Source: an uncultured Thermoleophilia bacterium (GTDB taxonomy: Bacteria; Actinomycetota; Thermoleophilia; UBA2241). From it: a DNA stretch of 64,000 nt. Numbering within the stretch: the stretch's first letter is position 1; each line of letters starts with the position of its first letter. The position numbers and the translations under genes were made by a program. The stretch lies in contig CAVPCT010000004.1 in assembly GCA_963702475.1 (NCBI GenBank), positions 1 through 64,000 on the forward strand, written 5' to 3'. Positions 1-64,000 of the stretch are shown here, piece after piece. A model generated the notes under the pieces. The model was not told the DNA's origin. It did not search any database and was given only the letters and a program-made list of their open reading frames with translations.

Positions 1-57
1 GCGACCCTGCGCGCGGGTTGCGGACGCTCATCGCCGGCCTCCTCTCGTCAAGCGCCC

Positions 58-1451
58 TCAGGCGCCCGCGGTCCGTTCCTTGAACCGCTCCACGCAGTTG
101 ATGGGCACGTCGAGCACGCGCGCGATGTTGAACTTGGCCTCGATCTGGTTGGCCTGCCAGGGCTGGCTGATGGCGTAGCTGTGGACGCGGCCGAAGCCGT
201 GCTCGTTGCGCACGTCGGTCATCGCGACCGGGTCCGAGAGGTCGAAGGGCGTCACGCCGAGCTTGTCGGCGACGTACTGCTTGGCCTGCTTGAGGCGCAT
301 GCCCCGAGTCATCTGCATACGGGCAACCAGGTCTCCGCCTGCCCGGATACCGCCGATGCTCGCCGCCTGCGCATGGGCGTTGTGCATGCCGTGCGGGTCG
401 CCCGAGCCGACCTACAAGCCGTCCACGTGCAGCAGCTCCACGAACGACTTGGCCGCCCGGCAGGTGGCGTCGGAGGGCAGGTGCACGAACATCGGCACGC
501 CGCCCACGCCCATGCCGGCGTTGGGGTGCACGGGGATCGTCGCCACGTCCATGCAGGGCTTGATGAGGGCGATGGCGCGGGCCATGTTCCAGGCCAGGCT
601 CTTGCCGGTGTTGATGTTCACGACGGGGCCGAACACGGTGGCGCCGGCCTTCTGTGCGAGCAGCAGCTGGTCCTTGGGCCAGAGCCCGCGAGGCGCTTGC
701 CGCCCCACTCGAGCTGGCCGTGCATGCCGAGCACGAACTCGCCGGCCATGCCGAGCTGGACGCCCATGTCCGGGTACTTCTCGCGGATGATCTTCGTGGC
801 GCGCAGCGCCGCCAGGAACTCGGGGTCGCCGGAGGCGCCGGTGGTGTCCCAGTCGATCGCGTCGGCGCCGGCCTCCCACTGCGAGTCGGCGAGGTTGACC
901 ATGTCGACGACGGCCATCTCGACGGCCTCTTCGGCGGCCGCGCGCGCCTCCGGGATCTTGCCCAGCGGCAGCAGCTCGTTCCAGTTCTCGCAGGGCCCGT
1001 CGGGCTTCGAGTAGAGGCCCAGGTTGGGCATCACGCCGTACTGCAGGGGCGCGATGGTGCAGAGCTGGGCGTCGTGCATGTACTGGGCCTCGTAGGCGAG
1101 GATCGTGCGCACGACCTTGAGCGAGTAGTCGCCGACGCAGAGCTCCAGCAGGTCGGCGCCCATCCACTGCTCGTAGCTCTGCAGGTCCTGGATGCGCGTT
1201 GCGTGCGTCTTCATGCCGGTGCCGTCGCAGCTGAGGACGATCTCCTCGCCCACGTCCACGCCGATGAAGCGCAGCGGCGAGGCGTAGATCTCCAGCAGGT
1301 GGGCCAGCTCGTCCTCCGTGAGCGGCTCGACCTTGGCGCGCTTCACGGCCGCGGCGACGCCGGCCTCGAGGTCGGCGCGGATCTCGCTGCGCGTCAGGCG
1401 CGTGAAGGTGCCGTCGCCCATGCGGGTGGGCACCCGTTGTTCCGTCGTCAT
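58..1451 (-). CDS. mtbB: Dimethylamine:corrinoid methyltransferase MtbB, pyrrolysine-containing (in-frame TAG 412-414; one probable 1-nt sequencing deletion near 686)
   Basis: Three ORF pieces join into ~464 aa: MTTEQRVPTRMGDG...GMAGEFVLGMHG...; GLWPKDQ...GPVVNINT..SLAWNMARA..PVHPNAGMGVGGVPM...HVDGL-TAG-VGSGDPHGMHNAH..GGIRAGGDLVARMQ. This matches MtbB family motifs including the VDGx-O-xGxGDP Pyl context. RBS GGGAGG lies upstream of ATG 1451. Confidence 0.9.
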
Positions 1452-1495
1452 ACACTCCCTCCCGTGAACGCGGCCGCCGCGGATGGACGGCCGGG

Positions 1496-1550
1496 CTAAT
1501 CAACCGGTCAATTAGTCGCCACTACACACCGCGGCCTCGCGCCGTGTCAA
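1496..1550 (-). promoter_or_regulatory. Putative mtbB promoter (TTGACA at 1550-1545) with downstream palindromic operator CTAATCAACCGGTCAATTAG (1496-1515)
   Basis: Exact TTGACA on the minus strand and TGTAGT 18 nt downstream. The 20-bp near-palindrome recurs at 28199 and 57995. Confidence 0.6.
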
Positions 1551-1593
1551 GCGCCATCGTCGGCAGTCGATGCTCCTGCCGCGCACCGCCAGC

Positions 1594-2136
1594 TCACTTG
1601 GCTTCGTCAGTCCGCGCCGGCGCCGGGTTCGTCGAGCCCCTCGAGCGGCCCACGTCCTCGCCCTCCCACTCGAAGTTGGTCGTGTCGGTCCGCAGGATGT
1701 GCCAGGTATCCGTATAGGCGATGCCTTCGATCGCGTCGAGGTCCTCGTTGAGGAACCGGTAGAGCGCCTCGTTGTCGGGCAGATGCACCTCGATGAGGAT
1801 GTCGAACGAGCCGGTGGTGTATCCCACGTAGGCGACGTGCTCCATCGCCGCAAGTGCCGCCCCGACTCCAGTGCCGTACCCGCGATTCACGCGGATGCCG
1901 ACCATGGCGTCGACGGGCAGGCCGATGGCCGCGGGGTTCACCCCGGTCCACGGGAGGATCGCGCCCTGCCTGATCAGACGGTCGACGCGGTTACGCACCG
2001 TGGGCTCGGACACGCCGACGACGCGGGCGATGCTCGCGTACGAACGGCGCGCGTTGGGACGGAGGAGCTTGAGGATCCGGCGGTCGAGGTCGTCCATCTC
2101 CACGGTGCCGAACGGCGCCTGCCCCCACCTGACCAT
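1594..2136 (-). CDS. Lrp/AsnC family transcriptional regulator
   Basis: MDDLDRRILKLL..NARRSYASIARVVGVSEPTVRNRVDRL HTH plus C-terminal TTGSFDILIEV ligand domain. GGAGGT RBS before ATG 2136 (alternative ATG 2097). Confidence 0.9.
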   Translation of the reverse strand: MVRWGQAPFGTVEMDDLDRRILKLLRPNARRSYASIARVVGVSEPTVRNRVDRLIRQGAILPWTGVNPAAIGLPVDAMVGIRVNRGYGTGVGAALAAMEHVAYVGYTTGSFDILIEVHLPDNEALYRFLNEDLDAIEGIAYTDTWHILRTDTTNFEWEGEDVGRSRGSTNPAPARTDEAK

Positions 2137-2365
2137 CCGCACCTCCCTCGGCGTCGCTTCGTACTTGTTGTCGTCGCATCGGCCATACGCTTGGCGGATA
2201 ATACGACGGTTCAGAACGCAGTATCGCAGATTACCTTTGCGAAACAACAGTGTAGTGACGAAACCACCTTGCGAACAGCAGAACGAACGAGTAGAGTGCC
2301 CGCGGCGCCGGCGCAGAGGGTCCGGACCGGCGCCGGTGGTCAACGACGAGCCGCGGGAGTCAGTC

Positions 2366-3814
2366 ATGAGAGCGCACACCACCTGGCTGAGCCAAGCCGA
2401 GAAGGACGCCATCGTCGCCCAGGCCCTGGACCTGCTCGCGACGGTCGGCATGAGGTTCACGGAGTCGTCCGTGCTGCCGCTGCTCGCCGAGCGCGGAGCG
2501 CAGGTCGACGCCACGGGGCTCGTGCACTTCCCGCGCGAGCTCGTGGAGTGGGCGGCCGGCCAGTGCCCCCGACGGGTCGTCATGGCCGGCCTCACCGAGA
2601 CGGACGACGTGGTGCTGGACGAGGGCGAGCCCTTCCACTTCGCCCCCAGCGGCTGCGTCGCCAAGACGCTCGACTACCGCACCGGAGAGCGCCGCGCCAG
2701 CACGCTGCAGGACGTGCGCGACTGCACGGCGCTCAACGACGAGCTCCCCGAGCTGGACATCATGTGGACCCAGGTCAGCGCGTCGGACGTGCCGCTCGAG
2801 CAGCGTGAGCTCACCGAGTACTTCACGCTGCTCACCGAGACTCGCAAGCACGTCACCTTCGTCGACTGCCCGACAGAGGTCGACGCGGTGGTGCGCCTCT
2901 GCGAGGTCCTGGCGGGCGACCTGGAGCGCTTTCGCGCCCGCCCGCGCATCTCCACCGTGGTCACGGCGGCGTCGCCGCTGCAGGTCGACGGCGGCATCCT
3001 CGACGTGCATGTCGCCCTGGCCGGGCACGGCGTACCCGTGAAGGTCTACTCGATGACCGTCGCCGGCGCCACGTCGCCGGTCACGCTGGCCGGCACCGTC
3101 GTGCAAGGCTTGGCCGAGTTCCTCGGCATCGCCACGGCGCTGCAGGTCGCGGCGCCGGGCGCCCGCCTCATCTTCTGCTTCGGGTCTGGCGTCCTCGACA
3201 TGCGCCAGACCACCTTCTCGCAGGGCTGCGTGGAGAGCGCGCTCATGGCGGCCATGGCCACCGAGGTCGGCCACCACCTGGGCGTGCCGACGCTCAACCC
3301 CGGCATGTCGACCGACGCGCGTCACGTGCACCTGCAGGGCGGCTACGAGAAGGCGATGAAGGCCGCCACCGTGTGCGCCGCGAACCCCGACATCGTCACC
3401 GGCTGGGGGCTGCTGGACTCGCACAACACCATGTCGCTGCCGCAGTCGGTGATCGACAACGAGCTGGGCGGCATGCTGCGTCGTCTCCACCGGCCCGTCG
3501 AGGTCTCCGAGGCAACGCTGGGAGGCGCCGCCATCGCGACCGCAGGTCCGGGCGGCGGCTTCCTCGGCCAGAAGGACACGGCGAGGCGCATCCGCGCCGG
3601 CGAGCACTACCTGCCGACGCTGTCGAGCCGGCTCTCCTTCGACAAGTGGGTCGAGCGGGGCGCAAATGAGTACGACGACGCGTGCGCGCGTGTGGAGGCG
3701 CTGCTCGCCGCACACGCGCTGAAAGAACCCTACCTGGACGGCGCCACGCTCGACGAGCTGGCGGCGGTCTGCCGGGTGGATGAGGACATCGTGCGGCGGG
3801 CGCGGCGCGCCTGA
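2366..3814 (+). CDS. Trimethylamine methyltransferase (MttB) superfamily protein, non-Pyl (Ser at Pyl-equivalent site)
   Basis: ASPLQ, AGATSPVTLAG, G..DMR, PGMSTDAR..GGYEK, GPGGGFL motifs. Start at ATG 2366 within ORF 1871..3814. Confidence 0.88.
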   Translation: MRAHTTWLSQAEKDAIVAQALDLLATVGMRFTESSVLPLLAERGAQVDATGLVHFPRELVEWAAGQCPRRVVMAGLTETDDVVLDEGEPFHFAPSGCVAKTLDYRTGERRASTLQDVRDCTALNDELPELDIMWTQVSASDVPLEQRELTEYFTLLTETRKHVTFVDCPTEVDAVVRLCEVLAGDLERFRARPRISTVVTAASPLQVDGGILDVHVALAGHGVPVKVYSMTVAGATSPVTLAGTVVQGLAEFLGIATALQVAAPGARLIFCFGSGVLDMRQTTFSQGCVESALMAAMATEVGHHLGVPTLNPGMSTDARHVHLQGGYEKAMKAATVCAANPDIVTGWGLLDSHNTMSLPQSVIDNELGGMLRRLHRPVEVSEATLGGAAIATAGPGGGFLGQKDTARRIRAGEHYLPTLSSRLSFDKWVERGANEYDDACARVEALLAAHALKEPYLDGATLDELAAVCRVDEDIVRRARRA

Positions 3815-3863
3815 AGGCAACGACCGGGCGCGGCTGCCGTCGCCCGTCATGGAGGAGGAAGAG

Positions 3864-4784
3864 ATGACACCCAGGATCGGCTACATAGGGCTCGGCGCCC
3901 TCGGCAGACATCTCGCCGGCAGTCTGCTCAAGGCCGGCTTCCCGCTGACCGTGTACGACATCGACAGGACGTGCGCCATCGACCTCGAGAAGAACGGGGC
4001 GGTCTGCGCCGACTCGATCGCCGAGACGGCCGAAGCCTCGGACACCGTCATCACGTGCCTGCCGTCCCCCGAGGCGGTCGCCCGGGTCATGGAGGGCGAG
4101 GACGGCGTGTTCGAGTCCCTGACCCCGGGCGGCACCTGGATCGAGATGAGCACCAACGACGCCCACGAGATCCAGCGCCTCGCGGCGCTCGGCGCGGAGC
4201 GCGGCATCGAGACGCTGGAGTCGCCCGTCACCGGAGGTGTGCACCGCGCCGCCGCAGGCATGATCACCGTGCTCGTCGGCGGCAAGCCGGAGGTGTACGA
4301 GAAGTACAAGCCGGCGTTCGACGCCATGGGCGGCAGGGTGTTCTACATCGGCGAGCTCGGCAAGGCATCGGTGATCAAGGTCATCACCAACATGCTGGCG
4401 TTCATCCACCTGGTGGCCGACGGCGAGGCGCTCATGCTCGCCAAGCAGGGCGGCATCGACCTGGGGCTGGCCTGGGAGGTCATCAAGGCGAGCTCCGGCA
4501 ACAGCTTCGTGCACGAGACCGAGGGCCAGCTGATCCTCAACGGCAGCTACAACATCAACTTCACCATGGACCTGGCCCGCAAGGACCTGCACTTCGCGCA
4601 CATGATGGGGCGCGAGTGGGGCGTGCCGCTGGACCTCGCGAGCATCACCGAACAGACCTTCGTGCGCGGCCGCGCCACCTACGGCGGCGACGCGCAATCG
4701 ACCATGATCGTCAAGCTGCTCGAGGATGCCGTGGGCACCGACCTTCGCGCCCCCGGCTTCCCCGACGAGCTCGAGCCGGAATGA
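3864..4784 (+). CDS. NAD(P)-dependent oxidoreductase, 3-hydroxyisobutyrate dehydrogenase / beta-hydroxyacid dehydrogenase family
   Basis: IGYIGLGALG Rossmann motif, ESPVTGG, catalytic KVITN, KDL. Strong RBS GGAGGAGG. Confidence 0.88.
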   Translation: MTPRIGYIGLGALGRHLAGSLLKAGFPLTVYDIDRTCAIDLEKNGAVCADSIAETAEASDTVITCLPSPEAVARVMEGEDGVFESLTPGGTWIEMSTNDAHEIQRLAALGAERGIETLESPVTGGVHRAAAGMITVLVGGKPEVYEKYKPAFDAMGGRVFYIGELGKASVIKVITNMLAFIHLVADGEALMLAKQGGIDLGLAWEVIKASSGNSFVHETEGQLILNGSYNINFTMDLARKDLHFAHMMGREWGVPLDLASITEQTFVRGRATYGGDAQSTMIVKLLEDAVGTDLRAPGFPDELEPE

Positions 4785-4855
4785 CGGGTGTCCGGAGCAG
4801 GCAGCGCAAGATTCCATCGGTGCGCCCGCTGACAGCACGATGTTCTGTCGACGGC

Positions 4856-4884
4856 TTGACCGCGTGAACTTGTGAGCGAATACT
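4856..4884 (+). promoter_or_regulatory. Putative sigma70-type promoter of the ygc-like operon (TTGACC-N17-AATACT)
   Basis: Hexamers and 17-nt spacing are visible in the intergenic region. A similar AATACT -10 occurs at 10614. Confidence 0.35.
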
Positions 4885-4944
4885 CAGGCGCGGCGCGAGG
4901 CCGGAGGGGCTGACGCGCGGAGCACACACGGAGTGGAGTGGAGC

Positions 4945-5722
4945 ATGGAGATCAGCGACTTCTCGATGGACTTCTTCTTCCTTAAGGGGAAGAACGCCAT
5001 CGTCACCGGCGGCAACACCGGACTCGGCCAGGCGTTCTCGGTGGCGCTGGCCACGGCCGGCGCGAACCTCTTCGTGCCGAGCATCATGGACGACGACGGC
5101 ACCACCGGCCCGCTCGTGGCGGAACGCGGCGGCCGCTACGAGTTCATGAAGGCCGACATCACGCAGCCCGGCGTCCCCGCCGAGATCGTCGCCGCCTGCG
5201 TCGATCGGCTCGGCTCCCTGGACATCCTCGTGAACAGCGCCGGCATCTGCCCGATGGCGCCGGTCCTCGAGTTCGGGCGCGAGCAGTGGGACGCCACCGT
5301 GGCCGTGAACCTCACGGCCGCCTTCGAGATGGGCTACGAGGCCGCCAAGACCATGATCCCGCAGCGCTCGGGCAAGATCATCAACATCTGCTCGATGTTC
5401 TCGTACCTCGGCGGCCGCTGGTCGTCGGCGTACTCCGCGACCAAGCATGGCATCGCCGGGTTCACCAAGGCCTACTGCGACGAGCTCGCCGAGCACGGCA
5501 TCCAGGTCAACGGCATCGCCCCCGGCTACTACGCCACGGAGATCACGGCCGCGACGCGCAGCGACCCGGAGCGCAACAAGCACGTGCTCGACCACATCCC
5601 GGCGGCGCGCTGGGGGGACGTGGCCGATCTCATGGGCGCCACCGTGTTCCTCGCGAGCAGGGCGTCAGACTACGTCAACGGCGCACGTCCTGGCCGTCGA
5701 CGGCGGCTACCTCGTCCGCTAG
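4945..5722 (+). CDS. ygcW: Short-chain dehydrogenase, YgcW/KduD-like (1-nt insertion near 5683)
   Basis: FSMDFF.LKGKNAIVTGGNTGLG, YSATK, GIQVNGIAPGY. The C-terminus HVLAVDGGYLVR is in the +1 frame. Closely resembles E. coli YgcW as recalled. Confidence 0.85.
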
Positions 5723-5738
5723 ACGGGCCGGCGACACG

Positions 5739-7170
5739 ATGGGCAAGTACCTCATCGGCATCGACGGCGGCACGCAGAGCTCCAAGGTCGTCATCTACGA
5801 CCTCGAGGGCAACGTCGTCTGCGAGGGCAAGCGGAACCTCCTCCCGATGGAGCACCCGCAGCCGGGCTACGCCGTCCACCCCGACGACGACCTGTGGGAG
5901 TCCATCGTCGCCGCGAGCCGCGAGGCGATGATGAAGTTCCCCGGCGACCACGCCGACATCATCGGCGTCGGCCTCTGCACGATCCGCTGCTGCAAGGCCT
6001 TCCTCAAGGCCGACGGCACGCTGCTCGAGCCGGTCATGAGCTGGATGGACACGCGCGCCTACCAGCCCTGGCTCCCCGACGACCCGGAGCTCGCCTGGGC
6101 CACCACGTCGTCCGGCTACATGACGCACCGGTTCACCGGCGAGTTCCGCGACAGCGCCGCCAACAACATCATCCTGCAGTGGCCCATCGACACCGACACG
6201 TGGCAGTGGGACCCGGCGCTGTTCGCCGCAGTTCAACATGCGCCCGGAGCTGCTCTTCGAGCTGCAGATGCCGGGCGACATCGCCGGCTACGTCACCGCC
6301 GACGCGGCGGCGGCGACCGGCATCCCGGAGGGCCTGCCGGTCGTGACCACCGCCAACGACAAGGCGGTCGAGGCGCTCGGCTCGGGCTCGCTCGACGAAC
6401 GCACGGCCCTCATCTCGCTGGGCACGTACATCGCCTCCATGGTCCACGGCCACGAGAACCGCCAGGACGCCGTGGACTTCTGGACCAACTTCGCCTGCGT
6501 GCCGCACCGCTACCTCTACGAGAGCGGCGGCGTGCGCCGCGGCATGTGGACGCTCAGCTGGTTCCTCGACCTGCTGGGGCCGGAGTTCGCCGCCGTCCGC
6601 CGCCGCGCAGGACATCTCGCGCGAGGAGTACCTCGAGCGCGAGGCCGAGCTCGTCCCGGCCGGGAGCTGCGGCCTGATGACGGTGCTGGACTGGCTGGCG
6701 CCCACCGAAAAGCCCTTCCGCAAGGGCGAGATCCTCGGCTTCGACGCGCGCCACACGAGGGCGCACGTCTACCGGTCGATCCTCGAGGCGATCGCGCTGA
6801 CGATGAAGGAGAACGTCGACGCCATGTGCTGCCGAGCTCGGCATCGACCTGCGCGAGATCGTCGTCTCCGGCGGCGGCGCTAACAGCCCGCTCTTCATGC
6901 AGATCTTCGCCGACGTGTTCGGCGTGCCCGCGTCACGCAACCTCGGCGCCAGCGGCGCAAGCCTGGGCTCGGCCATCTGCGCCGCCGTCGCCACCGGCGT
7001 GTACCCCGACTTCGCGACCGCCGCGGCGGCCATGAAGCGGGGCCGCGAGTCGTTCGACCCCGACGAGGAAGACCACCACGTCTACCGAGCTCATGAACAA
7101 GAACGTCTACCGCGCCATCCACGACGCCACGGACCCGATCCTCGAGCAGTCCTTCTCGATCTTCCACTGA
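5739..7170 (+). CDS. ygcE: FGGY-family sugar kinase, YgcE-like (four +1 frameshifts near 6226, 6596, 6830, 7086)
   Basis: MGKYLIGIDGGTQSSKVVIYDLEGNVVCEG, HPDDDLW, IRCC, DKAVEALG, GLMTVLDW, GGGANS.LFMQIFADVF. The pieces fall in successive frames. Confidence 0.82.
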
Positions 7171-7203
7171 CACGAGACCGCACGAACGCAAAGGAACACC
7201 GAC

Positions 7204-8685
7204 ATGTCACTGAGCAGAGAAGCCATCGTCGAGGGCCTGCAGCGCATCGTGGGCCAGGACAACGTGGTCACCGACCAGCGCGTGCTCGTCGAGAGCAGCG
7301 TGGACAACTTCCGCAAGCTGCAGAACATCTTCGACGTGCACACGATGCCGGTGCCGGCCGCCGTGGCCATGCCGGCGTCCGCCGAGGAGGTCGCCGAGCT
7401 CCTCACGTGGGCGAACGCCAACGGCGTGAACATCATCCCGCGCACCGGCGGCACCGCGACCGAGGGCGGTCTCGAGAGCGCCGTCCCCGACTCCGTCATC
7501 GTCGACGGCGGGCGCATGGACCGCATCATCGAGGTCGACGCCTACGACATGCAGGCCACCGCGCAGTGTGGTGTGCCGCTGCAGGAGCTCGAAGACCGCG
7601 CCCGCGAGCTGGGGCTCACCACCGGCCACTCGCCCCAGTCCAAGCCGGTCGCCCACATGGGCGGCCTCGTGGCCACGCGCAGCATCGGCCAGTTCTCGAC
7701 GCTGTACGGCGGCATCGAGGACATGGTGGTCGGGCTCGAGGCGGTCTTCCCCGACGGGGAGGTCTGCCGTATCAAGAACGTTCCGCGCCGCGCCGCCGGC
7801 CCGGACATCCGTCACATCGTGATCGGCAACGAAGGCGCACTTTGCTTCATCACCGAGGTGACCGTCAAGCTGTTCCCGTACTTCCCCGAGAACAACACGT
7901 TCCTGGGGTGGACGCTCAAGGACATGCAGACCGGTTTCGAGGTGCTGCGCGAGGTCATGGCAAACGGGTACAAGCCGTCGGTGGCGCGGGTGTACGACCC
8001 CGGCGACGCCGGCATCCACTTCAGCCACTTCGCCGCGCCGGACGACTGCGTGCTGCTGTTCATGGCCGAAGGCCCCGCCGGCATCGCCAAGGCCACGGCC
8101 GCCGGCATCCAGGAGATCGTCGACCGTCACCCCGAGTGCACGCAGGTCGACAGCCGCTACATCGAGACATGGTTCAACGACCTCTGCTGGGACGCGAGCA
8201 AGATCACGGCCGAGGACGAGCGCATCCGCCAGACGCGCAACGTGAACCGCACCACGGAGATCTCCGCGGACTGGAGCAGCATCAACGAGATCTACCAGGC
8301 GGCGAAGGCACGCATCATCGAGGAGATCCCCGACATCACCATGATGGGCGGCCACTCCTCGCACAGCTACATCAACGGCACCAACATGTACTTCAACTAC
8401 TTCTTCAACGTGGTCGGAGTCGGCCCGGAGGAGGAGACCGAGAAGTACTACCTGCCCATCATCGGCATCATCTGCGAGGAGACGCTCAAGCGCGGCGGCT
8501 CCATCGTGCACCACCACGGCATGGGCAAGGCGCGGGCGCCGTGGGTGAAGGACGAGTACGGTTCGTCGTACTCCATGCTGGAGACGCTCAAGAAGGCGTT
8601 CGACCCCAACGGGATCATGAACGTTGGGACGATCTTCCCGCTGCGAGAAGTGACGGGGCGAGAGGCCGGGGCGCTCTGCGCATAG
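7204..8685 (+). CDS. ygcU: FAD-binding oxidoreductase (VAO/alkyl-DHAP synthase-like), YgcU-like
   Basis: PRTGGTATEGG, TTGHSPQSKP, ATRSIGQFSTLYG, KNVPRRAAGPDIRH, GNEG, HHHGMG, FDPNGIMN. Confidence 0.9.
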   Translation: MSLSREAIVEGLQRIVGQDNVVTDQRVLVESSVDNFRKLQNIFDVHTMPVPAAVAMPASAEEVAELLTWANANGVNIIPRTGGTATEGGLESAVPDSVIVDGGRMDRIIEVDAYDMQATAQCGVPLQELEDRARELGLTTGHSPQSKPVAHMGGLVATRSIGQFSTLYGGIEDMVVGLEAVFPDGEVCRIKNVPRRAAGPDIRHIVIGNEGALCFITEVTVKLFPYFPENNTFLGWTLKDMQTGFEVLREVMANGYKPSVARVYDPGDAGIHFSHFAAPDDCVLLFMAEGPAGIAKATAAGIQEIVDRHPECTQVDSRYIETWFNDLCWDASKITAEDERIRQTRNVNRTTEISADWSSINEIYQAAKARIIEEIPDITMMGGHSSHSYINGTNMYFNYFFNVVGVGPEEETEKYYLPIIGIICEETLKRGGSIVHHHGMGKARAPWVKDEYGSSYSMLETLKKAFDPNGIMNVGTIFPLREVTGREAGALCA

Positions 8686-9506
8686 CCGTCGGCTTCAAGG
8701 TCACGCCTGACTACGAGGCGCTGCGGCCGGCTGACTGGACGCGGGCGGGCGGGTCAGAAGGCGCAGGCCCCGAGGTGCGGTACGTGCGCCGCGTGCTGGG
8801 CCCGTTCGACGAGGCCGCGCTGGAGCTCGCGCTGCGCCTACGCGACGCGCGCGCCGGGCGCGGCCTACGGACGCAGCTCGCCGCCTTCAGCATCGCCGGC
8901 CGCGAGGCGGACCCGTTCCTTGTCACCCTTCAGGCGCTCGGCTACGACCGCGCCTGCCGGGTCGACGCCGCCGGGCTCGACTTCGCGCAGGCGGCGACCG
9001 CACGCCTGGTCGCCGCCTGCGCGGAGCGCTCGGGGAGCGACGTGCTGCTTCTCGGCGCGCAGAGCGGCCCCGGCGACAGCGGCGTGGTGCCGTTCCTGGC
9101 GGCCGAGACGCTCGGACGGCCGTGTCTCACCCAGGTCACGGAGATCGACGCAGCGGACGACATGCGGCTGCGGGTGACGTGGACGGCAGGGCGCAGCCGC
9201 TACCGCGCCGGCGTCGCCCCGCCCTGCGTCCTGGGCGTCGGCAACGCGCTCGTCTCGATGCTGCGGGTGCCGACGCTCAGGCAACGTCTGGCGGTGCGCG
9301 AACGGACGACCGAGGTGCTGTCGCCCGCCGAGCTGGGCGTCGACCTGGCCGAGGCCCTCGCGCGCGAGCCCTCCGCGCTGCTCGACCTCGCCGTCGTCGA
9401 TCGTCGAAGAGCCGGCCGGGTCGTCGAGGGCGCGAGTCCGCAGGACAAGGCGCGCGCCCTGTACGAGACCGAGCTGCGCCCTCGACTGGAACAGCTGCAA
9501 CGATGA
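8676..9506 (+). CDS. ygcR: Electron transfer flavoprotein beta subunit, YgcR/FixA-like (probable CTG start)
   Basis: LRIAVGFKVTPD...GPFDEAALELAL...LLGAQSGPGDSGVVPFLAAE.LG.PCLTQV. This is the C-terminal part of ORF 6897..9506. Confidence 0.8.
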   Translation: MRIAVGFKVTPDYEALRPADWTRAGGSEGAGPEVRYVRRVLGPFDEAALELALRLRDARAGRGLRTQLAAFSIAGREADPFLVTLQALGYDRACRVDAAGLDFAQAATARLVAACAERSGSDVLLLGAQSGPGDSGVVPFLAAETLGRPCLTQVTEIDAADDMRLRVTWTAGRSRYRAGVAPPCVLGVGNALVSMLRVPTLRQRLAVRERTTEVLSPAELGVDLAEALAREPSALLDLAVVDRRRAGRVVEGASPQDKARALYETELRPRLEQLQR

Positions 9507-10508
9507 GCGGCGAGGGCACGTCGCGATCCGACAGTCAGCTGCGCGTGGCCGCCGTCCTCGACGGGGCGAGCCCCAGCCCTGACCGGAACGCGCGAGCACT
9601 CGCAGGCTTCATGCAAGACGGCCTTTCGGCCGGCGACGCGCGCATGGTCACCATCGTCTTCTGCGCGACCGACGCGGACCAGGAGCGTCTCGTCCAGCTC
9701 GCGCCCACGGAAACCGTCCGGCCGGTCCACGTCCCGCTCCACCGGCCGGACCTGCGAGCCGCCGCCCTGAGCGCCTTCGCTGGCCGAGGGCGGCGCCGAC
9801 CTCTTCGTGTTCCCGGGCGGACCGTCCGGCACCGAGCAGGCGGCGCGCCTGGCCGCCCGGGCCGGGGGCAGCGTGGCGACCGCGGTCCGCGAGGCGGCGG
9901 ACGGCGCCCAGGGCCTGGTCTGCAGCCGCCACGTGCATTCCGGTCACCTGGCCGGCCGCCTGGCGTTGCGCCGGCGGCCCTGGTGCCTGACCGTCGACGC
10001 GAGCTGGGAGGACGCCGGCGTCCAGCCACCCGCCACCCACCGCGTGCACACCGGCATAGAAGCGCCCGCCGATGGCGCCGAACCCCCGTTCACCGACGTC
10101 GAGGTCATAGGGGAGGCCACGGCGAGCGACCTTGAGGCGGCGCGCTTTCTCGTGATCGCCGGCCGCGGCGCAGGCCGCGATGGCGTGGAGCGCATGGCTG
10201 CGGCAGCGGCCCGCATGGGCGCCGCCTTCGGCGTGACGCGGCCGGTCGCGATGAACGGCTGGGCGCCCATGGACAGGCTCGTCGGCGTCTCGGGCGCGCG
10301 CACGGCACCGGCCATCTGCATCACGGCCGGTGCCCACGGCGCGCCGGCGCTGCTCTGGGGCATCGAACGCGCCGGCTTCATCGCAGGCGTCGATCTCGAC
10401 GAGCGCGCGCCGATCGCCGCCGAGGCAGACGCCGTCGTGCGCGACGACGGCGTCTTCGTCATCGAGGCTCTCGCGGACCTCATCGACGCGGCGGACCACT
10501 CGCCCTGA
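9503..10508 (+). CDS. ygcQ: Electron transfer flavoprotein alpha subunit, YgcQ/FixB-like (+1 frameshift near 9780)
   Basis: ATGA overlap with the beta subunit. LEAARFLVIAGRG, GVTRPVAMNGW, VGVSG, GAHGAPA..WGI, D..APIA.EAD motifs. Confidence 0.8.
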
Positions 10509-10589
10509 CCAGCGGCGTCACGCGCCCCACTCTGCAGACAATCCGCGCGCCATCACGCCATCCAGACGGAATATCATTCGCCATGTGAA

Positions 10590-10619
10590 TTGACGAACAG
10601 AACATCGGACTGAAATACT
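10590..10619 (+). promoter_or_regulatory. Putative promoter TTGACG-N18-AATACT upstream of the Lrp-panB operon
   Basis: AT-richer intergenic region containing these hexamers. Confidence 0.35.
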
Positions 10620-10653
10620 CGCGTCCGGACCTTCACCTCACCGAGGGGGACGC

Positions 10654-11118
10654 GTGGACGCTCTGGATCGCGAAGTACTGCTGGCGCTGCAGGCCGACGG
10701 GCGCATGTCCAATCTGTCGCTCGCGCGCTCCCTGGACCTCTCGCCGTCGGCCATGCTGGGCCGCGTCCGCAGGCTGGAGAAGGCCGGCGCGATCCGCGGC
10801 TACCGCGCCATCATCGATCCGACCGCGCTTGGGATCACCGTACGCGCGCTGGTGGTCGCTCGCCTGCGCGAGCACAGCGAGCGGTCCATCCAGGCCTTCG
10901 AGGAGGGCATCCGCAACGTGCCCGGGGTGCGCGCCTGCTACCACGTCACCGGGCAGTTCGACATGGTGGTCGAGCTCGCACTGCGCGACCTCGACCACCT
11001 GGGCCAGCTCATCCGCGTCGACATCGCCCGCATCCCCGGGGTCATGAACCTCGAGACCATGCTCATCCTGGCCGAGTCCGTCGAAGACGAAGGCTGGCCG
11101 GTCGTCCCGCAGACGTAA
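10654..11118 (+). CDS. Lrp/AsnC family transcriptional regulator
   Basis: MDALDREVLLALQADGRMSNLSLARSLDLSPSAMLGRVRRLEKAGAIRGY; CYHVTGQFD. Confidence 0.92.
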   Translation: MDALDREVLLALQADGRMSNLSLARSLDLSPSAMLGRVRRLEKAGAIRGYRAIIDPTALGITVRALVVARLREHSERSIQAFEEGIRNVPGVRACYHVTGQFDMVVELALRDLDHLGQLIRVDIARIPGVMNLETMLILAESVEDEGWPVVPQT

Positions 11119-11131
11119 GCAAGGAGGCACC

Positions 11132-11989
11132 ATGCCCAAGAAAGGCGTCTTCGACCTGCACGAGATGAAGCGCGCCGGCGAGCAGATCGCCTGGCTCACC
11201 GCCTACGACTACCCCACGGCGACCTTCGAGGAGGCGGCGGGCATCGACATGATCCTCGTCGGCGACTCGCTCGGCATGTGCGTCTACGGCTACGCCGGCA
11301 CGGTGCCGGTGACCATGGAGCAGTGCATCGTGCACTGCGAGGCCGTGCGCCGCGGCGCCCCCGCCACCTTCGTCCTCGGCGACATGCCCCTGGGCAGCTA
11401 CCAGGCCTCCGACGAGGACGCCGTGAGGAACGCCGTGCGCTTCTGCAAGGAGGCGAACGTCGACGCCGTCAAGCTCGAGGGCGGCGTGCGCACGCTCAGC
11501 CGCGTGAGGGCCATCCTCGACGCCGGCATCGTCGTCTGCGGCCACATCGGCCTCACGCCGCAGTCCTCCGGACAGCTCGGCGGGCACAAGGCGCAGGGCC
11601 GCACGCTGGACAGCGCGAAGCTGGTGGTCGAGGACGCCCGCGCCCTCGCCGCGGCCGGCGTCCAGCTGCTGCTCGTCGAGGCCGTGCCGCCCGAGGTCGC
11701 GGGCTTCATCCGCGCCGAGCTCGCGATCCCCGTGCTCGGCATCGGCGCCGGCGCCGACGTCGACGGCCAGCTGCTCATCGTCAGCGACGTGCTCGGCACC
11801 TTCCAGGCGTTCACGCCCAAGTTCGTCAAGAAGTACGCCGACCTCGCCGGCCTCTCCACGGCGGCGCTCACGGAGTACGTGAAGGACGTGCGCACGCGGC
11901 GCTTCCCCGAGGAGCAGCACGCCTACCTCATGCTCGAGGGCGAGGCGCAGAAGTTCGTGGAGTGGGCCGGCGCGGATGAGGGGAGCTGA
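11132..11989 (+). CDS. panB: 3-methyl-2-oxobutanoate hydroxymethyltransferase
   Basis: LTAYDY, ILVGDSLG, GDMP.GSY, VKLEGG, GHIGLTPQS, GIGAG..DGQ.L...DVLG, PKFVK. Confidence 0.93.
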   Translation: MPKKGVFDLHEMKRAGEQIAWLTAYDYPTATFEEAAGIDMILVGDSLGMCVYGYAGTVPVTMEQCIVHCEAVRRGAPATFVLGDMPLGSYQASDEDAVRNAVRFCKEANVDAVKLEGGVRTLSRVRAILDAGIVVCGHIGLTPQSSGQLGGHKAQGRTLDSAKLVVEDARALAAAGVQLLLVEAVPPEVAGFIRAELAIPVLGIGAGADVDGQLLIVSDVLGTFQAFTPKFVKKYADLAGLSTAALTEYVKDVRTRRFPEEQHAYLMLEGEAQKFVEWAGADEGS

Positions 11990-11997
11990 GCACCGTC

Positions 11998-13259
11998 ATG
12001 TCGCACCCGCTCCCTGACCTGGGCGTCGTGGGGCGCCCTTCGTCAGGCTTCACCCCGGCCGAGCGCGTCGCGAGGCTGGGTACGGAGACCGTGTTCGCGG
12101 TGTCCGCTGAGGCCGCCAAGCTCTCCGCACTCGGCAGGACTATCTACCCGTTCCACCTCGGCGACCTGAACATCCCGACGGCGGACCACATCATCGAGGC
12201 GATGGACCGCGCCGTCCGCGAGGGCAAGACCACGTACTGCGCGAACGCCGGCGTGGCGTCCCTGCGCGAAGCGCTGGCGGCCGACGTGAGCGCCGCGCGC
12301 GGCGTCGACCTACGGGGCCGACAACGTGTCCATGCAGCCGGGCGGCAAGCCGGTGATCGGCAAGTTCCTCATGGCCGCCATGAACATGGGCGACGAGGTC
12401 CTGTACCCCAACCCCGGGTTCCCGATCTACAGCTCCTTCATCGAGTTCGTCGGAGGGGTCGCCGTCCCGTACGGCTTCGTCAAGGACGGCGACCGCTACA
12501 CGCTGGACCTCGAGAGCCTCGAGCGCGCCATCACGCGGCGCACGCGCATCCTCATCCTGAACGACCTGCACAACCCCACGGCGGCCGAGTGCACGCCCGA
12601 GGAGCTCGAGCGCGATCGCCGGCTGGCCGTGCGCGCACGACCTGCTCGTGCTCAGCGACGAGGCCTACTTCGACGTGCGTTTCAGCGGCACGAGCCGCTC
12701 CATCGTCTCGCTGCCCGGCATGCCGGAGCGCACCATCATCCTGTACACGTTCAGCAAGAAGTACGCCATGACGGGCTGGCGCATCGGCGCCGCCATCGGA
12801 CCCGAGCCCATCATCGAGATCATCACGCGCCTCAACGTGAACATCGAATCCTGCGTGAACCACTTCACGCAGTACGGCGCCCTGGCGGCGCTGACCGGCG
12901 ACCAGGCGGGCCCCAGAGAGATGATGGCCCGCCTCGAGCGTCGCCGCGACGCCGCCCTCAGGCTGCTCAACGCGATGCCCGGCGTGAGCTGCCCCACGCC
13001 GGAAGCGACGTTCTACCTGTACCCGGACGTCACCGAGGCGGTGCGCCTCACCGGCTGCGCCGGCCACGAGGACTTCCGCCGCCTGCTCCTGGACCGCACC
13101 GGCGTCTCGTTCTGCACCCGACAACACTTCGGAAAGGCACTGCCGGGCGAGACCAGCTATCATCTCCGCTTGGCCTATTCAGGCGTCACAACTGCACAGA
13201 TCGAAGAGGGCCTGGGCGCGATGAAGACCTTCCTCGACTCCACAGCGTCCGCGTCATGA
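11998..13259 (+). CDS. PLP-dependent class I/II (aspartate-type) aminotransferase (+1 frameshifts near 12312 and 12615)
   Basis: HLGDLN, PGGKPVI, YPNPGFPIY, NDLHNPT, LSDEAY, FSKKYAMTGWRIG, ATFYLYP, LRLAY across three frames. Confidence 0.85.
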
Positions 13260-13278
13260 CCCCCAAGGAGACACCACG

Positions 13279-14733
13279 ATGAAAGAGCTGCCCGTCGTCG
13301 GCCTGGAGAGCCGCCTCAAGGTCCTCTCCGACGAGAAGTGCCAGAAGATCTACGACGCCGCGCTGACGATCATCGCCGAGATCGGCATGACGGTGCCGCA
13401 CGCCGAGGCGCGCGAGATCCTCGTGAACGGCGCCGGCGCCACGGTCGAGGCCGATGACGTCATCAAGATCCCGCGTGAAGCCGTCGCCGCGGCGCGCGAC
13501 ACCGTCCCCGAGATGATCCACGTGTACGACCGCAACGGCGAGCTCGCCATGCAGCTCGGCGGCACCAACTCGTTCTTCGGCACCGGCTCCGACCTCATGA
13601 GCATCTACGACTTCGAGACCGGCGAACGGCGCCCCAGCGTGCTCGCCGACACCGCCCGCATGGCGCACCTGTGCGACGGCCTCCCCAACATCGACTTCAT
13701 CATGTCGGCCGCCCACCCGCACGACGTGCCCGCGTACGCGTCGTACCTCGAGTGCTTCCGCCAGATGGTCACGAACACCACCAAGCCGATGGTGATGACC
13801 GCCGCCGGCGTCGAGGACCTCGAGGTCATGTGGAAGATCGCCTGCGCTTTCCGCGGTGGTGAGGAGGAGCTCCGCCAGAAGCCGTACTTCATCCAGTACG
13901 GCGAGCCGGTGAGCCCGCTGCAGCACGCACCCGAGGTGCTCGACAAGATGCTCCTCTGCGCCGACAAGGGCATCCCGCTGATCTACTCGCCGGCCCCAAT
14001 CGCCGGCGCCACGGCGCCGATGACCCAGGCCGGCCACATCGTGCAGGCCGTCGCCGAGTCGCTCTTCGGCGCGGTGATCCACCAGCTCCGTGTGCCCGGC
14101 GCCCCGCTCCTCACAGGCATGGGACCGGTCAAGCTCGACATGAACACATTCCAGGCCCTCTACAACTCCGCCGAGTACTACACCACCATCCTCGGCATCT
14201 GCGAGATGGCCAAGTGGATGGACATCCCCAACTGGGGCTACGCCGGCACCAGCGACTCGCAGTGTGTGGACGCCAACGCCGGCATCGACATCACCGAGCT
14301 CACCCTGCTCTCCATGCAGGCCGGCTCCAACCTCAACCACGACATCGGGTACCTGGACTTCGGCCTCACCGCCGCCGGCGAGCTCGTGGTGCTCACGGAC
14401 GAGGTCATCTCCCAGATCCGGCGCACGCTCGAGGGCATCGAGGTCACCGACGAGACCCTCGGCCTGGACGTGATCGCGGCGGCCGGCCACGGCGGCGACT
14501 TCCTCAAGAGCAAGCACACCAAGAAGTACGTGCGCGGCCAGCAGTGGAAGCCCACCATCCTCAACCGTGACACCCAGAAGAACTGGGAGGCCGCCGGGTC
14601 GCTGACTGCCACGGAGAAGGCCCACCAGAAACTGCTCGACATCATGGCCGACCACACGCCGGAGCCGATGAGCGCCGAGCTCAGGCAGACTGTGGACGAG
14701 CTCGTGGACGCCTACGTGGCGGCCGGGGCGTAG
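13279..14733 (+). CDS. MttB superfamily methyltransferase, non-Pyl (Thr at Pyl-equivalent site)
   Basis: FGTGSD, EPVSPLQH, AGATAPMT.AG, PNWGYAGTSDSQ, GSNLNHDIGYL, ETLGLDVI. Confidence 0.92.
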   Translation: MKELPVVGLESRLKVLSDEKCQKIYDAALTIIAEIGMTVPHAEAREILVNGAGATVEADDVIKIPREAVAAARDTVPEMIHVYDRNGELAMQLGGTNSFFGTGSDLMSIYDFETGERRPSVLADTARMAHLCDGLPNIDFIMSAAHPHDVPAYASYLECFRQMVTNTTKPMVMTAAGVEDLEVMWKIACAFRGGEEELRQKPYFIQYGEPVSPLQHAPEVLDKMLLCADKGIPLIYSPAPIAGATAPMTQAGHIVQAVAESLFGAVIHQLRVPGAPLLTGMGPVKLDMNTFQALYNSAEYYTTILGICEMAKWMDIPNWGYAGTSDSQCVDANAGIDITELTLLSMQAGSNLNHDIGYLDFGLTAAGELVVLTDEVISQIRRTLEGIEVTDETLGLDVIAAAGHGGDFLKSKHTKKYVRGQQWKPTILNRDTQKNWEAAGSLTATEKAHQKLLDIMADHTPEPMSAELRQTVDELVDAYVAAGA

Positions 14734-14794
14734 CGCAGGCCGCCGTCACACCGCCGATCACTGACCCGCGGGCGCCGAGCGCCAGGAGGACGAC

Positions 14795-15445
14795 ATGTCA
14801 CAGGACCTGTACGACCAGATGAAGCAGTCCGTCATCGACGGCGAGGTGGAGGACGCCGAGCGCCTCGCCCAGGAGGGCCTCGACGCCGGCCTCGCCCCCG
14901 GCGACATCCTCGACTCGGGCTTCGTGAAGGGCATCGAGGAGGTCGGCGAGCTCTTCGGGCGCGGCGAGTTCTTCCTCCCCGAGCTCGTCCAGGGGGCCGA
15001 GGCCATGAAGGCCGCCGTGGCCGTCCTGCAGCCGGCCCTGGACGCCGCCGGCGGCGAGCGCAAGAGCCTCGGGGTGGCCGTGGCCGGGACCGTGGCCGGC
15101 GACATCCACGAGATCGGCAAGACGATCGTCTGCAGCATGCTCAGCGCCGCCGGCTTCAGCGTCACCGACGTGGGCTGCGACGTGCCGGTCGAGACCTTCA
15201 TCGCCAAGTGCCGCGAGGTCGACGCCGACCTGCTCCTGCTCTCCGCCCTCCTGACCACGACCATGCCCAACCAGCAGAAGACCATCGAGGCGCTCAAGGA
15301 GGCCGGCCTGCGTGACCGCGTCAAGGTCATGATCGGCGGCGCCCCCACGACCCGCGCCTGGGCCGACGAGATCGGCGCCGACGGCTACGCCGAGGACGCC
15401 ATCGAGGCGGTCAGCGCGGCCAAGGCGCTGCTCGGGGCGGACTGA
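14795..15445 (+). CDS. Methyltransferase cognate corrinoid protein (MttC/MtbC/MtgC-like)
   Basis: N-terminal B12 cap (FFLPELV..AEAMK), B12-binding GDIHEIGK (DxHxxG), SALLTTTM, IGGAP, GADGYAEDA. Confidence 0.93.
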   Translation: MSQDLYDQMKQSVIDGEVEDAERLAQEGLDAGLAPGDILDSGFVKGIEEVGELFGRGEFFLPELVQGAEAMKAAVAVLQPALDAAGGERKSLGVAVAGTVAGDIHEIGKTIVCSMLSAAGFSVTDVGCDVPVETFIAKCREVDADLLLLSALLTTTMPNQQKTIEALKEAGLRDRVKVMIGGAPTTRAWADEIGADGYAEDAIEAVSAAKALLGAD

Positions 15446-15459
15446 GCACCGCCGGCACG

Positions 15460-15547
15460 TCAGCGGGGGGTGCGCCCCGCAGGGGCACCACCTCCTGAGC
15501 GCCGGAAGCGGGCTTCAGCGGGGGGTGCGCCGCAGGGGCAGCGCTCA
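15460..15547. repeat. REP-like imperfect tandem repeat (TCAGCGGGGGGTGCGCC(CC)GCAGGGGCA twice) between convergent genes
   Basis: Copies at 15460-15487 and 15515-15540. The segment 15496-15547 aligns with the 52-bp unit at 29212. Confidence 0.7.
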
Positions 15548-15607
15548 AGAGGAGAAGCGGACCAGGACGGGCCGGCGGCGCGCATGCGCCGCCGGCCCGT
15601 CCTGCCC

Positions 15608-16588
15608 TCACAGCGGCAGCCGCACGCCGGCGCCCCGCTCAAGCGCCCGCTCGTAGAGCACGAGCGCGGTGACCACGTCGTCGACCGCGATGCCCATGTT
15701 CATGCAGAAGAGACGCTCGTCCGCGCTCGTCCGGCCGGGCTTCAGACCTGCCGCCACCTCGCCCAGGTCCGCCGTCACCTCGTCCGGGATGCCCCCGAAG
15801 TAGGCGCCGTGAGCCTTCGTCGCCAGCAGTTGCTCCGTGTCGTCAGAGAAGAACCCGTCACACTGCCGCATCGCGGCGCCGGTCCAGTCGGCGTCGTAGT
15901 CGAGTGCCACCGCCAGGGCGCCGGACTTGAGCACGCCGGCGTCCAGGTCCGGCTTCGGCTCTTCGACGATGGGGATCGCCGTGAGCGTCACGTCGGCGGG
16001 GCGCACCGCCGCCGGCGCGGAGGGGCACGTCACGAACCGCAGCGCCGGGAACAGGGCCGCCATCTCGGCGATGAAACGGTCGTTGGCGGCGCGGTCGATG
16101 TCGTAGCAGCGGATCTCGGCGAGCGCCGGGAGCACCTCGACGAGGGCCCGCAGACTGGTCCGCGCCTGAACGCCGCAGCCGACGACGGCGGCCGTCTCGC
16201 TCTCCCGGCGCGCCAGGTACCTCGCGGCGATGCCGACGCTGGCGCCGGTGCGCATGGCGGTGATCCAGGCGCAGTCCAGCACCGCCACCGGGAACCCGGT
16301 CTCGCAGTCGTTGAGCACGACCAGCCCGGAGATGTAGGGGATGCCCCGTTCCTTGTTCGGCGGATAGCCCGAGACCCACTTCACGCCGGCGACCTCGCCG
16401 GCGCCGTTCACCCAGGCGGGCATGGCGTGGATGAAGCAGTCCGGTCGCGGGTGGATGCCCGGCTTCGGCGGCATCTCCACCAAACCCCGCGCCTTCGCCT
16501 TGAAGCCGTCGTCGAGGGCGTCCAGCACCTCGCACATCGTCATGCCGAGCCCCTCCACGTCGGCTCGGCTCAAGTAGATCAGGTCCAC
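15608..16588 (-). CDS. Ornithine cyclodeaminase / mu-crystallin family protein (archaeal-type alanine dehydrogenase/imine reductase-like)
   Basis: EMPPKPGIH, HAMPA, GVKWVSGYP.N, ITAMRTGA, GCGVQA, GIAVDD. GTG start. Confidence 0.9.
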   Translation of the reverse strand: MDLIYLSRADVEGLGMTMCEVLDALDDGFKAKARGLVEMPPKPGIHPRPDCFIHAMPAWVNGAGEVAGVKWVSGYPPNKERGIPYISGLVVLNDCETGFPVAVLDCAWITAMRTGASVGIAARYLARRESETAAVVGCGVQARTSLRALVEVLPALAEIRCYDIDRAANDRFIAEMAALFPALRFVTCPSAPAAVRPADVTLTAIPIVEEPKPDLDAGVLKSGALAVALDYDADWTGAAMRQCDGFFSDDTEQLLATKAHGAYFGGIPDEVTADLGEVAAGLKPGRTSADERLFCMNMGIAVDDVVTALVLYERALERGAGVRLPL

Positions 16589-16887
16589 GCTGCCTCCCGG
16601 GTCGCCGCCATCACGTCCGACCCTACAGGCGCGGCCGTCGAACGCAACGCCGCGACCCCACCCGAGACAGGCTCGCGCCGGCGCGACACCGTCCCCGGAT
16701 CAGGGTCTTGAAAAGCAGCCTGCACTTGATATGCAGTAGATATTCCGCGACCAGTTCGCGGCCATCGTGGCGGGAGACAGCGCGGCGGCGGAGCGCCTGG
16801 CCCGGCGCCACGCGGGCTTCTCCGAGGAGCTGCTCCGCCGCGTCGTGTAGCGACACGCTGCTTCCACCTTCCACACGAGGAGATTCC

Positions 16888-18300
16888 ATGACCGACAGCC
16901 GGCTCACCACCTGGGACACGCGCTCGTGCGAGCGCGTGCACGAGGCCACCTTGGCGGTGCTCGCGGACCCAGGCGTGGAGGTGCTGCACGAGGGTGCGCG
17001 CGCCCTCTTCGCCGGGGCCGGCGCGCGTGTCGAAGGCACGCGCGTCCACTTCACCGCCGCCTTGGTCGACGCCGCTCTGGCGGCCGCCCCGCGCAGCTTC
17101 CTCCTGCCTTCGCGCGGCGGCCACGACGACCTCGTCGTCGAGGACGGCCGCGTCTACTTCGGCAGCGGCGGCGACTGCCTCTTCACCCATGACCTGGAGA
17201 GCGGCGAGCGGCGGCGAGCGCGGCTCGCCGACGTGGCCGCCTTCGGAGCTCTCACGGAGCAGCTCCCCAACCTCGACTACGTGATGTCGATGGCCCTGCC
17301 TGAGGACGTCCCCGAGACGGCCATCGACGTGAGCGTGGTCGGCGCGCTGCTGCGGTCCACGCGCAAGCCGCTGCTGATCTGCGCGACGTGTCCCGCCGAG
17401 ACCCTGCACGAGCTGCGCCGCATGGCCGAGCTGTGCGGCGCCATCGACTCGCTCGCCATCTACGCCATGGCCTCGCCGCCGCTCAAGTTGGACGCGAGCG
17501 CCGCCGGGCGGCTGATGGCCTGCGCCGAGCTGGCCCTACCCCTGGTCTGGTCCGGCGGTCCCGGCCCCGGCATCTCGGCGCCCTGCTCGCGCGCCGGCAT
17601 GGTCGTCGAGCTCAACGCCGACGTGCTCGCCGGCTTGGTGCTCCACCAGCTCGTGCACCCCGGCGCGCCCTTCGTCCTGGGCGCGCTGCACACCGGCCTC
17701 GACATGCGGACCTCCGCGATGACCTACACGAGCCCCGAGATCATGGCGCAACAGCAGGCCAGCGTGGAGCTCTGCCGATACTACGGGCTGCCGTCCTTCA
17801 CCTACGGCGGCGTCAGCGACGCGAAGACGCTGGACGGGCAGTGGACCGCCGAGACGGCCGTCACCCTCGCGTTGGCGGCCCTGACGGGCGGCACCCTCCT
17901 CCACGACATCGGCTACGTGGAGTCGTCGTTCCAGGGTTCGTACGAGTCCCTCATCCTGGGCGATGAACTGGTCGGCTACGTGCGCGCGTACCTGCGCGGA
18001 GTGACGCTCGACGACCTCGACCTCGTCGTCGACGAGATCCGCGCCGTGGGCCCGGGCGGCACGCACCTGCCGCGCCCGTACACGCGCAGACAGCACCGCT
18101 CGCTCTGGCGACCCGGGGTCGTGGACCACTGGATGCACGACCACTGGGTGGAGCAGGGCGAGAAGACACTGCTTGACCGGCTGCGGGAGCGGGCGCGTGA
18201 GCTGAGGGACGCGCCGCCGGCGTTCGCGCTGCCGGACACGGTGCTCGCGGAGATCGACGCCTGCGTTCGCGCGGCAGGCGGGCCCGTCCCGGCGGTCTGA
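16888..18300 (+). CDS. MttB superfamily methyltransferase, non-Pyl (Val at Pyl-equivalent site)
   Basis: YFGSGGD, APCSRAG, LDMRT, PSFTYGGVSDAK, LLHDIGY, VGPGG. RBS GAGGAG before ATG 16888. Confidence 0.88.
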   Translation: MTDSRLTTWDTRSCERVHEATLAVLADPGVEVLHEGARALFAGAGARVEGTRVHFTAALVDAALAAAPRSFLLPSRGGHDDLVVEDGRVYFGSGGDCLFTHDLESGERRRARLADVAAFGALTEQLPNLDYVMSMALPEDVPETAIDVSVVGALLRSTRKPLLICATCPAETLHELRRMAELCGAIDSLAIYAMASPPLKLDASAAGRLMACAELALPLVWSGGPGPGISAPCSRAGMVVELNADVLAGLVLHQLVHPGAPFVLGALHTGLDMRTSAMTYTSPEIMAQQQASVELCRYYGLPSFTYGGVSDAKTLDGQWTAETAVTLALAALTGGTLLHDIGYVESSFQGSYESLILGDELVGYVRAYLRGVTLDDLDLVVDEIRAVGPGGTHLPRPYTRRQHRSLWRPGVVDHWMHDHWVEQGEKTLLDRLRERARELRDAPPAFALPDTVLAEIDACVRAAGGPVPAV

Positions 18301-18351
18301 ACCGGTGGTCCATCCCTGGGTCGATGGCCGCCTGGCTGGCGAGCCCGTCGA

Positions 18352-19197
18352 TCACCCCAGCGCCAAGCCGACCACTCCGGCGAGCACCATCCCGGCGGCG
18401 ACCCACTGCAGCGGACGCAGCCGCTCGTGCAGCAGGGCCTGCGCCCAGAAGACGGTCACCGCGGGACTCAGCCAGCCGAGCACTGCCACCACGCTGAGGA
18501 GGCCAAGCGTGGTCGCGATCGTGTAGAGAGTGTTGGCGGTGACCAGAAAGACGCCCACGACCACGGCCGCCGGTGCCGACTGCGCACCGAGGTGCAGGCT
18601 CGGCCGTCGAACGGCCAGCACGATGACGAGCAGGAGCAGCGCCGAGACACGCGCCGTCGCCACCGACCAGTACGGATCCACATCGTCGCCGTAGCCGTAC
18701 GCGACCAGCACCACCCCCACCATGAATGCCGCGAACAACGCCAGGAGTACGCCGGCCGTGCCGGCTCGCTTCTCGTTCTGCGGTTCGCGACGCTGCGGAC
18801 GCGAGATCAGCACGATGCCCGCGACGGTCAGCGCCATCCCGGCCAGCTGGATCGCACCCGGTCGTTCACCGAGGACGAGGCCCCACGCGACGGGCACGAT
18901 GGCCGCCCCCGCGAAGATGGGCGCAACCACGCTCATCGACGCGAGCGCCATGGCCTTGTACTCGCTCAAGGCGCTCAGCGTGATCGCGAAGCCCGCGACG
19001 GTCGGCGCCACGAGATCCCCGGCTGAGATGACGGGCGGAGAGAGGACGGCCAGCACGGCCAGCGCAGCCACGACGGCCGTCGCCTGACTCACGAGCGCGA
19101 CGGCCCACACCGTCGCACGGCGCACCTGCAACCCGGCGATGTAGTCGGAGGAACCCCACAACAGGCTGGCCGCCAGGGCGAGGAGCGCCGCGATCAT
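18352..19197 (-). CDS. EamA/DMT family transporter
   Basis: About 10 hydrophobic segments, WG..D, GERP and ERL repeats typical of EamA. Confidence 0.85.
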   Translation of the reverse strand: MIAALLALAASLLWGSSDYIAGLQVRRATVWAVALVSQATAVVAALAVLAVLSPPVISAGDLVAPTVAGFAITLSALSEYKAMALASMSVVAPIFAGAAIVPVAWGLVLGERPGAIQLAGMALTVAGIVLISRPQRREPQNEKRAGTAGVLLALFAAFMVGVVLVAYGYGDDVDPYWSVATARVSALLLLVIVLAVRRPSLHLGAQSAPAAVVVGVFLVTANTLYTIATTLGLLSVVAVLGWLSPAVTVFWAQALLHERLRPLQWVAAGMVLAGVVGLALG

Positions 19198-19411
19198 GAG
19201 TGTCCACCTTCCTTCGCGCCCCTCGGGCGGCCCGGTCTCGCCGGCGGCGTGGCAGAGGCCTCCGGCAGGCGCCCATCATAACGCCGCGGCCGCCCGTTCC
19301 CTCCGCGCCTCCGCGGAGACCTTGACTGCGACTCCGCCCGTGTGACACAAGAGTCGGGCCACCGGCGATCGCGGGCGGCCGCACACAACGCGAGACAGGG
19401 GATGCCACGAC

Positions 19412-20860
19412 ATGACGGCAGGCGAAGTGACCGACGGTTTCTCGCACACGTTCCGCATGCTGTCCCCGTCGCAGCTCGACGCTGTGCACGACGCCAGCAC
19501 GCGGATCCTCGCCCGCTCCGGGGTCCGCGTCTCCAGCGCCGAGGCCACGGCTCTTCTGCGCGAGGCGGGAGCGTTCGTGGACGACGACCAGGTAGTGCGC
19601 ATCCCCGCCCACCTCGTCGATTGGGCCGTGGACGCCGCCCCTCGCACCGTCCCGGTGTACGACCGCCGCGGCACCGAGGCGATGCGGCTGGGCGGACGAC
19701 GCACGTACTTCGGCACCGGCTCGGACACGCCCAACGTCCTCGACCCGCGCACCCACGAGCGTCGGCCGGCTCTGCTCGAGGACGTGTGCCAGACCGCCCG
19801 GGTCTGCGACGCGCTGGAGAACGTCGACTTCCTCATGTGCATGGGGATCGCCTCGGACAGACCGGCAGCCACCGCCGAGCTGCACCACTTCCACGCCATG
19901 CTGCGCAACAGCACCAAGCCGGTGGTGTACACGGCGCTGGACCTCGAGGCGGCGGCGAGGCTGCTCGACATGGCGAGCCTGGTCACCGGCGGCCGCGAGG
20001 CCTTCCGGGAGAGACCGTTCGCCATCATGTACATCGAACCCGTCTCGCCGCTGACCTTCGCCCCCGACGTCATGGACAAGCTGCTGTTCTGCGCGGACAA
20101 CGGCATCCCGTGCATCTTCATGTCGGGCATGCTGGCCGGCGGCACCGGGCCGGTGACGCCCGCCGGCGGCCTGGCCCTGGCCAATGCGGAGGCCCTCGCC
20201 GGTCTGCTCATCGCGCAGCTCAAACGTACCGGCACGCCCGTCATCGCCGGCGGCGGCATCCTCGGTATGGACATGCGCAGCGCGATCTCCAGCTACAGCT
20301 CTCCCGAATTCATGCTCACCATGGGCGCCATGGCCGAGCTCGCCCGCTACTACCGCATCCCGTCGTGGGGCTACGCCGGGTGCACCGACGCCAAACAGTT
20401 CGACGAACAGGCCGCCGCCGACACTGCGGAGTGGGTGATGACGGCGCTCCTGACGGGCTCCAACCTGGTGCACGACGTCGGCTTCCTGGAGAGCGGCATG
20501 ACTTCGTCCCTGGAGCAGGTTGTCTTCGCCGACGAGACGATCGGCAAGTGCGCCCGTATCCTGGGCGGCATCCAGACCGACGAGGAAGCGCTCGCCGTCG
20601 ACGCGTCGTGCGCCGTCGGGCCGGGGGGGAGCTTCCTCGGGCACGCGCACACCGGGATGCACTACCGCGCCAACTGGCGGCCCGGCCTGGAAGACCGCTC
20701 GACCTACGGCGGCTGGCAGAGGCGGGGTGCTCCCACCATGCGCGAGCGCGTCGCCGAGCGGGTCCTCGAACTGCTTGACGCCCACCAGCCCGAGCCGCTA
20801 CCCGCCGGGCTGGACTCGCGGCTCGCGGCCGTCATCGACGACGCGGAACGGATGGGCTGA
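19412..20860 (+). CDS. MttB superfamily methyltransferase, non-Pyl (Cys at Pyl-equivalent site)
   Basis: YFGTGSD, EPVSPL, GGTGPVT.AG, MDMRS, PSWGYAGCTDAK, GSNLVHDVGFLESG. Confidence 0.92.
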   Translation: MTAGEVTDGFSHTFRMLSPSQLDAVHDASTRILARSGVRVSSAEATALLREAGAFVDDDQVVRIPAHLVDWAVDAAPRTVPVYDRRGTEAMRLGGRRTYFGTGSDTPNVLDPRTHERRPALLEDVCQTARVCDALENVDFLMCMGIASDRPAATAELHHFHAMLRNSTKPVVYTALDLEAAARLLDMASLVTGGREAFRERPFAIMYIEPVSPLTFAPDVMDKLLFCADNGIPCIFMSGMLAGGTGPVTPAGGLALANAEALAGLLIAQLKRTGTPVIAGGGILGMDMRSAISSYSSPEFMLTMGAMAELARYYRIPSWGYAGCTDAKQFDEQAAADTAEWVMTALLTGSNLVHDVGFLESGMTSSLEQVVFADETIGKCARILGGIQTDEEALAVDASCAVGPGGSFLGHAHTGMHYRANWRPGLEDRSTYGGWQRRGAPTMRERVAERVLELLDAHQPEPLPAGLDSRLAAVIDDAERMG

Positions 20861-20952
20861 GCAGGCCGATCCCGCGCCGTCTTGTCGGTATGGCCGGTCT
20901 CTGCCCCGCCGGCCACCGCCGGCGGCCCGACGGCGCCGCACGGGAGACACGC

Positions 20953-21834
20953 ATGGCGACCACGGGTGCGACACAGCTGCGACGGGACTTCTGGCGGCAG
21001 TTCACGGACGAGATGGCCGCGCACAGCAGCATCGGCTGCTCCCGCGTGTCGTCCGATGGATGGATGTGGCATGCGGCGGACCTCACGTTCGGCTACCTGT
21101 CCTCGCTGTTGAACGTCCGCCACGGGGAGATCGGCGTGCGCTACCGGCTCAACGAGGCCGGCGCGGACACGGCGTTCGCCTACCTGGAGTCGCATCGGCC
21201 CGCGATCGACGCCGCTTTCGACGTCCCGCCCACGTGGCGACCGGGCGAGAGCGGCTCCCACGTCATAGAGGTCATGCGAGCGGCGGACGTGCCGGCGCGC
21301 GCCGGCTGGGCCGAGTACACGCGGTGGCTGCGGGAGCAGCTGGAGGCCTTCCAGAGAGCGTTGTGGCCGTTCGCCGGGCGCGTCCCGCCGACTGGGGAGC
21401 GTCGGCTGTGGGACGAGCCCTCGTTCCTCCGCGAGCTGGCCACGTGGAACCCGAGCTCCCTGGCGCCGGCGACGGCCGTCCTCCGCTGGGCACGGGGGCG
21501 GGGGCAGGACATCCAGTGGGGTCGCGGGGGACAGACGGCCTCGTTCGCACCGGCCACGATGCACAGGGGCGTGGGGTACCAGCTGGCCGCCGTCCGGACG
21601 GACGGCAGCATCCGCCTGCTGTTCGCTCGCCTCAAGGACCTGCCCCCGTATACGGACCGCCGGCGCCGCCTGGAGATCATCGAGCACCTGAACGACGTAC
21701 CGCTCGTGCGTCTGCCCGCCGACGTCATCGACGCCCGTCCCTCCCTGCCGCTGGCCATGCTCGGTCACGCCGACACGTGTTCCGGCTTCATGGAGGTTCT
21801 CGACTGGTTCCGGGGCGACGTCAAGACCGCATAG
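20953..21834 (+). CDS. Hypothetical protein with N-terminal DUF4268-like domain
   Basis: QLRRDFWRQF...AFAYLESHRPAIDAAF..PTW pattern recalls DUF4268. A second domain starts at WDEPSFL. RBS GGGAG. Confidence 0.55.
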   Translation: MATTGATQLRRDFWRQFTDEMAAHSSIGCSRVSSDGWMWHAADLTFGYLSSLLNVRHGEIGVRYRLNEAGADTAFAYLESHRPAIDAAFDVPPTWRPGESGSHVIEVMRAADVPARAGWAEYTRWLREQLEAFQRALWPFAGRVPPTGERRLWDEPSFLRELATWNPSSLAPATAVLRWARGRGQDIQWGRGGQTASFAPATMHRGVGYQLAAVRTDGSIRLLFARLKDLPPYTDRRRRLEIIEHLNDVPLVRLPADVIDARPSLPLAMLGHADTCSGFMEVLDWFRGDVKTA

Positions 21835-21847
21835 CCGCGGCGGCCGT

Positions 21848-22825
21848 TCAGAGCGGCAGGCGCACCCCCGCTCCGCGCTCGAGCGCCCTCTCGTACAGGA
21901 CGCGGGCCGTCACCATGTCGTCAACGGCGATCCCCATGTTCATGGAGAAGATGCGTTCGTCGCCGCTCTCGCGTCCCGGCTTGGTGCCGGCGGCCAGTTC
22001 ACCGAGGTCGGCCGTGATGACCTCGGGCACCCCGCCGAAGTACACGCCGTGCTCCTTCGTGGCGAGCAGCTGTGCGACGTCGTCGGAGCAGAACCTGTCG
22101 CACTGGCGCATGGCGGCGCCCGTCCAGGCCGAGTCGTAGTCGAGCGACACCGCGAGGCCGCCCTCCTTGAGCATGCCGGCGTCGAGGTCGGGCTTCGGGT
22201 CGACAACGATGGGCACGGCCGTGACCACCACGTCGGCCGGCCGCACCGCGTCCGGGGCGGAGTCGCAGACGACGTAGCGGAGCCCCGGGAACAGTGCCGT
22301 CATGTCGGCGATGAAGCGCACGGTCGCCTCGGAGAAGAGGTCGTAGCAGCGCACCTCCGCCAGGGCGGGCATCTCCTCGACGAGAGCCATGAGGCTTGTC
22401 CGCGCCTGTACGCCGCAGCCCACGAACGCGGCCGACCGGCCACCGGGCTGGGCCAGGTACCGGGCCGAGATGCCGGCGCTCGCGCCGGTGCGCATGGCGG
22501 TGATCCAGCCGCAGTCCATCACGGCGATGGGAATGCCGGTCTCGCAGTCGTTCAGCACCAGCAGGCCGGTGATGTACGGCAGACCCTTGGCCGTGTTGGG
22601 CGGGTACCCGGAGACCCACTTGAGGCCCGCCACCTCCCGCTCCTGCACGTAGGCCGGCATGGCGTGGATGAAGCAGTCCGGACGGGTGTGGATACCCGGC
22701 TTGGGCGGCATCTCCGTACGCCCGCGCCCCTTGGCCGCGAACCCCTGGTCGAGCGCGTCCAGCACCTCCCGCATCGACATCTCCAGGCCCTCGACGTCCG
22801 CTCTGCTGAGGTAGATGAGTTCCAC
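21848..22825 (-). CDS. Ornithine cyclodeaminase / mu-crystallin family protein (paralog of 15608..16588)
   Basis: Same motifs as the paralog. GTG start with AAGGAGG RBS. Confidence 0.9.
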   Translation of the reverse strand: MELIYLSRADVEGLEMSMREVLDALDQGFAAKGRGRTEMPPKPGIHTRPDCFIHAMPAYVQEREVAGLKWVSGYPPNTAKGLPYITGLLVLNDCETGIPIAVMDCGWITAMRTGASAGISARYLAQPGGRSAAFVGCGVQARTSLMALVEEMPALAEVRCYDLFSEATVRFIADMTALFPGLRYVVCDSAPDAVRPADVVVTAVPIVVDPKPDLDAGMLKEGGLAVSLDYDSAWTGAAMRQCDRFCSDDVAQLLATKEHGVYFGGVPEVITADLGELAAGTKPGRESGDERIFSMNMGIAVDDMVTARVLYERALERGAGVRLPL

Positions 22826-23076
22826 GGCCGGCCTCCTTGTCGATCCCTGGGGGGACATCGTCGATGCACCGGACTCAGGCGCACGCCCGTCCAGCGCGCG
22901 ACCGCGTCGCCCCCGGACCTTACACAGGCCGGACCGCAACGCAACAGGGAGCCCGCCAACGGGGGCTCGGACGCCGCCGGGGCGGTGTTGCGTTTGAACG
23001 CGGTCTCTGTATGGTCGCTCCGCGGGAGTCCCGGGCGGGGGTCCCTACACGGTCACGTCACGGCGAGGAGACGATC

Positions 23077-24501
23077 ATGCTGCGAACGAGCGACCTCGGG
23101 TTCCGCGTGTTCACGGAGGCGCAGTGCAGGGAACTCCACTCGGCGGCCCTGGAGACGCTCGCGCGCGTGGGCGTCGAGGTCCACAGCGACAGGGCACTCG
23201 AGGTCGCGCGGCGCGCCGGCGCGTTCGTGCAGGGCAACCGCGTCAAGTTCCCGCCGGCGCTGGTGGAGAAGTGCATCCGCAGCGCCCCGTCGAGGGTGGT
23301 GCTCTGCGACCGGCGCGGCGAGAGGAAGCTCATGCTCGAAGGCGGGCGCTTCCACTTCGGCGCGGGCCCGACGGCGATCTACACGATCGACCCCTTCACC
23401 GGAGAGCGCCGCATACCCGGCGTCGAGGACACGCGGCGGGCGTCCCGGGTCATGGACGCGCTGCCGAACATCGACTTCCAGATGGACTTCGGCAGCATCG
23501 GCGATGTGGAGCCAGGCATCATGGACGTCCACGCCTTCGAGGCCATGCTGGAGAACTCCACGAAGCCGATCGTGCACTGGGCGTACACCACGCGGAACTG
23601 CCAGGCCATGATCGACATGGCGGCCGAGGTGGCGGGCGGGCTTGAGGCGCTGCGCGCGAACCCCACGTTCGCCATCTACGCCGAGCCGGTCAGCCCGCTG
23701 ATGCACGAGTCCGACGCGCTCGACGTGGCGATGCTCATGGCAGAGAACGGCCTGCCGGCCATCTACACGCCGGCGCCCCTGGGCGGAGCCACGGCGCCCG
23801 CCACCCTGGCGGGCATCATCGTCGTCTCGCTCTGCGAGTCGCTCAGCGGGCTGGTGCTCCACCAGACCGTCCGCGAGGGCGCTCCCTACGTCATGGGCGG
23901 CGTGATCACCATCCTCGACATGTCGGCGACACAGATCACCTACGGCTCGCCCGAGTTCATGCTGATGGCGGCCGGCCTCGCGGAGATGTCGCGCTTCTAC
24001 CAGATCCCCTCGTTCAGCACCGGCGGCTGCTCCGACGCCAAGGCCTGCGACGGCCAGCACGCCGCCGAGATCGCCCAGAACCTGCTGATGGCGGCCATGA
24101 GCGGCGGCAACCTCATCCACGACTGCGGCTACATGGAGTCGGGCAACTGCACCTCGCTGCAGGCCCTGGTCATCGCCGACGAGATCATCGGCCAGGTGAA
24201 GCGGCTGGTACGGGGGATCGAGGTGGACGAGGAGACGCTGGCCCTGGACGTGATCGCCGCGGTCGGCCCGGGCGGCGACTTCATGCGCCAGCCGCACACC
24301 AGGCGCCGGTACCGCAGCGAGTGGTTCTTCCCGACCCTGTTCAACCGGCGCCGGCATCAGGACTGGCAGAACGCAGGACGGCCCGATCTCGCCGCGAACG
24401 CCCAGGCGAAGCTGCTCGGCATCCTCGCGGACCATCACCCGCAGCCGCTCGACGCAGCGACACAGGCGGCAGTGCACGCGATCCTGGAGCGTCTGCAGTA
24501 G
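23077..24501 (+). CDS. MttB superfamily methyltransferase, non-Pyl (Cys at Pyl-equivalent site)
   Basis: EPVSPLMH, GGATAPATLAG, ILDMS, YGSPE, PSFSTGGCSDAK, GGNLIHDCGYMESG, VGPGGDF. Confidence 0.92.
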   Translation: MLRTSDLGFRVFTEAQCRELHSAALETLARVGVEVHSDRALEVARRAGAFVQGNRVKFPPALVEKCIRSAPSRVVLCDRRGERKLMLEGGRFHFGAGPTAIYTIDPFTGERRIPGVEDTRRASRVMDALPNIDFQMDFGSIGDVEPGIMDVHAFEAMLENSTKPIVHWAYTTRNCQAMIDMAAEVAGGLEALRANPTFAIYAEPVSPLMHESDALDVAMLMAENGLPAIYTPAPLGGATAPATLAGIIVVSLCESLSGLVLHQTVREGAPYVMGGVITILDMSATQITYGSPEFMLMAAGLAEMSRFYQIPSFSTGGCSDAKACDGQHAAEIAQNLLMAAMSGGNLIHDCGYMESGNCTSLQALVIADEIIGQVKRLVRGIEVDEETLALDVIAAVGPGGDFMRQPHTRRRYRSEWFFPTLFNRRRHQDWQNAGRPDLAANAQAKLLGILADHHPQPLDAATQAAVHAILERLQ

Positions 24502-24576
24502 GGAACGACGCGGGCGTGCGATAGTCTCTACTCCCAGCTTGGCGAGACGCGGCGCGCCGGAGCAGAAGGAGGCCCC

Positions 24577-25980
24577 ATGACAGAACCCGTCCGGAGCGCG
24601 CTCGACGAGCAGGCGTGCCGGCAGATCCACGAGGCCGCCCTCCGGCTGCTCGGCGACGTCGGCTGCGACGTGCTGGACGCGGAGGCGGCCGCCCTTCTGG
24701 CCGCGCACGGGGCCGACGTGTCCGGCTCACGGGTGCGGCTCGGGGAGCGGCTCGTCGAGGAGGCCCGGGCCACTGTCCCGCCCTCCTTCACCGTGGCGGG
24801 GCGGCGGCCGGAGCTCGACCTGCAGGTGGCCCTCGGCGCGCCGCCGGTGCTCGCGAGCGCCTCCGGCCCACCCTTCGTGCTCAGCGGGGACGAGTACCGG
24901 CCCGGCACACTCGAGGACCTGCGCACAGCGGTCGCGCTCGCGCACCTCTCGCCCAACATCCAGGTGCTCGGCTACAGCGTGGAGCCCACTGACGTGCCCG
25001 AGGAGTCGCGCCCCAGGGTCAGCGCCCACACCAACATCACCGGCAGCGACAAGGGCACACGCTTCACGGTCACGTCGCTCGGTGAGCTGCAGGTGGCCTG
25101 CGACGTGCAGGAGATCCTCTGGGGCGCCGACTGGCACGAGCGTCCGCGCATCTGGTCGGTCATCAATACGACCTCGCCCCTGCAGTTCTCGGCAGAGGGC
25201 GCGCAGGTACTCCTGCGTCTGGCGCGCCTCGGCCAGCCCGTGCTCGTCGCGGTGTGCGCCATGGGCGGGACTACCGCTCCCATCACCCTGGCCGGGCTCC
25301 TCACCGTCCAGCACGCCGAGTTGCTCGTCGGCCTCGTGCTGACGCAGCTGGCGCGCCCCGGCTGCCCGTTCCTGTACGGCGGCACGTCGTCGCTGTCGTC
25401 CATGCAGACCGGCGCGCTGATGATGGGCGCGCCGGAGTACTGGACGCTGATGGAGGCCACCGTGCAACTCGGCCACTGGCTGGGCGTGCCCGTGCGCGCC
25501 GGCGGCTGCGTCACCGACGCGCACGTGCCCGACGCACAGGCAGGCATCGAGTCCGCCCTGGCAATGGAGACAGTGATGCGTATGGGGGCGCAGTTCGTGT
25601 TGCACTCCGGCGGCATCCTCTCGTCCTTCAACTGCTACTCCCCGGTGAAGTTCTTGGTCGACGACGAGGTGCTCGGTGCGCTGCGCGTGGCAAAGCAGCC
25701 GATCGTCGTGGACGACGAGACGCTGGCCCTCGACGTGGTGGCCGCGGCAGGGCCCGGTGGAACGGTGCTCGGCCAGGCGCACACGCGCCGTCACGCCCGC
25801 GACGGCCGCCGCCCGTCCATCATGAACCGTCTTCCGTTCGAGACCTGGCGCGCCCAGGGGGCGGAGGATCTGACGACCATCGCCACGCGGCGCGTTTCGG
25901 AGCTGCTGGCGCAGTACGAGCCGCCCGACGACCTCGATCCGACGGTGCGGCGCCAGCTGGACGCCTACTGCCTCGTCTAG
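24577..25980 (+). CDS. MttB superfamily methyltransferase, non-Pyl, MtgB/MtcB (betaine-demethylating)-like
   Basis: INTTSPLQF, MGGTTAPITLAG, GALMMGAPE, PVRAGGCVTDAHVPDAQAGIES. The PxRxGG motif resembles glycine betaine MtgB-type enzymes. Confidence 0.88.
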   Translation: MTEPVRSALDEQACRQIHEAALRLLGDVGCDVLDAEAAALLAAHGADVSGSRVRLGERLVEEARATVPPSFTVAGRRPELDLQVALGAPPVLASASGPPFVLSGDEYRPGTLEDLRTAVALAHLSPNIQVLGYSVEPTDVPEESRPRVSAHTNITGSDKGTRFTVTSLGELQVACDVQEILWGADWHERPRIWSVINTTSPLQFSAEGAQVLLRLARLGQPVLVAVCAMGGTTAPITLAGLLTVQHAELLVGLVLTQLARPGCPFLYGGTSSLSSMQTGALMMGAPEYWTLMEATVQLGHWLGVPVRAGGCVTDAHVPDAQAGIESALAMETVMRMGAQFVLHSGGILSSFNCYSPVKFLVDDEVLGALRVAKQPIVVDDETLALDVVAAAGPGGTVLGQAHTRRHARDGRRPSIMNRLPFETWRAQGAEDLTTIATRRVSELLAQYEPPDDLDPTVRRQLDAYCLV

Positions 25981-26002
25981 GACCCGGCCCGGGACTGCGT
26001 AC

Positions 26003-27391
26003 ATGACCATGGTCCGACTGGCCGCGTGGGACGACGCCTCGTGCGCCCGCGCGCACGAGGCGACGCTCGCCGTCCTCGCCGACCCGGGCGTGGACGTGCG
26101 GCACGAAGAGGCGTGCGCGCTCCTGGAGAGGGCGGGCGCGAAGGTCGACGGCGTGCGCGTGCGCCTTGGCGCGGACCTCGTCGAGAGCGCGCTGGCCAGC
26201 GCGCCGCGCAGCTTTGCGATCAGGTCGCGCGGCGGTCGCGAGCCGCTCATCGTCGAGGACGGGCGCGTGTACTTCGGGACCGGAGGCGACTGCCTCTACA
26301 CGCACGACCTCGACACCGGCGAGCGGCGCCGCGCCAGACTGAGCGACGTGGCGGCGTTCGCGACGCTCTCGGAGACGCTCCCCGAGCTCGACTTCGTGAT
26401 GTCGATGGCCCTGCCGGAGGACGTCCCCGAAACGGCCATCGACGTCGTCGTCGTGGCCGAGATGCTGCGCGCCACGCGCAAACCCCTCATGGTCTGTGCC
26501 ACCTGCGCGCCCGAGACGCTCGCCACACTGCGAGAGATGGCGTCCCTCTGCGGAGACCCGGACTCCCTCATCGTGTACGCCATGCCCTCCCCGCCGCTCG
26601 TGCTCAGCGAGGGCGCCGTCGGGCGCGTCCTCACCTGTGCGGAGCTCGAGATCCCTGTGGTGTTCGCCTCGAGCTGCGCACCCGGCGTGTCCGCGCCCTG
26701 TTCGCGAGCCGGCATGGTCGTCACCGCGAACGCCGAGGTGCTGGCAGGGCTCGTGATCCACCAGCTGGCGCACCCCGGAGCGCCTTTCGTGATGGGGAGC
26801 CAGCACATCGGCGTCAACCTGCGCACGTCGGCGATGACCTACTGCAGCCCGGAGACCATGGCGCTGCAGCAGGCCAGCACCGAGCTCGGCCGGTCCTACG
26901 GGCTGCCGACCTTCACGTTCGGCGGCTGCAGCGACGCCAAGGCACTCGACGGCCAGTGGGCCCTGGAGGCGGCCATGACCCTGGCGCTCGCCGCCCTCAC
27001 CGGCAGCACCCTCGTGCACGACGTCGGCTACGTGGAGTCGTCGTTCCAGGGCTCGTTCGAATCGATCGTCCTGGGCGACGAGCTCATCGGCTACGTGCGC
27101 GCCTGCCTGACCGGCGTCGGTCTCGACGATCTGGATCTGGCCGTGGACGAGATCCGCGCCGCAGGGCCCGGCGGCAGCCACCTGGCGCGAGCCCACACGC
27201 GGGCGCAGCACCGGACGCTGTGGCAGCCCGCCGTCATCGACCAGTGGATGCACGATCACTGGGAGGCGAACGGCGCGTCCACGCTCGTGGAACGCCTGCG
27301 CGAGAGGGCGCGCGACCTGAGGTCACGGCCGCCGGCGTTCGAGCTCCCGGACGATGTCCTCACTGAGCTTGAGGCTCGCGCGCTGCGCTGA
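26003..27391 (+). CDS. MttB superfamily methyltransferase, non-Pyl (Cys at Pyl-equivalent site); close paralog of 16888..18300
   Basis: Shares VMSMALPEDVPETAIDV, APCSRAG and GYVESSFQGS with the 16888 gene. Confidence 0.88.
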   Translation: MTMVRLAAWDDASCARAHEATLAVLADPGVDVRHEEACALLERAGAKVDGVRVRLGADLVESALASAPRSFAIRSRGGREPLIVEDGRVYFGTGGDCLYTHDLDTGERRRARLSDVAAFATLSETLPELDFVMSMALPEDVPETAIDVVVVAEMLRATRKPLMVCATCAPETLATLREMASLCGDPDSLIVYAMPSPPLVLSEGAVGRVLTCAELEIPVVFASSCAPGVSAPCSRAGMVVTANAEVLAGLVIHQLAHPGAPFVMGSQHIGVNLRTSAMTYCSPETMALQQASTELGRSYGLPTFTFGGCSDAKALDGQWALEAAMTLALAALTGSTLVHDVGYVESSFQGSFESIVLGDELIGYVRACLTGVGLDDLDLAVDEIRAAGPGGSHLARAHTRAQHRTLWQPAVIDQWMHDHWEANGASTLVERLRERARDLRSRPPAFELPDDVLTELEARALR

Positions 27392-27412
27392 CCGCGGGCC
27401 CGGCGACGGATC

Positions 27413-28114
27413 TCAGCTTGCGGTGCGGCCCGCGCCGGCCCTGCGCAGCTCGTCCGCGAGCGAGCGCTGGAGCATCCTGGCGAACACCCGGTACGGGTTC
27501 GACAGGTCGATGGCTGGGTCGATCGCCCTCTGGATCGCGAGCCCGTCAATGACGGCACTCAGTACCTGCGACAGCCCGAGCAGGTCCGGGTCCGCCAGGG
27601 CCGCGGGGCCGTCGGTGAGTCCGAGCCACTCCAGCTTGACGCTCCAGTACCACCGGTAGAGCAGGGCGAGGCGCCGGCGCAGCAGCTCGTCCCGCAGCAC
27701 GTGCGGCAGGAGCTCGAAGAAGACCTGGAAGTCGAGCGCGGCGGTGTCCAGACGTCGCATCTCCTGGACCAGACACTCGAGACGATCGCCGGGGGCTACC
27801 CCTTTCATGCGGTCGAGCGAGTCCAGGTACTCGTCGTGGATCACCGAATCGACGACCGCAGCGATGAGGCCGGCCTTGTTGTCGAAGTAATAGGAGATCA
27901 TCGCCTTGTTCTCACCGGCCCGTTCGCTCACGGCGCTGAGGGTGAGGGCATTGAAGCCCTCTTCGGCGACGATGTCCTTGGCCGCGACCAGAAGCCTGCG
28001 AGCCGTCTCGGTCAGCGAGGAGAGCGGGTTCTCGAAGGCGAAGCTGAAGTGCTCGGCGGCGGCGTCGAGAGCGCGCGTGTCGTCCCCGCCGGGAGCCGTC
28101 GCTTCGGCCTTCAC
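27413..28114 (-). CDS. TetR/AcrR family transcriptional regulator
   Basis: RRLLVAAKDIVAEEGFNALTLSAVSERAGENKAMISYYFDNKAGL. Start is uncertain (GTG 28114 or up to 28180). Confidence 0.88.
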   Translation of the reverse strand: MKAEATAPGGDDTRALDAAAEHFSFAFENPLSSLTETARRLLVAAKDIVAEEGFNALTLSAVSERAGENKAMISYYFDNKAGLIAAVVDSVIHDEYLDSLDRMKGVAPGDRLECLVQEMRRLDTAALDFQVFFELLPHVLRDELLRRRLALLYRWYWSVKLEWLGLTDGPAALADPDLLGLSQVLSAVIDGLAIQRAIDPAIDLSNPYRVFARMLQRSLADELRRAGAGRTAS

Positions 28115-28163
28115 CAGTCCACCCTGCCCTTCTTCGGACGTCACGCACGCGACCGGCACGCGC

Positions 28164-28218
28164 TTGACAGCCTCGTACACCAGATGTCCAATGAGACGCT
28201 GATTGACCGGTCGATTAA
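28164..28218 (+). promoter_or_regulatory. Promoter (TTGACA 28164-28169, TCCAAT 28187-28192) and palindromic operator CTGATTGACCGGTCGATTAA (28199-28218)
   Basis: Lies in the divergent TetR/dehydrogenase intergenic region. The operator motif recurs at 1496 and 57995. Confidence 0.62.
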
Positions 28219-28260
28219 TCCGTAGACCCTATCACGCGTGCGAGTCGAGGAGGGCGAGAC

Positions 28261-29214
28261 ATGAGGATCGGATGCGTAGGCCTGGGCCACATCGGCTACC
28301 ACTTCGCGGCCAACCTGCTCGCCACCGGGCACGAGGTCATCGTGCACGACATCCGGCGCGAGGTAGCGGAGCCCCTTCTCGAGGCCGGCGCGGTGTGGGC
28401 CTCCACGCCGGCCGAGACCGCCGGGGCCTCGGACTCCGTCATCACGTGCCTGCCCTCCATCCAGGTGTCGGGCGAGGTCGTCGCCGGCGCCGACGGCCTG
28501 ATCCACGGCTTCGCCCCGGGCGGCACCTGGATCGAGATGAGCACCAACAGCCCCCAGGAGCTGGAGCGGCTCGCCGCCCTGCTCGCAGAACGCGGCGTCC
28601 ACACCCTTGAGGCCCCGGTCACCGGCGGCGTGCACAACGCCTCCTCGGGCACCATCACAGTGCTCGTCGGCGGCGAGGAGGACGTCTTCAAGCGCCACGA
28701 GCAGCTGTTCCGCGTGATCGGCAGCAAGGTGTTCTACGTCGGCTCCCTGGGCAAGGCCTCGAAGATCAAGGTCATCACCAACATGCTGGCGTTCATCCAC
28801 ATCGCGGCATCCGCCGAGGCTTTCATGCTTGCCAAGCGCAGCGACATCGATCTGCGCACCGCCTGGGAGATCATCAGGGCGAGCTCCGGGAACAGCTTCA
28901 TCCTGGAGACGGAGAGCACCACGATCCTGGGCGGCAGCTACGACGTCGGCTTCACGTTCGACCTGTGCCTCAAAGACATGCGTCTGGCCACGGCGATCGG
29001 CAAGGAGAAGGACGTGCCGCTGGACATCGCGAGCACCGTCGAGCAGCTCTTCGTGCGCGGCCGGGCGCAGTACGGCGGTCAGGCCGAGTACGCGATGGTC
29101 GCCAAGCTCCTCGAAGACGCGTGTCACACGGACCTGCGGGCGCCCGGGTTCCCCACGACGCTGGAGGAGTACCTCGAGACGATGCCGCGAGCGTCGCGGG
29201 ATGCCACGGACTGA
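28261..29214 (+). CDS. NAD(P)-dependent oxidoreductase, beta-hydroxyacid dehydrogenase family (paralog of 3864..4784)
   Basis: IGCVGLGHIG, EAPVTGG, KVITNML, SSGNSF, DLRAPGFP. Confidence 0.88.
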   Translation: MRIGCVGLGHIGYHFAANLLATGHEVIVHDIRREVAEPLLEAGAVWASTPAETAGASDSVITCLPSIQVSGEVVAGADGLIHGFAPGGTWIEMSTNSPQELERLAALLAERGVHTLEAPVTGGVHNASSGTITVLVGGEEDVFKRHEQLFRVIGSKVFYVGSLGKASKIKVITNMLAFIHIAASAEAFMLAKRSDIDLRTAWEIIRASSGNSFILETESTTILGGSYDVGFTFDLCLKDMRLATAIGKEKDVPLDIASTVEQLFVRGRAQYGGQAEYAMVAKLLEDACHTDLRAPGFPTTLEEYLETMPRASRDATD

Positions 29215-29320
29215 GCGACGGAAGAGGGCTCAGCGACGGGTGTTGCGCAGCGGCACCCGTCAGTGAGCGACGGAAGAGGGCTCAGCGACGGGTGTTGCGC
29301 AGCGGCACCCGTCAGTGAGC
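29212..29320. repeat. Exact 52-bp tandem duplication with internal hairpins (REP-like)
   Basis: TGAGCGACGGAAGAGGGCTCAGCGACGGGTGTTGCGCAGCGGCACCCGTCAG at 29212-29263 and 29264-29315, then a partial TGAGC. Stems TGAGC/GCTCA and GACGGGTG/CACCCGTC. Confidence 0.85.
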
Positions 29321-29345
29321 TGCGCGAGCGCAGCAGGGAGAACCT

Positions 29346-31136
29346 ATGGACTTCTATACCGGACGGGTGCTCAGGCTCGACCTGACCGACCTCGCGGCTA
29401 CCGTTGAGCCGCTCGACATGGAGTGGGCGCGGCTCTTCGTGGGCGGTAAGGGCCTCCTCTTGCGCTACCTGTACCAGGAGCTGCCTGCGGACACCGACCC
29501 CTTGGCCCCCGAGAACCCGCTCATCCTCGCCACGGGCCCGTTCGCCGGCACCGCCGTGGCGACCTGCTCGCGCCTCGCCGTGGGCTGCAAGAGCCCCGCC
29601 ACCGGGACGCTTCTCGATTCGTACGTGGGCGGTTCGTTCGCACCCGAACTCAAGTTCGCCGGTTACGACGTGGTCGTCATCACCGGCGCGGCCTCCGAAC
29701 CCGTGCTCGTGCTTATCGAAGACGACCGCGTGGAGTTCCTCCCCGCCACCGGCCGGTTCTGGGGACTCGAGACGTCGGCGCTCGAGCAGCGGGTCCGCGA
29801 GCAGATGGGCCCGTTCCACAAGGTCCTCTCCACCGGCCCTGCCGGCGAGCACCTCGTGCCCTTCGCCTGTCTCTCCACGGACCAGTACCACAAGGCCGGC
29901 CGCGGCGGCGCAGGGGCCGTGATGGGCAGCAAGAACCTCAAGGCGGTCGTGGTACGCGGCACCGGAGCCGTGAGCGTCGGCGACATGAAGGCGTTCGCGG
30001 CAGACGTGCTGCGGATCCAGGACGAACGCGTCCTGAGCCCCGACAACGCGTGGACCTACGAGGAGGGCACGCCGTTTCTCGTCGATGCCGTGGGGGATGC
30101 AGGGGCGCTACCCACGCGCAACTGGCGGGCCGGCACGTTCGAGGGCGCGGGGAGCATCAACTCGGCGCAGCTGCTCAAGGTACGCACGAAGCTGCGCGCC
30201 TGCACACAGTGCCCGCTCGCCTGCCGCCAGGTGCACACCTTCGAGGAGCACACGTGCGAAGGCCCTGAGTTCGAGACCATCGGTCTGTGTGGCTCCAACT
30301 GCGGCATCGCCGACATCGCCGCCGTGGCCGAGTTCAACCGCGCCTGCGACGAGGTCGGCCTGGACACCATGTCCACGGGCTCCGTCGTCGCCCTCGCCAT
30401 GGACCTGTGCGAGCAGGGAGCCGCCGACTACGGGCTCGCCTTCGGCCAGACCGGCGGCTACCTCGAGGCGCCGGCCCTCATCGCGCGCCGCGAGGGCTGG
30501 GGCGCCGAGCTTGCGCTCGGCGCCCGCGACCTCGCCGCCCTCAAAGGCCGGCCGGACCTGGCCACGGAGGTCAAGGGCCTTGAGATGCCGGCCTACGACC
30601 CGCGTGGCACCTTCGGCATGGGTCTCGGCTACGCCACCTCCGACCGCGGCGCCTGCCACATGCGCGCCTTCTCCGCCGGCGACGACATCCTCGGCGGCTC
30701 CGGTCCTGCTCACTCCCTGGAAGGCCGCGCCCAACTCGTCGCCGATCTCCAGGACTTCAGCGCTCTCGCCTGGACCGGCGTGTGGTGTGCCAACATGTAC
30801 CTTGACACAGCCTTCATCGGCGCCCACCTCCGCCACTTGTGGGGTCGCGAGACGAGCGACGAGGAGATGCTCACGACCGGGGCCCGCATCTGGAACCTCG
30901 GGCGCCTGATCAACCTGCGCGAAGGGCTGCGCCGCGAACACGACCGGCTGCCCGCGCGCATCCTCGAGGAGCCCCATGCTGACGGCCTCTCGGCGGATCA
31001 CCCGATCGGGGCGGAAGCCTTCGGGGCGGCCCTGGACGAGTACTACCGCGTACGCGGCTGGGACGAGGCCGGCGCGCCCACCCCGGAGACCCTGGCGCGG
31101 CTCTCGCTCACGGAGCTGGACAAGCCGAGCGGCTGA
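29346..31136 (+). CDS. aor: Aldehyde:ferredoxin oxidoreductase (tungsten/molybdopterin AOR family)
   Basis: KSPATG, GRGGAGAVMGSKNLKA, CTQCPLAC Fe-S motif, GPEFET, YDPRG, DRGACH, YYRVRGWD. Confidence 0.92.
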   Translation: MDFYTGRVLRLDLTDLAATVEPLDMEWARLFVGGKGLLLRYLYQELPADTDPLAPENPLILATGPFAGTAVATCSRLAVGCKSPATGTLLDSYVGGSFAPELKFAGYDVVVITGAASEPVLVLIEDDRVEFLPATGRFWGLETSALEQRVREQMGPFHKVLSTGPAGEHLVPFACLSTDQYHKAGRGGAGAVMGSKNLKAVVVRGTGAVSVGDMKAFAADVLRIQDERVLSPDNAWTYEEGTPFLVDAVGDAGALPTRNWRAGTFEGAGSINSAQLLKVRTKLRACTQCPLACRQVHTFEEHTCEGPEFETIGLCGSNCGIADIAAVAEFNRACDEVGLDTMSTGSVVALAMDLCEQGAADYGLAFGQTGGYLEAPALIARREGWGAELALGARDLAALKGRPDLATEVKGLEMPAYDPRGTFGMGLGYATSDRGACHMRAFSAGDDILGGSGPAHSLEGRAQLVADLQDFSALAWTGVWCANMYLDTAFIGAHLRHLWGRETSDEEMLTTGARIWNLGRLINLREGLRREHDRLPARILEEPHADGLSADHPIGAEAFGAALDEYYRVRGWDEAGAPTPETLARLSLTELDKPSG

Positions 31137-31205
31137 GCGGCTCACACCCCCGGCGCGCCGCCGGGCCGTCGTGCGGCCCGAGAAACGCGCCGGCCAGCAG
31201 CCGCG

Positions 31206-32936
31206 TCAGCCGTTCGCCAGACGCAAGTCTCGCACGGGAGCACGCGTGGAGGCGGACGCGGCGTCGTCGAGCATGGTCATCGCAGCGCTCTCGGCGTCGA
31301 GCCGCGCTCTGTAGTGCGCGATCTCCTTGTCCACCGTGTCCCGGTCCCACGCCAGCGCCGACGCCATGATGCGAGCCACCTGCTCCACCGCATCCCGGCC
31401 CCGGTCGGGCGTCTCGAAGGCGATGTGCGTGCGGCGGGTCAGCACGTCGTCCACGTGCAGCGCCGCCTCAAAGAGCACCGCGTAGCGCACCTCTGCAGCC
31501 AGATACGTCTCCGCGCCCGACACCGGCTCCGCCAGGTCGGGCTCACCGACCACCAGATCGAGGACCTTGAGCGCCAGCGTGCCGTACCGCCTCACCAGGT
31601 GGCGTACCTGGTGCGGCGAGAGTCCGGCTGCTCCCGGGTGGATACGCGCTCTGGACTCCGCATACTGCGACCCCACAGCGCCCAGCAGCGGCACCTCGGC
31701 CGTGCGGCTTGCAGCCACCGTGAACGGCAGGTCGCGGGCGGCAACGTCCACGGCGTCGCGAGCCATGACCCGGTACGTCGTGTACTTGCCGCCGGCGATA
31801 CTCACGAGCCCGGGCAAGCTGCGTCGCACCACGTGCTCGCGAGACACGTCGGCGGTGTCCCCCGACCCTTCGGCCACGAGTGGGCGCAGCCCCACGTACA
31901 CGGCAGTGATGTCGTCGGCAGTCAGCGGCTCGCGCAGAATGGCGTTGGCGTGGCCCAGCAGGGAGTCGATGTCGGCGCGCGTGGCCGACGGATGGTCGAG
32001 GCCGAACTGCCAGTCCGTGTCCGTGGTCCCGATGATCCAGTGCTCGCCCCAGGGCAGCACGAACAGCACGCTCTTCTCCGTGTGGAGGATGAGTGCGCAC
32101 GACGAGTCGATGCGCGCCTTGGGGACGACGATGTGCACGCCTTTCGACGGCCGCACCCTGAGAGGGTCGGGAACGCCGGCGAGGCGCTCCATCTCCGTGG
32201 TCCACACCCCCGTGGCGTTGATCACAGCGCGAGCAGTGACATCGAGTTCGTCGCCGCGCTCGAGGTCGCGTAAGCGCGCTCCGGCGATGCGCCCTTTCTC
32301 CCGACGGAAGGAGACGACCTCCATCGCGGAGACGCAGGCCGCGCCGTGGCTGAAGGCGGTGCCCGCCAGGGTGACCGCGAAGCGCGCATCGTCCACTTGG
32401 GCGTCGTAGTACTGGATGCCGCCGGTCAGCGCGTCGTAGCGCAGCGATGGCACGGCTCGCAGGCACCCGTCGTGCGACAGGTGCCGGTGCCGCGGCATGG
32501 CGAGCCGCGCCCCGGCCAGGGCGTCGTAGAGCATGAGGCCGGCGCCCATGTAGGCGCGGTCGCGGAGACCGTGCTGCAGCGGCAACAGGAACGGCGTGGG
32601 GTGGACGAGGTGGGGCGCGATGGTCTGGACCAGCAGCCGGCGCTCGTGCAACGCCTCGCGGACGAGGCCGAGGTCGAAGTGCTCGAGGTAGCGCAGACCG
32701 CCGTGGATGAGCTTGCTCGACCTGCTCGAGGTGCCGGCGGCGAAGTCGCGCTTCTCCACGAGCGCTACGGAGAGGCCGCGGCTAGCCGCGTCGAGGGCCA
32801 CCCCGCAGCCGGTGACTCCGCCCCCGATGACGAGCACGTCGAAGTACTCGGTGGCGAGTCGCTGCAGCTGACGCTTCCGCGTGTCGCGCGCCGCCGACCG
32901 GCGGCTCACCTTGTAGCCGGGACCGATCACGGACAT
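31206..32936 (-). CDS. glpD: FAD-dependent glycerol-3-phosphate dehydrogenase/oxidase
   Basis: DVLVIGGGVTG, GTSSRSSKLIHGGLRYL, DDAR, INATGVW, SKGVH, GTTD, GLRPL, GGKYTTYR. Confidence 0.92.
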   Translation of the reverse strand: MSVIGPGYKVSRRSAARDTRKRQLQRLATEYFDVLVIGGGVTGCGVALDAASRGLSVALVEKRDFAAGTSSRSSKLIHGGLRYLEHFDLGLVREALHERRLLVQTIAPHLVHPTPFLLPLQHGLRDRAYMGAGLMLYDALAGARLAMPRHRHLSHDGCLRAVPSLRYDALTGGIQYYDAQVDDARFAVTLAGTAFSHGAACVSAMEVVSFRREKGRIAGARLRDLERGDELDVTARAVINATGVWTTEMERLAGVPDPLRVRPSKGVHIVVPKARIDSSCALILHTEKSVLFVLPWGEHWIIGTTDTDWQFGLDHPSATRADIDSLLGHANAILREPLTADDITAVYVGLRPLVAEGSGDTADVSREHVVRRSLPGLVSIAGGKYTTYRVMARDAVDVAARDLPFTVAASRTAEVPLLGAVGSQYAESRARIHPGAAGLSPHQVRHLVRRYGTLALKVLDLVVGEPDLAEPVSGAETYLAAEVRYAVLFEAALHVDDVLTRRTHIAFETPDRGRDAVEQVARIMASALAWDRDTVDKEIAHYRARLDAESAAMTMLDDAASASTRAPVRDLRLANG

Positions 32937-32956
32937 GCGGACCCACCTCCCCGCTG

Positions 32957-33014
32957 ACTGGTATGTACCATACTACTGGTATGTACCATGACCGCTGTGC
33001 GATACTGTTGTCAA
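32957..33014 (-). promoter_or_regulatory. Tandem operator ACTGGTATGTACCAT x2 (32957-32971, 32975-32989) overlapping the putative glpD promoter (TTGACA at 33014-33009)
   Basis: Exact 15-bp direct repeat with 18-bp period. Each copy carries a TGGT-N4-ACCA palindrome resembling GntR/HutC-type sites. Confidence 0.7.
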
Positions 33015-33119
33015 GTTCCCGCGGAGCGGCCGGCGACCCAGGCGGGTCGCCGGTTCCCGCCTCGAGCATCGTCATCGCGGCACGCCTGGCATGCGGCACG
33101 CCGCGCCACAGGAGAATCC

Positions 33120-34478
33120 ATGAAGCACATCGTCGAGACCGCCCGGCAGACGCCGGTGCTCCTGGAGACGGAGGTCCTCGTCGTGGGCGGCGGGCCGGGC
33201 GGCCTGGCGGCCGCCGTCGCCGCCGCCCGCACCGGCGCCCGCACCACCCTGGTGGACCGCTACGGCTGCTTTGGCGGGGTCATCACCCAGGTGGGCGTCG
33301 ACAGCCTGGCCTGGTACCGGCACGAAGGCACCACCGACCTTGAGGGCATCGGCATCGAGTTCGAGCAGCGTGCCGCGGCTGCGGGCGGCACGATGCGCGA
33401 GTCCCAGTCGCTGAGCGAGGCCCTGGACCCGGAACTGTTCAAAGTGATCGCCGATACGCTCGTCGTTGAAGCCGGCGTGCAGCCACTGCTGCACTCGCTC
33501 GCCGTGGACGCCGTCGTGGAGGACGGTCTCGTCAGGGGGGTGATCACCGAAGGAAAGTCAGGACGGCACGCCATCGTGGCGGATCGCGTCGTGGACGCGA
33601 CCGGCGACGCCGACATCGCCTACCACGCCGGGGCGGCCTGTCGCGCCACGCCGGTCGGGGAGATGATGGGCGTCACCGTCATGTTCTCCTGCTCGGGCGT
33701 GGACAAGCAGCGTTTTCTGACACATGTTGCCGCCACCGGCCCGACCTACGGCGACTGGGGCGTGTGCTGGGAAGTCGAGACCACGGGCAAGGAGGACCAC
33801 CTCTTCAGCCCGTACCTTCAGGAGCCGTTCGAGCAGGCTCGTCGCGACGGCGTCATCCCGCCCGAGATCCGCAGCATCGGGGGCACGTGGGGCCGCATCA
33901 CCGACTCCGGCGAGGCGAGCTCCCTGAACATGGTGGTGATGCCGGGCTACGACTGCACCGACGTGCGTGACCTCACGCGCGCGGAGATGGAAGGCCGCCG
34001 GCAGGCGCTCTACGCCATCGAGGCGTTGCGACGCTACACGCCCGGCTTCGAGGACGCGCGTCTGCGCACGTTCGGCATGACGCTCGGCACGCGCGACTCG
34101 CGCAAGGTCGTCGGCCGCTACGAACTGACCGCGGCCGATGTGCGCGGCGAGGCTCGCTTCGAAGACACAGTCGGGATCTTCCCTGAGTTCCTCGACGGCT
34201 ACGGCGTCCTCGTCCTGCCCACCACTGGGCGCTACTTCCAGGTGCCCTACGGGATCCTCGTCCCGCAGGGCGTGGACAACCTTCTGGTCGCCGGGCGCTG
34301 CGTGGCCGGCGACCGGGTGTCACACGCCGCCACCCGGAACCAGATGTGCTGCGCCGTCACCGGCCAGGCCGCCGGAGCGGCCGCCGCCGTTTCGCTGCGG
34401 GACGGCCGCTCCACAGGCGAGGTCGACGTGCGTCACGTGCAGGCGGAGCTCAGAAGACAGGGCGTGAGGCTGCACTGA
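33120..34478 (+). CDS. FAD-dependent oxidoreductase (FAD_oxidored family)
   Basis: EVLVVGGGPGG, DATGDADIA, RDSR...G.Y.LT, VPYGILVP..VDNLLVAGRC, GQAAG. RBS AGGAG. Confidence 0.85.
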   Translation: MKHIVETARQTPVLLETEVLVVGGGPGGLAAAVAAARTGARTTLVDRYGCFGGVITQVGVDSLAWYRHEGTTDLEGIGIEFEQRAAAAGGTMRESQSLSEALDPELFKVIADTLVVEAGVQPLLHSLAVDAVVEDGLVRGVITEGKSGRHAIVADRVVDATGDADIAYHAGAACRATPVGEMMGVTVMFSCSGVDKQRFLTHVAATGPTYGDWGVCWEVETTGKEDHLFSPYLQEPFEQARRDGVIPPEIRSIGGTWGRITDSGEASSLNMVVMPGYDCTDVRDLTRAEMEGRRQALYAIEALRRYTPGFEDARLRTFGMTLGTRDSRKVVGRYELTAADVRGEARFEDTVGIFPEFLDGYGVLVLPTTGRYFQVPYGILVPQGVDNLLVAGRCVAGDRVSHAATRNQMCCAVTGQAAGAAAAVSLRDGRSTGEVDVRHVQAELRRQGVRLH

Positions 34479-34507
34479 CCGACGCCTGCGCGACGCACGG
34501 CGGCGGC

Positions 34508-35266
34508 TCAGGCGCCGCTCGTACCCGGGCTGGCCACATCCTCGACGGGCGCCGTCACCGAGAACTCCGTACGGTCGCCTCGATACACGTCCCGCGCGAG
34601 TTCTACGATCGTTTCCGTATCGTCGAACACGGTGCGGGTGAGCACGATCGCAGGGCTCCCGAGCCCGGCGCCGAGGGCCTCCGCCTCGTAGCGGTCGAGC
34701 GCGACCGCCACGACCCTTGCGTCGGCCTTCGTGGGGTTCACGCCGTAGTGCGACCGCAGCAGCGCCCACAGGGAGCCGGTGAGGTCGTGCTCCAGCAGGT
34801 CGGGGAACCGCACCGCCGACAATTGGATGTTCTCGATGGCGATCGGTTCACCCATGGCCGTGCGCAGTCGCTGCACGACGTAGACGCGGGCGCCGGACGG
34901 GATGCGGAGCAGGTGGGCGGCAACGGGGTCCGGATCCAGCGCGGCGGCGGCCAGCACCTCGGTGCCCGGCTCCCGTGACGCGTCGGTCATGGACCGCGTG
35001 AAGCTGCCCACGCTGAACCTCAGGCGTGGCTCTGCCACGAAGGTGCCCCGACGGGGATTGCGGTAGAGATAGCCCTCCAGGGTGAGGATCTCGAGAGCGT
35101 GCCGTGCAGTCATGCGACTGACCTGGTAGCGCTCACTCAGGATGCGTTCGGACGGTACAGGGGCGTGGGCGTCCAGCTGACCTGCGGCGATCTGGTCGCG
35201 CAGGAGCGCTGCGAGCCAAAGATACAGGGGACTCGACCGCTCGGGCATGCGGCGCGTGCTCGCCAC
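34508..35266 (-). CDS. GntR family transcriptional regulator, HutC subfamily (UTRA domain)
   Basis: PLY..L...LR..I, VPSER.LSERYQVSRMTARHAL, RRGTFV, plus C-terminal UTRA ending YRGDR. Confidence 0.9.
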   Translation of the reverse strand: MASTRRMPERSSPLYLWLAALLRDQIAAGQLDAHAPVPSERILSERYQVSRMTARHALEILTLEGYLYRNPRRGTFVAEPRLRFSVGSFTRSMTDASREPGTEVLAAAALDPDPVAAHLLRIPSGARVYVVQRLRTAMGEPIAIENIQLSAVRFPDLLEHDLTGSLWALLRSHYGVNPTKADARVVAVALDRYEAEALGAGLGSPAIVLTRTVFDDTETIVELARDVYRGDRTEFSVTAPVEDVASPGTSGA

Positions 35267-35482
35267 CTCGACTTCCTCCGTGTCTGGAGACCGGACCCGC
35301 CCGGAGGTCAGCGCGCTGGCCGACGACCCGGGCAGTCAGTAGCCTAGACCATCTGAGACGACCCGTCGCCCCGGCGCCCGACCCCGGAGAGGCCGTCGCC
35401 GGACTCCTCGTCGGCGGACCTGCAGGACCACGGTCGCCGGCCGTGCGCCGCCGGGAGGCCGGGCACTCCAGTACCGCGGCGT

Positions 35483-35546
35483 TTGACAGCCGGTCCGGAG
35501 ATGCTATGGTGCGTCCAACGACTGGTGGCCACCAATCGGATGGTGG
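35483..35546 (+). promoter_or_regulatory. Promoter TTGACA-N16-TATGGT followed by palindrome TGGTGGCCACCA (35523-35534) and a second half-site 18 bp later
   Basis: The architecture is nearly duplicated at 54357-54420. Confidence 0.7.
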
Positions 35547-35603
35547 CAGAAGTCATGACGCGTTCCCCGTCGCACGTGCGCCCCGGAACAGAAGGAGTGG
35601 AGC

Positions 35604-37520
35604 GTGGAGGGACCATACGAGGCCGCGTACCGTGCGTCGATCCAGCGGCCTGACGAGTTCTGGGGCGCGGCAGCCGAGGCCGTCGAGTGGGCGAGCCGCT
35701 GGGACGCCGTCCTCGACCGCTCGGCGTCGCCCGCGCCACGCTGGTTCACCGGAGGAACGCTGAACACCTGTCACAACGCCCTGGATCGCCACGTTGCTGC
35801 CGGCCGCGGCGACACCCTCGCCGTCATCTTCGACAGTCCCGTCACCGGCACGACGACGCAGCTGACGTACCGGGAGCTGCTGGAGCGGGTCTCCCGGTTC
35901 GCCGGTGGCCTGCGTCGGTTGGGCGTGGAGCGGGGCGACCGGGTCGTCATCTACATGCCCATGGTCCCGGAGACGCTCATCGCGATGCTGGCCTGCGCAC
36001 GCATCGGCGCGGTCCACTCCGTCGTGTTCGGAGGGTTCGCGGCCGAGGAGCTCGCGGTCCGCATCGACGACGCCAAGCCGAAGCTCCTGGTCTGGGCCTC
36101 GTGCGGCATCGAGCCCGGCAGGATCGTCGCCTACGGTCCCCTGGTCGAAGGGGCGCTCGAACTGGCCCGCTGGCCGGTGGCATCGACCGTGGTCCTGCAG
36201 CGGGAGCAGCTCGAGGCCGGCGTCTCCGCCGCGCGCGACCACGACTGGCTCGAGCTCGAGCGGTCCTCCGAGCCGGCCGGCTGCGTGGAGGTGGAAGCCA
36301 CGGACCCGCTCTACATCCTCTACACCTCCGGGACCACGGGCAAGCCCAAGGGTGTGGTCCGGGACAGCGGCGGTCACGCCGTGGCTCTGCTGTGGTCGAT
36401 GAAGAACCTGTACGGGGTGGGCCCCGGCGACGTCTTCTGGGCGGCCTCCGACATGGGCTGGGTGGTCGGCCACTCCTACATCGTCTACGGGCCGCTGCTG
36501 GCGGGTGCCACGACGGTCATCTACGAGGGCAAGCCCGTGGGGACGCCGGACGCCGGAGCGTTCTGGCGCGTCGCCGAACAGCACCGCGTCAAGGTCCTCT
36601 TCACGGCGCCCACGGCCATCCGCGCGATCCGCCGGGACGACCCCGAGGGAGGCCTCGTCGGCGCCTACGACCTCAGCTCGCTCGAGGCGCTCTTCCTCGC
36701 CGGCGAACGCCTCGACCCGGACACGTACCACTGGGCGACCGACGTTCTCGGGATCCCGGTCATCGACCACTGGTGGCAGACCGAGACGGGCTGGGCGATC
36801 TGCGCGGACTGCCGCGGGCTGGAGGACCTGCCCCTCAAGCCGGGGTCCCCGACCAGGCCTGTCCCGGGCTTCGACCTCGCCGTGCTGGACGCACACGGCC
36901 ACGCCCTGGAGCCTCCGGCCGAGGGCGTGCTCGCCCTGCGGCTGCCTCTGCCGCCGGGCACGCTCCCGACGCTCTGGCAGAACGACGAGGGGTTCTTCAA
37001 CACCTATCTCGCGCCGTACCCGGGCTACTACTTCACCGGCGACAACGGCAGCGTCGACGAGGACGGCTACGTCTTCGTCATGGGGCGCGTGGACGACATC
37101 ATCAACGTCGCCGGGCACCGCCTGTCCACCGGCCGCATGGAGGAGGTGCTGGCCCAGCACGAGGACGTCGCCGAGTGCGCTGTGATCGGCGCGGCGGACG
37201 ACCTCAAGGGGCAGGTCCCGCTCGGGCTGGTGGTGCTCAAGGCCGGCGCCGACAGGGACCCGGACGAGGTCGGCGCCGAGCTGGTGCGCATGGTCAGGGA
37301 GCACGTCGGCCCGGTGGCGGCGTTCAAGCGCGCCGTTGTTGTGCGGCGCCTGCCCAAGACGCGTTCGGGCAAGATCCTCCGAGGCACGATCCGCAAGATC
37401 GCCGACGGCGCCGAGTTCAGCGTCCCCGCGACCATCGAGGACCCGACAGTCATTCCCGAGCTGATGGAGGTCATGGCGACTCCGCCCGGCACGGGGAGGA
37501 AGGCGGTGAGCGACCGCTGA
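35604..37520 (+). CDS. prpE: Propionyl-CoA synthetase / short-chain acyl-CoA ligase
   Basis: YTSGTTGKPKG, WAASDMGWVVGHSY, YEGKPVGTPDAG, AGERLDP, DHWWQTETG, PKTRSGKILR, PATIEDP. Confidence 0.85.
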   Translation: MEGPYEAAYRASIQRPDEFWGAAAEAVEWASRWDAVLDRSASPAPRWFTGGTLNTCHNALDRHVAAGRGDTLAVIFDSPVTGTTTQLTYRELLERVSRFAGGLRRLGVERGDRVVIYMPMVPETLIAMLACARIGAVHSVVFGGFAAEELAVRIDDAKPKLLVWASCGIEPGRIVAYGPLVEGALELARWPVASTVVLQREQLEAGVSAARDHDWLELERSSEPAGCVEVEATDPLYILYTSGTTGKPKGVVRDSGGHAVALLWSMKNLYGVGPGDVFWAASDMGWVVGHSYIVYGPLLAGATTVIYEGKPVGTPDAGAFWRVAEQHRVKVLFTAPTAIRAIRRDDPEGGLVGAYDLSSLEALFLAGERLDPDTYHWATDVLGIPVIDHWWQTETGWAICADCRGLEDLPLKPGSPTRPVPGFDLAVLDAHGHALEPPAEGVLALRLPLPPGTLPTLWQNDEGFFNTYLAPYPGYYFTGDNGSVDEDGYVFVMGRVDDIINVAGHRLSTGRMEEVLAQHEDVAECAVIGAADDLKGQVPLGLVVLKAGADRDPDEVGAELVRMVREHVGPVAAFKRAVVVRRLPKTRSGKILRGTIRKIADGAEFSVPATIEDPTVIPELMEVMATPPGTGRKAVSDR

Positions 37521-37630
37521 CGAGAGACGACGCGGCCGTTGCGACGCCCCCACCCGGGGCGATCGTCGCGGCCGGGACCTGACGGTGACCGACGGGCTCC
37601 CCCTCCGGGCGAGCCCGAGGAGGTGATGAG

Positions 37631-39130
37631 ATGAGACGGAACCTGCAGGCGGGCCACCGCCGCAGCGGAGGCCTGCACCTGGAGGTGTTCACGCCGGACG
37701 AGCTCACCGACATCCACATGGCGACACTGGATGTCTTCGAACGCACCGGCGTGTACGTCGGCAGCGCCGAGGCCCAGGAGCTCTTCCACGGCGCCGGCTG
37801 CAGGGTCGAGGCCGACGGCATCGTCAAGATCCCCGGGCACGTGGTCGAGGACGCGATCCGCTCGACGCCCTCGCGCCTCGCCATGTACGGCCGCGACCCC
37901 AAGCACGACATCGTCCTCGAGGACGGCCGCGTCGGTTTCACCAACTTCGGCGAGGGCATCAACGTCATCGACCCCTACACCGGCGAGTTGCGACAGACGA
38001 CGAAGAAGGACGTGGGCGACTGCTCGCGCATCATCGACGCCCTGCCCGAGATCGACGTCATCGAGCGGCCGCTGGGCGCACATGACGTGCCCGAGGACGC
38101 GGGGCCCCTGCACAACGCCGAGGCCATCTTCACCAACTGCTCCAAGCCGGCCTTCATCGGGCCGCTCACCGGCCACCTCGCACGGCACATGCGCAAGATG
38201 GCGGCCGCCATCGTCGGCGGCGCGGAGCGGCTGCGCGAGCATCCGTACCTCTCGTACGTCATCTGCCCCGTGGCGCCCCTGCGCCTCATCGAGGACGTCT
38301 GCGACATCGTCATCGAGGGCGCCCGCAACCGTGTGCCGGTCACGCCGGTCTCCATCGTCATGGCCGGCGGGTCGGCGCCGATGAGCTTGGCCGGCGCCGT
38401 GGTCACCACCAACGTCGAGATCCTGGGGTGTCTCACGCTCGGCCAGCTGGCGAGCAAGGGCGCGCCCTTCGTCTTCGGCAGCTCGTCGTCGTCGATGGAC
38501 CTCCGCTTCGCCTCCGCCTCCGTGGGCTCCCCCGAGTGCGCCCTCATCAACTCCGCCGTGGCCTGTCTGGCGCGCTACTACCTGCTGCCCAGCTGGGTCG
38601 CCGGGCAGTAGGGCGACTCCAAGCTGGTCGACGCCCAGTCCGGCCACGAGAAGACCCTCACCGGGCTCCTCCCAGCGTTGGCAGGTGCCAACCTGATCTA
38701 CGGGGCCGGGATGCTGGAGTCGGGCATGACCATCGACTACGCGCAGCTCGTCATGGACAACGAGTTCGCGCGCCTCATCAAGTTCTGCGTGAACGGCGTC
38801 CCCGTGAACGACGAGACCCTCTCGGTCGACGTGATCCACGACGTCGGCCCCTTCAGCGACTTCCTCGCCCACGAGGACACCTACCGCCACATGCGCGAGC
38901 AGAGCCAGCCGCGGCTCATCGACCGCCGCGTCCGCGAGGAGTGGACGGCAGCCGGTTCGACGAGCCTCTACGAGCGGGCCCGCGCCGAGGCGATGCGCAT
39001 CCTCGAGAGCCACGAGCCCACGCCCCTGCCCGAGGGTGCGGCCGCCGAGATGGCGGCCATCGTCGCCGAGGCGGAGCGGGAGCTGGGGGTCGAGGCAAGG
39101 CGACCGAAGGTGGCGGTCGTGCAGGCGTGA
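37631..39130 (+). CDS. mttB: Trimethylamine:corrinoid methyltransferase MttB, pyrrolysine-containing (in-frame TAG 38609-38611, codon 327; 499 aa)
   Basis: ORFs 37631..38611 and 38678..39130 are in the same frame: LPSWVAGQ-TAG-GDSKLVDAQSGHEKTLTG..ALAGANLIYGAGMLE. This is the canonical MttB Pyl context. Confidence 0.92.
38498..39090 (+). repeat. 593-bp inverted repeat, copy 1 (3' part of Pyl-mttB; apparently identical to 51589..52181)
   Basis: Protein translation and off-frame translation (ORF 38428 vs ORF 51466) are identical over this span. Confidence 0.85.
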
Positions 39131-39205
39131 ATCCGATGCGATCATCGACGGCGTGGCCACACAGAAGAGGCGCCACGCCGCAGCCGAGCTGACGAAAGGG
39201 CACAC

Positions 39206-40562
39206 ATGCAGAACACGACGAGCGACACCACCCGGGGACAGCGGATCCGCGACCTCGACCACGAGCACGTGATCCACTCGTGGTCGGTGCAATCGAAGAT
39301 CAGCCCGCTGCCGGTCGCGCGCGCCGAAGGCCGCTACTTCTGGGACTACGACGGCAAGCGCTACCTCGACTTCTCGTCGCAGCTGGTCAACGTCAACATC
39401 GGCCACCAGCACCCCAAGCTGGTCGAGGCGATCGTCGAGCAGGCGCGCACGCTCTGTACGATCGCTCCCTCGGTCGCCAACGACAAGCGCTCCGAGCTCG
39501 CCCGCCTGCTCGCCGAGATCACGCCGGGCGACCTGTGCGCGGCCTTCTTCACCAACGGCGGCGCCGAGGCCAACGAGAACGCCATCAAGCTGGCGACGGT
39601 GGTACACGGGCCGCCCGAAGATCGTCGCCCGCTACCGCTCGTACCACGGGGCGACCGCCGGCGCCGTCGCGCTCACCGGCGACCCCCGGCGCTGGCCGGC
39701 GGAACCGGGCGTCCCCGGCGTGGTGCGCATGTTCGACCCGTACACGTACAGGTGCTCTGCCGGCCACCCCGACCCGTGCCCGGTGTGCTCGGGCGGCCCC
39801 CACCTGGAGGAGATCCTGCAGTACGAAGGGCCGCAGACGGTCGCCGCCGTCATCCTGGAGACGGTCACGGGCACGAACGGCATCATCGTGCCACCCGACG
39901 GCTACCTTCAGTCGATCCGCGAGGTCTGCGACCGCTACGGCGTGCTGCTCATCTGCGACGAGGTCATGGCCGGGTTCGGGCGTACCGGCAGATGGTTCGC
40001 CTGCGAGCACTGGGGTGTGACTCCCGACATCATGACGGTCGCGAAGGGCATCAACTCGGGGTACGTGCCGCTGGGCGCCATGATCGTGCGCGAGCCCATC
40101 AGGAGGTGGCTCGAAGACAGGTACTTCGCCGGCGGCCTCACCTACAGTGGTCACCCCCTCGCTTGCGCTTCCGGCGTCGCCTCGATCAACATCTTCCGGG
40201 AGGAGAAGATCGTCGAGAACGCCGCCGCCATGGGCGAGCTGGTGGGCACGCGCGTCGCCGTGATGCAGGAGCGGCACCCGTCGATCGGAGAGACGCGCGG
40301 CCTCGGCCTCTTCTGGGGTCTCGAGCTGGTGCGCGACCGCGAGACCCGCGAGCCGCTCGTCCCGTTCAACGCAGGCGGGGAGGCCGCGGCCCCCATGACG
40401 CGGCTCGTCAAGGAGGCCGCGGCCCGCGGCCTGCTCCTCATGACCCACTTCAACGTGGCGATGATCTGCCCGCCGCTGACCATCACCCGCGAGGAGCTCG
40501 AGGAAGGGCTCGCGATCCTCGACGAGATCCTCTGTCTCGCCGACGAGGAGGCCGGCGGCTGA
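39206..40562 (+). CDS. Class III (omega-amino acid) aminotransferase, beta-alanine/taurine/GABA-type (+1 frameshift near 39596)
   Basis: DGKRYLDFSSQLVNVNIGH, TNGGAEANE, RYRSYHG, ETVTG, DEVMAGFGRTG, TVAKG, GLTYSGHP. Confidence 0.87.
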
Positions 40563-40624
40563 GGGCGGCAACCACGCCCAGCGCACCGGCCAGGCAGCTT
40601 ACCCACCCAGACGAAAGGACAGAC

Positions 40625-42125
<1,501 letters not shown>

Positions 42126-42167
42126 CGAGCGCCCCGCCGATGCCACACGAGCGCTGGAGGAGAGGAC

Positions 42168-42524
42168 ATGGAGAGAGCCGCGGCACTGGTCAAGTCCGGG
42201 GACATCGCCCCCATCGTGCCCGCCAAGCACGTCAACACCGACACGTGGGTGCTGGTCAAGCCGGCGACGACCGGCAACACGCAGTGCGAGTTCTACGTGA
42301 CCGAGATGAAGCAGGGCGGTGGAGCCGACTGGGACGAGCATCCGGGATGTGAGCACATCTACTACGTCCTGTCCGGGCGCGCCCACATGTGCGTCGAGGA
42401 CGAGGAGTTCGACCTCGAGCCGGGCGACTGCCTGCTCATGCGGGAGGGCGCGCGCCACAAGGTCGACGTGACGGGCAGCGAGACCTTCCGCATCGCGGTC
42501 GTCTTCGCCCCGGGACGCGTGTGA
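42168..42524 (+). CDS. Cupin domain protein
   Basis: Motif 1 GGGADWDEHPGCEHIYYVLSG, motif 2 LEPGDCLLMREGARH, C-terminal VVFAP. Confidence 0.85.
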   Translation: MERAAALVKSGDIAPIVPAKHVNTDTWVLVKPATTGNTQCEFYVTEMKQGGGADWDEHPGCEHIYYVLSGRAHMCVEDEEFDLEPGDCLLMREGARHKVDVTGSETFRIAVVFAPGRV

Positions 42525-43951
42525 TGGCGAGCGGCAGCCGGCCGCGCTTCGAGCTCCTCAGCGCTGCCGAGATCGAGCGCATCCACGCCGCGGCGCTGGA
42601 CGTCCTCGAGTCCACCGGGGTGTTCGTAGAATCCCCCGACGCGCTGGAGATCTTCGCCGCTGCCGGCTGCCGCATCGAGACCGCCCGGAGGATCGCGCAC
42701 CTCCCCCCCGCCGTCGTGGAGGCGGCCGTCCGCGAGGCTCCCGGCCGTGTGGTCGCACACGGTCGGGAGCGCGGACGCGACGTCGCCTTCGAAGAGTTCG
42801 GCGTGACGTTCACCTCGTTCGGCGAGGGCATCTACGTGGTCGACCCGTTCACGGGCGAACGGCGGGAGTCCTCCAAGGCCGACGTGGGTACGGCAGCGCT
42901 AGCGGTGGACGCGATCGACGACATCGCCATCTGCGAGCGAACGCTGGGCGCCCGGGACGTGCCCCAGCACGTGGCCGCCCTCCACAACGCCGACGCGATC
43001 CTCCGGAACACCACAAAGCACGTCTTCCTCGGCGCCCAGAACGGGTTCGTAGCCGAACGTATCGTGGCACTCCAGCGCGCCATCCTCGGCTCCCCTCAGG
43101 CCGTGCGCGAGCGTTCGCTGGTCACCTTCACGGCCTGCCCTGTGAGCCCTCTCAAGCTGGTCGCCGACTGCTGTGAGGTCATCATGACCGGCGCCCGCCA
43201 CGGCGTGCCGCTGAACATCGTGTCCATGGCGATGGCGGGCGCATCCGCGCCGGTCACCCTGGCCGGGACCCTCGTCACCCACAACGCCGAGGTCCTGGCC
43301 GGCATCACCCTGGCCCAGCTCGCGGCGCCGGGGACGCCGGTGGTGTACGGCAGCGCCTCTACGAGCATCGACCTGCGTCTGGGGTCCGCCGCCGTCGGCT
43401 CTCCCGAGCTGGGCCTGATCAACGCCGCCATCGCGCAACTCGCGCGGCGCTACGGGCTGCCGAGCTTCGTCGCCGGTGGTCTCGGCGACGGCAAGGTCTC
43501 GGACGCCCAGGCGGGTCACGAGAAGACGCTCACGGCGCTGCTCACGGCGCTGTCGGGCGCCAACATCATCTTCGGCCTCGGCATGATCGAGTCGGGGCTC
43601 ACCTTCGACTACGCCCAACTCGTGATGGACGCCGAGTTCGCACGCATGATCGCGCTGTGCCTCGGCGGCGTGCGGGTCGACGACGAGTCCCTGGCCGTCG
43701 CCGACATCCGCGCCGTGGGCCCGTTCGGCGACTTCCTGAGTCTCGACGCCACGCTGCGTCACATGCGTGAGCAGAGCCAGGCCCGCGTCATGGACCGGCG
43801 GGTGCGGGACGAGTGGCTGGCTCAGGGCGGGACGGACATCTACGCGCGCGCCACGCTGGAGGCGCGCCGCATCCTGCGCGACCACCGCCCTCACCCGCTG
43901 CCCGACGACGTGCAGGCGGAGATGACGCGCATCGTGGCCGAAGCGACGTAG
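42524..43951 (+). CDS. MttB family methyltransferase of the Pyl-like clade but with Leu at the Pyl site
   Basis: FTSFGEG, LHNADA, CPVSPLKL, SMAMAG, VTHNAEVL, PSFVAGG-L-GDGKVSDAQAGHEKT. ATG overlaps the cupin stop. Confidence 0.9.
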   Translation: MASGSRPRFELLSAAEIERIHAAALDVLESTGVFVESPDALEIFAAAGCRIETARRIAHLPPAVVEAAVREAPGRVVAHGRERGRDVAFEEFGVTFTSFGEGIYVVDPFTGERRESSKADVGTAALAVDAIDDIAICERTLGARDVPQHVAALHNADAILRNTTKHVFLGAQNGFVAERIVALQRAILGSPQAVRERSLVTFTACPVSPLKLVADCCEVIMTGARHGVPLNIVSMAMAGASAPVTLAGTLVTHNAEVLAGITLAQLAAPGTPVVYGSASTSIDLRLGSAAVGSPELGLINAAIAQLARRYGLPSFVAGGLGDGKVSDAQAGHEKTLTALLTALSGANIIFGLGMIESGLTFDYAQLVMDAEFARMIALCLGGVRVDDESLAVADIRAVGPFGDFLSLDATLRHMREQSQARVMDRRVRDEWLAQGGTDIYARATLEARRILRDHRPHPLPDDVQAEMTRIVAEAT

Positions 43952-44032
43952 CGCAGCGATGACCGAGCAGAGCGGGACGCAAGCGCCGTCAGGCGACGGC
44001 TCGCCGGTCTCCTGAGCGAAGGGCGCGAGACG

Positions 44033-45577
44033 ATGGGCAAGAGCATGTTCGACATCCTGCGGGAGCTGGACGCCAAGCGCGCCGCAGCCCGCGCCGGCGG
44101 CGGAGCAGAGCGCATAGCGGCGCAGCACGCCCACGGCAAGCTCACCGCCCGCGAGCGCCTGGAAGTGCTGCTCGATCCCAACTCCTTCGAGGAGTGGGAC
44201 ATGTTCGTCGAGCACCGCTGCGGCGACTTCGGGATGGACCAGCGCAAGATCCCGGGCGACGGCGTGGTGACCGGGTACGGCACCGTCAACGGACGGCTCG
44301 TGTTCGTGTTCAGCCAGGATTTCACGGTGTTCGGCGGCTCGCTCTCCGAGGCCCACGCCGAGAAGATCTGCAAGATCATGGATCACGCCATGAGGGTGGG
44401 CGCACCCGTCATCGGCCTGAACGACTCGGGCGGGGCACGCATCCAGGAAGGGGTGGCTTCTCTGGGCGGCTACGCCGAGGTCTTCCAGCGCAACATCCTC
44501 GCCTCCGGCGTCATCCCGCAGATCTCCCTCATCATGGGTCCGTGCGCAGGGGGTGCGGTGTACTCGCCGGCGATGACCGATTTCATCTTCATGGTCAGGG
44601 ACTCCTCGTACATGTTCGTCACCGGTCCCGACGTGGTCCGCGCGGTGACCCACGAGGAGGTGACGGCGGAACAGCTCGGCGGCGCCTTCACCCACACGAC
44701 GAAGTCGGGCGTGGCCGACCTCGCCTTCGAGAACGACGTCGACGCTCTGCTCATGATCCGCCGTTTCATGAACTACCTGCCGGCGAACAGCCGCGAGGCC
44801 CCGCCGACGCAGCCGACCAGCGACCCTGCCGACCGCCTCGAGCCGTCGCTCGACAGCCTCGTGCCGGACGACCCCAACCAGCCGTACGACATCAAGGAGC
44901 TCATCTTCAAGGTCGTCGACGACTGGGAGTTCTTCGAGCTGCAGCCCGACTACGCGCGCAACATCGTCATCGGCCTGGCTCGCATGGACGGGCGGCCGGT
45001 CGGCGTGGTCGCCAACCAGCCGCTCGTCCTGGCCGGGTGTCTCGACGTGCGCTCCGCCGTCAAGGCGGCGCGGTTCGTGCGCTTCTGCGACGCCTTCAAC
45101 CTCCCGCTCGTCACGTTCGTCGACGTGCCCGGGTTCCTCCCCGGCATCGAGCAGGAGCAGGGCGGCATCATCAAGGACGGCGCCAAGCTCCTCTTCGCCT
45201 ACGGCGAGTGTACCGTGCCCAAGGTCACGGTCATCACCCGCAAAGCCTACGGGGGCGCCTACGACGTCATGAGCTCGAAGCATCTGCGCGGGGACGTGAA
45301 CTTCGCCTGGCCCTCGGCGGAGATCGCCGTCATGGGGCCCAAGGGCGCCGTGGAGATCGTCTTCCGGGCCGATCTCGGCGACCAGGAGAAGATCGCCGCC
45401 CGTGCGGAGGAGTACGCGAGGAAGTTCGCCAACCCGTTCGTCGCCGGGCACCGCGGCTTCATCGACGACGTCATCATGCCGAGCGAGACGCGCAAGAGGA
45501 TCTGCCGCTCCCTCGCCATGCTTCGCGACAAGCGACTGGAGAACCCGTGGCGCAAGCACAACACGATGCCGCTGTGA
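44033..45577 (+). CDS. pccB: Propionyl-CoA carboxylase beta (carboxyltransferase) subunit
   Basis: [61 protein letters not shown]. Confidence 0.92.
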
Positions 45578-45658
45578 GCGACCCCCTTGCGCGGCCGGGC
45601 CGCCGCCTGCTCCGCCCGGCTGCCGCCGCGCAGTGCGGACCACGACGCCGGTGACGCC

Positions 45659-47643
45659 GTGTTCGACAAGATCCTGATTGCCAACCGCGGCGAGATCGCC
45701 TGCCGCGTCATCAGGACCGCGCGACGGCTCGGCATCGCCACGGTGGCCGTGTTCTCGGAGGCCGATCGCGACGCTCTGCACCTGCGCCTGGCCGACGAGG
45801 GCGTCCCCATCGGCCCCGCGCCGGCCGGGCTCTCGTACCTGGACGTCGACAGGATCGTCGAGGCGTGCAGGCTGACCGGCGCGACCGCGGTGCACCCCTG
45901 TTACGGCTTCCTCGCTGAGAACGCCAGCTTCTGCGAGCGCCTCGAGGCCGAGGGCATCACGTTCATCGGCCCGCCGGCGGCCTCCATCCGCGCCATGGGC
46001 GACAAGATCGCCGCGAAGCAGCTGGCCGAACGCGCGGGGCTCGCCGTGATCCCCGGCTCACAGCTCGTGGCCGGGGGCGACGAGCCGGCGCTGACCGCCG
46101 CCGAGCAGGTCGGCTACCCGGTGATGCTCAAGGCTGCGGCCGGGGGCGGCGGCAAGGGCATGCGCGTCGCCTGGAGCCCCGACCAGCTGCTCGAATCGCT
46201 CGGCCCCTGCCGGGCCGAAGCGCGCAACAGCTTCGGCGACGACCGCGTCTTCCTCGAGAGATACATCGTGGATCCGCGACACATCGAGTTCCAGGTGCTC
46301 GGGGACGCACACGGCGACGTCGTCCACCTCTGGGAGCGCGAGTGCTCCATCCAGCGCCGGCACCAGAAGGTCATCGAGGAGGCGCCGTCGCCGTTCCTCG
46401 ACCAGGCGACGCGCGAGAAGATGGGCTCGCAGGCGGTCGCGCTCGCGAAGGCCGCCGGGTACCGTTCGGCCGGTACGGTGGAGTTCGTCGTCGACGGGGA
46501 CGGCGCATTCTACTTCCTCGAGATGAACACGCGTATCCAGGTCGAGCATCCGGTCACGGAGATGATCACCGGCCTCGACCTGGTGGAGGCCATGATCCGC
46601 ATCGCGGCGGGAGAACAGCTCCCGGTCAGGCAGGAGGACGTGCGCAGCGACGGCTGGGCGCTCGAGTGCCGCATCAACGCGGAGGACCCGTTCCACAACT
46701 TCCTGCCGTCGGTCGGACGCCTCGTCCGCTACCTGCCGCCCGCCGAGGTCGACGGCCACGTGCGGGTGGACACGGGCGTGGAGGAGGGCGACACCGTCAC
46801 GCCCCACTACGACTCGCTCGTCGCCAAGCTCATCACGCACGAGGCGACGCGCGCGGATGCCGTCGCGAGCATGCGCGCAGCGCTCGACCGATTCGTCGTC
46901 CGCGGCGTGAGCACCAACATCGCCTTCCAGGCGGCCCTGCTGCGGCACCCCCGCTTCACGAGCGGCGACTTCCACACCGGCTTCATGGCCCAGGAGTATC
47001 CAGACGGCTTCGACGCCACCGACATGCCGCACGTCGACAAGGTCCTGCTCATTGCGGTCGCCGCCTTGGTCCACCGTACCCGCATCGACCGGCAGGCTTC
47101 GGTCTCCGGCCAGCTGCCGGGGCACGAGCTCAAGGTCGCCGAGGAGTGGACCGTCGTCCTGGACGGTGAACGACACCCCGTCGCCGTCGCGCCCGCGAGG
47201 GGCGGCTACATCGTGACGTACGAAGGTCAGGCGATGAAGATCGTCTCCGGATGGCGGCTCGGCCAGCCTCTCCTCTCCGGCACCCGTGACGGTACGCCGT
47301 TCTGCATCCAGGTCGAGCACGTGGGAATGAAGTACCGGCTCACGTACAGCGGCACCCAGGCCGATGTCCGCGTCATGTCGGCCCGCGCGACCGAGCTGCT
47401 GCTGCGCATGCCGGAGAAGCCGCCCCGCGACCTCGGCGGCGTTCTGCTCTCGCCCATGCCCGGCGTGCTCACCAGGCTCGACGTGGCGGAAGGGCAGCAG
47501 GTCCGGACCGGCGAACCTCTTGCTGTGGTAGAAGCCATGAAGATGGAGAACGTCCTGCGTGCAGAAAGCGACTGCCTGGTCTCCAGGCTGCTGCTGGAGC
47601 CCGGCGACAGCGTGACCGTCGGCCAGCCGATCATGGAGTTCGG

Positions 47644-47647
<4 letters not shown>
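45659..47647 (+). CDS. pccA: Propionyl-CoA carboxylase alpha subunit (biotin carboxylase plus biotin carrier)
   Basis: [45 protein letters not shown], biotin site EAMKME. GTG start at 45659. Confidence 0.92.
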
Positions 47648-49826
<2,179 letters not shown>

Positions 49827-49830
<4 letters not shown>

Positions 49831-50867
49831 GTCGAGCGTCGTCATCCGGGCGGCCTCCCTCGCCCGAAGAGCTTGCGACGCAGGTCCGCCGCGGAGACCG
49901 GCGCGCACTGGCCAGGGCCATCACGCTCGTCGAGTCGACGCACCCGAGCGACCAGGCCAGAGCCCTGGCCCTGCTCGAGGCGCTCCATCCCCACGCCGGC
50001 GGCTCCCTGCGCATCGGCGTGTCCGGCGCCCCCGGCGTCGGGAAGTCCACCCTCGTCGAGGCGCTGGGGCTCAGGATCATCGAGGCCGGGCACCGGCCTG
50101 CCGTCCTCGCCGTGGACCCGTCGTCATCGCTCTCCGGCGGATCCGTGCTCGGAGACAAGACCCGTATGGAGCATCTGGCCCATCGTGAGGCGGCCTTCAT
50201 CCGCCCGTCCCCGGCGGCGGGCGCGCGCGGCGGCGTGGCCGCGCGCACGCCGGAGACCATCGAGGTGTGCGAGGCCGCCGGGTTCGACGTCGTGTTCGTC
50301 GAGACCGTCGGCGTCGGTCAAGCCGAGGCCGAAGTGGCCGGCATGACCGACGTGTTCGCCCTGCTGGACCTGCCGTTCGCCGGGGACGGGCTGCAGGCCA
50401 TCAAGCGAGGAGCCACGGAGCTGGCGGACGTGGTCGTGTACACCAAGGCGGACCTCGACGCCGCTGCTGCGGCCGTCGCCTGCGAGCGCATGAACGAGGC
50501 CTTCCAGCTGCTGCGCCCCGTGCGCGTCTCGTGGCGCCCCCGGGCACTCGCAGTGAGCGCCCTCACCGGAGCCGGCGTGGACGCACTGTGGGAGCACCTC
50601 GCAGAGTCGAGGGACCTCGCCGTCGCCAACGGGGAGACCGACGCCCGGCGCGCGCAGCAGGCGGTCGCTCGTCTGACGGCGCTCATCGACGCGGGGCTGC
50701 GTAGCACCCTGCTGCGCCAGGCGGGGCTGGACGAGCGCCTTGCTGCTCTCGAGAAGGCCGTGGCCCTCGGCCGGACATCCCCGCTGGCCGCGGCCGAGGT
50801 GTTCCTGGATGCGGCCGTCCGGCGCATGACAGCATCTGACCCGGCCGCGCGCCCGGCCGGCGCCTGA
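49827..50867 (+). CDS. meaB: Methylmalonyl-CoA mutase-associated GTPase
   Basis: [35 protein letters not shown]. Confidence 0.92.
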
Positions 50868-50900
50868 CGCGCCGGCCGGGCGCGCGGGGCGCGCGAGACC

Positions 50901-51392
50901 TCACTCGTGCGCCGGCGCCTCGGCCTGGGGGGTCAGCGCTGCGATCACATCCGGGGGCGCCTGCACCAACTCGATGAGCACGCCCTCACCCCCTAGCGGC
51001 GATTCCTCGCTCCCCTTGGGGTGGATGAAGCACACGTCGTAGCCGGAAGCCCCTCTCCTGATGCCGCCCGCGGCGAAGCGCACACCCCGGGCGGCGAGCC
51101 AGTCACGAGCGGCCGCCAGGTCGTTCACCCAGAGGCCGATGTGATTGAGGGCCGGCTCGTCCACACGCGGGCGGGCATCCGGGTCGATCGGCTGCATCAG
51201 GTCGATCTCGCAGCGGTGAGCGCCGGTGCCCAGCGACAGGATGGCCTCATCCACGTTCTCCGCAGCCGACTGGTTGCTGCCCGACGGCGTGAGTCCGAGG
51301 TGGTCCACCCACAGGGTCGCGAGGCGGCGCCGGTCTCGCGCCCCGATGGCGATCTGCTGCACCCCAAGGACTCTGAAAGGGCGATCGCTCAC
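50901..51392 (-). CDS. mce: VOC family protein, probable methylmalonyl-CoA epimerase
   Basis: [34 protein letters not shown]...GVLIELVQ. Adjacent to mutase and meaB. GTG start at 51392. Confidence 0.7.
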
Positions 51393-51578
51393 ACGCGGCT
51401 CCCATCCGTGCTTCCGGACCGTGACGGCCAGATCAGGCGCAGCAGGACTTCCTCGCCGCGCCCGGCTATCCTCTCCGACGCCACGGTCGAAGCCCAAGCC
51501 TCGGCTGCAGCGACCCATCCCCTGGGCCGGGCTCGCCCGCAGGCAGCTGCAGACGACAGGCGAGCCCGGCCCGGTCGC

Positions 51579-53048
51579 TTACCGGCTCACCCCCAGCTCC
51601 CGCTCCGCCTCGGCGACGATGGCCGCCATCTCGGCGGCCGCACCCTCGGGCAGGGGCGTGGGCTCGTGGCTCTCGAGGATGCGCATCGCCTCGGCGCGGG
51701 CCCGCTCGTAGAGGCTCGTCGAACCGGCTGCCGTCCACTCCTCGCGGACGCGGCGGTCGATGAGCCGCGGCTGGCTCTGCTCGCGCATGTGGCGGTAGGT
51801 GTCCTCGTGGGCGAGGAAGTCGCTGAAGGGGCCGACGTCGTGGATCACGTCGACCGAGAGGGTCTCGTCGTTCACGGGGACGCCGTTCACGCAGAACTTG
51901 ATGAGGCGCGCGAACTCGTTGTCCATGACGAGCTGCGCGTAGTCGATGGTCATGCCCGACTCCAGCATCCCGGCCCCGTAGATCAGGTTGGCACCTGCCA
52001 ACGCTGGGAGGAGCCCGGTGAGGGTCTTCTCGTGGCCGGACTGGGCGTCGACCAGCTTGGAGTCGCCCTACTGCCCGGCGACCCAGCTGGGCAGCAGGTA
52101 GTAGCGCGCCAGACAGGCCACGGCGGAGTTGATGAGGGCGCACTCGGGGGAGCCCACGGAGGCGGAGGCGAAGCGGAGGTCGATGGCCGTGGTCGACGAC
52201 CCGTACACCATCGGGGCGCCCTTGCGCACGAGCTGCGCGAGCGTGATGCTCGACAGCACCTCGGCGTTATGGGTGACCACCGTCCCCGCCAGGCTGGCCG
52301 GCGAGGACCCGCCCGCCATGGCCATGGAGACCACGTTGACCGGCACGCCCGAGCGTGCTCCGTCCATGACGATCTCGCACATGTCGCGGATCAGCTTGAG
52401 CGGGCTCACCGGACATGTCACGAACGACAGGATCGGATGCTCGCGCAGCCGCTCCGCGCCGCCGACGATGGCGGCCGCCATCTCGCGCATGCGGCCCGAC
52501 AGATAGCCGTTCATCGATCCGACGAAGGCGTGCTTGGAGCAGTTCGTCAGCATGGCCTCGGCGTTGTGCAGCGGCTGTGTCTCCGCCGGCACGTCGTGCG
52601 CCCCCAGCGGCCGCTCGATGACGTCGATCTCGGGCAGGGCGTCGATGATGCGCGAGCAGTCGCCGACGTCCTTCTTCGTCGTCGGCCGCAGTTCGCCGGT
52701 GTAGGGGTCGATGACGCTGATGCCCTCGCCGAAGTTGGTGAAGCCGACGCGGCCGTCCTCGAGGACGACGTCGTGCTTGGGGTCGCGGCCGTACAGGACG
52801 AGGCGCGAGGGCGTCGAGCGGATCGCGTCCTCGACCACGTGCCCGGGGATCTTGACGATGCCGTCGGCCTCGACCCTGCAGCCGGCGCCGTGGAAGAGCT
52901 CCTGGGCCTCCTCGTCCTCCACGAACACGCCGGTGCGCTCGAGCACATCCAGTGTCGCCATGTGGATGTCGGTGAGCTCGTCCGGCGTGAACACCTCCAG
53001 GTGCAGGCCTCCGCTGCGGCGGTGGCCCGCCTGCAGGTTCCGTCTCAT
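51579..53048 (-). CDS. mttB: Trimethylamine:corrinoid methyltransferase MttB, pyrrolysine-containing (in-frame TAG 52068-52070, codon 327; 489 aa)
   Basis: ORFs 52068..53048 and 51579..52001 are in frame: SWVAGQ-TAG-GDSK..GHEKT. The central region (VPVNVVSMAMAGGSSP..AGTVVTHNAEVLS, YGSSTT) is the most canonical of the three copies. Confidence 0.92.
51589..52181 (-). repeat. 593-bp inverted repeat, copy 2
   Basis: Reverse complement of 38498..39090. Confidence 0.85.
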
Positions 53049-53546
53049 CTCATCGCCTCCCTTCGCGAGCGCTCATGCGAACGCGCCCGCAAGCCGCTTC
53101 GATTGTCCCACTGCCGCCGCTGCGCCGGCGCCGCACGCGTCCGCACCGATCTCGTCGGCGAAGCCCTGCCTTGCTGGAGCGCCTCCGACCATCGCTCCGA
53201 CCTAGCCGCGCATGCCACCCGTTTCGAGGAGCGCGATGGTCTCGCTCTTCCGCGGGACCGCGCTCCTCTGGTCGGCGATGGCGGTCGTCGCGGCACCGCT
53301 ACCCCCCTCCGTGCCGTCTGCGCCATCCGGCGGCTTGGGAACAGGGGGGCTGGACCGGTGTCTCGCCGACACCTTGCGCTGCGCCGCCTTGGCCGTCATG
53401 CGGCCTCCCCGCCCGACACACGTTACTCACCATCCGTCTGGTGTCCAACGAACGGATAGTGTGCAATCTAGGCGCCAGGCCGCACGCTGTCAATGAGACG
53501 TCCCGGGCCGCGCCCGCAGACGCGCGGCGCTCGTCGAAACACGCCG

Positions 53547-54215
53547 TCAGGCGGAGGGCGAGGGGTCCGTGGTCGCGTCCTCACGACCGCGGACCCAGCT
53601 CGTGAGAGCGCCGGCGAAGACCTCGTAAGCTGCGTCGACCGGGAATCTCTCCGCGCTGATCACGTTCTGGACGGCGAGACCGTCGACCACAGCGATGATC
53701 AGTTGGGCGAACCCGCGCGCCTGGTGCTCGTCCAGGCTCTCGAGGCTCTCGGCGAACAGCCTCAGGTACAGATCGACCGCCCACTCGTACATGTTCTCGA
53801 TGCGCTCGCTGTGGCGCTCGTCCCGCAGGATCGCCGGCAGCAGCTCCAGGAACGCCAGATAGGCCTGCGTGTTCTCGCTCATCTCGCGCTTGGCCTGCAC
53901 GAAGGCAGCCATCCGCTCGTCGACCGAGAGTCCTTCCGCCGGCGGAAGGTCGAGCAGCGGAACGAGCAGAGCGATGTTGTCGTGCACCCAGCTGTCCACG
54001 ACGAGCTCCATGAGACCCGCCTTGTTGCGGAAGTAGTACCGCACCGCGGTCTTGTGCAGACCGCACTCCTCGGCGATGTTCTCCAGGCTGAGATAGCCGT
54101 AGCCCTTCTCGATCAGAAGCCGCCGCGTGATCTCCACGATGCGTCGCGCCGTCGGCGGCAGCTCGGCGAGTGGGTCCGGCACGGGATCACGCGGTGCGGG
54201 CGAGTCGACGGCCAC
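53547..54215 (-). CDS. TetR/AcrR family transcriptional regulator (paralog of 27413)
   Basis: RRIVEITRRLLIEKGYGYLSLENIAEECGLHKTAVRYYFRNKAGL. GTG start after GAGGAGGAG. Confidence 0.88.
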   Translation of the reverse strand: MAVDSPAPRDPVPDPLAELPPTARRIVEITRRLLIEKGYGYLSLENIAEECGLHKTAVRYYFRNKAGLMELVVDSWVHDNIALLVPLLDLPPAEGLSVDERMAAFVQAKREMSENTQAYLAFLELLPAILRDERHSERIENMYEWAVDLYLRLFAESLESLDEHQARGFAQLIIAVVDGLAVQNVISAERFPVDAAYEVFAGALTSWVRGREDATTDPSPSA

Positions 54216-54356
54216 ATCTCCTCCTCGTTGAGCGGGTGGTGCACTGGAGACACCCCTGGCGCCGGCAGTGGCCGGCGCTTGCCCGGCAGGCGCAGCATAC
54301 CTCAAGCACCATCCGAATGGTGCGTTGGGTCCGTCGGCCCGCCGCGAGAATCCGCG

Positions 54357-54420
54357 TTGACAGCCACCGCCCGGATGCTATATTTGCGTCCACCATGTGG
54401 TGGCCACCAGCCGACTGGTG
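54357..54420 (+). promoter_or_regulatory. Promoter TTGACA-N16-TATATT with palindrome TGGTGGCCACCA (54398-54409)
   Basis: Matches 35483-35546 block for block. Confidence 0.7.
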
Positions 54421-54536
54421 CAACCTTACTCCTCACGCCGAAAGCGAGTGCAGCCGTGACAGTCGTAGACGACGTCGTGCAGAGGCAGACCAGGGTGGAC
54501 CCGGCCCGCTTCGATCTGGCCGGGTGCGACGCGACG

Positions 54537-55674
54537 ATGAAGGCCGTCGTGACCACCGGCAACGGCGGCTTCGACCAGCTCGACTACCGTGACGTGCCGA
54601 TACCTGTGCCGGCGTCGGGCGAGGTCCTGCTCCAGGTCCTCGCGGCGGGAGTGAACAACACGGAGATCAACACGCGGCTGGGCTGGTACTCCTCCTCAGT
54701 GACGGACAGCACCGAGAGCTTCGCCGAGACCCAGGCCGAAGCGGCCGAGGCCAAGGCCGACGGCGGCTGGGACCAGCCGACTCCGTTCCCCTTCATCCAG
54801 GGCACCGACTGCTGTGGCCGTATCGTCGAAGTCGGGCCGGGTGGAGACGAGAGCGTCCTTGGTAGCCGGGTCCTCGGTACGAGCCTGCATGCGACCGCTC
54901 GGGTACGGCTCGCTCGAGAACATCTGGATGGCCTCGGACTTCGACGGCGCGTTCGCGCAGTACGTGAAGGTCCCCGCCTCGGAGGTCTTCACCATCGAGT
55001 CCGATTGGAGCGACGTCGAGCTGGCAACGATCCCGTGCTCCTACGGCACAGCCGAGACCATGCTGCATCGCGCCGAGGTCGGCGAGGGCGACCGCGTCCT
55101 CGTCACCGGCGCGTCCGGTGGGGTGGGCTCGGCTGCGGTGCAGCTCGCCAAGCGGCGCGGCGCCCACGTCATCGCCGAGGACATCTACCACTTCAGGCAC
55201 GTGCGAGACCTGCCAGAGCCCGACGCGTCGCGCGTGCGCAGCGAGTGGCTGGAGCAGCTGCACGCCGCAGGCGCGGACCGCGTGGTGGACGAAGGCGACG
55301 ACATCGTCGCCGTGCTGGGGCACCAGTCCGTGGACGTCGTGGTGGACAACGTGGGGGGGCCGGCGTTCGCGAGCCTCGTAGAGGCGCTGGCCAGAGGCGG
55401 ACGGTACGCTTCATCCGGCGCGATCGCGGGTCCCATCGTGTCGTTCGACAAGCGCTCCTTCTACCTGAAGGACCTCACGTTCTTCGGCATCACGGCGTGG
55501 GACGAACCCGTGTTCCCGAACCTCGTGTCGTACATAGAGCGTCACGAGATCCGGCCGCTGGTGGCCAGGACCTACCCATTGGCGAAGATCGCCGACGCCC
55601 AGCGCGAGTTCCTCGAGAAGAAGCACCTGGGGAAGTTCGTCCTCGTTCCGCCTCAGGCAGAGCCCAGGGGCTGA
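54537..55674 (+). CDS. Medium-chain dehydrogenase/reductase (alcohol dehydrogenase/quinone or enoyl reductase-like) (+1 frameshift near 54875)
   Basis: MKAVV..GGFDQL, AAGVNNTE, FPFIQGTD, DGAFAQY, VLVTGASGGVG, VDNVGG, SGAIAGP, GKFVL. Confidence 0.82.
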
Positions 55675-55946
55675 GACGCTGCCGGCCGAAGTGACCACTC
55701 CCGGCACACAGCCTCGGACACGTGAGTCCGCCGAGATCGAGAGCCGTCTGTGCGGGCATCCGCACAGCGCCTCCGGAAGTGTCCAGACCTGACGCCGGGG
55801 CAGGGTCGCCCTCGACCGCCGGGCCGCTGACAGCCGCCCGCGTGACGCGTGGAGTGTTGTAGGAGCACACGAGAGGAGAGTCCGGAGCCCGTGGGGAGGC
55901 GGGCTGCCAAGCCGATTCGCAAAGCGCAAGCAAGGGGGATTCAAGT

Positions 55947-57632
55947 ATGGCCAGTGAGAAGTACACGAAGGAATACGAGCACCAACTGGTGGACCTGGTC
56001 CGTCGGGGCAAGATGACGCGGCGCCAGATGCTCGTCAGGGCCTCCGTCTTCGGCCTCTCGGCGACGGTCGCCGGCCAGCTGCTGGCCGCCTGCGGCAGCG
56101 ACGAAGGCGGCGAGACCACGTCAGCCTCGCCGTCGGCTGCCGCCGGGCCCGAGCCCGTCATGGGCGGCACCCTCAAGGTCATCATCTCGCCGTCGATCAC
56201 CGACATCGACCCGGTCACGATCTACGACCAGGGCGGCATCACGCTCATCTCGCAGTTCTGCGAGTACCTCATCAACCTCAAGGACGACATGACGCTGGAG
56301 GGCCGGCTGGCGGAGAGCTGGACGCCGAACGACACGGGCGACGTCTGGACCTTCACGCTGCGCCAGGGCATCATGTTCAACGACGGCAGCCCCTTCGAGG
56401 CACCGGACGTCGTCTCCACGATGGACCGCCTCGTCGATCCCAAGAGCGGCTCGGCCGCCCAGGCCGCCCTGCTCGGTATCCTCTCCGTCGGCGGCACGCA
56501 GGCAGTCGACCAGTACACGGTCGCATTCAATCTCGACAAGCCGTTCGCGGACTTCCCGTACATGGTGTGCACCTCCTCGTACAACACCGTGATGCTGCCG
56601 CGAAACTACAAGGGCGATTGGGTCAAGAACCCCGTGGGCACCGGTCCCTGGCTGCTCGAGAAGTACGTGGCCAAGCAGTCGTGCACCGCCACCAAGAAGC
56701 CCGACTACTGGCGCAAGGACGAGCAGGGCCGGCAGCTGCCGTACATGGACCAGATCGACTGGATCATGATCGCGGACGAGTCGGCCTCCACGCTACAGCT
56801 CCAGTCGGGGACCGCGGACGTACAGGCCCAGACGGTCTTCCAGGGGGCGCAGCCCTTGTGGACCGACCCCGACATCCGGGTGGACATCTACCCGTCTCCG
56901 GGCATCCGCGAGCTCCAGATGAACACCCTGAAGGAGCCCTTCACGGACAAGAGGGTGCGCCAGGCAGTCGCCCTCAGCCTCGACCGCGTGGCGATCAACC
57001 AGGCGCTCTTCGACGGCAAGAGCATCATCGGCAACGACACCTTCTTCCAGACACCGCCGTACCCCGATCAGCCCCCGACTGTGGAACGCGTCCAGGATCA
57101 CGAGAAGGCCAAGGCGCTCCTGGCCGAGGCTGGGTACCCCGACGGTCTCGACGTCACGCTGACCGCTGAGGAGTACCTGGAAGTCCCCCAGTACGCACAG
57201 CTCATCCAGGCGCAGTGCAAGCCGGCCGGCATCAACGTCAAGATCCAGCCGATCCCGTACGAGCAGTGGTACGCCGGCGCCAACGACGTGACGCCGTGGC
57301 TCAACGTGCCGTTCGGCATCACCGAGTGGGGTCCGCGCCCGACCCCCGGCGTGTTCGTGCAGGCCATGCTCCTGCCCGAGAGCGCCTGGAGCTCCTCGCA
57401 CTGGAACAACCAGGAGTTCGCGGGCATCTTCGAGCAGTACATGTCCACCACCGACGAGGCCGCACGGCTCGATCTGGCCACGCAGCTCTCGACGATCCAG
57501 CAGGAGGACACACCCATCATCGTGGCCTTCTACATCACGCAGCTGCGTGCCCAGAAGAAGGCCGTGCATGGCATCACCGGTCCAGGCGCCTTCTACTGTG
57601 ACGTGTCCGGCGCATTCATCGCGAACGCGTGA
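55947..57632 (+). CDS. ABC transporter substrate-binding protein, family 5 (OppA/DppA-like), Tat-exported lipoprotein
   Basis: TRRQML twin-Arg signal, LLAAC lipobox, LAESW, WTFTLRQG..FNDG, GTGPW, RVRQAV. Confidence 0.9.
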   Translation: MASEKYTKEYEHQLVDLVRRGKMTRRQMLVRASVFGLSATVAGQLLAACGSDEGGETTSASPSAAAGPEPVMGGTLKVIISPSITDIDPVTIYDQGGITLISQFCEYLINLKDDMTLEGRLAESWTPNDTGDVWTFTLRQGIMFNDGSPFEAPDVVSTMDRLVDPKSGSAAQAALLGILSVGGTQAVDQYTVAFNLDKPFADFPYMVCTSSYNTVMLPRNYKGDWVKNPVGTGPWLLEKYVAKQSCTATKKPDYWRKDEQGRQLPYMDQIDWIMIADESASTLQLQSGTADVQAQTVFQGAQPLWTDPDIRVDIYPSPGIRELQMNTLKEPFTDKRVRQAVALSLDRVAINQALFDGKSIIGNDTFFQTPPYPDQPPTVERVQDHEKAKALLAEAGYPDGLDVTLTAEEYLEVPQYAQLIQAQCKPAGINVKIQPIPYEQWYAGANDVTPWLNVPFGITEWGPRPTPGVFVQAMLLPESAWSSSHWNNQEFAGIFEQYMSTTDEAARLDLATQLSTIQQEDTPIIVAFYITQLRAQKKAVHGITGPGAFYCDVSGAFIANA

Positions 57633-57825
57633 CGAGAGCGGCCTGAAGAGGAGCTCGACCAGACGCAGGATTCTCGGGACGGCGCACTCCACGAGTCGCC
57701 GGTCGCCGCATGCGGCCAGACACCGCTCCCCGTGTCGGCAAGCGTGTGCGCACTTGCCGAGGTGCCGGCCGGCGTGGACTTCGCGCCCACGCCGGGAGTC
57801 CTGCGCCGCGTAAGGCGGGCCCCGA

Positions 57826-57861
57826 ACCCCGGCGCCGGCAGTCCCCCGCCGGCGCCGGGGT
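57826..57861. terminator. GC-rich 14-bp stem hairpin downstream of the first binding-protein gene
   Basis: ACCCCGGCGCCGGC-N8-GCCGGCGCCGGGGT, with no U-tract. Confidence 0.4.
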
Positions 57862-57994
57862 CGCCCCGCCCCAGAGCCACCGAAGTCGACGCACCGGGTC
57901 GCATATTAGTCGTAGGGAAGACGGTCCTCGGTAATCGTATGCTGTCGTCAGGCCGACTGACAGAACATCAGGCCAGCATGACGCGTCCTCGGCA

Positions 57995-58044
57995 CTAATT
58001 GACCGGTCAGTCCGTTTGCCATCAGGCGGCGCCGTGTGTATGGT
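57995..58044 (+). promoter_or_regulatory. Operator CTAATTGACCGGTCAGTCCG (57995-58014) abutting promoter TTGCCA-N17-TATGGT (58016-58044)
   Basis: Third copy of the 20-bp palindromic motif. Well-spaced -35/-10 with TG-rich sequence just upstream of the -10. Confidence 0.65.
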
Positions 58045-58127
58045 GAGCAACGTGGGGGAATCCGGCGCGATTCGGCACCGCGCCGGCCCAGCTCCAGGAG
58101 ATATGAATGATGGGGAGGCGTGCTTCG

Positions 58128-59819
58128 ATGGCTAACGACAATCACGATAACAGCGTCGACTACATGGTGGACCAGGTGCGCAAGGGCAAGATGACGCGGC
58201 GGCAGCTCATCGCCGGCGCCGGCGCGCTCGGCCTGGGCGCCACCGCGATGGGCAGCTTGCTCGCCGCTTGCGGAGAGGAAGAGGGCGGCGGCACGACGGC
58301 CTCGCCGGCGCCGAGCGGCAGCGGCGCACCCGAGCCGGTCATGGGCGGCATGCTCACGGGTATCATCCCGCCGTCGATCACCGACATCGACCCGGTCACG
58401 ATCTACGACCAGGGCGGCATCGTCCTCGTCCAGCAGGTCTGCGAGTACCTCATCGCGCTGGACAACTCCAACGGCCTCAAGCCGGGCCTCGCCACCGAGT
58501 GGTCGGGCAACGAGGACGCCTCGGTGTGGACCTTCAAGCTCCGCGAGGGCGTCACGTTCAACGACGGCAGCCCGCTCGAGGCGGAGGACGTCGTGGCCAG
58601 CCTAGATCGGTGCGTGGACCCGGACAGCGGCTCCGGCGCCCTCGCCGCCCTGCAGGGCATCCTCTCCCCTGGGGGCACCAAGGCCGTCGACACCATGACG
58701 GTGGAGTTCGCCTTGGACAAGCCGTTCGCCGACTTCCCGTACCTGGTCTGCCAGTCGTCGTACAACACCTGCATCCTCAAGCGCGACTACGCCGGCGACT
58801 TCGCGAAGAACCCGATCGGCACCGGTCCCTTCATGGTCGAGTCGTACAACGCCAAGCAGAAGGCCGTGATGAAGAAGAACCCCACCTACTGGGGTACCGA
58901 CGCCAACGGCAACAAGCTTCCGTACCTCGACTCGGTCACCTGGGTCATGGTGCAGGACGAATCGGCCGCCAACCTGCAGCTGCAGTCCGGCGCCGTCGAC
59001 TTCCAGCCGCAGACGGTGTTCCAGGGCTCCCAGGCGCTGTTCGCCGACCCCAACCTGCGCGTGGACATCTACCCCGGCTCGGGCATCCGCGAGGTCGCCT
59101 TCAACCTCGAGAAGGAGCCGTGGAAGAGCGCGCCCAAGGAGCTCCGCCAGGCGGTGGCATGGTGCCTCGACCGCGAAGCCATCAACATGGCTCTTTACGA
59201 CGGCCGCAGCCTCCTCGGCCATGACACCTTCTGGGAGCCGACGGTGTTCCCCGGCAGCCCCGACGTCCCCGAGCCGCGTATGCAGGACTACGCCAAGGCC
59301 AAGGAGCTTCTGGCCACGGCGGGCTTCGCCGACGGCGTCGAGATCGAGCTGACGGTCGCCAAGTACCTCGAGAACCCGCAGCTGGCCCAGCTCATCCAGC
59401 AGCAGTGCAAAGAAGCCGGCATCACCGTCACGATCAACCAGATCAGCTACGACGCCTTCTACGCCGGTGGCGAGAACGACACGCCGTGGCTCAACGCCCC
59501 CATGGTCATCGTGGAGTGGGGCAGCCGGCCCACGCCGGGCGTGTTCGCCCAGGCCATGCTCATGCCGGGCGTCCCGTGGAGCTCGTCGCACTGGGACAAC
59601 GCCGAGTTCGCCAGCACGTTCGACCAGTACATGGCGACCACGGACGAGACCAAGCGCACGGAGCTGGCCACCCAGCTCTCCACCATCCAGCAGGACGACA
59701 CGCCCATCATGGTGCCGTTCTACATCACGCAGCTGCGCACGCAGAAGAAGAACGTGTTCGGCATCCAGGGACCCGGCAACTTCTACTGCATCATGTCCGA
59801 AGCCTTCATGGCGAGCTGA
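58128..59819 (+). CDS. ABC transporter substrate-binding protein, family 5, Tat-exported lipoprotein (paralog of 55947)
   Basis: TRRQLI, LLAAC, PSITDIDPVTIYDQGGI shared with the upstream paralog. Confidence 0.9.
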   Translation: MANDNHDNSVDYMVDQVRKGKMTRRQLIAGAGALGLGATAMGSLLAACGEEEGGGTTASPAPSGSGAPEPVMGGMLTGIIPPSITDIDPVTIYDQGGIVLVQQVCEYLIALDNSNGLKPGLATEWSGNEDASVWTFKLREGVTFNDGSPLEAEDVVASLDRCVDPDSGSGALAALQGILSPGGTKAVDTMTVEFALDKPFADFPYLVCQSSYNTCILKRDYAGDFAKNPIGTGPFMVESYNAKQKAVMKKNPTYWGTDANGNKLPYLDSVTWVMVQDESAANLQLQSGAVDFQPQTVFQGSQALFADPNLRVDIYPGSGIREVAFNLEKEPWKSAPKELRQAVAWCLDREAINMALYDGRSLLGHDTFWEPTVFPGSPDVPEPRMQDYAKAKELLATAGFADGVEIELTVAKYLENPQLAQLIQQQCKEAGITVTINQISYDAFYAGGENDTPWLNAPMVIVEWGSRPTPGVFAQAMLMPGVPWSSSHWDNAEFASTFDQYMATTDETKRTELATQLSTIQQDDTPIMVPFYITQLRTQKKNVFGIQGPGNFYCIMSEAFMAS

Positions 59820-59849
59820 CCGGGCCAGGACTGATCCGCACCTTCTGAC

Positions 59850-59889
59850 CACGAGGCCCCCGGGACGCATGCGTCCCGGGGGCCTCGTG
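59850..59889. terminator. Perfect 40-bp palindrome, probable terminator between convergent genes
   Basis: CACGAGGCCCCCGGGACGCA|TGCGTCCCGGGGGCCTCGTG followed by CTTCTTCT on the + strand. Confidence 0.75.
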
Positions 59890-59945
59890 CTTCTTCTCGG
59901 GTCCGGCCCTGCCGGGGTGTCGGTCTTGGCGCTCGGCCACCAAGC

Positions 59946-61394
59946 TCACACCCGTCCCAGAGCCTCAGCGTCGGCCACGATCCGTGACATGCCTGTCTCC
60001 ACATCGGCGGGCAGGGGCTCGGGGCGATGCTCTCTGAGCACACGCCGCGCCTCCTCAGACGCTCGCGCGTAGACGTCCGTCGCGCCGATGCTCACCCAAT
60101 CGTCGCGCACGCGGCGGTCGAGCAGAAGCGGCCGGCTCATCTCTCTCATATGGCGCAGTGTCGCGCCCAGGCTCAGGAAGTCGCCGAACGGACCGACGGC
60201 CTGGATGTCGGCCACGGCCAGCGCATCGTCGTCGGTGCGAACGCCGCCGAGGCAGTGGGAGATCATCCGCGCGAACTCCGCGTCCAGCATCAACTGCGCG
60301 AAATCGAAGGTGAGGCCAGCTTCGATCATGCCCATGCCGTAGATGACGTCGGCGCCGCTGAGAGCCGCCAGGAGAGCCGAAAGCGTCTTCTCGTGCCCGG
60401 TCTGCGCGTCCGACACCTTGCCGTCGCTGAGTCCGCCGGCGACCATGCTGGGCAGTCCGTGCCGCCGGGCAAGCTGTGCAACGGCGGCGCTGACGAGTGC
60501 GAGCTCAGGCGAACCCCCTGTCGCGGACCCGAACCGCAGGTCAAGTGCCGTGGAGGCGCTCCCGTACACCACAGGAGTGCCCGGCCCAGTGAGCTGCGCG
60601 AGCGTGACGCCGGCCAGCACCTCCGCCTCGTGCGTGACCAGGGTCCCGGCGAGGGTCACCGGGGTGGAGCCTCCGGCCATGGCCATTGAGACCACGTTGA
60701 CGCCGACACCATGGCGTGCGCCCGCCATGATGACCTCACAGCAGTCGGCGAGCAGCTTGAGCGGGCTCACCGGGCACACCAGGAACGACAGGAGTGAGCC
60801 TTCGCGTACGGCCTCCGGTGAGCCCAAGATGGCCCTCTGGAGTTCCACGATGCGCTCGGCAACGTAGCCGTTCTGCGCACCCAGGAACGCGTGCTTCGTG
60901 GTGTTGCGCAGAATGGCATCGGCGTTGTGCAGCGCCGCCACGTGCTGGGGCACGTCGTGGGGCACAAGAGCCCGCACGCACACGGCGGCCTCGTCGAGCG
61001 CGTCCACTGCACGCGCGGCCGTTCCGACGTCCGCCTTCGTGGATGGGCGGCGATCACCCGAGAACGGGTCCACAAGGCAGATGCCTTCGCCGAAGTTGGT
61101 GAACGTGACCGCGCCGTTCCCGAAGACGGCGTCGTGCGAACGCTCCCGACCATGGGCCACCACGCGCGAGGGAGCCGTCTGCAGCGCCTCGTCCACGACC
61201 GTCGCAGGGATGCGCACGATCCGCGTGCCTCGGTCCACGCGGCAGCCACGAGATGCGAAGATCTCGACAGCGTCCCAGGACTCCACGAACACGCCGGTGG
61301 CCTCGAGCACGTCGAGCGCAGCGGCCTGGATGCGACCGATGTCATCGCTGCCCAGCAGCTCGAAGAACGGACGGCGACCGCCCTCGCCACTCAT
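59946..61394 (-). CDS. MttB family methyltransferase of the Pyl-like clade with Leu at the Pyl site (paralog of 42524)
   Basis: FTNFGEG, HDVPQHVAALHNADA, CPVSPLKL, PSMVAGG-L-SDGKVSDAQTGHEKT. Confidence 0.9.
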   Translation of the reverse strand: MSGEGGRRPFFELLGSDDIGRIQAAALDVLEATGVFVESWDAVEIFASRGCRVDRGTRIVRIPATVVDEALQTAPSRVVAHGRERSHDAVFGNGAVTFTNFGEGICLVDPFSGDRRPSTKADVGTAARAVDALDEAAVCVRALVPHDVPQHVAALHNADAILRNTTKHAFLGAQNGYVAERIVELQRAILGSPEAVREGSLLSFLVCPVSPLKLLADCCEVIMAGARHGVGVNVVSMAMAGGSTPVTLAGTLVTHEAEVLAGVTLAQLTGPGTPVVYGSASTALDLRFGSATGGSPELALVSAAVAQLARRHGLPSMVAGGLSDGKVSDAQTGHEKTLSALLAALSGADVIYGMGMIEAGLTFDFAQLMLDAEFARMISHCLGGVRTDDDALAVADIQAVGPFGDFLSLGATLRHMREMSRPLLLDRRVRDDWVSIGATDVYARASEEARRVLREHRPEPLPADVETGMSRIVADAEALGRV

Positions 61395-61503
61395 CACGAC
61401 GCGCGTTCGCCGCGCGGCCGGCCACCTCGCGATGACGAGGGACCATGCAGGCCGACCCGCACTATCCGCCGCAGCATAGCCGGTTCCGGTCTCCAGCTGC
61501 TGC

Positions 61504-62994
61504 TCACACCGCGCTTGCGGACAGAACGTCCGCGCACCCCAAGTCGCGTTCCGCCTTGCTGATGACGGCGCGCATCTCCTCGAGGGCGCCCTCGGGCAGC
61601 GGCGTTGGTACATGCGTATCGAGGATGCGCCTGGCGTGCTCGAGAGCACGATCGGCGACGTCTCTCGAGCCGTCGGCGACCCAGTCCTCGCGCACGCGGC
61701 GGTCCATCAGCGCCGGCCGGCTCTGCACACGCATGTGGCGCAGGGTGTCCTCGTGGCTGAGGAAATCGCTGAACGGGCCAACCTCGTGGATGACATCCAG
61801 GGCCATGGTCGCGTCGTTGACGGGCACGCCACCGACGCAGAACTTGACCAGGTCGGCGAACTCCGCGTCGATCACGAGCTGCGCGTAGTCGATGGTCATG
61901 GCGGTCTCGAGCATCCCCGCACCATAGATCAGGTTGGCGCCTGCCAACGCCGTCAACATGCCGGTGAGGGTCTTCTCGTGGCCGGACTGCTCATCCGTCA
62001 GCTTGGAGTCCGCCTACAACCCGGCGACCCAGCTCGGCAATCCGTAGTGCCGGGCGAGGCAGGCGATCGAAGCGTTGATGAGGGCGCACTCGGGACTGCC
62101 CACCGTCGCTGTTGCGGACCGGAGGTCCAGAGCCGTCGTCGAACTGCCGTAGATGAGAGAGGCTCCCCTGTGCGTCAACTGCGCCAGGGTGAGGGCCGAG
62201 AGCACCTCCGCGTTGTGCATGACGACCGCGCCCGCGAGGTTCACCGGCGACGAGCCCCCGGCCAGCGCCATCGAGACGACCGACGTCGGCACCCCCTCTC
62301 GTGCTCCCTCGATGAGAACGTCACACACGTCGCGCGGAAGCTTGAGCGGGCTTATCGGACAGACCACGTACGTGAGGATCGGACGCTCTCGCAGGCTCTC
62401 GGCGCCGCCCGCTATCGCTGCGGCCATCTCGCGCATGCGCGTGGCCAGATAGCCCGTGATCGGCCCGATGACGGCGTGCTTCGAGCAGTTGGCGAAGATG
62501 GCCTCCGCGTTGTGCAGGGGGCCCACCTGCTCGGGGACGTCGTGAGCACCGACGGGCCGCAGGATCGCGTCGATCTGAGGCAGCGCGTCGATGACCCGCG
62601 AGCAGTCGCCCACATCCCTCTTCATCGTCAACCGCCGCGCGCCGGTCTCGGGATCATTGACGAAGACGCCCTCACCGAAGTTGAGGAAGTTGACGCGGCC
62701 GTCCTCGAGCACCACGTCGTGCTTCGGGTCCCGGCCGTACATGATGAACTGTGACGGCGTCGAGCGTATGGCATCCTCGACCACGCAGCCGGGGATCTTC
62801 ACCACGCCGTCCGCCTCGACCCTGGCGCCCGCGCCGGCGAGGATCTCCTGGGCCTCCTCGGACTCGACGAAGACGCCCGTGCGCTCGAGCACCTCGAGTG
62901 TCCCGAGGTGGATATCCGCAAGCTCATCGGGCGTGAACACATCCAGACGCAGACCCCCGCTCGCGCGATGTCCCGCGTGAAGGCTGCGCTTCAC
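61504..62994 (-). CDS. mttB: Trimethylamine:corrinoid methyltransferase MttB, pyrrolysine-containing (in-frame TAG 62014-62016, codon 327; 496 aa)
   Basis: [47 protein letters not shown]. GTG start at 62994 with AAGGAGG RBS. Confidence 0.92.
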
Positions 62995-63072
62995 CGTGGC
63001 CACCTCCTTTCCAGGTGACTCCGCCTGCATCACGATGCCGAGCGCCCATCCTTCCGCCGACAACGAGTCCGC

Positions 63073-64000
63073 TCAAGTCAGGAGCCATGAAGGCACGCTC
63101 TCGCGAGCGAGCACGTCCGCGACGGTCTCTCTGCGGCGGACGACCGCCGCGCGCCCGTTCGACACCATCACGGTAGCCGAGCGGGGAATGGCGTTGGACT
63201 GGCAGGCGAATCCCTCGTTGTACGCCCCCATGTCCAGGAAGGCGAGCACATCGCCGATCCGCATCGCAGGCAGTTCGCGCTCTTTGACGAGCACATCCGC
63301 CGCGTTGCACGTCTGCCCGGCGATGTCGACGACCTCGGTGCCCTCACGGTTCGGGTCGTTGGCTATGACGACGTGGTGCACGCGGTTGTAGGGATCGAAG
63401 GGGTCGCCCATCTCGTTGGTGTTGCCGTCGACGTACACCCACTTCTTCTTGGCGAGGTTACGGTCGTCCTTGAGACTGCCGACCTTGACCACCCACATGC
63501 CGGCGCTGTCGACGCAGTAACGGCCGGGCTCGGCCAACAGGACAGGCACAGGGATGTCGTGCTCCTTGCACTTGGACACGATCGCGTCACTGATGACCGC
63601 GGCGTAGTCCTCGATGGAGGGGGGAGCCTCCTGCCCAACGCGCTCCGGGACGAAGCCGCCCCCGATGTTGAGGTACTGAGGAGCCCAGCCGAACCTCTTC
63701 TTGATGAGGCCGATCATGTCGATCAGTTCCTCGGTCTCCTCGCGGAAGTATCCCGCGCGACGTGGGATACCGCCGTGGTACATGACCCCTTCGAGCGAGA
63801 TGTTCTCCACCTCCAGGGCACGCTCGACCTCGGCGAAGTAGTTCTCGGGATCGAGCCCGAACTTGAAGGTCCGCTCCCAGTAGGTGGGGCTGATGCCCTC
63901 GGGATAACGCGGGTCCACGTACACGACTTCTTCAATGGCGTTCAGCGGCAAGCGGATCCGCAGGGACACACGCGCGGTCTTGCCCATGTCTCCCGCCAGC
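63073..64000 (-). CDS. PLP-dependent group IV decarboxylase, diaminopimelate decarboxylase (LysA)-like; 5' end outside the window
   Basis: KFG, NIGGGF, AEPGRY, VDG, AGQTCNAADVL, GDVLAFLDMGAY, RRRET. Confidence 0.8.
   Translation of the reverse strand, partial: LAGDMGKTARVSLRIRLPLNAIEEVVYVDPRYPEGISPTYWERTFKFGLDPENYFAEVERALEVENISLEGVMYHGGIPRRAGYFREETEELIDMIGLIKKRFGWAPQYLNIGGGFVPERVGQEAPPSIEDYAAVISDAIVSKCKEHDIPVPVLLAEPGRYCVDSAGMWVVKVGSLKDDRNLAKKKWVYVDGNTNEMGDPFDPYNRVHHVVIANDPNREGTEVVDIAGQTCNAADVLVKERELPAMRIGDVLAFLDMGAYNEGFACQSNAIPRSATVMVSNGRAAVVRRRETVADVLARESVPSWLLT

Follow-up and report, generated by a model that had tools for sequence, protein, structure and literature searches.

The window, by which we mean the whole 64-kb stretch of DNA analyzed here, belongs to a MAG of an uncultured Thermoleophilia bacterium, which comprises 9 contigs with an estimated contamination of 6.5%. 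A profile search detected 12 MttB matches (PF06253) in the window, 3/12 of which contain an in-frame TAG. The other 9/12 lack the TAG, as do members of the non-Pyl MttB superfamily such as the glycine betaine methyltransferase MtgB (PDB 2QNE/9YCE), and carry Leu, Thr, Val, Cys or Ser at the pyrrolysine (Pyl) column. On the plus strand these paralogues lie at 2366–3814 (Ser), 13279–14733 (Thr), 16708–18300 (Val), 19412–20860 (Cys), 23053–24501 (Cys, with an ordinary TAG stop at 24499–24501), 24577–25980 (Val) and 26003–27391 (Cys). The Thr-type gene is directly followed by the sole corrinoid (B12-binding) protein gene in the window (14795–15445, +; PF02310 and PF02607). The two Leu-type paralogues, both with CTC at the Pyl column, are much nearer to the Pyl clade than MtgB-type proteins; one is located at 42533–43951 (+) and ends in TAG, and the other adjoins the third Pyl-type gene at 59946–61394 (−). 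The latter, the only Leu type scanned with the NCBIfam model TIGR02369 (trimeth_pyl), scored 611 bits, above the trimethylamine (TMA) equivalog cut-off of 525 bits even though it has no TAG, and therefore would be misnamed. Genome-wide there are 51 full-length MttB matches, and 25/51 are located on the contig of the window (C4), all inside its first 235 kb. Thus, the "island" of MttB paralogues proposed in the initial annotation is a fair word.

The three Pyl-type mttB genes, M1 (37631–39130, +), M2 (51579–53048, −) and M3 (61504–62994, −, GTG start), each contain exactly one in-frame TAG, which is codon 327 in every case (38609–38611, 52068–52070 and 62014–62016, respectively). Their TIGR02369 scores range from 674 to 730 bits (M1, 677; M2, 730; M3, 674). 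In full-length alignments (370–397 bits) to Methanosarcina barkeri MttB, the Pyl-dependent trimethylamine:corrinoid methyltransferase (PDB 7XCL/7XCM/7XCN), codon 327 falls on Pyl334 (X334 in 7xcl), confirming the catalytic position that had been assigned to the TAG. The roles of M. barkeri MttB residues follow PMC9842639. The equivalents of Gly110 and Tyr364 are retained in M1–M3, and Met249 is retained in M2 and M3 but replaced by Ile in M1, while the window Pyl-MttBs have Glu in place of Thr111. Unlike M. barkeri mttB, the window genes reside in a bacterial host, lie amid amino-acid and propionyl-CoA catabolic genes and have no adjacent mttC; a search of the neighborhoods of M1, M2 and M3 found no corrinoid protein gene beside any of them, in contrast to canonical mttBC operons. 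The description of M1–M3 as three divergent Pyl-MttBs applies only to M3, which shares 70% protein identity with M1, whereas the proteins of M1 and M2 show 88% identity, and the two genes reach 100% DNA identity over the 3′ 560 nt (nt 900–1460).

The fourth TAG gene, mtbB, spans 58–1451 on the minus strand and is split over two frames, so that the initial annotation of four TAG genes intact on both sides of the codon holds for the three mttB genes but not for mtbB. Its N-terminal part (684–1451, ATG at 1451) matches positions 4–267 of PF09505 and 7–269 of TIGR02368 (177 bits), and its C-terminal part (58–683, stop at 58–60) matches positions 262–462 and 265–465 (210 bits), respectively, with the PF09505 pieces extending over 672–1430 and 76–690. 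The C-terminal frame contains one TAG at 412–414, the putative Pyl codon, within the motif VDGL*VGSGDP, which is common to the 7 intact mtbB paralogues of the genome with the TAG at the same column; here too the TAG occupies the conserved site of the family. The split is due to a 1-nt deletion at 683–690, where the minus strand reads GGC-TCT-GGC while the paralogues encode G-(L/M)-W, with RLAG(L/M)WP in 7/7. Contigs from two public runs contain one extra base behind 683/684. The frameshift is most probably an assembly indel, and because of it the gene as written in the assembly encodes no full-length product.

Disrupted genes such as mtbB, several of which occur in the window, could suggest that the TAG genes are pseudogenes, or yield only truncated products, and that the conserved TAG is a relic; other genes of this genome also use TAG simply as a stop. 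The TAG, however, occurs singly at the same, catalytic column in 13/13 TAG-bearing full-length MttB paralogues of the genome, which share only 43–87% pairwise identity, and in dozens of orthologues: 29/30 same-genus genomes contain matches to M3, nearly all with the TAG. This conservation among paralogues and relatives excludes chance. In addition, the coding sequence of M1–M3 is under equal purifying selection on either side of the TAG: dN/dS of M1/M2 against M3 was 0.27–0.28 upstream and 0.31 downstream, and thus the relaxed selection that would have spoken against Pyl decoding is absent. Together with the complete pyl gene set described below, these results bring the pseudogene or relic interpretation close to refutation. 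We found no stable RNA structure 3′ of the four TAGs in the window (z = −1.4, −1.4, −1.5 and −0.2).

A genome-wide search for the Pyl genes, set beforehand as a test, found all of them on contig C3: pylB, pylC, pylD, pylT(CUA), pylSn and pylSc. The protein genes exceed their NCBIfam cut-offs (pylSc, 314.6 vs 178 bits; pylD, 209 vs 150; pylB, 438 vs 348; pylC, 324 summed vs 248; pylSn, 126 vs 51), and ARAGORN located tRNA-Pyl(cta) at C3:641046–641118, drawn with a 6-bp anticodon stem. The pylSc gene adjoins an mtbB gene and is 15 kb away from the pylBCD-pylT-pylSn cluster. A single TAG is present in 13/51 full-length MttB, 7/7 full-length MtbB and 1/5 MtmB matches of the genome, the last aligning to K202 of M. 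barkeri MtmB in PDB, i.e., the Pyl202 position. This amounts to 21 intact TAG methyltransferase genes besides broken copies. Canonical mtmB-C, mtbB-C and mttB-C pairs are located at 301–318 kb of contig C9, and the genome further encodes about 22 corrinoid proteins (tblastn map), RamA-type matches at 3 loci (4 pieces), pterin-binding proteins, URO-D family MT2-like proteins, acetyl-CoA synthase (ACS), MTHFR and tRNA-Sec.

The pyl genes are on C3 and the window is on C4. In a bin with 6.5% estimated contamination in 9 contigs, the two might derive from different organisms, and the owner of the window might not decode Pyl at all. Such a chimera is very improbable: GC content is uniform across all contigs (69.5–70.9%), TAG-mttB or TAG-mtbB genes are found on 7/9 contigs including C3 and C4, and congeners with 1–5% contamination carry both PylSc and the locus of the window.

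As TAG terminates 391/2714 coding-like ORFs (~14%), i.e., about one in seven, and three genes in the window end in TAG, the decoding of UAG appears to be ambiguous, as in other Pyl bacteria. Full reassignment of UAG to Pyl has recently been reported for some archaea. The very large set of 21 intact TAG methyltransferase genes would suit such a reassignment, as would the lower share of TAG stops compared with a Pyl-lacking congener, G014 (14% vs 27%), but this comparison is confounded by GC content (65.6% in G014 vs 70%) and genome size. It is nevertheless highly unlikely that UAG has ceased to be a stop here, given the 391 ORFs that end in it. TAG-ending and TGA-ending paralogues stop at the same alignment columns, and TAG is not followed by a closer in-frame stop than TGA is, the extension being at least 60 codons in 198/391 and 1110/2241 cases, respectively. 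Because TAG remains an ordinary stop, the Pyl-tRNA would also cause unwanted read-through.

UAG is thus very probably decoded as Pyl in M1–M3 and mtbB, as had been proposed, judging from the full pyl set and the unrelaxed selection downstream of the TAG. We consider it likely, with a probability of roughly 0.88, that this uncultured Thermoleophilia bacterium expands its genetic code with Pyl and that the methyltransferases of the window are translated through UAG. Lysine would be converted to Pyl by PylB, PylC and PylD, as their families predict, and tRNA-Pyl(CUA), charged by the split synthetase PylSn and PylSc, would compete with the release factor at UAG. Read-through of the single UAG in each of the three mttB genes and in mtbB would give complete methyltransferases whose active site contains Pyl. 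Judging from family membership, MttB would demethylate a tertiary amine, presumably TMA, and MtbB a secondary amine, presumably dimethylamine (DMA), with the methyl group going to a corrinoid protein whose gene lies at another genomic site and which the RamA homologues would keep reduced. The methyl group may then enter C1 metabolism, since ACS and MTHFR are present. Characterized non-Pyl MttBs (MtgB, MtcB and MtpB) convert a betaine to the dimethyl compound, not to TMA. The sequential order of the initial annotation, from quaternary amines to TMA and then DMA, is therefore chemically loose in its first step, while TMA to DMA to monomethylamine (MMA) fits because a TAG-mtmB also exists.

M1 and M2 lie in a catabolic locus. 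Directly upstream of M1 is a propionate/acetate-CoA ligase-like gene (35604–37520, +; Pfam AMP-binding; NF007815, 724 bits, below the cut-off of 955). M1 is followed by genes for a class-III (omega) aminotransferase (39206–40562, +) and a CoA-acylating methylmalonate-semialdehyde dehydrogenase-like protein (40712–42125, +; TAG stop; TIGR01722 pieces of 296 and 125 bits). Both are frameshifted in the assembly; the former is in frame in genome G134 (offset 513 vs 514 here), and the offset of the latter is 1026 in G134 vs 1027 here. Propionyl-CoA carboxylase beta and alpha, methylmalonyl-CoA mutase and MeaB are encoded at 44033–50867 (+), a glyoxalase-family (methylmalonyl-CoA epimerase-like) gene at 50901–51518 (−) downstream of M2, and a TetR regulator with a BetI-type C-terminal domain at 53547–54305 (−) upstream of it. 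Three genomes of the genus keep the order CoA ligase, Pyl-MttB, class-III aminotransferase, methylmalonate-semialdehyde dehydrogenase-like gene, cupin, Pyl-MttB and Leu-MttB, and the carboxylase, mutase, MeaB, epimerase-like and TetR genes flank this conserved locus, which lacks any corrinoid gene. Orthologues of M1, M2 and M3, ~81% identical and each with the TAG, are syntenic in G134 and/or G403.

This conserved order next to catabolic genes and without a corrinoid gene, together with the separate canonical mtmBC/mtbBC/mttBC set on C9, raises a minority possibility that M1–M3 are real Pyl enzymes whose substrate is not TMA but an N-methylated amino compound, e.g., a beta-amino acid betaine. 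In that case the Leu-variant might handle the quaternary form, leaving the tertiary and perhaps the secondary forms to the Pyl enzymes, a division of labor that we regard as equally tentative. Demethylation would leave a primary amine, and it is likewise a rather unlikely option that this is broken down by the neighboring omega-aminotransferase, methylmalonate-semialdehyde dehydrogenase and propionyl-CoA carboxylase/mutase. The spread of identities among the 13 TAG-mttB paralogues suggests diversification, and three distinct Pyl-MttB orthogroups are retained across species. However, M1 (370 bits) and M3 (397 bits, PDB 7xcm) match M. barkeri MttB as well as the canonical C9 copy does (366 bits), M1–M3 all exceed the TMA-equivalog cut-off and retain Pyl, Gly110 and Tyr364, and gene neighborhood by itself is weak evidence. 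Pyl enzymes are not known to act on substrates beyond MMA, DMA and TMA.

The apparent actinobacterial origin of the window was correctly recognized, as the nearest PylSc relatives are MAGs labeled Thermoleophilia/Actinomycetota, but the rarity of Pyl in actinobacteria was overstated. Within the family, 73/79 other genomes encode PylSc, making the trait lineage-wide, and TAG-mtbB occurs in 12/12 same-genus genomes sampled. RBG-16-64-13, the genus named in an earlier paper on Stordalen Mire, is presumably a Thermoleophilia lineage in GTDB. That 2023 paper already reported Actinobacteriota MAGs, of the same phylum, expressing the same two amber-codon gene families, mttB and mtbB (PMC10805028); its main text devotes one sentence to them, recognizing the genes by truncation, and the main-text passages concerned give no pyl genes, paralogue numbers or loci, although its supplement may hold more.

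The architecture resembles that of Desulfitobacterium hafniense and Acetohalobium arabaticum, whose Pyl systems are mentioned in passages of PMC1976440 and PMC5424206: the synthetase is divided between the genes pylSn and pylSc, pylT clusters with pylBCD, mtbB is beside pylSc, and TAG is still a stop. It differs in that the host belongs to Actinomycetota, in the 15 kb between pylSc and the pylBCD-pylT-pylSn cluster, and in having many more Pyl genes than the single one cited for D. hafniense (PMC1976440). The delta-1 symbiont of Olavius algarvensis and marine Deltaproteobacteria similarly possess several TAG-mttB/TAG-mtbB genes per bacterium, tRNA-Sec and non-Pyl MttB paralogues, with 8 Pyl proteins in delta-1 and at most five copies of the TMA methyltransferase according to the portions of PMC1976440 and PMC8318568 that treat them, compared with 13 TAG-mttB, 7 TAG-mtbB and 1 TAG-mtmB intact genes in this bacterium of another phylum. 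The Pyl methyltransferase genes described here are a solid new example of a family-wide trait already in print, not a new kind. The less ordinary part is the locus shared by three genomes, in which Pyl-MttB orthogroups and a Leu-variant stand beside amino-acid and propionyl-CoA catabolism.

A Pfam search that read through stop codons returned 12 MttB matches in the window, and exactly one in-frame TAG was present in three of them, M1 (37631-39130, + strand), M2 (51579-53048, − strand) and M3 (61504-62994, − strand, with a GTG start). Translation with TAG as pyrrolysine (Pyl, O) placed the TAG at codon 327 in all three genes, in agreement with the initial annotation, which had also called them divergent; this description does not apply uniformly, as M1 and M2 are 88% identical and M3 shares 70% identity with M1. 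The three proteins matched the Pyl-MttB equivalog model TIGR02369 (Pfam PF06253) over their full lengths with 677, 730 and 674 bits, respectively, against a cut-off of 525, and two ordinary MttB paralogues devoid of TAG scored 266-343 bits. In the PDB, M1 aligned end to end with the trimethylamine methyltransferase of M. barkeri (1e-109), and its TAG fell on residue 334 (Pyl334), given as X in 7xcl and as K in the 7xcm variant. The active-site residues of M. barkeri MttB are Pyl334, Gly110, Tyr364 and Met249, of which Gly110 and Tyr364 are said to be invariant among Pyl-MttBs (PMC9842639). The equivalents of these two residues are conserved in the alignment of M1, M2 and M3, and that of Met249 is Met in M2 and M3 and Ile in M1. 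Among the 13 TAG-containing mttB genes of the genome, the Tyr column is kept in all 13, and the Gly column is occupied by G in eight, A in three and D in two. The dN/dS ratio of M1 or M2 against M3 was 0.27-0.28 in the segment preceding the TAG and 0.31 in the segment following it, indicating that selection 3′ of the TAG is not relaxed; the relaxation named initially as a sign against Pyl was therefore not observed.

Pfam and NCBIfam scans of the window ORFs found no corrinoid protein gene (mttC) beside M1, M2 or M3. The sole corrinoid gene of the window (14795-15445) comes after a non-Pyl MttB gene, and mttC-like genes occur behind other TAG-mttB genes of the genome. By family membership, the substrates would be TMA for M1-M3 and DMA for MtbB. 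M1 and M2 are inverted relative to each other, 13 kb apart, in a gene order unlike that of the congeneric genomes G134 and G403. A 560 nt tract at their 3′ ends (38531-39090 in M1 and 51619-52148 in M2) is 100% identical and the middles of the genes are only ~70% identical, which points to gene conversion or recent recombination.

The window mtbB gene (58-1451, − strand) is split over two frames. Pfam Dimeth_Pyl matched 672-1430 (model positions 4-267) and 76-690 (262-462, containing the TAG), and TIGR02368 (PF09505) matched in two pieces, positions 7-269 with 177 bits and 265-465 with 210 bits, which singly fall short of the cut-off of 369.1 but would reach it when summed (387). Comparison of the three-frame translation and the DNA with seven intact paralogues located a 1 nt deletion near 684-690, where all seven paralogues read RLAG(L/M)WP. 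The TAG at 412-414 (− strand) lies within VDGL*VGSGDP, an identical motif being found in 7/7 intact paralogues, and full-length MtbB matches of congeners also carry one TAG. A search of the PDB for an MtbB structure with which to align the Pyl site found none, and the site was judged from the paralogues and congeners. Thus, mtbB carries the initially noted TAG, at a site conserved in the family, but its coding sequence is interrupted by the deletion and not intact on both sides. The break is probably an assembly error, and the gene is probably intact in the organism.

At least five further window genes change frame midway, namely those for an FGGY kinase (about 5700-7080), a class-I/II aminotransferase (about 12000-13280), a class-III aminotransferase (39206-40562), a CoA-acylating aldehyde dehydrogenase resembling methylmalonate-semialdehyde dehydrogenase (MMSDH-like; 40712-42125) and a zinc alcohol dehydrogenase (Zn-ADH; 54600-55674). 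In G134, the halves of the class-III aminotransferase and MMSDH-like genes are in frame with offsets of 513 and 1026 nt, compared to 514 and 1027 nt in the window. Contigs from public sequencing runs, which may stem from related strains and so are no proof, were compared over window positions 1-20000. At the mtbB site, one base is inserted behind 683 in three contigs of run X3 and behind 684 in one contig each of X3 and X20, and contigs of both runs drop one base at 6227 and 6830, within the frame changes of the kinase gene. As the frameshifts occur about once per 10 kb in unrelated genes and each is absent from relatives at the sites compared, they are probably assembly indel errors. Two runs labelled as wastewater, X1 and X2, yielded contigs at low depth with 0-2 differences over 300-580 nt (e.g., 16726-17306 and 19517-20000), and the same or a near-identical strain is therefore present in them.

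The genome (4.31 Mb in 9 contigs, roughly 70% GC, 93.8% completeness and 6.5% contamination), in which the window occupies positions 1-64000 of contig C4, was then considered as a whole. A lack of pyl genes in it had been named as evidence against Pyl decoding; pylB (637885-638913), pylC (638955-640109), pylD (640193-640975), pylSn (642228-642485) and pylSc (657647-658372, − strand, adjoining a TAG-containing mtbB), the latter two encoding the halves of a split pyrrolysyl-tRNA synthetase, were all found on contig C3 with scores above the curated cut-offs. On the same contig, ARAGORN detected tRNA-Pyl(cta), i.e. pylT with a CUA anticodon (641046-641118), and drew it with the 6 bp anticodon stem that is a hallmark of tRNA-Pyl. 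MttB sequences were matched in 75 pieces genome-wide; 51 of these cover the whole model in a single frame, of which 13 contain one TAG. One TAG is likewise present in all seven full-length MtbB matches and in one of five MtmB matches, where the alignment places it at Pyl202 of M. barkeri MtmB. Judging from these sequences, we put the probability at about 90% that the TAGs in the window are explained by genuine Pyl decoding in a Thermoleophilia lineage.

Contig C9 harbors a canonical series of mtmB, mtbB and mttB with a corrinoid protein gene after each. The genome also contains ~22 genes for corrinoid proteins, three loci with RamA-type matches, candidates for pterin-binding and URO-D-family methyltransferases, an acetyl-CoA synthase subunit and MTHFR. 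It therefore has the parts with which methylamines could be demethylated in a corrinoid-dependent way and C1 metabolism supplied. We infer such a route in this organism; the reaction order in the initial annotation, from quaternary amines demethylated by non-Pyl MttBs to TMA and then DMA, was in part loosely drawn. The four MtmB homologues devoid of TAG include one adjoining a corrinoid protein gene just past the window end (C4:64538-66659). A 2026 report (PMC13044021) identified one non-Pyl MtmB homologue as MtqB, a tetramethylammonium/choline methyltransferase.

The TAG codon also terminates genes in this genome. Among 2714 ORFs of at least 150 codons with a coding-type codon-position GC pattern, 2241 end with TGA, 391 with TAG and 82 with TAA. 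Three window genes use TAG as an ordinary stop (24499-24501, 42123-42125 and 43949-43951), and two of them are MttB paralogues whose ends fall in the alignment columns where related sequences also end. Backup stops are not in excess after TAG, an extension of at least 60 codons being available behind 198/391 TAG, 1110/2241 TGA and 44/82 TAA stops. These results indicate that UAG is ambiguous rather than reassigned: it serves as both a stop (~14% of ORFs) and a sense codon. Each of the three window TAG stops is in frame with the next gene and no other stop lies between, so read-through by Pyl-tRNA would fuse MttB with MttB, the MMSDH-like protein with a cupin, and a Leu-variant MttB (with Leu at the Pyl column) with PCC-beta. 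No excess of such in-frame gene pairs at TAG stops was found genome-wide, and those in the window may be due to chance. The TAG share of stops is 26-27% in the Pyl-lacking congener G014 (TGA 38-43%, TAA 30-35%; 20 stretches of 20 kb, or 400 kb of 1.66 Mb, 65.6% GC) versus 14-16% in the present genome, a comparison confounded by GC content, genome size and TAA use.

A PYLIS-like RNA structure downstream of the TAGs was not supported, since the 120 nt folds gave z scores of −1.40, −1.40, −1.53 and −0.17 and did not go beyond those of shuffled sequences. Coding-like continuations follow 63 TAG-ended ORFs genome-wide; apart from MttB, MtbB and MtmB, they look like adjacent in-frame genes and not like further Pyl families, with the exception of C5:869788. 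In this short-chain dehydrogenase/epimerase-like ORF, an in-frame TAG within SSFAAVG*GQ is followed by coding-like sequence; a nonsense mutation or an error could account for it, or the ORF could be another Pyl candidate. Selenocysteine in MttB, raised by matches containing one TGA, was rejected, as the TGA was a terminal or upstream stop in the two cases examined from the genome itself. ARAGORN detected tRNA-Sec(tca) at C3:167171-167268; with tRNA-Sec beside tRNA-Pyl, the organism may use both selenocysteine and Pyl.

The genes around M1-M3 are arranged in a locus shared with relatives. A propionate/acetate-CoA ligase-like gene lies directly upstream of M1, which is followed by the class-III aminotransferase, the CoA-acylating MMSDH-like gene, a cupin gene, a Leu-variant mttB (42533-43951, + strand), the genes for propionyl-CoA carboxylase beta and alpha, methylmalonyl-CoA mutase and MeaB, and, on the opposite strand, by an epimerase-like gene, M2 and a TetR regulator gene. 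A second Leu-variant mttB (59946-61394, − strand) adjoins M3. Both have CTC at the Pyl column and encode proteins ~50% identical to the Pyl enzymes; the latter, the only one of the two scanned, reached 611 bits on TIGR02369, above the cut-off without any TAG, and automatic annotation would therefore misname it as a trimethylamine enzyme. Two ornithine cyclodeaminase/mu-crystallin family genes (15608-16588 and 21848-22939, both − strand) are located amid non-Pyl MttB genes. Reductases of cyclic imino acids belong to this family, and such neighbors may hint at the substrates of the non-Pyl MttBs.

The mutase gene of the window was found in just 1 of 12 sampled congeners, a sample that did not include G134 and G403, and the window might have been foreign to the genus. 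G134 and G403, however, hold the whole locus in synteny, with 66-90% identity and a slightly different gene order, and each of their M1, M2 and M3 orthologues is ~81% identical and retains the TAG. The locus is thus accessory within the genus, not foreign to it. The conserved gene pairing suggests that these paralogues might serve the stepwise demethylation of an N-methylated amino compound, with its carbon skeleton burnt afterwards via propionyl-CoA. A full pathway for such a compound could be drawn from these genes, in which the Leu-variant MttB would act on the quaternary form, the Pyl-MttBs on the tertiary and perhaps the secondary form, and the primary amine would be degraded via omega-aminotransferase, MMSDH and PCC/mutase. 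We regard this assignment as unlikely, if worth stating: against it, M1 and M3 scored 370 and 397 bits to the archaeal TMA enzyme, compared to 366 bits for the canonical copy on C9.

The Pyl system is a trait of the lineage rather than of this genome alone, given how common PylSc, TAG-mtbB and TAG-mttB are across the family and genus. A search of species-representative genomes with PylSc of this genome gave 27 close relatives at 59-74% identity; 25 are labelled Actinomycetota by NCBI lineage, 20 of these 25 Thermoleophilia, and the match after them, with 53% identity, comes from a Peptococcaceae MAG. Across 401 sampled genomes of the class, PylSc was found in 73 of the 79 other genomes of the family (44/48 within the genus) and in 9/61 genomes of one other family, and it was not found in the remaining families of the sample. 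All 12 sampled congeners carry TAG-mtbB, with 2-12 matches each, and 29/30 have a TAG-mttB resembling M3. PylSc matches were absent from two members of the same genus, G002 and G014 (1.7-1.8 Mb, 98% complete), which may represent a streamlined branch that lost Pyl.

Studies of bacterial Pyl use have dealt with a few Firmicutes and Deltaproteobacteria, and the initial annotation had considered such a system unusual in an actinobacterial genome. This rarity was overstated, in view of the 73/79 count and of a report in print on the expression of Pyl mttB and mtbB by Actinobacteriota MAGs (PMC10805028). That one-sentence report was the only literature found, among the papers searched, on Pyl or MttB in Actinobacteria and Thermoleophilia; the paper counts the genus RBG-16-64-13 among active methylotrophs. 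For comparison, two older papers on bacteria count 8 Pyl proteins for the delta-1 symbiont of Olavius (PMC1976440) and as many as five copies of the TMA methyltransferase for marine Deltaproteobacteria (PMC8318568). The system is therefore of an already-known kind, and the Pyl gene set of the present genome is unusually large.

The Pyl system thus occurs throughout an entire family of Thermoleophilia, uncultured and high in GC, that inhabit sediments, soils and wastewater, and single genomes contain 20 or more amber-containing methyltransferase genes. In standard annotation, each of these genes is broken up and the non-Pyl paralogues close to them receive wrong names. These Thermoleophilia are likely to compete with methylotrophic methanogens for methylamines. 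The paralogue set and the conserved locus, in which Pyl-MttBs are coupled to the catabolism of amino acids and propionyl-CoA, provide concrete candidates for Pyl enzymes that might act on amines other than TMA, DMA and MMA. If the amino-compound pathway were true, Pyl enzymes would have substrates beyond these three, and the large radiation of TAG-mttB and TAG-mtbB genes within this family of Thermoleophilia would reflect a diversification in substrate specificity.
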